From Octopus vulgaris (lineage: Eukaryota): 64,000 nt of DNA. The notes under the pieces are model-generated. The model saw only the letters and a program-made list of their open reading frames with translations, made no database searches and had not been told where the DNA came from. The DNA is taken from the NCBI GenBank assembly GCA_951406725.2, contig OX597834.1:25792001-25856000 (forward strand). Direction: 5' to 3'. Within the stretch, counting starts at the first letter, position 1. Each line of letters opens with the position of its first letter. Both the position numbers and the translations under genes were made by a program. Positions 1-64,000 of this stretch are shown piece after piece.

Positions 1-1044
1 GAATATCAAGTGTGTACTGGTGTTGCCCCCCCCCCCCACCAGCTGTCACATTCTGGGTGTCCTGTTTTGTCACGAGGGGTGGGGGCTGAATTGCTGAGAT
101 ATCCTGAGATTCTGAAGTGCCGAGAGCAAGATGTAGCCAGTAAGAGATTTTAGTTATCTAGGACATTCACCCCCAGTTGTCTTGACCTAATTTTGCCACT
201 TGATTGAAGACGGTCACGGACAAAAGAGTGAGGTTAATGGTGTGCAACTCTTCTTTATTTTAAACAGTCACTGCTCGTGACTACACAGGTGCCTAAAACA
301 ATTAGTGAAGGCATGTTACCAGATTGTACTTACCTGTTGTTGTTGTTGTTAAGCAACAAGGCAGGTAAGGGTGATTAGGTGATAGTCTAAGGCTTTGGGG
401 CGGGAGACCCCAGACCTTGGAAAAAAAAAAAAAAAACTTTGGTCGTCTTGTTGTAGTTGAGGGCTCTTCGTTGACACCCGACACCACTGGGAGGTGGCCC
501 TCGAAGTCGCTGGAAATGGAGATCTCCAGGTCCAAATTCTTGAACGGTGTACTTACCTGTGAGTAACAGCTGGCTATACTGTGCCTCTCCTATTACATAT
601 GTGTATGTGTGCATGTATCTGTACGTGTGTTTAGGTAAATGTGTGAACATGCATGTTTCTGTGTGTGTGTGTGTGTGTGTGTATTAGCAAAAGCTGTAAA
701 TGCCAATGAGTAAAACTAATAAACTAGTTCTTTCAAACAACAATCTCTTGCATGATGTTTGTTCTGCACCAAATTACACAGACACCCATGCCAGCAAAGA
801 AAGATGGATGTTAAATGATGATGTCAATAATGATGATGATGGCATTATCTTTTGTCATTCATAATATCATAAATACAGTAAACTAGTGACTGATCTGCTG
901 GAAATCTGAAGCTAACAATGCTGCTCTGATCATTGGAGTCCCCACCCCAACTCACTATTCTCAAATCCGTTTTTACAGAACCTAATTTGATTGACGTTGT
1001 TAAACTAAATGGTAACTTATCACCATTTGTTGTCAGTGAGCACA

Positions 1045-1446
1045 TTCTCTTTTACTTGTTTCAGTCATTTGACTGCGGCCATGCTGGAGCACCGCCTTTA
1101 GTCGAGCAAATCGACCCCGGGATTTATTCTTTGTAAGCCCAGTACTTATTCTATCGGTCTCTTTTGCCGAGCCGCTAAGTGACGGGGACGTAAACACACC
1201 AGCATTGGTTGTCAAGCAATGCTAGGGGGACAAGCACAGACACACAAACGCATACACACACATACATATATATATATATACATATATACGACAGGCTTCT
1301 TTCAGTTTCCGTCTACCAAATCCACTCACAAGGCATTGGTCGGCCCGGGGCTATAGCAGAAGACACTTGCCCAAGATGCCACGCAGTGGGACTGAACCCG
1401 GAACCATGTGGTTGGTTAGCAAGCTACTTACCACACAGCCACTCCT
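1045..1446 (-). mobile_element. SINE family A copy
   Basis: Reverse complement of 24736-25140. Confidence 0.9.
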
Positions 1447-3959
1447 GGATACTTGCCTTAGGAATCTCACGTGTCCAGGGGCCCTGGAGTTAGCCTGTGT
1501 ATACAGTGGTAGTGCATGTGAAGACCGGATCTGATGGACTCTGCAGAAGAAACCTTTGTGGTTCAGCAGAAGTGAAAGTGGTTGCAGCCATGCATTGTAA
1601 AGTGCAGAGAGCAAGGTGAGGCAGAAAAAAAAATTTTAGTTATCTATCTATCCTCTGTCATCTTGACCTGGTCTTGCCACTGGATTGAAGATGGTCATAG
1701 ACAAGAGAGCGAGGCTAATGGTGCACAACTCTTCTTCACTCTAAACAATATCACTGCACAAGTCATCAGTCATCCTGAAGGATGACTAGATCATCATTGT
1801 CACTCTGATGAATGAATGTTGATGTAAGAGCCCAGTGCATTGCTATGCTTAGGGGTCAGTGATTCCATTAACATGGCCCTGATTTCTGACATGATGTTTC
1901 TGTGGGATGACGTCAGCAGCCGGGTGCATTGACCGGAAGCTGGGGCAACCGGAAGGGGTCAGCCGTCAGGCGTGCACAGGGAATTGCGCCCTTTCCAACG
2001 TGGGTCGTGCAGGTGACAAGACGTGTGAGGACGTCGCTAAGGGTTTGGGCTAGCAGCTGCTATCGTTAGTGTTCGGGTTGGGGCTGTGTGGAAGGACTAG
2101 TCACAACTGGAGGGTCTCCGTCACTAAGAAGAGAAGGTAGGTGCCTCTATATTCAAATCGCACACACACTACAGTTTCAAGTAAGATTATGTTGAAACCA
2201 CTTCTGACAGATGTTTCTGGTGAATTGTTACCAATCCAGTTTGGTGTTGGTATGTCTCTTGGGTGTGTGGCAGCTGTGCCTACTGCCTTTTGATTCAAAA
2301 TTGATTTATTGTTTAAAAAAAAGCAGTACAGTCCTGCTTTTAAATTTATTGATCTTTTTACCTGATTTTGACTTGGTTAGGGAATAAAAAGAAAACCAAC
2401 TGTTAACATATTAACATTGATTTGTGAAAGAATCTTGTCTGGACAAAACTTTTCTGCCATTGCAGAGTGGGGATTTAGTTTTTAACAGTTCTAAAGACTT
2501 TATGTTGCTGTGTTTCTTGGTGTTCTCCCCTCCTTCCTTGCTTTCTGTGTTCCATATCCTCTCTTGTCTCAACAGGAATTTGAAGCAGGTGACACTAATA
2601 TAGTGAATAAATTTGAATAAGGAATGGCTTTTAATGAAGGCAATGAAAATAGTGTATTGTTCAAATAAGATCTAAATTTTTGTCAATTGTTAATGAATTG
2701 TAGATATGTTGTAATGATCACAATACTTTCTTGGGTTTTAATACTGGTTTCACTGTTGCAATCAATGTTTCTTTTTTTTTTGTTATTTAACCCAAGGTCA
2801 GTCTTAATTCAGTAGACTTAGATCAAAGCCATTCTAACCATGACCACCCCATCTTTTCCAGTGCATCTTTTTTTTCCTTAAGATGGTAGTATTTGATTTG
2901 AATAATATTTAGCTGCTATTTTTAAGTAGGCCAAACAATCACTTAGAGGCTCCTCTGGTTGTTGTTAGTCTGTGGTGGTAGTAGTAGTAGTGGTGATCTG
3001 CCTAAGTTGGGTGGTGGTCGTGGTGTAGTGGTTGATATGGTAGAAAGCTGAACTAAATACCTCAGAATATTATTTAGCTTGATCTCTTTACATTCTTAGT
3101 TCAAATGCTACTGGAGCTTCCATTGCTCTTTATTCTTCTGGTGCAACTAAAATAAGCACCAGTAATATACTGGGGTGGTTTCTATGCCAAATTAAAACAA
3201 ATCAATATTGATTTGTTTCAGTCTGATTTGGCTTGATTTCTATGGCTGGGTGACATTCCTAATGCCAACCACTCCGAGAGTGGGTGCCTTTTACATTTCA
3301 CCAGCACTGGCCACAACCACGATTTCACTTGACTTGATGTGTCTTCTGAAGCACAGCAAATTGCCAAAGGTCTCAGTCACTTGTCATCACCTCCATGAGG
3401 TTCAACATCTGAAGATAATGCTTCACCATAATGCAAGGCAGCAAGCTGGCAGAAATGTTAGCACGCCGGGTGAAATGCTTAGCAGTATTTCATCTGCCAC
3501 TACGTTCTGAGTTCAAATTATGCTGAGGTCGACTTTGCCTTTCATCCTGTCAGGGTCAATTAAATAAGTACCAGTTACGCACTGGGGGCGATATAATCGA
3601 ATTAATCCGTTTGTCTGTCCTTGTTTGTCCTCTCTGTGTTTAGCCCCTTGTGTGTAGTAAAAAAATAGATAATGCTTCACCATTTCATCCCACGTCTTCC
3701 TGGGTCTACCTCTTCCACAAGTTCCCTCCACAGTGAGGAATCAGCACAATCATTATGAATTACTTCAGGCAACCAATCTTTTTTTTGCACACCAGTTTCT
3801 TGTCTGAGCTTAATGTCTTTGGTGGGCTGGTTGCAAAATGTGTGCAGACATGTGCACACATGTATAATTTAGCGGAAACTGCTTATAATAGTTGGAAAGG
3901 AACTATTCATAAACATGGCTTGAAAAAAGAAAAGTACAAAACAAGAGTGAAGTAAGATT

Positions 3960-4930
3960 ATTTAAATTTGCAAAACAACAGAAGCTAATTATAGCAAATA
4001 TGATACATTGGTAGAAATTGCCAAGAAAAATATGCTGGCATTCACCAAGAGGGATATTGAATAACCAGATGGATTTTATTCATATCCAAAACAGATATCA
4101 ATTGAGTATAAATGGAGCTAAAAGTCAAATTTTTCCAAGTACAGATATAGACAACTATCACAGACTTTTAATGATGATAATAACAATTAATTTGTAATTA
4201 ATCAAGAACTAAACTGCAAGAATAAAATATGCTCTTAAAGAAGGTAATGAACAAAATATGATAACAAAATGGAATGATGAAAGTGGGAGGAAAATTCAGA
4301 CTCTTTACATAATCATGAGATGCCAGTGTGCAAGAATTAATAGGAATTTGTTAAGAAATAGTAAGAGTGTTAGCTGGTAAAAGTAAGTTAAGAATCTTAG
4401 CGTAAATAAAGATGTCTTAATCTCAGCTGTGATGAAAGAAGAGGGTTTGAAAGAGAAACAAATGAAAACAAAAAGCAGGAAGAATGGAATCTAGATTGGG
4501 TCGATAGGAAAGAAAGTAAATTAGGGGTGTAAAAGAGAGATGAGTTAATGAAAGATGTGAAGGAATTGGAAGAAATCAGTGAGTAAATAGCTCAAGAAAA
4601 CCACAGTAAATAGTTTAAGATCTAACTAAAGAATTGGTACCTAAATGTCAAGCTGTTGAAGATAATTACAGCAACCTAGAATGCAAAGCCAATGAGGTAA
4701 AGTGATAGTTGTAGATAATACTGGAATATACATTACAACCACAACAAAACAGAGATGGGTGTTAGTGTTAGTAGTGTGGCACAACAAACAAGATGCAGGG
4801 AATAGCTATGTGCAACAAGAGGTAGAAATTACTTCAAAAGATATTTGATAAGGAATTAGCAAACTAGAATGTAATAAATCACCTGGAACAGGTAATATAA
4901 ATAGAGAACTGTTAAAGCAAGTGCCTTCTA
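3960..4930 (+). pseudogene. Degraded APE-endonuclease/RT LINE fragment (RTE-like)
   Basis: Remnant motifs NQMDFI (about 4063), DIDNYHRLL (SDH region, about 4144) and KSPGTGNINRELLK (about 4876). 4455-4590 is duplicated at about 7340-7503. Confidence 0.5.
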
Positions 4931-5092
4931 CTATAGTCTCAACCTGACCAATTTAATTAGGGCCTGTGCCCTAATTAAATGAGCAGGTGATGCAGTTGGT
5001 TAAACACTTGAATCCTCATCAATGAAACTAATGAAGAACCCTCCATACATATGTGTCTGTGTTTATGTATCTTTTGCTTGTTTCAGTCATTA

Positions 5093-5751
5093 GACTGTGG
5101 CCATACTGGGGCACTGCCTTTGAGAATTTTTTTTTTTTAGTCAAACGAATTGACCCCAGTAATTATTTTTTTAAGCCTGGCACTTATTCTCTCAGACCCT
5201 TTTTTTCCAAACCACTATGTTACAGGGATGTAAACACACCAGCACCAGTTGTCAAGCAATGGGGGTGTGGTGGGAGACAGACACAAAGATACACACACAT
5301 ACACATATATCATCATCATCGTTTAACATCCGTTCTCCATGCTAGCATGGGTTGGACGGTTCGACCGGGGATCTGGGAAGCCAGAAGGCTGCACCAGGCT
5401 CCAGTCTGATCTGGCTATGTTTCTACAGCTGGATGCCCTTCCTAACGCCAACCACTCCATGAGTGTAGTGGGTGCTTTTTACGTGCCACCTGCACTGGTG
5501 CCAGGCGAGGCTGGCGTCGGCCACGGTCGGATTGGTGCATTTTACGTGCCACCTGCACGGAAGCCAGTCGAGGCAGCACTGGTTTCTATATATATACGAT
5601 AGTCTTCTTTCAGTTTCCATCTGCCAAATCCACTCACAAGGCTTTGGTTGGCCCAATGCTATAGTAGAAGACACTTGCTCAAGGTGCCATGCAGTAGGAT
5701 TGAACCTGGAACCATGTGGTCGGGAAGCAAGTTTCTTACCACACAGCCACA
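5093..5751 (-). mobile_element. SINE family A copy with a family C SINE nested at about 5310-5582
   Basis: Family A halves flank a catcatcat-tailed element inserted in the internal microsatellite. Confidence 0.8.
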
Positions 5752-6632
5752 CTAAATGGGAGTTTCTATATTTCATTCTGCCCCAATCCACCCTCCCTCC
5801 CTCCCTCAACTGACGTAGGTAGTGTGTTCTATGTTTCATGCCCTACATTTATATAATATCCTGGTTTCTGCTTTTGTCATGTTCTGTTTTTACTTCAACA
5901 TGTTGTTACAAGATGTCATTTATGCATGAATGCTTGCTTTTCTGTTTACCTACTGGCCTCGTCTCCCTTGTCTATCTTCTCTCTCTCTCTCTCTCTCTCT
6001 TTCCTTCGTCTTTCAATACATATGTATGTGCAATTATGATGATTTATGTGTATGTGCATGCGTGTGTAAGTGTATGTGCACAGATGTTAGTGTCTTCACA
6101 CACTCACTCACAAACGTACACCAGTGTTGTGTGTGTGTGTGTGTTTATGAATACACAAGCACACATACACTAACAATCCATCACAAATATGTGAATTTCT
6201 TTTCTTAAATGAGAACTACAATACTTTCTTCAGTCTTGTATTGAAGAAAATAGCGCACACTGCAATGAATTCTTGAACGCCCAGAATTCCTGTGTTCATG
6301 TATGGAGATACCCTCAGATGACATAGATATCATGGAAGATTATCTACTTTCAGCTATTAATGGTTTACATTCAAACTCTGAACTAGAAAAACCAAAGGCT
6401 TTCCCAGCCATACTCTTTGAAATGTGCAAAAATAGCCCAACCATTCCATTTGAGATACTATTCCAAAGCTCTCTCGAGACAAGAATATATCCTGATCTAC
6501 TGAAAGAATCAACAGTAACAGCCATCCTCAATGGAGATGGCATGGTTAGGGCTAAAAATTAGCTTCTCTCTCATCCCACACATGTATGATTGTTAAATGC
6601 TTTTTCCAAAATAGAATAATTGACTATCTAAT

Positions 6633-7322
6633 CAGTGGTTCTTGACTGGGGTCTATATGGCCCATCAGGAGTCCGTATAAGATTTTGTTAAAATTTATGT
6701 GCAAATAAATTACATATAATTCTACCATACGCAAAATATTTTAACAAGTCTTTTTAAACAATTCCTTATAATATTTAAGTATACATACATCAAGTACATC
6801 AACATAAAAAATCAATGGAAATTGAAGTTGTGATCCCTGTGCTGGTGGCACATGAAAAGCAACATCCGAATGTGGACGATGTCAACGCCGCCTTGACTGG
6901 CTTCCATGCTGGTGGCACGTAAAAAGCACCATCCAAACGTGGCCAATGCCAGCGCCACCTTGACTGGCTTCCATGCCAGTGGCACGTAAAAAGCACCAAC
7001 CGATCGTGGCCATTGCCAGCCTCGCCTGGCACCTGTGCTGGTGGCACGTAAAATGCACCCACTACACTCATGGAGTGGTTGGCGTTAGGAAGGGCATCCA
7101 GCTGTAGAAATACTGCCAGATCAGACTGGAGCCTGGTGCAACCTTCTGGCTTCCCAGACCCCGGTCGAACTGTCCAACCCATGCTAGCATGGAAAACGGA
7201 CCTTAAACGACGATGATGATGATGATGAAAAACAGGAATTTCTAGATATCAAATGGTTATGAGGGTCTCTCATAAATAGGATTTAAAGGAGTCCATAGGC
7301 AAAAAATGGTTGAGAGCCACTG
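6633..7322. mobile_element. hAT/Charlie-like MITE split by a SINE insertion
   Basis: Termini CAGTGGTTCTTGAC ... GTTGAGAGCCACTG; no clean TSD seen. A related left end is at about 13049-13190. Confidence 0.55.
6800..7227 (+). mobile_element. SINE family C copy
   Basis: Internal repeats with ggtggcacgtaaaaagcacc and a tail ending gatgatgatgatg. Further (-) copies at about 31317-31760, 39439-39940, 43797-44130 and 56310-56780. Confidence 0.85.
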
Positions 7323-8959
7323 ATCTGGAGGAAACAGGTTGTGAAAGAAATGAATTTGAAAGAAACATATGAAAACAGAATGTAGGAGAAATGGAATCTA
7401 GATTGGATGATAGGAAAGTAGGAAAAAAGGTAAATTAGGGGAGTAAAAGAGAGATGGGCTGATGAAAGATGTAAAAGAATTGGAGAAATCAAAGAGTAAA
7501 TAACTTGATAAAAACACACCAAATATTTTAAGTATGGTCTTTGCACAGGACAAGTTTGCTTGATACAACGACTGTAACATCATAACACCATACTTAATAA
7601 TCTCTTAAGGCATGTGGACACTATCTGTACATGCCTTGATTTTGTTACAACTTTTAATAAGATTTTTAAGAGAAATCATCTGTTGTCCATCAAGCAATAT
7701 TGGTATAAGTGGAAAAAAGTTGATGACTCTGAGATTTTACAAAATAGATATCAGTCTGTTGTTGCCAACAGACTTCTCTCTGCTGAGACCTTGTAATATG
7801 TTGTGTACCTCAAAGCACTGTTTTAGGACTGCTGTTGTTTATTGATACGTTATCAGGTATAAGTTTATAGGTATTCGTAACCATGTTTTGAATTATGCAA
7901 ATGATATGAAAATATTGACAGTGGTCAAAACTGCAAATGATATTAGCACACTTTAGAATGAGCTACACCCTTCATCAGCTGTTTCACTAAGGATTCTAGT
8001 AGTTTTGATGCCTGAGACAGAACAACATACTTTAGGAGGCTCAGCAATCATTGGATACATTTATATGACAATTAATACAGTGGAGATGAAGCACAAAAGA
8101 CAAGATGATGATGTCTTAGGAACTGGGATGAAGAAAATAGATGAACAGAAAAGAAATGTACTGCTAAGACTAGCACCAAAAATATAGGGCAACTTACAAT
8201 AACATTAAATATGTCTTTTATGATGAAAATAAAATATTAGTTAAGGTAAAAAAAACCAACCCAAATCAAATAATAACAGCTTTAGATATATACACACACA
8301 CATATATGTATGTATATACATACATATACAGACACATGCACACATGTTTGTGCAAGTGAGTATATATATTTACATGCATATATATTTACATCATTCTTCA
8401 TATTTCAAGTTAGAAATTCCTCCTGTCTTCTGCTCTGAATATCTTGCTAGAACCAGTTAGTTCTTTGAACAAGTTATTTCCAGCTACTGTACGTGCATGC
8501 ATGTATGTGTGTGTATGCGTGTGTGTGTGTATGCGTGTGTGTATGTGTGTGTGTGCATGTGTATGTGCATGTGCATATATATATATAGCTATATTTAGTA
8601 CAAGTATGTATGATTATACTTGTATGTATATGTGTGTGTGTATACCTGTGATATACATATATATATACATACATACATACATATACATATATATATAGCT
8701 ATATTTCGTACAAATATGTATGATTATATTTGTACATGTATGCATATATGTGTGTGTGTGTGTGTGCGTACACCTGTAATATATATATATATATACATAC
8801 ATATACAGACACATGCACACATGTTTGTGCAAGTGAGTATATATATTTACATGCATATATATTTACATCATTCTTCATATTTCAAGTTAGAAATTCCTCC
8901 TGTATATATATATATACATACATACATACACATACATACATACATACATACATACACAT

Positions 8960-8992
<33 letters not shown>

Positions 8993-9354
8993 TACTCACA
9001 CACATACATACATACATATACCTCTCCCACACATCTAGGAAACAGTTCTAGAAAGAACCAACTTGTTGTATCAGCCAAACTACCTGCCTTTCTGCTTCTC
9101 TTTTACTCTTGAGGTTGCTGTCTTTAAAAACATCCGCAGATGCTAAGTTCACTCTCCATCAACCCTAATTAGCTCTCCCCATCTCTTCCCGACCTCTCAT
9201 TCACCTGATGACTCTGCGTAAAGTTTTGTCAATTATAACAAACTCTCTTGTCAAGCCATTTACAATCCAACAATATTGTTTTTGATTTTATATGGTAAAT
9301 TCCAAACAGACAGTCATGTTCTTCCTTACTAGCTCTCCCCTAACCCTACTTTAT

Positions 9355-11186
9355 CTATTTCTTTACTACCCATAAGGGGCTAAACACAGGGGGGACAAAC
9401 AAGGACAGCCAAATGGATTAAGTCGATTATATCAACCCCAGTGCGTTACTGGTACTTATTTAATCGACCCCGAAAGGATGAAAGGCAAAGTCAACCTCGG
9501 CGGAATTTGAACTCAGAACGTAACGGCAGACGAAATACCGCTAAGCATTTCGCCCGACGTGCCCTACTTTATCATTTGTCCCTTCTCCTGCCCCCATGTA
9601 TTTTCATATGTCCACTGCTCCATGCTGACATGGGTTAGGCTTTTTGAGACAATCTTTGGTCATTTATTATAGCATATGGCTTAGTGATTAGGACATTGGG
9701 CTCCCTATCTTGGGGTAGTAAGTTTGATTCCCAGACTGGGCTGTGTGTTGTGTTCTTGAGCAAGACACTTTATTTCACATTTGCTCCAGTTCACTCGTCT
9801 GTAGAAATGAGTTGCAATGTCACTGGTGCCAAGCTGTATCGGTCTATATATATGTATACATACATATATATAGATATACATACATATACACTCACACACA
9901 TATATATATATATATTTCTTTACTACCTACAAGGGGCTAAACACAGAGAGGACGAACAAGGACAGACAAACGGATTAAGTTGAATACATCGACCCCAGTA
10001 CGTAACTGATACTTAATTTATCGACCCCGAAAGGATGAAAGGCAAAGTCGACCTCGGCGGAATTTGAACTCAGAACGTAACGGCAGTCGAAATACGGCAA
10101 CGCATTTCGCCCGACGTGCTAACGGTTCTGCCAGCTCGCCATATAAACACACATACACACACACACACTGACTGTGTATTCCAAAAAAAACATGTCTCCT
10201 TAATGTAATTTTCAGGATAAATCAGAGTGATGTGATATGTGATACAAGACTGGATCTTCTGAGTTCAAATCCCGCCGAGGTCGACTTTGCCTTTCATCCT
10301 TTCGGGGTCAATAAATAAAGTACCAGTTTCGCACTGGGGTCAATGTAATCGACTTAATCCCTTTGTCTGTCCTTGTTTGTCCCCTCTATGTTTAGCCCCT
10401 TGTGGGCAGCAAAGAAATATATGAACAAGACTGAATAACAGTTACAATCCATCCAATGGACTTCTGCACAGTTTTCATATTTCTAATTTCATTGACAAGA
10501 CTTGACCCAAGGCAATGACAGAAGACACTTGACTGAGATGATATGTAGTGGGACTGAACCCGGGACCTTGTGATTGCAAAGCTAACTTCTTAACCATTTG
10601 GCCATACTGTATCTGTATGTATACATACATACATGCATGTTTGTGATTGCATATGTATGTATGTATGTGTGAGAGTATATCTCATGATCATGTAACTACC
10701 GGACTATCATATGTTGTTACACACCGCTGGTCACATTGCACTTTGCATTGTTTTAAATTTTGAACGATGCCACCCTGCAGGCTACGTGTGCAGGCCAACA
10801 TTCACCCTGATTGAAAGGAGGACTGGAGCTAAGTGGAATGAAGTGTATTGCTCAAGAACAGAGTGCACTGCCTGGCATGGGAGTCAAGCCCACAATCTAA
10901 CAACATGGGTACAACAGCCTAATCATATCCCTTCACCTTAATATCTATATCTATCTATTTCTTTACTAGCCCACAAGGGGCTAAACACAGAGAGGACAAA
11001 CAAGGACAGACAAACAGATTAAGTCGATTATATCAACCTCAGTGCGTAATTGGTACTTATTTAATCGACCCCGAAAGGATGAAAGGCAAAGTTGACCTCG
11101 GCGGAATTTGAACTCAGAACATAGCGGCAGACAATACCGCTAAGCATTTCACCCGACGTGCTAACGTTTCTGCCAGCTCACCACCT
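9355..11186. mobile_element. Cluster of family B SINEs: 9355-9562(-), 9914-10140(-), 10255-10420(+), 10957-11186(-)
   Basis: Four copies of the same unit (up to about 230 bp) within 1.8 kb. Confidence 0.85.
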
Positions 11187-11208
11187 TATCTATCTATCTA
11201 TCTTTCTA

Positions 11209-11239
<31 letters not shown>

Positions 11240-11599
11240 AAGATATATTGAAATATATAAATAGATAGGTATAGGTATATATATGTCCATATAATTATTT
11301 AAATAGAGATAAAAATAACTTTATGAAATTTTGCTACGTCAATAGTTTCCTCTTTGCAATCCTGTTCATGTGAAGGATTCTCTAAAGGATCGGTGCTTCC
11401 TTTGTGTTATACCAATGTAGGTATGTATGTATGTATGTATGTATGTGTGTGTGTATGTATGTATGTATATGTGTGTGTGTATGTATGTATGTATGTATTT
11501 GTGTGTGTGTGTGTATGTATATATGTATGCATGCACGTATGTATGTGTGTATGTATGTATCAATCAAAATGTATATATAAATATGTATTTATATAATTA

Positions 11600-11638
<39 letters not shown>

Positions 11639-13193
11639 CTATCTTAGAACATATTTGCATACTTTTAGACTCTTCACTTACTCCTTGATGGAATTCTTAT
11701 CAAGGAAATTTGGGTGTTTTTCGGACAAACCTCTTGTAATGACATCAACAAAACACTTCCTCCAAACACATTCCTAAATATTTCTTGAAACTTTTGGAAG
11801 TTTCAGGCGTAAGGGCACAGGCATGGCTGTGTGGTAAGAAGCTTGCTTTCCAACCTGGTGGTTCTGGGTTCTGTTCCACTGCATACCATCTTGGGCAGGT
11901 GTCTTCTATATCATCTCAAGTTGTGTGTGTGTGTGTCTGTGTGTCTCCAACCACTGCTTGACAGCTGGTGTTGTTGTTTTTATGTCCCCATAATATAGCA
12001 ATTTAACAAAAGAGACTCATAGAGGAGGTACCAAGCTTAAAAAATGAGTCCTATGATCAATTTGTGCCACAGTCTAATGACAAACAGGTAAAACATAAAG
12101 GATATATTTTTATTTCCCTAATGGTGAATCCACAAAGTGGTTGCTCCATATGCTAGAAGTAGCAGCCAAATCTCAACTGAAATCACACTGTACCCTCTTT
12201 AAAAAGAGCTGTGGTAGGTCAAATAATGTAACCTTTAAAAAAAAACAAAAAAAATTAAGTTCATGTCAATAAAGGTGGTGCTCCAGCTTGGCTTTAACTA
12301 TGAGGGATAAACCAAATTAAAGAACTGTAAAACACAATATTATTTTGTATTTTCTTTACTTGTTTTTGTCCTAGGAGTGTGACCATGCTGGGGCATCACC
12401 TTGAAGAATTTAGTCAAGCAAAGTACTTATTTTTAAGTTTGGGGCTGATTTGGTGAACCTCTAAGTTACAGAAGCATAAACAAACCAACACACACACACC
12501 ACACACATGATGGACTTTGCACAGTTTCCATCTACCAAATTCATTCAAAATGTTTTGGTTGGCCCAGGTCTGTATGAATAAGACAGCCAAAGTGTCTTCA
12601 TGTAGTCCCAGGGTTGATTGAGGCCTTGCGAGTGCTGATAAAAGAACACACATAGAAAAAAACTCTAATGTGCTGCTATTTCTAACACTTCAAACAACCA
12701 TAGACAGGAGCCTCACTGTGTGATAGCTTGGATTGTTAAAAATAGCAGCCCTTAGGCATCAACGTCATCAAAAACATATTCAAAGGAAACATTGAATGAT
12801 GCAACCTTTGATATCCTACGTCTTTACAATTAAAAAAAAGCGGAATGTTTACAACTGGAATAGCTTCAGTCACAGATCACAGGATTGGCAATGACCTGGG
12901 ACTAAATAACAACTGCTGACAAGACAATGACAGAGTCCCTGTATCAGCAGTTTTTAACCTGCTAGAAATAGCAGGCAAAGCCTTTGATAATCACCTACTG
13001 TCTTTAAAAGTTAAGAATCAACAACATTATCATCGTTATCATTTACATCAGTGATTTTCAACCAGGGTCCATATAGCCCTTGGGGATCCATTTAAGATTT
13101 TGTTGTAAAACTTTATCTGCAATAAATTGGTTATGCTTCTAAGGTATACAAAATATTTCAAAAATTTTTTTGTACAATTCCTAATTATATATA

Positions 13194-13557
13194 CTCTCTT
13201 TTACTCTTTTACTTGTTTCAGTCATTTGACTGCGGCCATGCTGAAGCACCGCCTTTAGTCGAGCAAATCGACCCCAAGACTTATTCTTTGGAAGCCTAGT
13301 ACTTATTCTATCGGTCTCTTTTGCCGAACCGCTAAGTTACAGGAACGTAAACACACCAGTATCGGTTGTCAAGTGATGTTGGGGGACAAACACAGACATA
13401 CAAACATATACACATATACATGTATATATATATATACGACAGGCTTCTTTCAGTTTCCGTCTACCAAATCCACTCACAAGGCTTTGGTCGGCCCGAGGCT
13501 ATAGTAGAAGACACTTGCCCAAGGTGCCACACAATGGGACTGAACCCGGAACCATGT
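13194..13557 (-). mobile_element. SINE family A copy
   Basis: Sequence identity to the family by eye. Confidence 0.88.
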
Positions 13558-13837
13558 GAGAGGGTCCATCTGATTCAAATGGGAATTAAAGGGGTCTATA
13601 AGTAAAAAGTGGTTTATATCCATCTTCCATGCAGGTATGGATTAGATGGTCCAACAGGATCCAAGGAGCTAAAGGTTCGCATCAAACTCCAGTACCTGCT
13701 TTGCATGGTTTCTATAGCTGGATGCCCAATCTTAGATATTATAGTATGTCTGGCAAAAAAAAAAAAAAGAAATGGTAGAAAAGAGAAAATGACAGGATGG
13801 TCATGGTTAGAACATCTTTTGTCATATGTCTGCTGGA

Positions 13838-14165
13838 TAATAATAATAATAATAATTGTGTACAGTGCTCAGGTGCACTACAACTCATCTAAAGTGTATA
13901 TATAATCAGGTGTAGTTTCGACGGATTTCGGGAAGCATGAGGGCCTTAAAGGATGCAGTGTCATGGCAGTCAACAACTGATGCAGGCAGTTTATTCCACG
14001 CTTCAGCAACCCTGAGCATGAAAAAATGTTTCCGAAAGTCATGGGAGCTGTGCTGTTTTCTGACTTTGTAGGCATGTCCACGTGTGTTAGACACATGGAG
14101 ATCAAAAAGGTGTTCAGTGTTGTTGTTGGTGAGGTGGTTGATAACCTTGTGGGTGTTTAACCTAT
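13838..14165 (-). mobile_element. 3' end of a CR1/L2-group LINE
   Basis: TRGHAYKVRKQHSSHDFRKHFFMLRVAEAWNKLPASVV is the CR1-type ORF2 C-terminus, followed by a short 3'UTR and an (ATT)n tail. The same tail recurs as a stub at about 20480-20553. Confidence 0.85.
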
Positions 14166-14369
14166 GGTTAAACAACAATAGCAGCAACAACAGATAGTAG
14201 GTTAGTATTTTACTCAAGTATTTTCAAGAGTGTCAAGTACCACTTAGTTGATAGACCTTATGTCTTCTTTACTGTATTGTGTTCTTTGATGTGCAATATT
14301 ATACCACAATCTTATATCATGACGCTGAAAGTATGTATAGCTTGCATCTCTCTTACTCATACACCCATA

Positions 14370-14437
14370 CATATATATATGTGTGTGTGTATGTATATAT
14401 GTGTATACATATGTATATGTGTATATGTATGTGTGTG

Positions 14438-14480
<43 letters not shown>

Positions 14481-14824
14481 ATGTGTATGTATATATGTAT
14501 GTGTATGTATATACGTATGTGTATGTATATATGTATGTGTATGTATATATGTATGTGTATGTATATATGTATGTGTATGTATATACGTATGTGTATGTAT
14601 ATACGTATGTGTATGTATATATGTATGTGTATGTATATATGTATGTGTATGTATATATGTATGTGTATTTATATATGTATGTGTATGTATATATGTATGT
14701 GTATGTATATATGTATGTGTATTTATATATGTATGTGTATGTATATATGTATGTGTATATATATATGTATGTATATATATATATGTATGTGTATGTATAT
14801 ATGTATGTGTATATATATATATGT
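14370..14824. repeat. Compound TA/TG microsatellite with 18-bp higher-order period
   Basis: Unit tatatgtatgtgtatgta repeated with tacg and tattt variants. Confidence 0.92.
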
Positions 14825-15267
14825 ATCATCATCATCATCATTTAACGTCCGCTTTCCATGCTAGCATGGGTTGGACGGTTCAACTGGTGTCTGGGGAGCC
14901 CGAAGGCTGCACCAGGCCAGTCAGATCTGGCAGTGTTTCTACAGCTGGATGCCCTTCCTAACGCCAACCACTCCGAGAGTGTAGTGGGTGATTTTATGTG
15001 CCACCGACACAGGTGCCAGACGAGGCTGGCGAACGGCCACGCTCGGATGGTGTTTTTATGTGCCACCGACACAGGTGCCAGACAAGGCTGGCAGACGACC
15101 ACGCTCGGATGGTGTTTTTTTTTTTTTTATGTGCCACCGACACAGGTGCCAGACGAGGCTGGCGAATGACCACGCTCGGATGGTGTTTTTATGTGCCACC
15201 GACACAGGTGCCAGACAAGGCTGGCAGACGACCACGCTCGGATGGTGTTTTTATGTGCCACCGACAC
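14825..15267 (-). mobile_element. SINE family C ((GAT)n tail) with an internal ~61-bp tandem array
   Basis: catcatcatttaacgtccgctttccatgctagcatgggttggacgg..., then four units of atgtgccaccgacacaggtgccagac.aggctggc...gctcggatggtgttttt. Confidence 0.88.
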
Positions 15268-16145
15268 ATGTATGTATATGTATGTGTATGTGTATATATA
15301 TATATGTATGTATATATATATGTATGTGTATGTGTATATATATGTATGTGTATATATATATATATACACACACACTCACACATGCCTAACACACTGCACA
15401 AATGTTAAACACTTTGTATTCTTGCATATTCTTGCACAATTACTCTGTGTGCATGCCATCAGTCTGGCATTCTGAGACTTCAGCAATCTCATCTGCAAAA
15501 TAAACTGTAGGAATTTCTTGTTGATCCATGCCTTCTGTATAACTGCGGAAGTTTAAATAATAACAAAATACAAACCTAAAGTACATGCACAGATGCTTCC
15601 TGCATCAGAACTAACATATTTACTTGTGAATAGGTCGAACCACTATTTTATTCTCGATTTTAATTAGAAAAAATTTTTGGAGGGCATGACTTATACATGG
15701 GGGTGAAGCTAAAACTATGAAGAAGGAAAAAAATTACTCCAAGATTTAACACAAAACTAGCGGTGCAAATTATACATGAGTAAATACAATACACACACTC
15801 ACACACACTTGTCTATAAGTCACACTATTTCAAACTTGATTTTAAATGGGAAAACTGGGGTATGACTAAATTAGGGGTGTAACCCCTACACAAGTACTGC
15901 TTCATCATCATCATCATTGACATCATTTGACATCTGGTTTCCTTACTGGTATGCGTTGGATGGTTTGACAGGAACTGGCATGTCAGAGTTCTATGCCAAG
16001 CTCCACTGTCTTCTTTGGCATAAATTCTATAGTTGGATGCCTTTCCTAATGCCAACCACTTTATAGAGTGGACTGTAGGCTTTTTACATGGCACCAGCAC
16101 TGGCAAGATCTGCGTTACTATGATTTCCACAGATGGATGCACTTC

Positions 16146-16346
16146 CTAATGCCAACCGCTTTACAAAGTGGACCGGGTACTTTTGACATGGCTTCAGCAC
16201 CAACGACGTTTGTTTTGGTACAATTTTTATGGCTGAATACCCTTCCTAATGCCAACCACTTTACAAAGTGGACCGGGTACTTTTGACATGGCTTCAGCAC
16301 CAACAACGTTTGTTTTGGTATAATTTTTATGGCTGAATACCCTTCC
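16146..16346. repeat. ~100-bp tandem duplication in a family C-related SINE
   Basis: cctaatgccaacc.ctttacaaagtggaccgggtacttttgacatggcttcagcacc... occurs twice. Confidence 0.85.
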
Positions 16347-17494
16347 AAATCCCAACTGCTTTACAGCGTGGACTGTATGCTTTTCACATCACGCCAGCAC
16401 TGGTGTGGTCACTAAGTGACTTGCAAGACAAAGATCCTTTGAGAGGTAGGATGGTATTGAAGGGGGTGGCCTTGTGCCAGGTGATGAGAGATTAGAGGGT
16501 GCAGAAGGAGAAATGCAATTGGTGTAAACCTGAAAAGAGGTTCAAGGATGGCATAAGGACTACCATGAAGTCACTTGGAATGGATCAAAAGGCCATAGAA
16601 ACCCTTGCTTTAGATCGAAGTGGAGTGAAAGCTTTTGAGGAGGCCAGGATGACACATGCAAGTCTCAAGAGAGATTTAAAGAAGAATGTTGCAATTGAGA
16701 AGACAAATCTCAGTAACCTTTTTACGTCCCCACTGTTATGAGGATGTAAATGCACTATCATCAGTTCTCAAGCAATGGTGGGGGGGGGGACAAACAGACA
16801 CACAAATACACACACACACATATACGATGGGCTTCTTTCAGTTTCCATCTACCAAATCCACTCACAAGGCTTTGGTCGGCTTGAGGCTATAGCAAAAGAC
16901 GCTTGCCCAAGGCACCATGCAGTGGGACTGAACCCAGAACCATGTGGTTGAGAAGCAAGCTTCTTACCACACAGCCACTCTTGTGCCTCTAGGTTAGGTC
17001 ATAAAATAAAAGTTAGAAGTAAGAAATATAATTAAAAATACCGTTGGTTATAGAACTAAATAATATAATATCCTCTTACTGTCCAGACCATTCCAACTCC
17101 TGATCTGGGGTTGTTTCAGGTATGCAGCCTGCATATAATAAGTAAAATACATAGGAAATCAATAAATAATAAATTATAGTCAACTGGTATTATTTAGTCC
17201 TATAACTACTGGTATTTTCAATTATATTTCTTACTTTTTATTTTTATTTTATGACCTAACCAAATTGCTCATATAATCATTATATATTTAACCCATGCCA
17301 GCAGTAGCCTTCCCCCCCCCCCCCCCGTGTATAGGAATGTCCAATTAAATATTATAACTATCCCAATTCTATTCCTAAATTCTTGTCGGTTGAAAGTCTC
17401 TCAGAGGGACAGCATGTAACATTAATGGATATATATCATCATTTTCTTGCTTTCTCCTTTTTCTTTTTACTTTTTCTATTTTTCTTTACTTTTC

Positions 17495-17551
17495 CACTCT
17501 GATGAAGTTCCGCTATTCAAATTGGTATAATTAATTACTTACAATGATAAC

Positions 17552-17588
<37 letters not shown>

Positions 17589-17636
17589 GAGGTGGTTAAG
17601 CCTGGGAATTGCGCTAACGGAAACAGCTGTAAGATG
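17495..17636 (+). ncRNA. Hammerhead motif with an (ATT)n microsatellite in the stem II loop
   Basis: cact-CTGATGA(17499-17505)-aGTTccgctattc...gaattgcgctAACg-GAAA(17620-17623)-CAGCTG-TA-agatg. Stems I and II are imperfect. Confidence 0.5.
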
Positions 17637-17715
17637 AGATTCTGCCTTTTTGTAATTAATTAATATATGATAATTGGTGTAAATCAATTGTTACTCATCA
17701 ATTTTATCTCGATTT

Positions 17716-17794
<79 letters not shown>

Positions 17795-17878
17795 GTATAT
17801 ATAATTCCATACCACCATGGAACATTGATGTTAAATGATGTTACTATTATATATAGTAATATCATCATTATTATTATT

Positions 17879-17951
<73 letters not shown>

Positions 17952-18011
17952 CCATACCATCATGGAATATTGATGTTAAATGATGTTAATATTATATATA
18001 GTAACATCATC

Positions 18012-18072
<61 letters not shown>

Positions 18073-18106
18073 ATTGTATTTAAATATTTTCTTCTCTTCT
18101 TTTCAG

Positions 18107-18322
18107 GTTTGTCATAATTGCAAAGGTGAAATAGACTCGAAGGAGTTAATAATTGTTGCTAGCAAAATAACCGATTCTCTTTGCTGGCACCCTGCCTGTT
18201 TCATCTGCAGCGTCTGTGAAGAACTCCTTGTTGACTTGACCTATTGCCATTTCCAACAGAAGCTGTTTTGTGAACGCCACTTTGCTGAACTAGTTAGGCC
18301 GCGTTGTTTTGCTTGCGATGAG
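18107..18322 (+). CDS. Internal coding exon of a PET-LIM / LIM-domain gene (Limpet/LIMPETin-like; Prickle/Testin/FHL family): one full LIM domain plus the first CxxC of the next
   Basis: Polypyrimidine tract and acceptor ttttcttctcttcttttcag| (ends 18106), donor GAG|gtaagt (18323). The 72 codons read VCHNCKGEIDSKELIIVASKITDSLCWHPACFICSVCEELLVDLTYCHFQQKLFCERHFAELVRPRCFACDE, matching the LIM pattern CxxC..HxxCxxCxxC..CxxH. WHPACFxCxxCEELLVDLTYC...CERH is the Limpet/LIMPETin-type first LIM; Prickle typically has LVDLIYF. Confidence 0.93.
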
Positions 18323-19004
18323 GTAAGTGTCTGGTTAATTTTATTCGCAAGGAAAAAAATGTCTTTACAAAATGTATTCTCTCTCATTGGTTTTTGTCAA
18401 TGGACTCCAACCATACCAGGTCACCTTGCTCAATGGTTTTTGTCAATTATAGCAGCACCACCAGTATTTCGCCTGATAATTATCATATCAATTTCTCTTG
18501 CTGTTCTAAGTTGGTCCACGTTAGGTTCTTTTAGAGAATTGATTCCCTTTTAGGGATTTAATTAGCACAAAGTATTTACACCAGTATGCATGTGCACACA
18601 CACACACACACACAGTTGTCTTCTGCACAGTTTCTACCTGTCAAATTTTACTCTCCAAATGTTAGTTAATCCAAGACAGGTACCCAAAATGTCACCCAAT
18701 GGAATTGAGCCCAGAACCTAAAATTTGCAATTAAGATTCCTTAATCTCCTGTCCATATCGGCACAATTTCATTTTTCCCGATTTTATTTAATGTTGGCTT
18801 TCTTGTCAGATTTCTTCTTTGTATGTGACTTTGAAATATATTTTACAAATGCAGTAAAGTGTGTAAATCCTTTTATGTGTATCATCATCATCATCGTTTA
18901 GCGTCCGTTTTCCATGCTAGCATGGGTGTATATATATATATATATATACATACTTACATACATTATATTGTGTCACACTGTATACATATATACACAAGAA
19001 AAGA

Positions 19005-19234
19005 GGGCGGCGAGCTGGCAGAAATGTTAGCACACCGGGCAAAATGCTTAGCGGTATTTCATCTGTCTTTGTGTTCTGAGTTCAAATTCCGCCGAGGTTG
19101 ACTTTGCCTTTCATCCTTTCGGGGTCGATAAATAAAGTACCAGTTTTGCACTGGGGTCGATGTAATCGACTTAATCCGTTTGTCTATCCTTGTTTGTCCC
19201 TCTATGTTTAGCCCCTTGTGGGCAGTAAAGAAAT
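19005..19234 (+). mobile_element. SINE family B (ggcggcgagctggcagaa... head)
   Basis: B-box-like gagttcaaattcc and conserved cctttcatcctttcggggtcgata. Another + copy is at 3436-3670. Confidence 0.88.
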
Positions 19235-19249
19235 ATATATATATATATA

Positions 19250-19549
19250 CACATAAAAAACACCATCCGAGCGTGGCCGTTCGTCAGCCTCGTCTGGCAC
19301 CTGTGTCGGTGGCACAAAAAAACACCATCCGAGCATGGCCGTTCGCCAGCCTCGTCTGGCACCTGTGTCGGTGGCACATAAAAAGCACCCACTACAATCA
19401 CGGAGTGGTCGGCGTTAGGAAGGGCATCCAGCTGTAGAAACTCTGCCAGATCTGACTGGCCTGGTGCAGCCTTCTGGCTTCCCAGACCCCAGTTGAACCG
19501 TCCAACCCATGCTAGCATGGAAAGCGGACGTTAAACGATGATGATGATG
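19250..19549 (+). mobile_element. SINE family C copy, same subfamily as 14825-15267 but inverted
   Basis: Near-exact reverse complement, including the diagnostic ccgacacaggtgccagacgagg units. Confidence 0.88.
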
Positions 19550-20060
19550 ACACGAAGAAATAATATTTATCTCCTTTTACAGAAACCAAATGGTTTATAG
19601 GATTGCAAAAGAAGTGCTCAAATATAAATGAGACATGAAGATAATGTTTGTTCTATAACCATTATATCTGGCCAAAACATTCCTTTTATTTTACGGTCAA
19701 ACTGGCCGAGTGCAGCCGTGCAGTCTCTTAAATCTACCCTATAATGTCATACTAAAAACAAACTGCCCCATAATCAAAGTCCCAAAGCCACAAGATAATG
19801 CATGATTAACTCAAAACAATGTGAATAAATAAGCACAAACATTTGACAGAGTAATCTGAATGCTGAAGGATTAAGGTGAGTGTGCTACAGTGTGTGACAT
19901 GATAAGAGAAGGGGACTGAGGTGGACGCATTGAATATCAGTTTGCAGTGGAGAGGGGCATAACAGGATGGGAATATGATTGGTTTGGTAAAGGGGCAGGA
20001 AGTGATATTAATATATACATAACTACTTACATAATTATATACATTTTTATTAGAGCACTT

Positions 20061-20473
20061 ACTCTTTTACTCTTTTACTTGTTTCAATCATTTTGACTGC
20101 GGCCATGCTGGAGCACCGCCTTTAGTCGAGCAATTCGACCCCGGGACTTATTCTTTGTAAGCCCAGTACTTATTCTATCGGTCTCTTTTGCCGAACCGCT
20201 AAGTGACGGGGACGTAAACATACCAGCATCGGTTGTCAAGCAATGCTAGGAGGACAAACACATACACACAAACACACACACACATACACACATATATATA
20301 TACATATATACGACAGGCTTCTTTCAGTTTCCGTCTACCAAATCCACTCACAAGGCATTGGTCGGCCCGGGGCTATAGCAGAAGACACTTGCCCAAAATG
20401 CCACGCAGTGGGACTGAACCCGGAACCATGTGGTTGGTTAGCAAGCTACTTACCACACAGCCACTCCTGCGCC
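20061..20473 (-). mobile_element. SINE family A copy, full-length
   Basis: Near-identical to 1045-1446. Confidence 0.9.
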
Positions 20474-20478
20474 TATGT

Positions 20479-20519
<41 letters not shown>

Positions 20520-23500
20520 AATTATTGTATACAGTGCTCAGGTGTACTACAATTATGTCACAAGGTGGGGTATATTATTTCTGTTTGCTTTGTTCTACCT
20601 GGCTAGTGAAACAAACTACTTTTATTAAAGCATTGAGTCCGTTGCTGAGGTGGCAAATCTTTAAATAGCAAACATAACACTAAGTTTTATGCAAATATCC
20701 TAATTTGCATAACCCGGAAAAGCACATTATACCTCCCACCACCACCACCACCACCACCAATAAAACAATATAAAAAATAACTAGACCATATACACAATAT
20801 TGTATCAAATCACCATGTTTATTGTCTTTTAATTATCTCTAATAACGTTAATTAAAGCATATTTATAGACCCATTACTAATTGATTTTAAAAATGGCAAC
20901 AATACATTTTGTGAGGATTTTTTGTTTGTTTTCGTTTTTCAGTAACAAAAAAACTTAGCAAAACCATGAATTGTAATTTGATAGTTGATAATTTAATAAT
21001 GGGGCAAAGCCTAAACATTTTGAATAGAATAAATTTGTTTAGAGAAATTGATGTAATGTGATGTTATAACTCTTTGAGTTTTTGGTGTTTTTAGTTTTGG
21101 TCCTCAGATTTCCTCCACTACGGCTGCTAATGTTGTTTTGCATTGACATGTTTGCTATGACATTCAGTGTTTTATTAAAGCAGCTCTGCTTAAAGTTTTG
21201 AGTGTGGCCATGGTCGTGTGGTTTAAGGACATCACTTTGTAAATAAATAGCTATCCAAGGTAAACAACCAAAAAGACACACACACGCACATATGCATGGG
21301 ACTAACCTCTTTCTGTTGTGTCTGGGGAGAGTCATTTTCTTTTTGTGCCTTACAATAAAAATAAGAAATGAATGGAAATTAGTGTATACATATATACACA
21401 CACAACTGGCTTCTTTCAGTTTCCGTCTACCAAGTCTACTCACAAGGCTTTGGCTGGCCCAAGGCTATAGTAGAAGACACTTGCTCAAGGTACCATGCAG
21501 TGGGATTGAACCTGGAACCATGTGGTTGGGAAGCAAGCTTCTTACCACACAAGTGTGCCTGCACCTGCATATACATACATAGGCATACACATACATAGGC
21601 ATACACATACATAGGCTGGCTTTGTGACAAGACCCCGTGGTTGCTTCCCAACCATGTGATCTTGAGTTCAGTCCCACTGCATGGCAACCTAAACTTTGTG
21701 AATGGATTTGGTACATGGAAATTGAAAGAATCCTGTTGTGCATGTGTGTGTGTGTGTCTGCTTATCCCCCAACTACTGCTTAACTTGTATTGGTTTGTTG
21801 ATATCCCCATCACTCAGCGATTCAGCAAAAAGAGGTCATCAGAATAAGTACCAATAAGTACTAGGACTGACATGTTCAACTAAATCCTTCAAGTTAGTGC
21901 TCCAGCATGGCCTGAATCCAAACCCTGAAACAAACAAAAGCTACTCTCAAAGTGATAAGTTCTTTTTTTTGACAGTTGACTTATTAATTGGTTTCTGCTT
22001 ATCCTGATTCTATCTCCATGGCACGTGTCTTGGACAGATGTGATATGGTTGCTGGATGGCAGCTCCCTCCATCAGTTGAGAATGTGATGAGGAAGTACAC
22101 GGGTTCCCCCACCCTTTACAAATAAATAAGTTTCGTGTTCCTCAAAGGAAAACGAAATCATTTTTTTTTTTTTTGTTGCAATGGTGAGTGGGTTAGGGAT
22201 ATCAGTGTGGGGCAATAAATGTTAGGTAAACGAATCTGTTTTCTTTGAATATATGATGCTGAGAGAGAGAAGAGAGAAAACTTAGGTGGATGTGATTTGG
22301 TAGGTGGTGGTGATGATGGTGGGGGGGGGGGGTTTAGGAATAAGTTTTGGAAGAGAGGACACATTGAGATTCTTAGATAAGATGGTATCAGCAGAAGGTG
22401 AGAAGAGAAGGTGGGGTTTTGTGATAAAACTAACCAGGGAACAACACTATCTGAAGGAATTAAGTAGTTTTGCAGAACCATTTAAGCTATATCAGCATGG
22501 AAAAAAATAGAGAAGAGTCTTTGATAAAAAACGCTTCCATTCAGATGATACATCATTATACAGCTGATAAGAGATAAATTGTAGGTTAGAGGGTTAGTTA
22601 TTTACAGACTAAAGTGTCTTGAAGATTCTAACAAGGCTGCTATTGCTGCTGTTATTGTTATTGTTGTTGTTGTTGTAATAAGGATAGTGGATTGGTGGAA
22701 CCTTTAGAGCATTGGAAGAAGAATTGCTCCAAGGTCAGTGAAGTACAAGTCAAGTATGGAGTTGATATAGTCAACTTCACCCTCTTCCCAAAATTTCAGG
22801 CCTTGTGCCTGTATAACAAATAATAATAATATTAATAATAATAATAATAATAATATTAATGATAATCCTTTCTATTGAAGTCCTGAAATTTGGTGGGAGG
22901 GAGAGTCAGTTACATTGATACCAGAGCTTGACTGGTACTCTTTTCATTGACACCCAAAAGGATGAAAGGCAAAGTTGGAAGTTAGAACTTAGTAGAGCTT
23001 CACCTATTTTGTTATTATTACCATTGTTATGAATAAAATAATGAAGCCTCACCTGTTTTGCATTGAAACTATGTTCCAGCCTAACACTAAATTAAATTTC
23101 TAATTTATTTATAACAGAACAAATGTTAATGTTATCTTGAAAAATCTCTGCAACTGTGCATTCATGTGCTGTGCAACCAGTTGTGCAACATTGAAAATGA
23201 TTATACGATTATACTACGCAAATGAAATTTAATGCTTTTTTTTTTCTCTGAGAGAACTACTTTGTTCATGCTTTGATGCTGATAAATGACCAAATTTAGT
23301 GCTGTTGCAGTAGGAGTACATCTTCAAGATAGAAAGAAACAAAAATGAAATATTACAAAAGAAGGTGGCGTATTGTGGCCACTTTGGTATGGGATGAACG
23401 TAACAGGGAATGGTAATCTGGTAAATAATATTAAGCAGGGGATAAAAAAAAGGGGTTGAATAATCTATGTATCAATAAATTCGCTTGTAGCTACACACAA

Positions 23501-23954
23501 AGAAATGAACAGACACACACAGACACAACTCTCTCTCTATATATATATGGTGATGATGGTGATACATAAATATATATACATACATAAATATATATATACA
23601 TACATATACATATACACAAAAACACATACATACATACATACAAACATGCATGCATACATACATGCATACATACATACATACATGCATACATACATGCAAA
23701 CCTACCTACATACATACATACATACACACATACATACACACACATGTGCAGATGCATACACATTATCTTTGATAGCATAAAAGGCACAGAAACATAATGG
23801 ATGTACCTGAATTTCAGTAGTGCATATTAAAAGAGAAAAATTCTTAATGCATTAATGCATGTAATATTTTAAACAATCTAACACAAAACAATATTGTACA
23901 ATAATAATGCTTCAGTGAATATCATTATTACTATTACAGAATCAGGCTAGGTAT

Positions 23955-24340
23955 ATGGATGGAAGCACTCCGTTGGTTACGACAACGAGGGTTCCGGTTG
24001 ATCCGATCAACGGAACAGCCTGCTCGTGAAATTAACGTGTAAGTGGCTGAGCACTCCACAGACACGTGTACCCTTAACGTAGTTCTCGGGGATATTCAGC
24101 GTGACACAGAGAGTGACAAGGCCGGCCTTTTGAAATACAGGTACAACAGAAACAGGAAGTAAGAGTGAAAGAATGTTGTGGTGAAAGAGTACAGCAGGGA
24201 TCACCACCATCCCTGCCGGAGCCTCGTGGAGCTTTAGGTGTTTTTGCTCAATAAACATTCGTAACGCCCGGTCTGGGAATCGAAACCGCGATCCTACGAC
24301 CGCGAGTCCGCTGCCCTAACCACTGGGCCATTGCGCCTCC
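23955..24340 (-). mobile_element. SINE family D, tRNA-derived head (tRNA-Arg-like)
   Basis: The minus-strand head ggaggcgcaatggcccagtggttagggcagcggactcgcggtcgtaggatcgcggtttcgattccc has A and B boxes. Confidence 0.85.
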
Positions 24341-24735
24341 GCTAGGTACATGAGATCAGCTGGATTAAAGTTAGTCTATAGTTGTGAGTGTCGGGGACAA
24401 AATTAATTTATGGGGAGACCAATGTTGCATATAGGACCCAAGGTAATTTTTGTTTTATACATCAGAAAACAGGGTGTTTATATGCCATCAAATATGTACA
24501 TATATAGTTTACAGTTCTGTTGTAGGTAGAATTAAGAAAAAAGGTACTCTATCAGTGAGAGATAAATATAATTTATTACACACAATTTATAAAAGAGCTA
24601 CTAACAGTTTCATGCTTTAGAGTTACAAAGAATTGGCAGATTTATGTAACCTGCCAATTTATAGTATCTGTAAAGCATGAAACTATTAATACCTCTTTTG
24701 TAAATTGTGTATATATATAGTTGTGTATATATATA

Positions 24736-25140
24736 GGCGCAGGAGTGTCTGTGTGGTAAGTAGCTTGCTAACCAACCACATGGTTCTGGGTTCAATCCCA
24801 CTGTGTGGCATCTTGGGCAAGTGTCTTCTGCTATATCCCCGGGCCGACCAATGCCTTGTGAGTGGATTTGGTAGACGGAAACTGAAAGAAGCCTGTCGTA
24901 TATATGTATATATATATGTATGTGTGTGTTTGTGTGTCTGTGTTTGTCCCCCTAGCATTGCTTGACAACCGATGCTGGTGTGTGTTTACGTCCCCGTCAC
25001 TTAGCGGTTCGGCAAAAGAGACCGATAGAATAAGTACTGGGCTTACAAAGAATAAGTCCCGGGGTCGATTTGCTCAACTAAAGGCGGTGCTCCAGCATGG
25101 CCGCAGTCAAATGACTGAAACAAGTAAAAGAGTAAAAGAG
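24736..25140 (+). mobile_element. SINE family A, full-length (tRNA-like head, internal TA/TG microsatellite, (TAAAAGAG)n tail)
   Basis: Head ggcgcaggagtg.ctgtgtggtaag with a B-box-like gggttcaatccc. More than 15 full or partial copies occur in the window. Confidence 0.9.
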
Positions 25141-25540
25141 TATATATGTACGTATGCGTGCGTGTGTGTATATATATATATATATATACACATACACACA
25201 TATATAATTCAACATTGTACAGATACCAAACTTGGACCAATCATCAATGTGGTAACCTTGGGATCACTAGTTTTTTTAAGCCTCACAACATACACTTTTA
25301 TCCAAGTGACCTGACCTAGGTTATTGTATATGAAGCATTTGTCCTGGCATCACTGGTAATTTGGGACCTTACAATATTCATTTTCATCCAGGTGACCCAA
25401 CCTAGGTCGATCAGGCCTGAGCCTATGTCCAGAGCAGCATTCTACTGACCACCACCAAAAACCTTTCATCCAAAGCTATCGTGATGCTTTTCTCAGCAGC
25501 CTCTATACTGTTTCAGATGGTTTTTCTACTCTCTCATGTA

Positions 25541-25980
25541 CAAGCGTGTGCTGAAAAGTTCCTAAATTTGAGTAAAAGAAAATACAGGAAGATCAGTTAA
25601 CCCTTTCGTTACCAACCCGGCTGAAACTGGCTCTGGCTCTAAGTACAAATGTCTTGTTTTCATAAGTTTTGAATTAAAATCTTCCACCAAACCTTAGTCA
25701 CAATTTATGTTCCTAACACTAGCTGAATGATAACTAAGTTTATTTACTAAATTCTTTGTTATATTTAAAATTAATTGAAAGAAACACAGAACATCTCAAA
25801 ATAAATACGGTAACAAAAGGGTTAATTATGATTTTATTCAACATATTCCACTCTCAAATTCACACACTTGCAGAAGTCCTTCAGTTTTCCTAAGCAATAT
25901 AAAAGAACTTGAAAATTTGGGCCTTCAACCAGGCTTTTCATGGTACGCTTGGAACCAGGAACTTTTCAGCACCCCTCATG
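25541..25980. mobile_element. Mariner-type MITE hosting the piggyBac MITE
   Basis: TIRs ta|caagcgtgtgctgaaaagttcct ... aggaacttttcagcacccctcatg. Confidence 0.65.
25601..25821. mobile_element. piggyBac-type MITE with TTAA target duplication
   Basis: TTAA|CCCTTTCGTTACC ... GGTAACAAAAGGG|TTAA. Related decayed copies at about 60030-60256 and 50760-50942. Confidence 0.8.
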
Positions 25981-26322
25981 TGTGTGTGTGTACATACATA
26001 CACACATATTTGATACACAGGGTATGACATGAACCCACAGCTATCAGCTTTCACTGGTAAACCCCTTGTTCTTCACCCATTCTTGTGGCAGTCCTCCGCC
26101 AACTCTTGGCACTTAAGTTCTCTTCCTTCCTCCATATATATATATATATGCATATGTAAAATAAATCTATATAAGTTTGTGTGTATGTATATGTGTAACT
26201 ATATGGGTGCTTGTATGTATGTTAGGTGGCTAATATATATGTATGTGCATGTGTGTGTAGTGTTATCACGTAATTTATCAGCCTATTACCTATAATTGCT
26301 TGTATGCGTGAGTGAGCGTGTG

Positions 26323-26358
<36 letters not shown>

Positions 26359-26625
26359 TAATTGTTAGTCACTTCCATGTTGACAATTTTTTAGGGCAAG
26401 CCTGTTGATATTAGTGGCCCATCCTTGACATAAGATTCAAATGAGATTTCTCTCTTGTCGTGAAAACAGCATAACTTGCGGAGTATTTTGTTAACAGCCG
26501 TGGAAAAGTAGGTAATAATTCTTATAACTCTGTTACTCCATTCTATGTTCTGCCTTTTGTTTTCTTTCTTTCATAGACATATAATTGCGTGTGTATATAT
26601 GTATATATATATGTGTGTGTGTGTG

Positions 26626-27028
26626 TACTCTTTTACTCTCTCTTTTACTTGTTTCAGTCATTTGACTGCGGCCATGCTGGAGCACCGCCTTCAGTCAAGC
26701 AAATCGACCCCAGGACTTATTCTGTCTAAGCCTAGTACTTATTCTATCGGTTTCTTTTGCCGAACCGCTAAGTTACGGGGACATGAACACACCAGCATCG
26801 GTTGTCAAGCGATGTTGGGAGGACAAACACACACACACAAACACACACACATATATATACATATATACGACAGGCTTCTTTCAGTTTCCATCTACCAAAT
26901 CCACTCATAAGGCTTTGGTCGGCCCGAGGCTATAGTAGAAGACACTTGCCCAAGGTGCCACGCAGTGGGACTGAACCCAAACCATGTGGTTGGTAAGCAA
27001 GCTACTTACCACACAGCCACTCCTGCGC
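26626..27028 (-). mobile_element. SINE family A copy
   Basis: Full-length; inverted relative to 24736-25140. Confidence 0.9.
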
Positions 27029-27479
27029 GTATATATATATATATATGCATGTATATATGCATTTGTGTGTGTAGACTGAGGCCATGCTGGGGCACAGCCT
27101 TGAAGAATTTTTTGTGAAATGAATTGACTCCAGTGCTTATTTTGTTTTCCATTTTACGCCCTCTATTTATTCTTGTGTTCTCTCCTGCCAAACTGCTCAC
27201 AGGTACTTAAACCGGTTGTCAAGCGGTAGTGTTGGAGGTGAGGGGAAAAACAAACAAAGACGCACACACATAAATAATGTGTTTGTACTGCCTTCTTTCA
27301 GTTTCCATCTACCAAATCCACTCACATGGCTTTGGTTGGCCCAAGGCTATAGCAGAAGACACTTGCCCAAGGGGCCATGCAGTGGGACTGACCTTGAACC
27401 ACATGGTTGGGAAGCAAGCTTCTTACTACACAGCCACTCCTGCACCACCTGCATTATATATATATATATGTGTGTGTGT

Positions 27480-27745
27480 GGAGGCGCAATGGCCCAGTGG
27501 TTAGGGCAGTGGACTATTGGTCGTAGGATCGCGGTTTCAATTCCCAGACCAGGCGTTGTGAGTGTTTATTGAACGAAAACACCTAAAGCTCCATGAGGCT
27601 CTGGCAAGGGGCGGAGGCGATCCCTGCTGTACTCTTTCACCACAACTTTCTCTCACTCTTTCTTCTGTTGGCATAATTTGAAGGCTAAAACAATGCGAAG
27701 CACATTGTGACCAGTGATGTGAAGCAACATCTGATAGCCTGGTTG
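27480..27745 (+). mobile_element. SINE family D copy
   Basis: Same head as 23955-24340. Confidence 0.82.
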
Positions 27746-27859
27746 TCATAATAAAACTCAAGAGCCGGGGCTGAAGTCTGCTCCGGCATCTCATCAGTTA
27801 TTAAGACAAACAAAAATGCCTGTATAGGTTATTTCCTCACTAAAACCACTATTTGTCTT

Positions 27860-27920
27860 AATAACTGATGAGATGCCAGAGCAGACTTCAGTCCTGGTAT
27901 CCGGAACTCTGAGTTTTATT
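27860..27920 (+). ncRNA. Hammerhead motif with GAAA->GGAA change, in one arm of a long inverted repeat
   Basis: aataa-CTGATGA-GATGCCAG...CTGGTATC-c-GGAA-CTCtGAG-TT-ttatt. Stem I 5 bp, stem II 8 bp. Confidence 0.55.
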
Positions 27921-28145
27921 ATGACAACCAACTGATTGTCACATATTACATTTATAGATAAATTCCTCTATTTACATAATATCGAGGTCTCATTCATTCT
28001 TTTGTTATATTATTATTATTAATATGTATGTGTGTATATATATATATAACGGGAAGGTTTACGAAAATAAACAAAAGACGAAGGCAGGTGGAGTACAAAC
28101 AAACAAATGTATTAGTATGGTGCTCAGGAATAGAAATAGAACAAG

Positions 28146-28183
28146 TCTTTTACGTTTCGAGCCTATGCTCTTTGACAGAAAGA
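28146..28183 (-). ncRNA. Degenerate minimal hammerhead-like motif in a short TA-flanked element (about 28048-28220)
   Basis: The minus strand reads tcttt-CTGTCAA-a-GAGC-atag-GCTC-GAAAC-GTA-aaaga. Confidence 0.4.
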
Positions 28184-29288
28184 TACACAGAACATAAACA
28201 AGGAGAGAAAAAATTGTGTGTATATATATATATATAAATACAGTGTACATTTAACCACTTAAGAGATGAATAATATATAGTCTATTGACTTCCAAGGAAG
28301 AATAACTGTTGTTCAACTCTGAACCAAGAAATGTCTATCCTTCGGATTATCTTTTCTCTTAAAAGACGGCAGGAGTGTAATTTGGGGGAACTTATTTTAT
28401 ACTGTGCCTGTATGGCTGTGGGGGATGAGAAGTCTGATTTGAGCCACATGGTTTGGCCTGCAATTCCATTGGACAAATGTCTTCTGTTATAGCTCTAAGC
28501 TGACCAAAGCCTTGTAAGTGGATTTGGTAAATAGCAACTGATAAAGAAACCTGTATATACGTATGTATATGTGGCTGTGTGTGAGCATATTTCGTGTAGC
28601 AGACATTTCTTGTTGGTTAGGATAACATCCAAGAAGATCGTCAAGATAAGAACCAATAGGACTGTTAAGATAAGAACTAATTAGCAGCATTCTTAATTCC
28701 AAAATCTACCACACTGCGGTATCAATTAAATAACGAGCTAACAGTAGCGTCTGTCTGCGGTTACTTAATCTGCTGGAAATAGCTGCCCAATCTCTCTCAA
28801 ATTCCTCTTACCATCTTGGAGAAAGAAAGAAAGACATATTGATTTAGTCATGTGAGTGTATATGTGTGCATGTCTGTCCTTCTGTGTGTATGTATGTGGA
28901 TGTGTGTCTACCTTTCTCTCTGTCCCTCTGTGTGTGTGCGACATGTATCTTCTGCTATAGCCTCAGGCCAACCAAAGCCTTGTTAGTGAATTTGGTAGAC
29001 AGAAACTGTAAAAAACCCATTGTATATCTATATCTGTATTTATCCATCCATCTATGTTTGTGTGTCTGCGTTTGTCTCCTCACCATTGCTTGACAACCAA
29101 TATTGATGTGTCTATGTCCCCGTAACTTAGCAGTTTGGCAAAAGACACCGATAATAAGTACTATGCTTACAAAGCATAAATTCTGAGGTCAATTTGTTTG
29201 ACTAAAGGTAGTGCTCCTGCATGGCCACAGTCAAATGGCTGAAACAAATAAAAGAGTAAAAGAGTATATATATTTATGCATGCATACA

Positions 29289-29334
<46 letters not shown>

Positions 29335-29572
29335 CACACATACATACATACACATATATATATATTGTATTTCGAGATGGGTTTTTTTTTTGTTTTTTGC
29401 CAAATAAACACACACACTATTTATTTTTTTCTTCACTCATTTATTACTGTTCTTATTTTATTATTCTAACTCATGGCAATTGTCCAGAAATCTTTTGTCA
29501 CTCATCTGTGACCTCTTCAGTGACACTTTTCATTTTCATGTGTGTTCTTGCTCGACTTACTTCATTCTCCAA

Positions 29573-29610
<38 letters not shown>

Positions 29611-29736
29611 AGTTGACGAGTTAAGAAATAATTAAGATCCACTTGAATTAGGTACTAAAGATGAGGTACTAAGTCTGTCCAGTATTGTCTGTACAGCTCG
29701 AAGTTAAGTGAATAAAAAGCAAATATGTTACAAGTG

Positions 29737-29823
29737 TGCATTACGGCTGTTTCAAGTGGCTCCATTTAATCAATCAATGCAAGTATTACAACAATTTGAA
29801 ATAACCCGCTTTCCTCAGATGCA
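29737..29823 (-). ncRNA. Type I minimal hammerhead ribozyme motif
   Basis: The minus strand reads tgcat-CTGAGGA-AAGcGG...CCaCTT-GAAA-CAGCCG-TA-atgca. Stem I is a perfect 5 bp and the site is GUA. Confidence 0.65.
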
Positions 29824-30391
29824 TAAGACCATATAGGTTTTCAACATACAGGATACTCCATTACAATTTTTTAGGAAATTTTTCATTAGAACTCGAGAAT
29901 AAAAGAATTACATGCTTATGTCTGTTATTGTAGCAGAATGATACAATATATAAATGCACATGTACATATTATGCACATGTATTATAAAAAACTATAATCC
30001 AAAAATATCCATAGTTAAACATATAAAATTGTTTAGTGACTCTTAAGAGGAGTGATGTCATCGCATAGTTGTGTTGTTGTATGTAAAACAGGCAAATAAC
30101 AAGATTAAAGTAGTATTAAAATTTTAATTGAAAAACTGAACCATAAGCTTCATGGTTTAAAAAGAGCTATTGTAATAAAAGGAAACTCATAAAAGAAAAC
30201 CATAAACCAGAAATCACTATTCCTTGGTTACTTGAGAATTCAATAGTAGATTCACCCACTTGCACCTGGTAACTAGCATACTGGCAATATCACTAAATAT
30301 GCACTGCAAAGGTGTGACCTTTAAATGAATAGAGATGTCTGTACTGAAAAGCTTTGGATATACTCTTAAAATATTAGGAAAATTATCTTAC

Positions 30392-30427
<36 letters not shown>

Positions 30428-33184
30428 GAAGGTTCAGTAAATTGTAATATAATACAATTTAATGAATCTTCAGATTTTAATATGCTAGACCACTGGTATT
30501 AAATTGATGTTAATTAAATTAATATCCAATTTATCACCCTCATTTTAAATTTATATATTTATATACATCTAATCTGCAGGGTAGTTTATAAGACTAACTT
30601 TTACTAACAAAAAATGTGCATTGTATGGTGTGAAATATGATAACTTCATGCAAATATATTTACACGATCATTTAAAAGCGATGTACCATATTTTAATGTA
30701 TATAAAGAACCCCCTAACTTTTTGGGCTTAAAATTTAGAAAAAAGGTTTTGTAAGAGATTAGGATACTATTCATGTATAAGAAACTCCAATATGTCTTTA
30801 ACCAAATTTTTAACAAAAAAGGGTTCCTTATACACATTAAAGTATGCTACTTCTTAGTTTTTGTTAAAGCCTGTCTCTAGGTGAATGCACTACGGTGTTC
30901 ACTGCTATGTCTGCTGTGTAATTGAACAGGTGGTCTGAGTTTGGTATTTTGGGAAAACAGCCAGACTAGGAGAAGGATTACGTTGAACATAAAATCTCAC
31001 TGTTAATGTGTGTATGTGAGGAGATGAAGGTTAAGAGAGTCAACTCCAATTGTAAATAAGGTTGGAGGAGGATTTGTGGCCTGCCAACCCTATTTATCTT
31101 TAAGAAAGCCTAAAGATGCAATGAATGGGTTGTGTGTGAGGCTCTTCAACCCTCAGCTATGAGCATGGGGATACTCATCCATTGATGACACATTGATGAA
31201 TGTTGTCCTCATCAATATTGGAAGACACTTGCTCAATGTGTCCAAGATATTGTACCACAGGGTTGAATTCAGAACCTTGTGATTGCGCAACAAACCCCTT
31301 AACTGCCCAATAATACATCATCATCATCATCGTTTAACGTCTGTTTTCCATGCTGGCATGGGTTGGACGGTTTGACTGGAGACTAGCAATCCAGGAGGCC
31401 GCACCAGGCTCCAATCTGATATGGCAATGTGTCTGTAGCTGGATGCCCTTCCTAATGCCAACCACTCTGAGAGTGTAGTGGGTGCTTTTTACATGCCACC
31501 GGCATGGGAGCTAGTCAGGTGGTACTGGCATCAGCCACATTCATATGGTGCTTATTACATGTTACCAGCACAGGAGCCAGTCAGGGCAGCAGGGCTGCTA
31601 TCGACCATGTTCGGATGGTGCTTTTTACGTGCCACCTGCACGTGGAGCCAGTCAGGCAGCACTGGCAACGACCCATGCATGAATGGTGCTTATTGTGTGC
31701 CACCAGCATGGGAAGCCAGTTAAGAAACTCTGGCATCAGCCACAACAACGTAATTTCCTTGCAACGTTTTGATACTAAATCACTCCTCCTGTTTTAAAAT
31801 GTTGGCACATCAGTCAAAAAAGTATGTGGCGTTTAAATTGGGCTTCATTAAATGTCTTTATATTTAGATATTATCTCTATAACTACCACAGTTATCCAAT
31901 CTCTTTGCAATGAGGAATACATTCCAGAAGATTTAGTCTGATTTTTGGACCATATACAGTTCTATCATTGCTTTACTAAAATGAACTTAAACTAGCATCA
32001 TTTAATCTTAATGGCAAACATCATCTTCTAATATTTTGTACTAAATCACTGGTGTTCCTTAAAAGTTATTTGACATTTCATTTCTATTTTAATTCACAGA
32101 CATGACAGTGTAAAACTGTGTGATATCTAAATTCCTGTCCATTCTGACAATTCCTTAGAAGAAACTTCCTTTACAAATGTTTTTATAATCAGGCTTCAGT
32201 CTGATGTTATTGTTACCTTAGTTTTTGCTGTTTTTATTCGTTTTTCTTTAATATCTCTTTATCTTACCTGGACAATTATGTCAACATTATTGCTGTCAAC
32301 TACAATGTCAGAATTGTTTTCATTGCTAAGTGCATTTTTTCCCTGCTCCTTGTCTGAGTGAACACAGCTTTGTATCACAGTTACTTTATTATTCATTGTT
32401 CAACGGAGAATCGAGGGTTTCCTTAAGAACATTCATGGTTCATAAAAAATGTTGAAGGTTGCCAAAAATATACACTGGGAAGCACACATACAAACGTTTC
32501 TATAATTAAGCTTTCTTCCATTGGGTTTTCTTACCTGAGTTAATGCTGTTTACATTTTGTTTTGCTTTAGTATGTATCCATCTTAGTATGATTACATCAA
32601 CGTTATTGCTTTTTACTTAAGGTTAACCAGGATGTTCAAGGTCAATGATAATGTTCAGGGTTAGCAAAAATAGTTAAGGTGAACAAAAATGTAGGGGCTT
32701 AAATGACGGCTGAGAATGCCCTGTCAATGTCTACAGTTCATAGTGTTGCTATTCTGTGGAACATGTCTATGTCTATCTTAGAAGTAATTAATCAGTGTCT
32801 TTATGGAATTAGCTATATATCAATCACTCCAGTCACAAAGAAATTGGTAGACACATTCCTGGGCTGCTGTACAGGTTTTTAGTTCCACAGAGTCATATAA
32901 TTCTACAGTTTTTCAGGTCATGTCTACACAACATTATTGCTATTTCATAATGCCATGTTGGTAATTAATGCAGTTAATGTAATTAAGGTGGTGATCTGGC
33001 AGAATCATTATCACGCTGGGCAAAATGCTCAGCAGCATTTCATTCGTCTTTACGTCCTGAGTTCAAATTCTGCTGAGTTCGGCATTGCCTTTCATTCTTT
33101 TGAAGGTCAATAAAATAAGTTCCACTTGAGGTTTGGGGAGGGTTTGGTAAATTAAATATCAATTTCAGTATTTATGCATAATAA

Positions 33185-33636
33185 ATGTCTGTGAATATAT
33201 TCCTTCTTAACCAGGACTGGGCAGCCAGAGACAATATGATTTATTGTTTCTTCTCCATCACCACATATTTTGCAGTTGCCTGTATTTCTTTTCATTACAA
33301 GATTTTGCTGATTTCTAGTGGGAAGGCTTTGATCATGTGCTGTAATTAAAAATCCTTCAGTCTCTGCTTTAAGTCCTGAACTTCTCAACCATTGTTGGGA
33401 TTTTGCTTTGACTATTTCTTTTCTCTTTAGTTTAACCCAATATTTGCCATGAGGGAGCTTTTCTTGTCATCGTTTTATCATGATATGTTACTGTTCCAGT
33501 TTTAGTTTGGATTTCAGTTGTTTTACAGCTTTTGTTGTTTCTTCTTTTTCTTCATAGTTGTTAGGTACTATGACTTCCTTTTTGTATCTGTCAGCTTCCT
33601 TAAAGACAGAAAACAGTTTTTTTTTTATTTTGTTCG
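33185..33636 (-). mobile_element. Fragment of an RLE-type non-LTR retrotransposon (R4/Dong-like)
   Basis: GLKAETEGFLITAHDQSLPTRN...CKICGDGEETINHIVSGCPVL..KEYIHRH is the CCHC knuckle region that precedes the restriction-like endonuclease. It abuts a (TAA)n tract at 33640-33667. Confidence 0.8.
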
Positions 33637-35167
33637 TGTTTATTATTATTATTATTATTATTATTATTTGAAACAGAATCTCACATAAAAAATTACTCTT
33701 CCAAATCCTTACTTGTTCAACTTGCCGCAAACCACCAAGTGCTCTAAACATATGTTCACCTTGCCATATGTACAATGATGTCTACCTGATGTAGTATAAT
33801 ACTGTTATTTACCAAAAGATCAAGTTCACCCATACACTGCACTGCATTCATGTGCAGGCTTCACCAGCTCGTTGGGGCATTGTTTTAAAAGTTCAGTTCC
33901 TTTTTTGACAGATATTGTATTGGTATGTATGTATGTGTGTATTTGTGTATACAAATGTGATGTGTGTGTACATATGTGATATATGTGTATACATATACAT
34001 ATATGTCATGCTTATCATTATTTAACATCTTACTGTCCAAACCTGCATAAATGCAATGTATTGAGGTAGATTTCCTGCACCTGGATGCCCTTCCTGTTGT
34101 CAACCCTCACTTGTTTCCAAATAAGGTAATATTTCCCAATGACCAGACATGTTTTCACAGAATATTAGAAATAAATGACACTACTTGTATGACCATGGCA
34201 ATTGTTTACAACTATCATACAAAATCAACCAAAGACACAGACACATGGATAATATATATGTATATTTATATATACACACACACGATGAACTTCTTGTACT
34301 ACTTGTTAGTACCCTTAATTATTAATTGATAATTTTTTACCATTATGGGGTTTTTACACATGCTAAGCCACTGATATTATTATAAACATGAGAGAAAGAA
34401 AATGAAATTGACAAAACCTTTTATTCGCTACAATCATTTCAATCCTGTTGCTTGTACAGTGTCTCATTTGTGAGGTATTGGTGCATGATGGGTTGAGACG
34501 ATTGTAGGGAACAAAGAGTCTTGTGAATTACATTTTCCTTCTCTTATAGTTTTATAAACTCTACTGACACAAAGGAATTTCTTAAGTAAATCCATCAAGA
34601 CGATAGTTAACATCAGGTAGCCAAATACTGTGAACAGGCTTTAAACAGCACACTACAAGGTGTATACCTGATTATAAAATCACACACACACACACATACG
34701 TGTGAGACCTCCCTATAGACTATATTTCTGAATTCATACGTCCCAGTGTGTGTCTATAACACTTACTGACTACTCTGTTGACTTCATGATAAATGTAGTT
34801 TTATAATTAATTGCAGCATCTTACACAAGTGGCAGCAGTACTGCCACTACCTCATTTGCATAAGATGAACGCATTCTACTTAATTATAATTAGATTATGT
34901 CAGAAGTGAGAAAGAGAGATGATATACAGTTTAATATATCATTGCTGCTTAGTGTTGGTTTATGCTCAGAGGAAAGATAGAGGTAACCTTCACAGGGTTT
35001 TCAACATAGAGGATATTCACATTATACACTTGAATGTGTAAATGTTTATATATGTGAAGTCTCTCTCTCTCTCTCTCTCATATGTGTATATATATATATA
35101 TCTCATACTGTGTACAACTCTGAGGGTGTCTGAGTGTAGCGTTGTGGGTGTATATATATATATATCA

Positions 35168-35465
35168 CATGACCGACCAGGCTATCAGATGTTGCTACAC
35201 ATTGCTGGTCACAATGTGCTTCGCATTGTTTTAGCCTTCAAATGACGCCACCCCACTGGCTAAGCAAGCAGGCCAACAGAAGAAAGAGTGAGAGAAAGTT
35301 GGAGCGAAAGAGTACAACAGGGGTCGCCAGCAACCCCTGCCGGAGCCTTGTGGAGCATTAGGTGTTTTCGCTCAATAAACACACGCATTGCCCGGTCTGG
35401 GAATTGAAACCGCGATCCTCCGACCGCGAGTCCGCTGCCCTAACCACTGGGCCATTGCGCCTCCA
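35168..35465 (-). mobile_element. SINE family D copy
   Basis: Near-identical to 46735-47040. Confidence 0.85.
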
Positions 35466-36271
35466 CATATATATATATATTGATTTGTGTGTACATCTCT
35501 GAGAGGTATATATATGTGTATGTAGTAAGTGTATCTGTATGTGTGTCAGGCGCACACACACAATCTTAATTTATGAGTGGTATATTAAAATATATTTCCA
35601 CTAAGGACTCACAATACCTGGTATAAAACTCAATGTATTGAGTAGAGGAGTGGGTGTATATATTTATTATACCAAAACTTGACAGTCTGCTTTGAGCACC
35701 TTACCACCCCCACCTCTAGGTAGGCTGTTCATGACCTTTGTGAACAGCTCAACCCAGTTTGGAACTCAGAGTAGACTGTCAACATTATAACTTTATATAA
35801 ATGTGTGTGTATGTCCTCAATAGACCCAGGTTGTCACCTGTTTGTGAGTAGTATTTGGTGATGTGTACTCTGCTTTTGCTAATTGTTCTAAGTGCCAGTG
35901 GAATTCTGCTTTCGACATGGCATATAGCCCCTCATAACTTTTCTTATTTTATGAAATTTTCAGAAACATTTTGCAAATTTATGTTCTACACATGAGAATT
36001 CATACAATTATCGAAAAAAAATTCTTTTAAAATCTTCTTGGTTTAAAAAAAAAAAATTATTTTAATTAAAATTTTTTTTCCTTTTTAAATCAGTTTCAAA
36101 TGCGTAATTATTAAATTATCTAAATCCATAGATTTCTCAACCACATGGTTCTGGGTTCAATCCCACTGCATGGCACCTTAGGCAAGTGTCTTCTACTATA
36201 GCCTCAGGCAGACCAAACTCTTCTGAGTGGATTTTGTTGACAGAAACTGAAAGAAGCTCATCGTGTATATA

Positions 36272-36326
<55 letters not shown>

Positions 36327-37682
36327 TTGAGTCTATGTTTGTTCCCCCCATCATCTGAATTTTTTGCTTAAATCCCAACAACAGACCATTAAAAGCAAGG
36401 TATTGAAAAACAATGTCAGAGTGACAAAGAAATGAAGAAGCTATTAGGTGGTCATGAGATGTGCTAAAAATAACAGTTACATAAGTCTTAAATCACACAA
36501 AGTAATTTTTCTGTTTGTTTTTTTTTTCCATAATTGTATGAATTTTGTGTTGAACACATATTTGCAAAAGTTTTCTGAAAAATTCCACAAAATAGAAGGT
36601 ACAAGAGTTTTTTCGGGGTGTTCAAAGCAGAATCCCATCAAGGTGCCTATGTAGTTGCAAGCAAACATAAGCACTTTGTCAGTTCTACACCTCTTTCACT
36701 CAGCAAAACATTCATGATTTGAGTGGCAGAGGAAGAGTTGGCTGCACCAGCACTTAGCTGATTCCATGGCCAACACCACAATGCATTCCCTGGTCCAAAA
36801 ATCAAACTCAAGCTCCTAGGATTCTGAGTGCAACCCTCTAACCAGCAGGCCACACACACAAACACACACATTACTGGCGTCTCACCTTATTGAGAAGCCA
36901 GGGGATGCCTGTGCGGGTGCTTGGCTGTTCCAATGCCTTAGCCTCATCATCACCCATGGTAATGTTACAAGCATGTTGGCATACTTCAGTAGGTTCCATT
37001 GAACCCTGTGGTGCATGACCAATTGAAGCACTTAGTGTTGAAATGATGTTTTTCCTTTCTTCCTTCCTCTTTTCCCTCTTGTTTTTCTTCTTTTTTCTTT
37101 TTTTCTTTCTTTCTTCCTCTTTCCCCTCTAGTTTTTCTTTCTTTCTTCAACTATGTTTGTGTCTTCTTTGGTTTGGGATTTCTATTTTAATGTGGTTTTT
37201 TGTATTATATATGTGTCTTATACATACACATTATATACGTAATTATTAATTTATCTAAATCCAGAAAAAAGAAACAGTTAACATAGATTTCCCAACCACT
37301 GGTTCTGGGTTCAATCCCACTGCATGGCACCTTTGGCAAGTGTCTTCTAATATTGGTTCAGGTCGACCAAACTCTTCTGAGTGGAGTTTCTTGACAGAAA
37401 CTGAAAGAAGCTATTTGTGTGTGTGTTTGAGTCTGTTTGTCCCCCCATCATCACTTGACAACTGGTGTCAGTGTGTTTGCATCCCTGTAACTAAGTGGTT
37501 CGGCAAATAAGACCGATAGAATAAGTACCAGGCTTTAAAAAATAAGTACTGGCCTCAATCCATTGGACTAAAAAAAAATTCAAGGCAGTGCTCCAGCATG
37601 GCCCACATTATATGCATCATTAATTTTTATATTTTTTCTTTTCTGTATTTTTGTCAATAACATTTATTGTCTACACTATATA

Positions 37683-37746
<64 letters not shown>

Positions 37747-37932
37747 GTCAATTCAATGAACAAACAATTCAAAAAATGAATAAAAAAATGACAAAAGAAA
37801 AAAGTAAAAGATGAGCACATGCACAAGAATTATACTAGCTTCACTATGTTTCAAGCATAGCTCTTTGCCAGAAAGAAGAAAAGGAAAAGTCCACACACAC
37901 ACACCTATGTATAGTTACAAAAATCATCATTA

Positions 37933-37933
<1 letters not shown>

Positions 37934-37979
<46 letters not shown>

Positions 37980-38132
37980 TATATATATATGTACACATAT
38001 ACATATATATATATATATATATACATAGATACATACACACACATATATATACATATACACACACACACACACACACACATATAGTGTGTGTGTATGTGTT
38101 TTTAAACGTGCTTGTATTTTCACATAAGTATC

Positions 38133-38195
<63 letters not shown>

Positions 38196-38425
38196 GTATA
38201 TATATGTATGTATGTGTATATATATATGTATGTATGTGTATATATATATGTATGTATGTGTATATATATATGTATGTATGTGTATATATATATGTATGTA
38301 TGTGTATATATATATGTATGTATGTGTATATATATATGTATGTATGTGTATATATATGTATGTATGTGTATATATATGTATGTATGTGTATATATATGTG
38401 TGTGTGTGTGTGTGTATATGTGTGT
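37934..38425. repeat. Compound (TA)/(CA)/(TG) microsatellite with 20-22 bp period
   Basis: tgtatgtatgtgtatatatata repeated. Confidence 0.9.
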
Positions 38426-38935
38426 GTCTTTAAACATACTTACACACACACACGTATGCACAAGTGTGTTTGTGTGTACATTAACTTTTACAATTCATAG
38501 ATATTTTCTTCTCTCTGTATTTCCATTTCTTCCCTCATGGCATACTGGCAAATCACTGCTGCCTTCTTCTTCTCCTCTCTTCTTTAGCAACACTATCTCC
38601 CGCAAGGACAAGCCCACCGCCCACAACCATACATACCATGTGTACAACCTGTCTGCATATTTCTCTCATACTATCATAGAGGGTTTTTCTTTATTTTTAT
38701 TTTTCTTCCGATGTTTTTTATGCATTTCGCCACCCTCTCCCACCCGCTGCCCACCTGTGAAAAGAAACTACAACAACAGCAGCAACAACACTACAACAGT
38801 TAACAACAGTAAAACAGAAGAGTTAGTATCATCGTCTATCAGAATTGATAGAGGGAAACTTGTGTGACGACTTTGTATTTCTTTTCATTCTGCATATCTG
38901 TATGTTTCTTTCATCCTTCTGTCTGTGTGCGTGTG

Positions 38936-38989
<54 letters not shown>

Positions 38990-39273
38990 AATATTTAAGT
39001 AGGTGAATGAATTATCCTATGTTTATCGTTAGCATGGAATGAAAATATGCTGTCTTCGAAACATGTGTCGAGAGTAAAGGAATTTTGTTAACATCTTCGT
39101 TCAACTCCATTCTATCATTTATTCATATATATATATATATATATTATATAGTGATAGTTAATGAAATACGTTCAAATGTATGTATACTTTATATATAGAT
39201 ATATATATATATTTATTTTATAGTAGGAGCTTCTACAGGACTAGAACTGTTTCATTCAGATGAATCTTCAGGA

Positions 39274-39324
39274 AGCTTCCTGAAGATTTCATCTGAATGA
39301 AACAGTTCTAGTCCTGTAGAAGCT
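39274..39324 (+). ncRNA. Type I hammerhead ribozyme motif (intact core), mirrored on the - strand
   Basis: agcttc-CTGAAGA(39280-39286)-tTTCAtcTGAAt-GAAA(39299-39302)-CAGttctagtcCTG-TA-gaagct. Stem I is 6 bp and the predicted GUA cleavage is after 39318. Confidence 0.75.
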
Positions 39325-39406
39325 CCTTCTATAAAATAAATTACTTTACTCTGCTATGTATTGAGTACCTTATTTACTGTGGTTAACCCCGACTCAACCC
39401 GGGACC

Positions 39407-39441
<35 letters not shown>

Positions 39442-40646
39442 TCATCATCATCGTTTAATGTCTGCTTTCCATGCTAGCATGGGTTGGACGATTTGATTGA
39501 GGACTGGTGAACCAGATGGCTGCACCAGGTTCTAATCTGATCTGGCGGAGTTTCTACAGCTGGATACCCTTCCTAATGCCAATCACTCTAAGAGTGTAGT
39601 GGGTGCTTAAACGTGCCTCTGGCACAAAGCCCAGTCAGGCAGTACTGGCATTGGCCACACTCAAATGGTGTTTTTTACATACCACCTGCACAGGAGCCAG
39701 TCCAGCGGCACTGGCAACGACCTCAGTTGAATGTTTTTTCACGTGTCCCCGGCACAAGTGCTGGTAAGGCGATGCTGGTAATGATCACACTTGAATGGTG
39801 CTGTTTACGTGCCACTGGCACAGAAGCCAGTCAGCTACTCTGGCAACGATCACACTTGGATGGTGCTCTTAGTGCTCCACTGGCATGGATGCCACTCATC
39901 AAATTTGATTTCAATTTCACTTGCCTCAACAGGTCTTTGCAAGCAGTGTCCAATGAAGGAAAGGTATGCATAAGTGGTCTGGTTACACCCCTGGCATAGG
40001 CCATGGGTTATGGTCTCACTTGGCTTTGTATTTCTATGCGCGTGTGGGTGTGTAATAAAGATATATGTATGTATGTATATCTGTATGTACATGTATTCAT
40101 CTATCTATCTCTATCTCTCTCTCTCTCTATATATATATATACATATTGTGTGTGTATACACACAAACACACATGCACATATATATATACCACATACTCAT
40201 ATAGATATTTCATACATACACATATATATACACACACATACATATACATACACTAACTCACACAAAATGTGCCTGTGTTATATTTTAAATATAACTATGC
40301 CCAGTTTAATCTATTTTGTGAATGTGTTTTCATTTTTCCATTTAGAGTCTTGTAGTTAGGAACACTAAAGTTCTCAAGTACGTTGCCATCAATGTTTCCT
40401 CATGATGAGTGTCTTTGCCCCATCACCAGGATAGGAACAATTGTTTACTTCCTGGTTGCGTCTTTTATAGCGAACGGCTTTAGTTCATATGGACTTTTAC
40501 CATGAGAATTTAATTGATAGTGTTGCATGTCACCAGCTGCATGTTTATCCAGTGTGTATATTGTGTATATGTTGTGTGTATTTATGTGTTATTTTAGCTT
40601 TGTATAGTGATATAAATACTACTTCTGTAATTAATTTTCTATTTTT

Positions 40647-41012
40647 TACTCTTTACTCTTTTACTTGTTTCAGTCATTTGACTGCGGCCATGCTGGAGCA
40701 CCACCTTTAGTCGAGCAAATCGACCCCGGGACTTATTCTTTGTAAGCCCAGTACTTGTTCTATCGGTCTCTTTTGCCGAACCGCTAAGTGACAGGGACGT
40801 AAACACACCAGCATCGGTGGTCAAGCAATGCTAGGGGGACAAACACACACACACACACACACACACATACATATATATATACATATATACGACAGGCTTC
40901 TTTCAGTTTCCGTCTATAGCAGAAGACACTTGCCCAAGATGCCACGCAGTGGGACTGAACCCAGAACCATGTGGTTGGTTAGCAAGCTACTTACCACACA
41001 GCCACTCCTGCG
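40647..41012 (-). mobile_element. SINE family A copy with an internal deletion
   Basis: Lacks the ccaaatccactcacaagg...ggg segment (gtcta|tagcaga junction near 40915). Confidence 0.88.
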
Positions 41013-41696
41013 TGGAATTTTATATAGTATGAATGTGTTGTCTATTAATATTTTTCTATCTGGTTTGTTGTTTATTGTGCAGTGGACTGTGTTGTATTTG
41101 TTTTCTTTTTTTTTTTGTTTTTTTTTAAATGTCTGATAAACCTACAAAAGAGTGTACGATGAGTGTATATACATTTATAACATATATATAAAATGTGTGT
41201 TTACAAATATATGTGTGTATATGTATATATGTACATGTGTGTGTGTGTGTGTATTTATTTAATAACATTTTGACCCAGCTCCTCATTACATAAACTTTCG
41301 TAAACATAGAAAACATTCGCCTCATTAGATGTCTGTGGAGGAGCGTGGAGAATTTAAAAGAATTTTTAAATGGCATCTAGCTATGTAGGCCTTGATTTGT
41401 CAGTTCGGATCACATGATTGTTTATGCTATCAAGTAACATCAATTACTTTACTGTTAGGGCCACATGGTACAGACGTGATGTTGGCATAATCTTTGTCAG
41501 TCCTCTGCAGGATTATATTCAGCAACACCAGTTGTTTACGTTGGATACCGCACATGGTAAGGTAGACGAGATATTAGCATCAGCCGGTCAATTTGACATC
41601 ATTCTGTAGAGCTTGGTACTCTAGCTACAACGTACGTACATACGTATGTATGTATGTATGTATGTATGTGTTGTTGTTGTTGTAGTAGTAGTGGTA

Positions 41697-41911
41697 GTAG
41701 AGCTGAAAACGAGGCAATTTCTACTCTTCTCCTCTGGAAGCCGTCTACTCGCAACACCAGAGGGCGCACACTCTCCTACCCTGATGTAATCTCCAGGGAT
41801 ACAGGCATCCAGCAACAGGACCTCCGTAATGCTATGATGGACTGTGAAGTCTGGTGTAGCATGGTAAATTCCATTGTCTCGACCACAGTCGAACAATGAT
41901 GGATGATGATG
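41697..41911 (+). mobile_element. Short 3' fragment of the same RTE family
   Basis: Near-identical to 47727-47940 (RAENEAISTLLLWKPSTRNTRGRTLSYPDVISRDTG...VEQ*) with a tgatggatgatgat tail. Confidence 0.9.
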
Positions 41912-42069
41912 TAGGTATGTATGTATGTATGTATGCATGCATGCATGCATGCATGCATGTATGTATGTATGTATGCATGCATGCATGCATGTATGTATGT
42001 ATGCATGCATGTATGCATGTATGTATGCATGTATGTATGTATGAATGTATGTATGTATGTATGTATGTA

Positions 42070-42780
42070 TGTCCGGTTGAGTCAAAATGTTTTTTATATT
42101 TCAAGCCTTAATTAACAATTAATTTAATTATTAAGTTCAAACAAATTATATTGAAAAAGCATTTATGCATCAAAATATATTCCAATTCCATGACTTGCTT
42201 AGAGGCAAGAAACTCCATGCACCTGTTTTGGATCTCATCCACATTGTTGTGCAAGAAATGTGTTACGGCTCAGGAAAGGTGGTAATCTGATGTTGCAAGG
42301 TCTGGAGTGTAGGCTGTTTTCCAGCTCTTCAAGTTCTTCAGGTTAGCACTTGGTCACATTGGCGGTGTGTGCTAAAGCATTGCCATGCTGTAGGAGTGTG
42401 CATCTATGATTGGCCAATGGTGGTGGTGGATTTTTAAAGCCTCATACACTCACAGCAGTTGTTAAGTATAAAGATAAGAGTTCACAGCATGACCGTCTGG
42501 AACAAGCTCAAAATGCAACACATCCTTGTAATTCCATCTAACACACAACATGGCCTTTTGTACAAAACCACCCTTGTTTGACAACAGGTTCTAAAGCCTA
42601 ACTGGAATGATGTCTCTTATTACAGTTATGAAAATAGATTCATTTTTCATCCCCAGTCACAATACAATGCCAAAAGCAAGAATCTCAAGGATTTGCCAGT
42701 AGTTGTTTGCAAATGTTCACATGATGTTGAGCTTGGTCATTGATCAGTCATTGATCAGTCAATTGATGAGGAGCTGGTAT
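42070..42780 (-). mobile_element. Decayed mariner transposase (DD34D) fossil
   Basis: Minus-strand motifs in the correct order: IVTGDEK (about 42645-42665), LQHGNA (HDNA-like, about 42377-42394) and YTPDLATSDYHL (YSPDLAPSD-like, about 42275-42311). Confidence 0.8.
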
Positions 42781-43031
42781 ATACACACACACACACACAC
42801 ATGCAAACCACACTTCCACATACTCATGTATTTATACACAGATTGTATATATATATATATATATATGAATGTCTGCTACTCAAAAATTTGATGACAGAAG
42901 ACAGGAAACGATCGTAGTGGATATTAATTATATTTTTTAATAATATCTAAATTATATAAATTAATTTAGTATATGTTGGCTTAAGTCTTTCATTGTTTGA
43001 TTTGCATAATAGTGGTTTTGTCTCTAATTTA

Positions 43032-43090
<59 letters not shown>

Positions 43091-43246
43091 CACTCATATG
43101 CAAAAGTACCATAGTCTGGTGCTATTAAAGAGATTGATACGCAAGATCTTGTCCAGCTATGCTTTTAACACATCTTAATCAAAGCAGGACAATCTTCCAC
43201 CCTGCTTTTGCTCTGCACAAGATTTCAGTATTCATGGCTCAGCATA

Positions 43247-43360
43247 TACAGGTGGGCCAAAACTCTCACACCAAAACATTTGACATTTATGAAGTGATTT
43301 TAAAATGTGCTATATATACTGAGTTTTAATTTTGGTGCATGATTTTTGGCCTACTCTGTA
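43247..43360. mobile_element. Small Tc1/mariner-like MITE
   Basis: ta-caggtgggccaaaactc ... gatttttggcctactctg-ta. Confidence 0.45.
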
Positions 43361-44167
43361 CCTTACTGTCTGTCTCAAATAGATCAACTCCCTTACTTTC
43401 TCAGTTTCATCACTTGACAGCATTGTTTAACCTTAAGGTTGATATGCACAACTAAACCTTTGCAGAGAGTACCCCGGCATGGTTGCAATCGAAATACTGG
43501 TAAAAATGTGGAATGAAATACAAATATAGAAGTATCATGCTTAATTTTGTTTATTTATATTATAATTGTAACAATTAGGATAATTACCTTATGATATTTA
43601 CATATATATTATTGATGTAACTATATTTTTAGTTACATCCCGACTCCTGCTTTGCTTTAAATACACATGGACATTTACACACACACACACATACACATTT
43701 ATATACATACACATATACATGTATATATATATATATGCATATATATATATATGTATGTGTGTGTGCATATATAAGCATATATGCATATCCTCATTATCAT
43801 CATCATCATCGTTTGACGTCCATTTTCCATGCTGGCATGGGTTGCAGAGTTTGACTGAGGACTGGCGAGCCAGAAAGCTTTACCGGGCTCCAATCTGATC
43901 TGGCAAGATTTCTACAGCTGGATGCCCTTCCTAACGCCAATGACTCCAAGTGTGTAGTGGGTGCATTTTACATACTACCAGCACAAGGGCCAGTCAGGCT
44001 ATACTAGCATTGACCACACTTGAATGGTACTTCTTACATGCCACTGACACAGGAGACACTCAGGCGGCACTGGCAATGGCCATGACAATGACGTCACTTG
44101 ACTCAACAGGTCTTTGCAAGTACAGTTTATTGCCCAATGCACACACACACACACACATATATATATA

Positions 44168-44564
44168 GGCGCAGGAGTGGCTGTGTGGTAAGTAGCTTGC
44201 TTACCAACCACATGGTTCTGGGTTCACTCCCACTGTGTGGCAGCTTGGGCAAGTGTCTTCTACTATAGCCTCGGGCTGACCAAAGCCTTGTGAGTGGATT
44301 TGGTAGATGGAAACTGAAAGAAGCCTGTCGTATATGTATATATATATGTATGTGTGTGTATCTGTTTGTCCCCCCCTCCAACATCGCTTGACAACCGATG
44401 CTGGTGCGTTTAGATCCCCGTAACTTAGTGGTTCAGCAAAAGGGAACAATAGAATAAGTACTAGGCTTACAAAGAATAAGTCCTAGGGTTGATCTGCTCA
44501 ACTAAAAGCGGTGCTCCAGCATGGCCACAGTCAAATGACTGAAACAAGTAAAGAGAGTAAAGAG
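44168..44564 (+). mobile_element. SINE family A copy, full-length
   Basis: Head ggcgcaggagtggctgtgtgg through tail gaaacaagtaaaagagagtaaagag. Confidence 0.9.
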
Positions 44565-44819
44565 TATATGCATATATATATATGTCAAACAATTTCTGAA
44601 ACTACACTACCCCTAACATCTGGCCACCTAACTACCCAGACTGCCAGCCCCCTGATTATTATGTGTGGGACACAGCTGGGTGAGAGACTAACAAAACTCC
44701 TTGTAACATCAAAGATGAACTGAAGGCAAGGATTATGGCAGCATAAGAGAATGAGATGCTGTAACGTCACAAACTTTGCTCCATCTTGATGGCCTTCCTT
44801 TCCTCTCATTCCTGTTCAA

Positions 44820-44900
44820 GGCTCTGATGAAGCTATGTGGTGTTATTCGGGCACTCAACTATGAATCCACTATATCTCATAGCAGAAACAGCTGTTAGCT
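44820..44900 (+). ncRNA. Type I minimal hammerhead ribozyme motif
   Basis: ggct-CTGATGA(44824-44830)-a-GCTATG...CATAGC-a-GAAA(44885-44888)-CAGCTG-TT-agct. Stem II is 6 bp, stem III is palindromic, and the site is GUU. Confidence 0.7.
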
Positions 44901-44946
44901 AATGGAGTTGATAAGACAATCATTTATTGCTTTATCTCATTTTCTC

Positions 44947-44995
<49 letters not shown>

Positions 44996-45010
44996 ATATA
45001 TATATGTATA

Positions 45011-45752
45011 TATATAAGTTTATATATGAGGATAATATCGATATTTAAGTATCAAATTATCAAGTGGCCAGCATGAAAAAAATACCTTACAAAGGTAAAA
45101 AATTTTTTAACAATTAAAAATGAGGGTGTCTGAAAGACACCAACATGCCGAAATAGCAGTCGAAATTCTGACTATAAAACCACGTTAAATGTTCATATCG
45201 CACCATGAGGTAAAGCGGAGGGACAAAACATACAAGCAAAAATTATTGAAAAATTCAAGATCCAAGGATTTCTGGTTCTGCTTTAAATAAGCTTTACCGT
45301 CATCAATTGAATATATCAAGGGTACATAAATACAGATTTATATATGCACAGCAAACGATATACTTACACATACGAGCGTCGCACATACATACATATGCAC
45401 GTATGGACACAGCCAGTTGAATTGCCCGCCAAATCAGCGCATAAATACGATATGGTTAAAATAAGCACCGCAGTGAATATAATAACGAATTATATAAGTT
45501 TATATATGAGGATAATATCGATATTTAAGTATCAAATTATCAAGTGGCCAGCATGAAAAAAATACGTTACAAAGGTAAAAAATTTTTTAACAATTAAAAA
45601 TGGATCTTGAATTTTTCAATAATTTTTGCTTGTATGTTTTGTCCCTCCGCTTTACCTCATGGTGCGATATGAACATTTAACATGGTTTTATAGTCAGAAT
45701 TTCGACTGCTATTTCGGCATGTTGGTGTCTTTTAGACACCCTCATTTTTAAT
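45011..45752. mobile_element. Penelope-like non-autonomous remnant: direct terminal repeat plus inverted segment, between (TA)n tracts
   Basis: 45011-45122 is repeated directly at 45491-45602. 45601-45752 is the near-perfect reverse complement of about 45113-45264. It contains a hammerhead 3' half (cc-GAAA-TAGCAG...CTGaCTA-TA) near 45148-45177. Confidence 0.6.
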
Positions 45753-45902
45753 TATATGTATATATATATATTGATTGATTGATAAATAGAAACATATGTA
45801 GATGTAATTGTGTATATGTATATATGTATGCATATATGTGTGTGTGTGTATGTATATATGAGTATATATAGATGTATGCTTATATGTGTATGTATGAATC
45901 TG

Positions 45903-45936
<34 letters not shown>

Positions 45937-46089
45937 CATCCATCTTTCTATCTATCTACCCATCCATCCATCCATCTCGCTAGCTAGCTAACTGTCTGTC
46001 TATCTATCTATCTAAAATGCTGACATCATAAGAATTTAGAATTCATGTGTATGTGTGTGTAATATATATATATATATATATGCACTTGC

Positions 46090-46123
<34 letters not shown>

Positions 46124-46124
46124 G

Positions 46125-46162
<38 letters not shown>

Positions 46163-46730
46163 TACGTACACACACTCTTGCAAACATATGTCTATACACC
46201 CGGCTGTAAAACAAAGCTTACAGATCCAGTGTACATGTTACTGATACTCCAGGAAGTAGGCTGTTCTTTTTGTTTTTGTTTCTCTCTGTTCTCTACTTTG
46301 TGTTGCATTTGGTGAGTTTTGTTGATTCTTTTGTGATTGTAATCAAATATCATCAGATGTGGTTAGCATCAATACAGGATTTACTGCAGAAATCTCACCT
46401 CATAAAATATGTATGTTTGTATGTATGCTGGTATGCTGTTCTGCATTCGTTTACTATAATTAATTAGTATTTTATGAGAATGAAAATAAATAGAAAATAT
46501 ATAAAATGTATTATGGTTTTAGTTGTATTTGTCTTTTATTTTTCTGCTTGTTTTTGTTGCTTTTTGTTGTTGCTGTTTTGTATTTTGAGGATTGCTTTTC
46601 CTCTGTACTCTACTGTTGTACTCCCTCCGCTTTTCAGTGGTTTAACACTTTTGAGAATGTTTTTAGCTCTTTAAGAAAATGTTGAATATACATACATACA
46701 AATGTGTGTGTGTGGTATATATATATATAT

Positions 46731-47040
46731 CACCGTGATCACCGTGACCGACCAGGGTATCAGATGTTGCTACACACCGCTGGTCACAATGCGCTTCGCA
46801 TTGTTTTAGCCTTCAAATGATGCCACCCCGCTGGCTAAGCGAGCAGGCCAACAGAAGAAAGAGTGTGAGAAAGTTGTGGCGAAAGAGTACAGCAGGGATC
46901 GCCACCACCCCCTGCCGGAGCCTCGTGGAGCTTTAGGTGTTTTCGCTCAATAAACACTCACAACGCCCGGTCTGGGAATCGAAACCGCGATCCTACGACC
47001 ACGAGTCCGCTGCCCTAACCACTGGGCCATTGCGCCTCCA
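46731..47040 (-). mobile_element. SINE family D copy abutting the RTE fragment head-to-head
   Basis: The head ends ...gggccattgcgcctcca at 47040, directly before the RT sequence. Confidence 0.85.
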
Positions 47041-47943
47041 TATCGCCCCATTTCTTTTCATCATTGTTGTTGATTATGTGCTACGTATGTCAGTTGATAC
47101 CATCTCTGGCAAGGGCTTTGAAATAAAACCAAGAAGAAGTTCCAGACACCCAGCTGAGTACTTGACAGACACTGACTTTGCTGACGACATCGCTCTTATC
47201 AGTGATTCTCTCTCCAATGCCCAGTCTCTCTTACAATCTCTTGAACAAGCCTCAAATTGTGTAGGTCTTTACCTCAATGAGACCAAAACTGAATACATAA
47301 ACAAGTGCCTGTCCAACAGTGATTGCATCATCCACACTCTCAACAGTGCACCTTTAAATATGGTTTCTGATTATAAATATCTTGGGTCATACATATCATC
47401 ATCTGGAAAAGACTTTCTAACTAGAAAGGGTATGGCCTGGTCAGCCTGTAATGACATGCATAAGATCTGGTCATCAAATCTAAGTAGAGACTTCAAACTT
47501 GAAATATTCAAAGCCACAGTCGAACCAATCCTACTATATGGCTCAGAAACCTGGACGTTATCAAAGAAGCTTGAGAGGCGGTTGGATGGAACCTACACTC
47601 GCCTCCTTATGAGAGCTCAAAATCTCTCGTGGAGGCGCCATCCAACTAAAATGCAAATATATGGGAAATTACCACCTGTGTCATCTCTTGTGAAAGGTAG
47701 GAGAGTCCAGTTTGCTGGACATTGTTGTAGAGCTGAAAAAGAAGTAATTTCTACTCTTCTCCTCTGGAAGCCATCTACTCGCAACACCAGAGGGCGCACA
47801 CTCTCCTACCCTGATGTAATCTCCAGGGATACAGGCATCCAGCAACAGGACCTCCGTAATGCTATGATGGACTGTGAAGTCTGGCGCAACATGGTAAATT
47901 CCATTGTCTCGACCACGGTCGAACAATGATGAATGATGATGAT
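47041..47943 (+). mobile_element. 5'-truncated RTE-clade LINE, reverse transcriptase C-terminal part, still in frame
   Basis: APFLFIIVVDYVLR, DFADDIAL (RT catalytic), GLYLNETKTEY, YKYLGS, PILLYGSETW, RRVQFAGH; stop at 47929 followed by a (TGA)n tail. Confidence 0.92.
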
Positions 47944-47979
47944 TGCATACATGCAAACACACACACTCATCTGTTCAGG

Positions 47980-48054
<75 letters not shown>

Positions 48055-48550
48055 GGAGCAGCAGTACTGTGTAATGAACCACAGTACTGTGTAGTAAACT
48101 AGTAAACTAAGCCACCTGAGCAATATGTAAACTCTCCCTCTCCTCTTCTAACCTTTTTACTTGTGTTTTGCACCCGGCTCAGTCTTCTCTAAAAAGTCAA
48201 CACACAACTTTCTCGCATTCTTCTCCCACTCTGTGTCCGTCTGTCTGCCTGTTTTCTCTCTCTCTCTCTCTCCCTCTCTTTTGCTTCTCTTTCACTTTTC
48301 TCTCTGCCCCTGTCTCTTACTCTTCTCTCTTGCTTTTTCTCTCTCTGTCTCTTCCCTTCTGTCTATTTCTCTTCTATCTTTATATCACTGGCTCTCCCTC
48401 CTACTTTCCTCCACTTCGTTTTATCTGCGACCAACACCACCAACACCACCAACACCACCACCACCACCACCACCACCACCACCACCACCGCAGCTCCTGC
48501 TACCAAATATTCCACACCCCAGCTTTTCCTTGCCTTCTTCCTCCTCCTAG

Positions 48551-48657
48551 ATATAAGTGTGAAGCAACTGAAGACTGGTTTAAGGCTTCTTCTGCACATC
48601 TTCCTCTCGTGACCTACCTACTCTGCTAGCTCCCTTAATTGTTTCTCTGTTTTTAAG
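48551..48657 (+). other. Candidate non-coding (5'UTR or alternative first) exon of the LIM gene
   Basis: Perfect donor AAG|GTAAGT at 48657/48658, and a possible acceptor cttcttcctcctcctag| ending at 48550. It lies in a non-SINE island (48050-48700) with GA-, CT- and CCA-rich tracts. Confidence 0.4.
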
Positions 48658-48715
48658 GTAAGTTCTTTCACTAATAATTATGTCTGGTCTCTGGCTGCAC
48701 TATACGCTGATGTAG

Positions 48716-48756
48716 ACCAGCCTGGCCTGGCCTGGCCTGGCCTGGTCTGGTCTGGT
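48716..48756. repeat. (CCTGG)n/(TCTGG)n pentamer repeat
   Basis: cctggcctggcctggcctggcctggtctggtctgg, 60 nt downstream of the 48657 donor. Confidence 0.9.
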
Positions 48757-49401
48757 CGTTGTCTGTCCTGTTTCATTTTCTCCTTTTCTTTTTCTCACCA
48801 CCACAAAAAAAAAGAAAAAGAAAAATCCAAGCTTGTATAAATAACTGTAAGAATGTTTATACAATAGATATGCTGATAGTTTATTTTTATTTATATTCAG
48901 AAATGTCACTTCTTTCTCTCTCTCTTTCCCCACTTCTACGCTTACTTTGACAACTAGAATTTCTAGTAAATACAATTGTCAACATTTTTGTTTTGAAACT
49001 TATCACATTTGCATCAGTTTACCCAAACTTGTACTACTACTAGTACTACAGGCAGATGCTCAGTAGTTTCAGTTTTAAAATTCCAGTCTGCTATGAGGTA
49101 ACTTTGCAAAATTTTGTCAAAATACATAAAAATTATTACATTATTTGTACAATTTTATGGGTTGGTTGGGAACTAAAACACAAACAGCACTTAGTTATGG
49201 TATAGTTTTGCTAGTAGTTTTTTTAGAAATATAAAGTAAAATAAAAAAAAGTTAAATTTCTGTGGTAACTACCAAAATGTACCAGTCAAGTATTTCTGCT
49301 GGTACTTATTGATTAACCCTAATCTTCTTAAAATTGCTAGCCTCGTGCCTAAGTTATAAACTACTATTACTATTATTATTACTATTATTATTATTATTAT
49401 T

Positions 49402-50272
49402 AAGGTGGCGAGCTGGCAGAGTTATTAGTTCACAAGGCAAAATGCTTAGTGGTGTTTCATCTGCCTTTACATTCTGTGTTCAAATTCTACCATGGTTGGC
49501 TTTTCCTTTCATCCTTTAGGGGTTGATCAAATAAGTACCAGTTGAGTACTGGGATCAATGTGATAGACTTATCTGCTCCTTCGAAATTGCTGGCCTTGTG
49601 CCAAGATCTGAAACCTTCACTATTATTATTATTATAGTTATTATAGTTAAGGCAGCAAGCTGGCAGAATCATTAGCACGCTGGACAAAATGCTTGGTGGT
49701 ATTTCGCCGACTGCTATGTTCTGAGTTCAAATTCTGCTGAGGTCGACTTTTCATCTTTTCGGAGTCAATGAAATAAGTACCAGTTATGCACTGGGGTCAA
49801 TGTAATTGACTAAGTCCTCTCCTCCAATTTCAGGCCTTGTGCCTATAGTAGAAAGGATTATTATCATAGTTATTATTAGAGTGGTGGTAAACTGGCAGAA
49901 AGAGTGTTGTACAAATTCCTTTGCATTCTAAGTTCAAATCCTGCCAAGGTCAACTTTGCCCTTCAACCTTCCCTGATTCATGAAATACAGTACCTGTCAA
50001 ATAAGCCTTGCGCTCATATCATTATCATCATCATCATCATTATTATTATTATTATTTAAGGTGACGAGCTGGGAGCATCATTAGCAAGCCAGACAAAATG
50101 CTTAGCGGCATTTCGTCTGTCTTCGTGTTCTGAGTTCAAATTCCAACAAGGTCGACTTTGCCTTTCATCCTTTCAGGTTTGAAGAAATAAGTACCAGTTG
50201 AGTACTGGGGTCGATGTAATTGACTTTACCCCTTCCCTCAGAATTGTTGGCCATGTGCGAAAATTTGAGACC
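49402..50272 (+). mobile_element. Head-to-tail run of four family B-related SINEs separated by (TTA)n
   Basis: Units start at about 49402, 49650, 49880 and 50059, each preceded by an (ATT)n tract. Confidence 0.8.
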
Positions 50273-50319
<47 letters not shown>

Positions 50320-51459
50320 TATCTCATCTTGCTTGAGGTTAGTTTTCAGAAAAACTAATAAATTTAGGTTCTAATACCAAGTTAGTTGCCTTTTAATAAA
50401 CATTCAAAATACTGATGCATTATCAATTTACATAAAGCTTTAGCAATTCTTTAAAACCTTTAATGTTTACAACCAATATCTCACTTTCATTATGTAAGAA
50501 TAAGAACAGTTGGGTTGCAAATTACTTTTCTCTGTATGTGTGTGTGTGTACATGAGTGAGTGTATGTGTGTGTGTGTACATGAGTGAGTGTATGTGTGTG
50601 TGTGTACATGAGTGAGTGTGCATGCATGTGTTTCAAAATTGGCATCTAAAATCTAAAAAGACTTTTAAATGAAAATTTTTATAACCCTTAAATTAATCCC
50701 TCCAAGACCACCACTGGTGCCCTAGTACTAAACAACCCATGTCAGAAAACATTTACATTAAAAATAAAATCCTTACATAATTAATTTTATGTCTGAACAT
50801 TTTTGTTACATTCCAAACAATAACTTAATAATAGTAAAGTAGGTATTTTATGAAATTCTTCTAAAATTTCAGTTACTTTGAAGAATTAAACAAAATAATT
50901 AAACAGCATTTTTCATTGGAAATACAGTTACAAAAGATTTAATCAATAAATAATTAATTGAATTTTGTTTAACTTGTTAATTAAAGTCAACAAGTTAATC
51001 AAATGATCGATAAGTTAGTTAGAGAGATATTTAACCAATTGACTAATAATAAAAGAGTAGAATTAAACTAGTGCATGTGGTATTAATATCGGTGTAATGA
51101 CTCACCTTAGACACAACAAAATTTATTTCATCACACGAATTCACATAAAGAATCTTACAAACCAAATTCAAAACTGTAATAATTGAATGAAACTGAAAGA
51201 AAATGGCCCTTTCTAAGAGTTGGAAATAAAAGTTCTAAGATATAGTTATGTATTACACATGTCTACAGTGATTATTAACCATTCAGCTTGACAGTTTTGA
51301 AAAATAGGTTTTATCAATTGATACATTAAAAACTTGTTCTTTCATCTTCTTTTCTTCTTTCTAATATACAGCTGACTTTAGCCTCTACTTTCACTCTTCT
51401 CCCAGTAGCCTTTATCTGCAGTGAACTCAAAGACAAAAAAAAAATTTTTTTGTAAATCT

Positions 51460-51555
<96 letters not shown>

Positions 51556-51598
51556 TTTTTCCTCTGTCTTCCCTTCTCGGGACCTTTCCTTCTCCTAT

Positions 51599-51633
51599 GT
51601 TTCCGACGAAGAGCTCCGCTCGAAACGTCAAAC
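51599..51633 (+). ncRNA. Ultra-minimal hammerhead-like motif (PLE type), U4C variant
   Basis: gttt-CCGACGA-a-GAGC-tcc-GCTC-GAAAC-GTC-aaac. Stem I 4 bp, stem II 4 bp, ACGT palindrome in place of stem III. The element is bounded by (TA)n on both sides (about 51550-51686). Confidence 0.55.
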
Positions 51634-51807
51634 CCTCCTTCTTCCCTTCTTTCCTGAGCGTCCAATAATACTTTATTTGTTCCACATATATATATATATA
51701 TATACACACACACTCTGTTTCTATCTTCTTATACATATAAAAAGTTGTTTTACGTATGTGTGTATATAGAGAGACTGTATATATCATGGGTCTATGTCTA
51801 TATATGT

Positions 51808-52142
51808 GAAGGTGCATGGCTCAGTGGTTAGAGTGTCGAGCTTACAATTGCAAGGTTGCGAGTTTGGATCCCAGACCAGGCTGCGTATTGTGTTCTTGAG
51901 CAAGACACTTTATTTCACATAGCTCCAGTTCACTCAGGTGTAGAAATGAGTTGCAATGTCACAGGTGCCAAGCTGCATTGGCCTTTGCCTTTCCCTTGGA
52001 TAATACTGGTGGCGTGGAGAGGGGAGGCCAGTATGCATGGGCGACTGCTGGTCTTCTATAAACAACCTTGCCTGGACTTGTGTCTGGGAGGGTGACTTTC
52101 TAGGTGCAATCCCATGGTCAGTCATGACTGAAGGGGGTCTCA
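51808..52142 (+). mobile_element. Fifth tRNA-derived SINE family
   Basis: gaaggtgcatggctcagtggttagag... ttcttgagcaagacactttatttcaca; a partial copy is at about 9676-9843. Confidence 0.7.
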
Positions 52143-52148
52143 GCAGTA

Positions 52149-52230
<82 letters not shown>

Positions 52231-52238
<8 letters not shown>

Positions 52239-52470
52239 CATACATACATACATAAATGTATACATACACAGATAGATACATACATACATACATAAATGTA
52301 TACATACACAGATAGATACATACATACATACATAAATGTATACATACACAGATAGATACATACATACATACATAAATGTATACATACACAGATAGATACA
52401 TACATACATACATAAATGTATACATACACAGATAGATACATACATACATACATAAATGTATACATACACA
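52231..52470. repeat. 40-bp minisatellite, about 6 copies, following (TA)n(GATA)n
   Basis: Unit gatagatacatacatacatacataaatgtatacatacaca. Confidence 0.92.
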
Positions 52471-53339
52471 GATACATACATACATACATACATACGAGTG
52501 TGTACACATGTATGTGTATATAATAAAACAGAATCTAGAGGCACTGGTGTTGGTCTATGTTGGCAACACTTGTATTATTTAGTAAAATCAACAAAAAAAT
52601 GGACAGTGAACTTGTCTTGAGGAGTGGAAAATTCAACATTTTGGAGAGAATCCTTCTTTTGGGAAAAATTGACAAAAGTGAAATTAAAGAGACGGAAAGA
52701 GAGAGGAAAAGAGGCTGCTGTTTTTCTTGCAGGATATAAAACTGTTGTCTCATTAGTTTCTCTCCTTTCAACTTTGACCTGATGAAGGGACTGTTTGAAA
52801 CTTTGGATTTTCCACTCGCTGTTGCAATGCTTCTTAACCATTTCTTTGATTCTTATTTTACATGGATGGATCTTCATAGCTATTCAGTGTTTAAAAAACC
52901 CTATTATATTTTTATAATTAAATATTATAAGGAATTGCATGAAAAATTTTTTTTAATATTTTGTGTATCGTAGAAGTATATTGTACATGAATTTTAACAA
53001 CAAAATCATAACTGGACCCTCAGGAGCCATTGGACCCTACTTGAGAACAACTGTCCTGTAGCATATTCACTGTACTTTTTTTGTTGTTAACACTGTGTGT
53101 GTGTGACTTTTATGTAGCAAGGGCTAGCCTGCACTCTAGAAATTTGAAATCCCATTGGTGTTCATATTTTCTAAAAAAAATAAAAGTTTAGTAATTTCTA
53201 GTGTGATTGTATGTAGAGGTGATGGGCTCAGTAGTACATGGACAGGTTAATATCCAACAGTTAGGTAGATTTCAGAAAAGAATTCTTTGTGTTACTTAAA
53301 GTCTTGCATATAAAAATTACTTTTGGTCGAGTTAAATTT

Positions 53340-53343
53340 ATAT

Positions 53344-53406
<63 letters not shown>

Positions 53407-53524
53407 GTATATAGGTATGCACATATTTGTAAATATATGCTTGGCTGCAGTCTGATGACTGAAACAAGTAAAAAAAGAAAAAGAAAGCTATATGCATGTA
53501 TATATAGGTATTTATATATGTATG

Positions 53525-53605
<81 letters not shown>

Positions 53606-53850
53606 CTGTGCGTGTGTGTGTGTACATGTGTATATATATATATACACCTGTGCGTGTGTGTGTGTACATGTGTATATATATATATACACCTGTGCGTGTG
53701 TGTGTACATGTATATATATATATATACACACACCTGTGTGTGTGTGTGTGTATTTATAAGTAGATTGGTAATTATATAGATATAGATGGATGTGTGTGTA
53801 TACATACACACACATATATATATATAATTGGATAGATAGATAGATAGATA
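53340..53850. repeat. Compound microsatellite with a ~43-bp unit
   Basis: tacacctgtgcgtgtgtgtgtgtacatgtgtatatatatata about 3 times. Confidence 0.85.
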
Positions 53851-54696
53851 GACTGACATGAGCATACATGTATGCATGTACACACATACCCAACACACCC
53901 GACACACACATACACATGTATGCATATATACTGGTGTAGATATAGCTCACTCTCTAAATATGTTGCTTTAGGTTCAGTCCTATTGTGTGGCACCTTGAGT
54001 AAATGCTTACTACCATAGCCCCAGGCCAATCAAAACCTTCTAAGTGGTTTATGCAGATGGAAATTAATGTAACTCATAGTGTGCGGGTTGGGTGGGGTGG
54101 GGCTATTGTCTGCTTGTGTGTTTGTTTCTTCTTCTTGTCCTGACATCACATAATAATTGTCAACAAATGTCACCAGCCAGCAGATTATTTGCAGCCTTCC
54201 ATGAAAGCATGTCTGGCTGTTGTGCTGTTCATGTTCGTAGGTCTAGAGGAAATATTACCTTGCTTGGTAACAGCTGAATGTTGGCAACAGAAATGCTGGC
54301 AGATTTTCTAAGAAATTTACAAGCATCAAAAAGTGGATGTTGAAGTGATGATGATGACTCTGTGTGTGTATGTGTGTACACATTTACGTGCACAAATGCA
54401 AGCTTACTTTTGCTTCTCGTTGGGTAGTTTTTAAGCCAGTTTTCCTTTTCTTATACATAAATCTTTATATACATCTTCATCATCTTCATCATCCTCATTC
54501 ATCATCACTATCATTATAAATGTCACTGACATCAGCTAATAAACATACTAGATTTCAAAATTATTCTTTAATTCCTTAAAAACCTGCCAAAATATCACCA
54601 GTATTTCGCCCAAATAATTAGAGGTTATACCTTAATTTGGAATGAACCAGATGACCTTGAGGAAATAACTAAAGAGAGGAAGAAAAGGTCAATAAC

Positions 54697-54929
54697 CTAT
54701 TTCTTTATTACCCACAAGGGGCTAAACACAGAGGGAACAAACAAGGACAGACATAGGTATTAAGTCGATTACATCGACCCCAGTTCGTAACTGGTACTTA
54801 ATTTATCGACCCCGAAAGGATGAAAGGCAAAGTCAACCTCGGCGGAATTTGAACTCACAACGTAACGCAGACGAAATACCGCTAAGCATTTTGCCCGGCG
54901 TGCTAACATTTCTGCCAGCTCGCCGCCTT
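54697..54929 (-). mobile_element. SINE family B copy with an apparent target-site duplication
   Basis: Flanked by gtcaataacc on both sides (54688-54697 and 54930-54939). Confidence 0.88.
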
Positions 54930-56254
54930 GTCAATAACCATTGAATTCCAATAGATATTGATAACATATTGATACTTCCTGCTTTTAGTTCTGTGACTTT
55001 CTAAATATTTTTGTAGGTTTTTAGAGGACTTTTTTTTTTCTTTGTTTTTTTGGAGGCTCATGAAATATTGTTAGAAAATATATTAGTTTCTTTTCCTTTT
55101 CTTTTCCTTCTTCTTTGTCTTGTTGTTGTTGAAGCTTACAATGCCTAAATGATCAGTTTCAAATTCTGGCACAAGGCTTGTAATTTCAAAGAATGCAGAA
55201 TAAGTTGATTACATCAACCCCAGAGTTCAACTGGTACTTATTTATCGACCCTGAAAGGGATGAAAAGTAAAGTCAGCTTTAGTGGAATTTGAACTCAGCA
55301 CATAAAGACAGACAAAATGCCTCTAAGCATTTTCCCCAGTGTGCTAACAATTCTGCCAGCTCACTGCCCTACAATGCCTAAATTATCACTCGTTAACATC
55401 ATCGTTGCTTTCATATCTGTTTTTCCATGCAAGCATGGGTCAGATGAGATTTGTTAAGTCAGGTTTTCTACAGCCGGATGCCCTTCCTGTTTCCAAGTAA
55501 AGTGATATTTTTCCCAAATCTGGACATGTTTTCACAGAAGATTGTAAATGATGGTTTTGCTTGTTTTAAAATTAGTATGCAATATCAAGTCAAACAGACA
55601 CACACACACACTCACTGCACCTACATACATACATACACATGTACACAATGTTCATAGACAACAGATTAGTGTGTATAGAGTCTATATAAGATACATGTAA
55701 TAAAACTGCATAGATACTATGGAAAACCACAGACAAGCTAAACTAGGAAAATGGAGCCACTATTTATGAAACCAAATCCAAAACATTCCAGAGCACACCT
55801 GTCTATTTTGGACAAATGCCTCACAAAATTTATTTCCTCAACTCACTGCTTTCTCAAAGACAACTCTTAGGATTATCGCAGTTGATGGAGCTGATGCTAC
55901 AAAATATAATACTATCGATGGCTTACAACACAGGAAGCTGGCTACTGCAACAACAGTTTTCTACAAAATGCTCACAAGTTACTGACTAGACTACCGAAAG
56001 TGGTCTAGCACTACCAACATAGTATAAAAGGTACCTCTTTACAAAGGCCATTACATCCATGCCTGTGCACATGACCCCTTAACACTTGATGCTTAGACCT
56101 GCACTCTTGACTGAAGCATTCTGTACGCAACTCACAAAATTTGAAACAGAATTCTGGAGACCATCACAAGAGTGAACTTGAGATAAAAGCTAAGTGCACA
56201 ACCAACACTTGTCATTCACAACATGGGAGCTACAGGGAACCAATGATTGACCTA

Positions 56255-56692
56255 TTAAAAGCAAGAGTTATAACCAACAATGCTAATGTTCAAAAGTGCA
56301 TGGCTATAACCATCATCATCATCATCGTTTAACGTCTGCTTTCCATGCTTGCGTGGGTTGGACGATTGCTGGCATGGGTTGGTCTGAGGTCTGGCAAACC
56401 AGATGGCTGCACCAGGCTCCAATCTGATCTGGCAGAGTTTCTACAGCTGGATGCCCTTCCTAATGCCAACCACTTAAAAGCAAGAGTTATAACCAACAAT
56501 GCTAATGTTCAAAAGTGCATGGCTATAATCATCATCATCATCATCGTTTAACGTCCGCTTTCCATGCTTGCATGGGTTGGACGATTGCTGGCATGGGTTG
56601 GACTGAGGTCTGGCAAACCAGATGGCTGCACCAGGCTCCAATCTGATCTGGCAGAGTTTCTACAGCTGGATGCCTTTCCTAATGCCAACCAC
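56255..56692. repeat. 219-bp tandem duplication spanning a flank/SINE junction
   Basis: ttaaaagcaagagttataaccaac...cctaatgccaaccac starts at 56255 and again at 56474. Confidence 0.9.
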
Positions 56693-57377
56693 TCTGAGAG
56701 TGTAGTGGGTGCTTATACGTGCTACCGGCACGAGGGCCAGTCAGGCGGTACTGGCAATGGCCATGCTCAAATGGTGCACTAGCAATTTTTATATCACATA
56801 TACACATATATTAGTGCATGTATAGATGAGTGTGTGTAAATACAAACACATACACATATATACATACATAAACACATTCATGTGAATCTGTGTGTGTGTG
56901 TGTACATACATCTATGTTAATATGTTCTTATATTACCATAATTTCTTCTGTCTAAGAATTTGGATAAATTCTTTTATTTACTTAGGGATTGTCATTGGGT
57001 GATGTGAGTGTATATGTGTTCATGTATTACAGGTATGTAAATACACACATATTTATATTGTATATCACTACTCATATATACATATACCTGTATTTGTCCT
57101 TGTTGTTCATATACATGTCACTAGCCACCCTGAGTTATTTCTCTTAGCACATATTTGTTTGAATTATGCACATATATATATGTGTGTGTGTGTGTATGTG
57201 TGTAAGTATATACATATGTCTACTTATATGTGTGTCTAAATATATATATGTATGTGTGTATATATGCACACACACATACATGAAGAGTCACTGGAGGAGC
57301 TAAAGCCCCACAAGGTCTGTGACCTGAGCTGATTCAGGGGAACCCATGGAATTAACCATTATCTTATAAACCTCATT

Positions 57378-57450
57378 AGTTTTCAGCTGTTTCTGCTATA
57401 AAATGCAGTGAACTCATAGTCGAGTAACACCTTATAGCTTCATTGGAGTC
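57378..57450 (-). ncRNA. Decayed copy of the 44820-44900 hammerhead family
   Basis: The minus strand reads gact-CCAATGA-a-GCTATAA...TTATAGC-a-GAAA-CAGCTG-AA-aactaatg. Core and cleavage site are mutated; stem II pairing is kept. Confidence 0.45.
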
Positions 57451-58048
57451 ACAAATAAAAAGTACCTATATATATAGGTACTTTTTATTTATGACTCCAG
57501 TGAAGCTATATGTATAATATATATACACATATATATATATCTTTGTACATACACACACATAAATGTGTATGTATAGGCACACATACATAGTTGTGTTTTT
57601 ATATATATAGACATTCTCAGTAGATTTAGGTTGTACATTATTTGTTGTATGATTATCACAAAGCATTGACCACAGTGTTTATAGCAATGGCTACCAATTG
57701 TCAGCAATAAAGACCATACACAATGCTGCTGTGGGTTGCACAGGTTTACAATTTCTCATAATTACAAGTGTCTGTCTAACACTAACCCTAACTTTGTTAT
57801 ATTGCTGTGTGACCTGTTTCTGTTATTCTAATTATGTGTTCATGTATTACAGGTATGTAAATACACACATTTTTATGTTGTATATCACTACTCATATACA
57901 CATAATTGTTGTTCATATACATGCCACTGATCACCCTGAGTTATTTCTCTTAGCTCATATTTGTTTGAATTATACACACACACAGGTGTGTGTGTGTGTG
58001 TGTGTGTAAGTATATACATATGTCTGCTTATATCTGTGTCTAAATATA

Positions 58049-58082
<34 letters not shown>

Positions 58083-58431
58083 CATACACACACACACACA
58101 TACATGTAGAGTTGCTGGAGGAGCTAAAGAAATGTTTTGCACATGAGTTTAGTGTTTAACTATTCAACCATAAAATGTCTCTGTATCTATTCAGTTGTTT
58201 GTTTTGTCAGTTTTTCCATGCTAGTACTGGTTAGGTGAATCTTATCGTTAAAGCATTGTTTTATAGTTTGATGCCCTTCCTGTAGCTAATCCATGCCTGT
58301 TTTTCAAGTAAGAGATCTATTACACATTTTCAAGGGTGTGAAGCAAGAGGACAGTTTGTTGATAGAAGTGACCATAGTGACAACACTCATTGTGCAAACA
58401 AATACATGTGCACACACAGTCACAAATAGTT

Positions 58432-58822
58432 ACTCTTTTACTTGTTTCAGTCATTTGACTGTGGCCATACTGGAGCACCACCTTTAGTCAAGCAAATTGA
58501 CCCCAGGACTTATTGTTTGTAAGCCTAGTACTTATTCTATTGGTTTCATTTGCCGAACCACTAAGTTACGGGGATGTAAACACACCAGCATCGGTTGTCA
58601 AGCGATGTTGGGGGGAAGGGGGACAAACACAGATACACAAACATATACACACATGCACATACAACGGGCTTCTTTCAGTTTCCGTCTACCAAATCCACTC
58701 ACAAGCTTTTGGTCAGCCCGAGGCCACAGTAGAAGACACTTGCCTAAGGTGCCACACAGTAGGACTGAACCCAGAACCATGTGGTTAGTAAACAAGCTAC
58801 TTACCACAGCCACTCTTACGCC
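58432..58822 (-). mobile_element. SINE family A copy
   Basis: Sequence identity to the family by eye. Confidence 0.88.
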
Positions 58823-60541
58823 TTAAATATAATTTTTACAAGCCATTATCAGATTGATGGTGGCTAGTATGATGAAGACATTAGACTTATCTTTTTGTGC
58901 TCTCCATAGTCATCAATAGAGACAGGGTAAGTCAATTATATTTAGAAAATACATAACATTGTATGTATTATATAACTATATTTATAATCATTCCTGCAAT
59001 TTAAAGTGTTAGTCTTCAACTGTTATTTCTTTCAAAGAACTCAGAAATACACTTGTATTTCCTTATTCTTTGGAAAACTTTAATTTTTTCATCATCAGTT
59101 CATCATTATTTAATCTCCATGTTCCATGCTAGCATGGGTTGGACAGTTTTACAGGTTCCAAATGGTCCAAGCACTGCATTGTGCTCCAATCTCTGCTTTG
59201 GTATATACTTTGTACAGCTGGATGCCCTTGCTAATGCCAACCACTTTACGGTGCTTTTCTTTTTGCATGCCACTGACACTAGTGAGGTTGTCATGCAAAA
59301 CAGTAATTCATTTTGTCTTTTCCTTGGAAATTTATACTAAACCAATCTGCTATCAGTGGTGATTAAATGATAGAAATTCTCTTTTCCACTGATGATCATA
59401 GTAAGCATATGAAACACTAGTCCTAATGACTGAAGCAATTTTAATAGATATTTATTTAAAATCTACTTTACAGATATTTTTACCACTTAGTCAGATGAGG
59501 AAGAGCAATGATCCTTTTCAGGGTTTCTGAGACTAGTGGAAAGGAAGGAGGGCAAAAGGAGGTTGTCCTTACAATAGAAACTTGGCCTATAGTTTTACCA
59601 CATGGAGCTTAAATCTTTGTTGGTTAACCACTGATTTCACAAAGGATTAGCAAACAAGTACGCATGTGTTTTTTGTAGTTACAGTAAAATATGGATTATT
59701 GTAAAGCAACAACCAAATAATTGTATGACTAATAGACACACACATTTACATTTTACAGATATTTCACACCATGTATATTTCTAATTTCGGTTCATAGTTG
59801 TCTTAATACTTTAGTTCCCATCAGATAAAGTAATCTGAGAATAGAAGAAAGAAATAATTAAATTCTTCTTTTTGGTACATTTTTTTAGTTGAAATAAGCC
59901 AAGTTCTAATATTTCCATAAAAAGTTCTTCCTATGTTCCCACAGAAACTACAAATACCATTCTTTAAACGTATGTATTGTATGCATGTATATGTATGTGT
60001 ATGTACATATGTATTGTATGAAGTTCTTGTTAATCTTTTAGATACCAATCCATCTGAGATTGTCCTTGGCTCTATAATACACACTTCCTGTTGGTTTAAA
60101 TTAAAACCTTCTATCAAAATTTTATGTTAATTTATGTTCCAAATACTAGATTATATATCTATAAAAAATTACTTTAATAAATTCTTTAATATTTTCAAAA
60201 TTAATTGAAACAAGGGCAGTGTATTTCAACAGGAATATCATAACCGAAGGGTTTAAGATATTTTAATTCATGTGGTTTTGTGAAGTTATTGGGTTATTTT
60301 TCTCAGATACTCTCATTCTTTATCCTTTACTTGTTTCAGTCATTAGATTGTGACCATGCTGGAGTACCACCTTGGGGAATTTTAGTCAAATGGATGGTGG
60401 CCCTACCTTCCACATTTATTTTTTTGAAAGCCTGGTACTTATTCTGTTGATCCCTTTTGCCAAACCATTAAGTTACAGGAATCTAAAAACACCAATACTA
60501 GTTGTCAAGCAACGGGTGGAGGGACAAGCACAGACACAAAT

Positions 60542-60575
<34 letters not shown>

Positions 60576-60581
60576 ACATGG

Positions 60582-60619
<38 letters not shown>

Positions 60620-60928
60620 ATACCGGAGTAAACACATAAATGTGACACAAGGTGGAAAAAAGAGTACTCAAATACCAGTGGTAGAGTAATATGCTTTATT
60701 TAAAGCAGCAGAAAATTCAACAAAACCTGTTACTCTGAGTTTCCTGTTGCCGTTCATCGGCAACTGGGAAACTCAAATTAACAGTATCTCATAGCTTTTG
60801 ATTGAATTTTTTGCTGCTTTAAATAAAGTATATATATATATATATAGGGAGAGTTTACAAAAAAGACAAAGAAAGGTGGTGTACAAAACAAACAGATGTA
60901 TTAGTATAACGCTCAAGAATAGAAAAAG

Positions 60929-60966
60929 TCTTTTACGTTTCGAGCCTACGCTCTTCTACAGAAAGG
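60929..60966 (-). ncRNA. Minimal hammerhead-like motif (A6U core variant), same family as 28146-28183
   Basis: The minus strand reads ccttt-CTGTAGA-a-GAGC-gtag-GCTC-GAAAC-GTA-aaaga. The surrounding 60847-61000 aligns by eye with 28051-28220. Confidence 0.45.
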
Positions 60967-63900
60967 GACAGAAAAAACATGGAGAGAAAAAAAATGTGTG
61001 TAGTGGCTAACGATCTATCATGACAGGCTTCTTTCTACCAGATCCACTCAGAAAGCTTTGATTGGCTTGGGGCTATAGTAGAAGACACTTGCCAAGGTTG
61101 CTACAGAGTGGGACTGAACCTGGAACCATATAGTTGAGAAGCAAACTTCTTACCACTCAGCCATGCCTATGCTTGATACAGAATTTTGTTTTTTTCTGTT
61201 TCGAATTTGGTTTGCAAGAATTTTTATCTGAAACTGCTATATTGAAACCAATATTGTTCTATTTGGAAAGAATCATAACAGATAAAGGCTATAAACACAT
61301 TCACCAGTTGCTGCTTGTCTACATTTTACTTCTTTCTTTTTCCAAACAGTCCCCAATTATGACTCCTCTTAAATATTGGTTTCAAACAATTGGCACTAGG
61401 CCAGCAATTTCGGAGGAGGGGTAAGCCAATTACATCAACCCCAGTGTTCAACTGGTACTTATTTTATTGACCCCAAAAGGATGAAAGGCAAAATCGACTT
61501 TGTTGGAATTTGAACTCAGAACATAAAGACAGACAGTATTAACAATTCTGCTAGCTCGTCACCTTCCTCTTCCCAAATATAGGAATATAGTGAATAAAGG
61601 AAAACCTTATTTTTAAAGATATTCCAATGAATTCCCTAAATGCTTCATCATAAGGAAATCTTTCTTTTTTTTTTTTCATTCTGTATCTTAAGAGGAAGTG
61701 GAAAGGATTCTTTAATAGTCTTTCCTTTTCAGGGTTCTTGTCACATAGATAATAAAGATAGTTGTGCTAGTTGGCTTTGAACTTTTTAAAAGTCAGAGAT
61801 TGGGTTGGAAGCCGTGGGCAGGGTGGTGGATATAATTAAGGGTAATATATGGGTGTGGGTGTGTTCTTTATGAATGCAGTTTTCAGAAGGAAGGATTGAT
61901 GGAGGAGGATTATATTTTGTGTAAGGTTTAAAGAGATTGAGACCTAAAAGGAGTAGCAGAGAGACGAGGACTATGTTGGTTTTATTGAAGTTGTTTGGCC
62001 CGAGGTCAACCCTAATCAGAAGTAATCCAGTTATGGCCATTCCTCCCCTTTGAATTATCTAGTACCGGGCATGGCTGTGTGGTTAGAGAGCTTGCTTCCT
62101 AGCTACATGGTTTCGGGTTCAGTCCCACTGCATGGCACTTTGGGTATGAGTCTTCCGCTATAGCCCCGAGCCAACCAAAGCTTTGTGATTGAATTCGGCA
62201 GGCGGAAGTTACTGCCGTGTGTGTATTTGTGCGTGTAGGTGCTTGTGCCTCTCCGAAAGAGAGAGAGGGAACACTATCCAATGTATCATTTCTATTTTTA
62301 AGACAATGGTATGTGATTTGAAGGTGAAACAGCTGCTAGTTTTAGCAGGTTGAATGACTATATTGAAGCATCCCCTCATTGGCTCAGATAAGCATGTTTA
62401 AGTTGAGGTGGTTGAAAGGTACAAAGGCCATTATATCCACACAGCTAGACTAACTACAAAAGCATCTGAGGGGCACCCCAATGACTGGTTGCATCAGATC
62501 TTGAAGATAAGGAATGTTACTCAAAAGGGTTCATAGCTCAGAGATCAAGAAATATCTCCACATCAAGCCACTACTTCTCTGCATTAAGATGTCACAGCTC
62601 CAGTACTATGAACATATGATTAGAATGTTGCAGAAAAGAATTACAAGATAAATTCTTCAAACTGAGTCAACGGGCAGAGGTAGGAATAGGCCATTAACGA
62701 GACGGGGTTGGCTAATATCCATGTTCTCACTTGGGAATCCAGCTGGAAAGTGGAATGACATTTGCTTCTGATAAAACTGTTCCCTCACAACCCTTTTAAA
62801 CATAGTGGGTGGAGAAGATGAATGTTAATATTGGTGTAATTGTAAATACATTTGGTAAATAGCATGACTATTGTTCATAAAGCACTAATAGCAATTGAAG
62901 ATGTCTTTGAAAAACCTTTCATGTGTCTATCTACTTCTTTTGGCCCATTTTCTTCTATTCTTTTAGATAACCTGAGACTGTCTTTGTTTTTATGGTACTT
63001 CCTGTTTATGGACTTCCTGTTTTAAAACTTCCTTTTAAAATTTCATTTTAATTTGTTTCAAACATCAACTTCATAATGATTTTATTTTGTGATATTCTTC
63101 ATTATTTTTGAAATTATTTGAGAGAAAAAGTGTGTTTCAAAAGAAATATAGTAACAAATGGGTAAATATGTTTATATTTGTTTTGACTTTTGGTCCATTT
63201 TCTGGTGATCTTTTGGAAATGTTTTGCATATGTATTTTCTTGTTTCGGTGTATTTTCTTGTATTCTTTAAGAAACCTTTCATGCACATACCTGCTCTGTT
63301 CTATTCTTTTTTCTTGTAAAAATCTGCCTATTAAAGAACACTTTTTGAAAACGTGATATTTCTATGAAATAAGATATTAGTTATTGTTCAGGGTTGCCAC
63401 AGTTTGGTCAGATGGTAAAGTTTACATATCAACAAGGTCCTAGGTTCACTCCCTCTGCAAGGCATTTTGGACAAATGTCATTTTCTACACCTTCAGATTG
63501 ACCCATAACTTGTGAGAGATATTGAGTAGTGGAAGCCTGTCAAATTGATTGTATCTTCTTCATAATTGTCATCATCGTCATCAATTATTTAACATCCATT
63601 TTCCATGTTGACATGGGTTGGCTGGTTCAACAGGGGCCAACTATCCCAAGAGCTGTGTTGATCTTCAATGTCAACTTTCTACATCTGGATGTCCTTCCTA
63701 GAGCCAACCACTTTACAGAGTATGTAGGGTACATTTTTTGTGACACCAGCAGTGGTGAGGTCACCGAGTAACTCAAAAGACAAGACTCCTGCAGTGTTGA
63801 GAGAGATGGCTTTGTGCTTGGAGTCAAGAAGTTAGAGTATAATAGAGTGACAGGAACATTTGTCTTGCTATAGAGGAGACAGTGTGCCATGCTGGTTCTA

Positions 63901-64000
63901 CCTGAGGATTACATTCACCCTTTAGCCTTCAGATTACTCTGTCAAATGCATGGTTTTGAATTAACCATGCAAAAACTTGTTGCTTCAAGATTTCAATGAT

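Follow-up and report, generated by a model that had tools for sequence, protein, structure and literature searches.

The window analysed here, a 64-kb stretch of Octopus vulgaris DNA (contig OX597834.1), lies within a Prickle-like gene, and all of the hammerhead-like loci we examined in it are intronic, as an earlier note on this DNA had supposed. The one host exon present divides introns of ~30 kb and ~77 kb. A tblastn search of the window with two types of Penelope-like element (PLE) protein found no PLE coding sequence inside it. The features are as follows, with PLE types assigned by motif.

17495..17636, plus strand: hammerhead-like motif, family not found; core 17499 intact, palindromic stem III, GUA site
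18107..18325, plus strand: LIM-domain exon of a Prickle/Testin-like PET-LIM gene, the window's sole host exon
27739..28020, plus strand: family D, putative Hydra-type PLE 3' end; inverted arm with core 27797-, sense arm with core 27865+
28040..28230, minus strand: family A copy, putative Neptune-type PLE 3' end; core 28178 decayed to CTGTCAA
29700..29830, minus strand: hammerhead with intact core at 29818, 5-bp stem I and long loop II
37740..37900, minus strand: decayed family A copy (37841-)
39211..39409, plus strand: family C, putative young Hydra-type PLE 3' end in (TA)n; inverted arm, intact hammerhead
42872..43030, plus strand: another repeat family, decayed hammerhead and 3' end (42888+), in (TA)n
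44807..44948, plus strand: family B copy; core 44824 intact, palindromic stem III, GUU site
45011..45753, minus strand: family G retrozyme-like insertion; hammerhead core 45306, inverted arm 45601-45753
51555..51690, plus strand: family A copy; minimal hammerhead, core 51603, loopless stem III
57348..57450, minus strand: family B copy; core 57446 decayed to CCAATGA, GAA site
60625..60833, minus strand: family E, young 3' end with inverted arm; core 60760 CCGATGA (U4C)
60845..61005, minus strand: family A copy; core 60961 decayed to CTGTAGA

The earlier note had listed about ten loci with the ordered grammar of type I hammerheads. The ordered core and stems do occur above chance, but core, GAAA, NUH and a paired or palindromic stem III are all unchanged on the named strand in only three of the ten (17499+, 39280+ and 44824+). 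A fourth, 29818-, is nearly complete, although its stem III palindrome is broken and stem II is mismatched at one point; it has relatives in three other loci (L072, L192, L255). The other listed loci have core changes. The full type I grammar is seen in 39280+, 44824+ and the family majorities, and not in most of the decayed window copies. The 17499+ motif has a weak stem I (2 bp with a bulge) and a loop II of ~95 nt that includes (TAT)n, and a search of 1.0 Mb of loci found it no relative. In the family D copy the inverted arm (27797-) lacks GAAA and the sense arm (27865+) has GGAA in its place. The family C copy has an intact core at 39280+, a predicted cut after 39318 and a tail of ~69 nt; its inverted arm (39271-) has a 1-nt deletion in stem II. 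The GUU cleavage site of 44824+ replaces the family's GUA, the CCGACGA core of 51603+ (U4C) is family A's own, and 60760- is missing the 5' half of stem I, lost at its inversion junction. Among the weaker remnants also proposed, 37841- belongs to family A and 42888+ to another repeat, both being decayed copies, while 34490 has neither a core nor a relative in 1.0 Mb; the remnant placed at 45148+ was put at the wrong position and on the wrong strand, the ribozyme there being that of the family G element at 45306-.

In repeat-rich DNA such motifs might be chance matches, and 20985+ and the 34490 remnant do look like chance or lack support. For the main loci this explanation is refuted, and overall we give it practically no weight. 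The strict descriptor found 2 window matches against 0 in 20 local dinucleotide shuffles, and with one core mismatch allowed 5 against 0.4 in the same number of shuffles. The relaxed descriptor found 5 against a shuffle mean of 0.17 and maximum of 1 (30 shuffles), a window figure that is tuned, because an earlier version had missed 39280 and 45306 and was loosened ahead of the final count. The excess over shuffles is 30- to 50-fold, and genome-wide the exact family A motif has 14,430 copies against 0 for the reversed pattern. Stem I flank pairs around core boxes fit their own partner in 11 of 15 distinct cases in 400 kb elsewhere, against a mean of 2.7 and a maximum of 8 when partners were swapped (2000 swaps), so several unrelated families each preserve their own stems, as had been claimed. 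The hammerhead motifs are genuine and above chance. Within family G and its sister family there was a single compensatory pair, which is not above shuffles (45 of 500), and an Rfam scan of the window contained no hammerhead among the 150 matches listed of 263, those being microsatellite-driven and of microRNA type. One of the five relaxed matches, 20985+, carries a G at the cleavage position. A genome pattern with the canonical core returned 558 copies only and misrepresented family A; a pattern that tolerated U4C and left position 7 free gave the 14,430 copies.

The loci had been described as a swarm inside the introns of one gene, but nothing marks them as special to this gene. Relaxed matches number 5 per 64 kb in the window and 27 per 400 kb (4.3 per 64 kb) in 40 other sampled 10-kb stretches, the flanks of searched loci having been discarded as background because PLEs nest; the rest of the host gene has 4 per 200 kb. 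Profiles of the window's own families matched 13 times in the window; elsewhere the figure was 4.6 per 64 kb, and the gene's other 200 kb had 2 matches. This contrast is biased because the families were picked from this window. There is no local swarm; window density equals the genome background. Extrapolated at ~66 per Mb, the genome would hold ~190,000 hammerhead motifs (rough range 125,000-275,000).

The same counts bear on whether the cluster is a feature of this gene, its sense ribozymes cutting the Prickle-like pre-mRNA and altering output. We consider this very unlikely. All loci are intronic, four sense copies (17499, 39280, 44824 and 51603) have a canonical or family-native core, 17499 and 44824 share a palindromic stem III through which they could in principle pair, and the poverty of motifs in the gene's other 200 kb could reflect purging. 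Against this, window density matches the genome sample, and of the family-profile matches in the window 6 are sense and 7 antisense. For 39280+, the only sense copy that is both young and canonical, RNA prediction ties the hammerhead up in a hairpin with its own inverted arm, which is transcribed ahead of it; with the arm included, all ten core positions have an unpaired probability of <=0.02. Because of this predicted hairpin, and because 27865+ is without GAAA and 44824+, 51603+ and 17499+ have palindromic stems III and would need a partner, cutting of the host pre-mRNA appears unlikely. In PMC4209133, single minimal PLE hammerheads did not cleave in vitro, and dimers had only low activity. 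The host gene is likely an unaffected bystander.

The units of families A, C and D are dead, 5'-truncated 3' ends of coding PLEs, because longer genomic copies continue unbroken into reverse transcriptase (RT) and GIY-YIG coding sequence, the link that the earlier note had suggested looking for. Each locus search took the best 30 loci with 1.5-kb flanks. For family A, 5/30 loci (L302, L312, L316, L325, L329) have a Neptune-type endonuclease C-terminus on the hammerhead's strand, 1.0-1.25 kb upstream of it, with RT similarity as well in L325, and L303 and L304 have GIY-YIG preceded by a CX4CxxC linker, within the CX2-5CxxC range of the Neptune clade. Family C is best seen in L139, where an inverted arm, RT (YRDDG), CxCX5C linker, endonuclease, 3' UTR, hammerhead, tail and (TA)n follow in that order; L138 and L144 agree with it (3/9 long loci). 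The L139 RT resembles the genome's 781-aa PLE protein (E 4e-8), and Atlas neighbours of the family C endonuclease piece at 0.95 carry GIY-YIG in 17-18% of members. For family D the parentage is by the endonuclease end only, which is of the same type and lies ~0.8-1 kb upstream in 4/30 loci (L215, L231, L214, L217). The Hydra-clade CxCX5C linker, with CxxC and CxH around conserved E and N, is present in L139, L138, L215 and L231. By these motifs, family A would be Neptune-type and families C and D Hydra-type. The C and D ORF pieces matched neither RVT_1 nor GIY-YIG in Pfam, so they were assigned from motifs, similarity in pairwise comparison and Atlas neighbours. No solved structure was matched by the RT piece of family C. 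Intact 781-aa ORFs with RT and GIY-YIG exist in many near-identical genome copies, and this young family has the hammerhead core variant U3-A8. The PLE adjoining the family C copy in L057/L077 was set aside as its parent, since it stops 300 bp earlier and has its own ribozyme. Of four Neptune copies thought to start at the cleavage site, only L064 does. No ORF was found within the short shared upstream sequence of families B and E (29 and 26 loci), nor was one traced for 17499, 29818 or 42888, again within the 30 top-ranked loci and 1.5 kb to either side.

Families A, C and D have the insertion marks of PLEs, namely 5' truncation, an inverted upstream copy (arms were uncounted for A), a one-sided tail and a (TA)n target, and family E has them also. 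(TA)3 follows the 3' end in 29/29 copies of C, 24/26 of E and 26/36 of A (those of 56 copies with a locatable end), against a background of 7%, which bears out the suggestion that the units sit mostly beside (TA)n and target microsatellites. Inverted arms occur in 15/29 copies of C, 23/26 of E, 11/29 of D and 15/26 of G. Across families the 3' ends are fixed at (TA)n, 5' ends are variable, the frequent inverted arms are tail-less, and cores decay after insertion. From known PLE biology, we would expect the GIY-YIG endonuclease to nick (TA)n and RT to prime at the element's 3' end, usually halting after 100-300 nt, with a second priming event giving an inverted arm joined at microhomology. The ribozyme would serve RNA processing of the parent element, probably as a dimer, and be a passenger in the short stumps.

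It is also conceivable, though we think it improbable, that most of the units propagate themselves as non-autonomous mini-elements, akin to retrozymes or SINEs, with a life cycle of their own. This description holds in form for family G, and B and E are without a link to an ORF. Exactly the window's palindrome centre is shared by 8/29 family C copies, which could also mean a self-copying mini-palindrome, and many family A copies have closely similar starting points, 75-85 nt ahead of the core. However, these shared starts fall on a self-complementary 4-mer (C) or microsatellite-like sequence (A) and are likely microhomology hotspots, and otherwise identical or near-identical copies differ in their inversion junctions and 5' ends. 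Families A, C and D also do not form the closed ORF-less units of non-LTR retrozymes; their long copies enter PLE ORFs. The earlier idea of a population of non-autonomous PLE derivatives is thus retained only for G, whose unit is closed and ORF-less, A, C and D being truncated coding elements. With a probability of roughly 0.85, we read the hammerheads as belonging to the 3' ends of Penelope-like retroelements that lie in (TA)n and are no denser here than the genome average; longer copies show this for three families, and it is likely for the rest. On this reading G is the exception, an ORF-less repeat of 482 nt that the same enzymes likely mobilised.

The family G insertion in the window consists of 595 nt of a circularly repeated 482-nt unit on the minus strand (45011-45602) and an inverted arm of 153 nt (45601-45753). 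The family has a short ORF-less unit repeated head to tail with one type I hammerhead each, the features of a non-LTR retrozyme, and its core has U3 with G8. Copies are up to 2.7 units long and pass through the cleavage site, as do 12/15 inverted arms, and two or three ribozymes stand in tandem in L272, L277, L283, L285 and L294. Arms end at unit position 143-152 or 248-249 in 40/41 cases (26 distinct loci). Their 5' ends show no pile-up at the cleavage site (2/41 arms within 6 nt), the sense arms having been selected to span it. Divergence is 1.2% between laps within one insertion, 0.9% for inverted arms and 2.5% between loci. A sister family, 74% identical to G, also has a closed unit in L415. 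Two PLE protein types gave no tblastn match in 30 family G loci, and no parent ORF was found for either family in the loci searched.

We regard G as a young, retrozyme-like element with Penelope-type insertion marks, likely pasted in from circular RNA by Penelope machinery. Since copies extend to 2.7 units and run past the cleavage site, the likely template would be a circle or a multimer left uncut. No RNA data set was listed as containing the unit, and contigs from four runs, in which a circle and tandem DNA look alike, yielded nothing on expression or cleavage. More tentatively, and at somewhat less than even odds, G and its sister may be retrozymes of the octopus: a Penelope-like RT-endonuclease acting in trans would copy their circular RNA lap after lap and integrate it. 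On this reading the most successful octopus families have also spread with cores expected to be slow (U4C, cut-site G, U3 with G8), in a genome containing on the order of 100,000 hammerheads. The proposal draws on insertions that bear the marks of PLE integration (a tail, inversion, a TA target and two fixed priming ends) and yet continue past the ribozyme site over as many as 2.7 laps. If correct, it would make G insertions direct genomic evidence of the retrozyme-PLE partnership that has been proposed, and would mean that weak or absent cleavage has been tolerated or favoured in those families. Retrozyme movement via circles and PLE enzymes could be tested with family G.

As a local feature the cluster matters little, being ordinary debris of Penelope-like elements of a known kind, with useful new details. 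The octopus estimate of ~190,000 (125,000-275,000) exceeds the 126,247 hammerheads of the roughly ten-times larger axolotl genome, although the descriptors differ and the axolotl's was stricter. The words 'hammerhead', 'ribozyme' and 'retrozyme' are absent from the main text of a 2026 octopus repeat annotation. The young families with natural core variants are test cases for the open question of what PLE hammerheads do; U4C-type cores may already be described in the 2017 work of Lunse et al. on small PLE hammerheads.

Metazoan PLE terminal repeats are known to carry minimal type I hammerheads (Cervera and de la Pena 2014, PMC4209133). Those described in the available text share with ours a short stem I, an extra nucleotide before stem II and an absent or palindromic stem III, as well as numerous divergent families in each genome, a preponderance of lone motifs left by truncated PLEs, pairs on opposite strands separated by 100-700 bp and the U3-A8 core variant, here of the young 781-aa family. 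The octopus differs in its much higher estimated density, ~66 per Mb by our own descriptor against ~9,000 motifs in Xenopus tropicalis by theirs. It also differs in the native U4C of family E and (mostly) of the commonest family, A, and in a family A subgroup with G at the cleavage position, both unmentioned in that text, though the supplements of PMC4209133 and PMC8557442 may list core variants or cephalopod families.

Animal non-LTR retrozymes, as far as the available parts of PMC7229834 and Li et al. (bioRxiv 10.64898/2026.07.22.740005) describe them, resemble G in being ORF-less and head-to-tail with one type I hammerhead per unit, low in GC and dispersed as monomers to near-trimers. The G unit is slightly longer (482 nt against 150-450 bp), and its core has U3 with G8. 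Its insertions have a tail, an inversion, a TA target and two fixed 3' ends, marks of PLEs that are not described in those parts. Compared with the Neptune- and Hydra-clade endonuclease-positive PLEs presented in the available text of Craig et al. (2021, PMC8557442), the octopus families have longer tails (~65-100 nt against 30-40 nt) and are placed here by motif. They agree in the C-terminal GIY-YIG with its CX2-5CxxC (A) or CxCX5C (C, D) linker, the (TA)n targets, the inverted 5'-truncated copy, the tail at one end and the hammerhead near the 3' end.

Hammerhead motifs occur in the window well above chance. Against 20 local dinucleotide shuffles, a strict descriptor gave 2 matches versus 0, and a descriptor with one core mismatch gave 5 versus 0.4. 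A relaxed descriptor, adjusted once after two known loci had been missed, gave 5 versus 0.17 in shuffles. We consider these hammerheads genuine and numerous, and of a kind already known. The earlier note listed about ten loci with the ordered hammerhead grammar, which overstated how intact they are: three are intact and one nearly so, while the remaining loci have the following defects (positions are hammerhead cores).

17499, 39280 and 44824, + strand: core, GAAA, stem III and NUH all retained
29818, - strand: the same elements nearly all retained
27865, + strand: GAAA replaced by GGAA
28178, 60961 and 57446, - strand: cores decayed
51603, + strand: U4C core
60760, - strand: U4C core, with the 5' strand of stem I also lost

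Among the weaker remnants proposed, 34490 lacks support, two (37841- and 42888+) are repeat copies that have decayed, and "45148+" was given the wrong place and strand, the ribozyme of its repeat family (family G) being at 45306-. Absent from the earlier list is 59389-59430 (+), where CUGAUGA is followed by GAAAC; its stems fail to close, and no relative was found among 1.0 Mb of loci.

In 400 kb sampled elsewhere in the genome (forty 10-kb stretches at round coordinates on 25 contigs), the core boxes alone gave 24 matches, and stem I paired over at least 3 bp with its own partner in 11 of 15 distinct flank pairs, versus 2.7 after partner swapping, so the claim that the families keep their own complementary stems holds beyond chance. 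The idea of a local swarm does not, since the relaxed descriptor found 27 matches in this sample, or 4.3 per 64 kb (0.08 in shuffles), versus 5 in the window. Extrapolated to the genome (2.80 Gb, 227 contigs), this amounts to ~190,000 motifs (Poisson range ~125,000-275,000), from stretches that are not strictly random and a descriptor that accepts variant cores. Profiles built on the window's own families, which favour the window by construction, matched 13 times in the window (6 sense, 7 antisense), 29 times in the 400 kb and twice in the rest of the gene. The family A motif has 14,430 exact genome copies, versus 0 for the reversed pattern.

The sole host exon in the window (18107-18325+) codes for a LIM domain and matches, at 99% identity, a Prickle-like PET-LIM protein with a name from Octopus vulgaris. 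Placing this protein exon by exon over C21:25.66-25.92 Mb puts the window, G000:C21:25792001-25856000, within + strand introns of ~30 kb and ~77 kb, which confirms that the loci are intronic. The rest of the host gene (G000:C21:25662001-25792000 and 25856001-25926000) is hammerhead-poor at a similar (TA)n density, with 4 descriptor matches and the 2 family matches in 200 kb; one copy in the sense orientation, ~30.7 kb upstream of the window, is intact. Outside the mapped isoform are an open frame of 97 codons that matches nothing in Pfam (6269-6562) and a GC-richer duplicated stretch (109-274 and 1594-1757). Other repeats include a LINE-type RT fragment (RVT_1; 46937-47929, +), whose 3' end recurs as a short, 95% identical piece at 41694-41911, an abundant ~400-bp repeat at 1045-1447 and ~25 further places, and further SINE-like families, one of which contains internal tandem repeats of 62-67 bp (e.g. 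6836-7223, 14825-15268).

The earlier note attributed the ribozymes to non-autonomous derivatives of Penelope-like elements (PLEs). Links to RT and GIY-YIG reading frames were found for families A, C and D (endonuclease only in D), and none for B and E, for which the upstream search of the fetched loci reached no ORF.

51603+, 60961-, 28178-, 37841-: family A, copies sharing a 3' end at (TA)n, with varying 5' ends
39211-39409: family C, 3' end of a Hydra-type PLE
27739-28020: family D, Hydra-type endonuclease reached in 4 of 30 loci
45011-45753: family G, closed 482-nt unit with the hammerhead at 45306-

Walking upstream from the family A ribozyme, a CA-rich 3' UTR leads to endonuclease coding sequence. 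In 5 of 30 loci the endonuclease C-terminus is reached at a distance of 1.0-1.25 kb; longer copies have a CX4CxxC linker, GIY-YIG and RT similarity. Judged from these sequence features, family A is a Neptune-type PLE. Family C is young, with 36 of 40 scored candidates identical over 136 bp (the window's own copy counted). One genomic locus, L139, shows its full plan of inverted arm, RT, CxCX5C linker, endonuclease, UTR, ribozyme, tail and (TA)n, with motifs that agree with the Hydra clade as defined in PMC8557442. Its RT piece aligns, with E 4e-8, to the 781-aa PLE protein of this genome; neither its RT nor its endonuclease piece scored in Pfam, and Atlas neighbours with GIY-YIG are a minority of members. 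Family B has ~1,300 first-look candidates at 81-88% identity, and family E is young (96-99%). The genome carries intact PLEs, with many ~99% identical 781-aa ORFs containing RVT_1 and GIY-YIG, which end in a U3-A8 variant hammerhead and then a tail. In loci L061-L076 (e.g. G000:C5:1040000-1048000) these form a very young Neptune-like family with a ~1.4 kb upstream region and weak stem I in the hammerhead. Searching the window by tblastn with two PLE protein types found no PLE coding sequence.

The insertions also resemble PLEs, for which an inverted truncated copy and a one-sided tail have been described: inverted arms occur in 15/29 (family C), 23/26 (E) and 11/29 (D) loci, and these arms lack the final 65-100 nt. 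(TA)3 follows the 3' end in 29/29 (C), 24/26 (E) and 26/36 (A) copies, versus 7% by chance. Inversion junctions vary among near-identical copies. In 8 of 29 family C copies the palindrome is centred exactly where it is in the window, on a self-complementary 4-mer. We read this centre as a microhomology hotspot; a self-copying mini-palindrome is a possible alternative. Inverted-arm insertions (39211-39340, 60690-60830, 27739-27950, 45011-45753) would form long, near-perfect hairpins in intronic RNA from either strand. A-to-I editing is extensive in cephalopods, and these hairpins are possible substrates.

In the host transcript, the sole young canonical sense copy is 39280+. Together with its inverted arm it is predicted to form a single hairpin of ~68 bp (-100 kcal/mol), in which all ten core positions have a predicted unpaired probability of 0.02 or less. 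Each of the remaining sense copies is either dead or carries a stem III that is palindromic, and single hammerheads of the latter kind showed no in vitro cleavage in PMC4209133, their dimers cleaving weakly.

Variant cores are common. In a count by eye of the 100 family A matches that head the listing, 69 have C at position 4; U4C is found in 20/26 family E right arms, U3 with G8 in 23/26 family G loci, and G at the cleavage position in 14/30 loci from a canonical-core genome pattern (family A search). U4C reportedly lowers in vitro activity considerably and still permits viroid infectivity (PMC3088659); among the papers covered, this was the only one found that pairs hammerhead with U4C. Among the titles listed for hammerheads with Penelope and octopus, or with cephalopods, we found no octopus hammerhead survey. 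Active Penelope families are listed in a 2026 paper on octopus repeats, and the words hammerhead, ribozyme and retrozyme are absent from the passages of its main text that were covered. Our analysis adds a measure of how dense the hammerheads are, the variants of their cores and family G, which resembles a retrozyme.

Family G is young, with ~1,570 candidates genome-wide at 95-99% identity, and its hammerhead in the window has a 6-bp stem I, U3 with G8 and an AUC site. Of 30 fetched loci, 26 were kept as distinct after removal of three that overlap and one segmental duplicate; in these, 40 of 41 arms finish at unit position 143-152 or 248-249, while 5' ends are scattered and the longest copies reach 1,313 nt. 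Fifteen loci have an inverted arm, which runs across the cleavage site in 12. Divergence is 1.2% between laps of one insertion and 0.9% for inverted arms, versus 2.5% between loci, which fits the copying of one template, equally well for a circle and for an uncut tandem of homogeneous units. Just inside the lineage's inner fixed 3' end are two conserved hairpins (45120-45185, -; also loci L080, L084, L097, L103 and L147), a candidate priming or recognition signal; in the second, one pair is kept through change on both sides. A sister family (74% identical, ~1,670 candidates) has a canonical core and a closed unit in locus L415; between its ribozyme and that of family G there is only one compensatory pair, no more than shuffles give. 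Searching the 30 family G loci by tblastn with the two PLE protein types gave no match. In sequence, family G fits the definition of a non-LTR retrozyme. For such elements, Li et al. (bioRxiv 10.64898/2026.07.22.740005) argue from co-occurrence and terminal homology that PLEs mobilise them, and leave the mechanism open; family G, retrozyme-like in its sequence, bears the insertion marks of PLEs.
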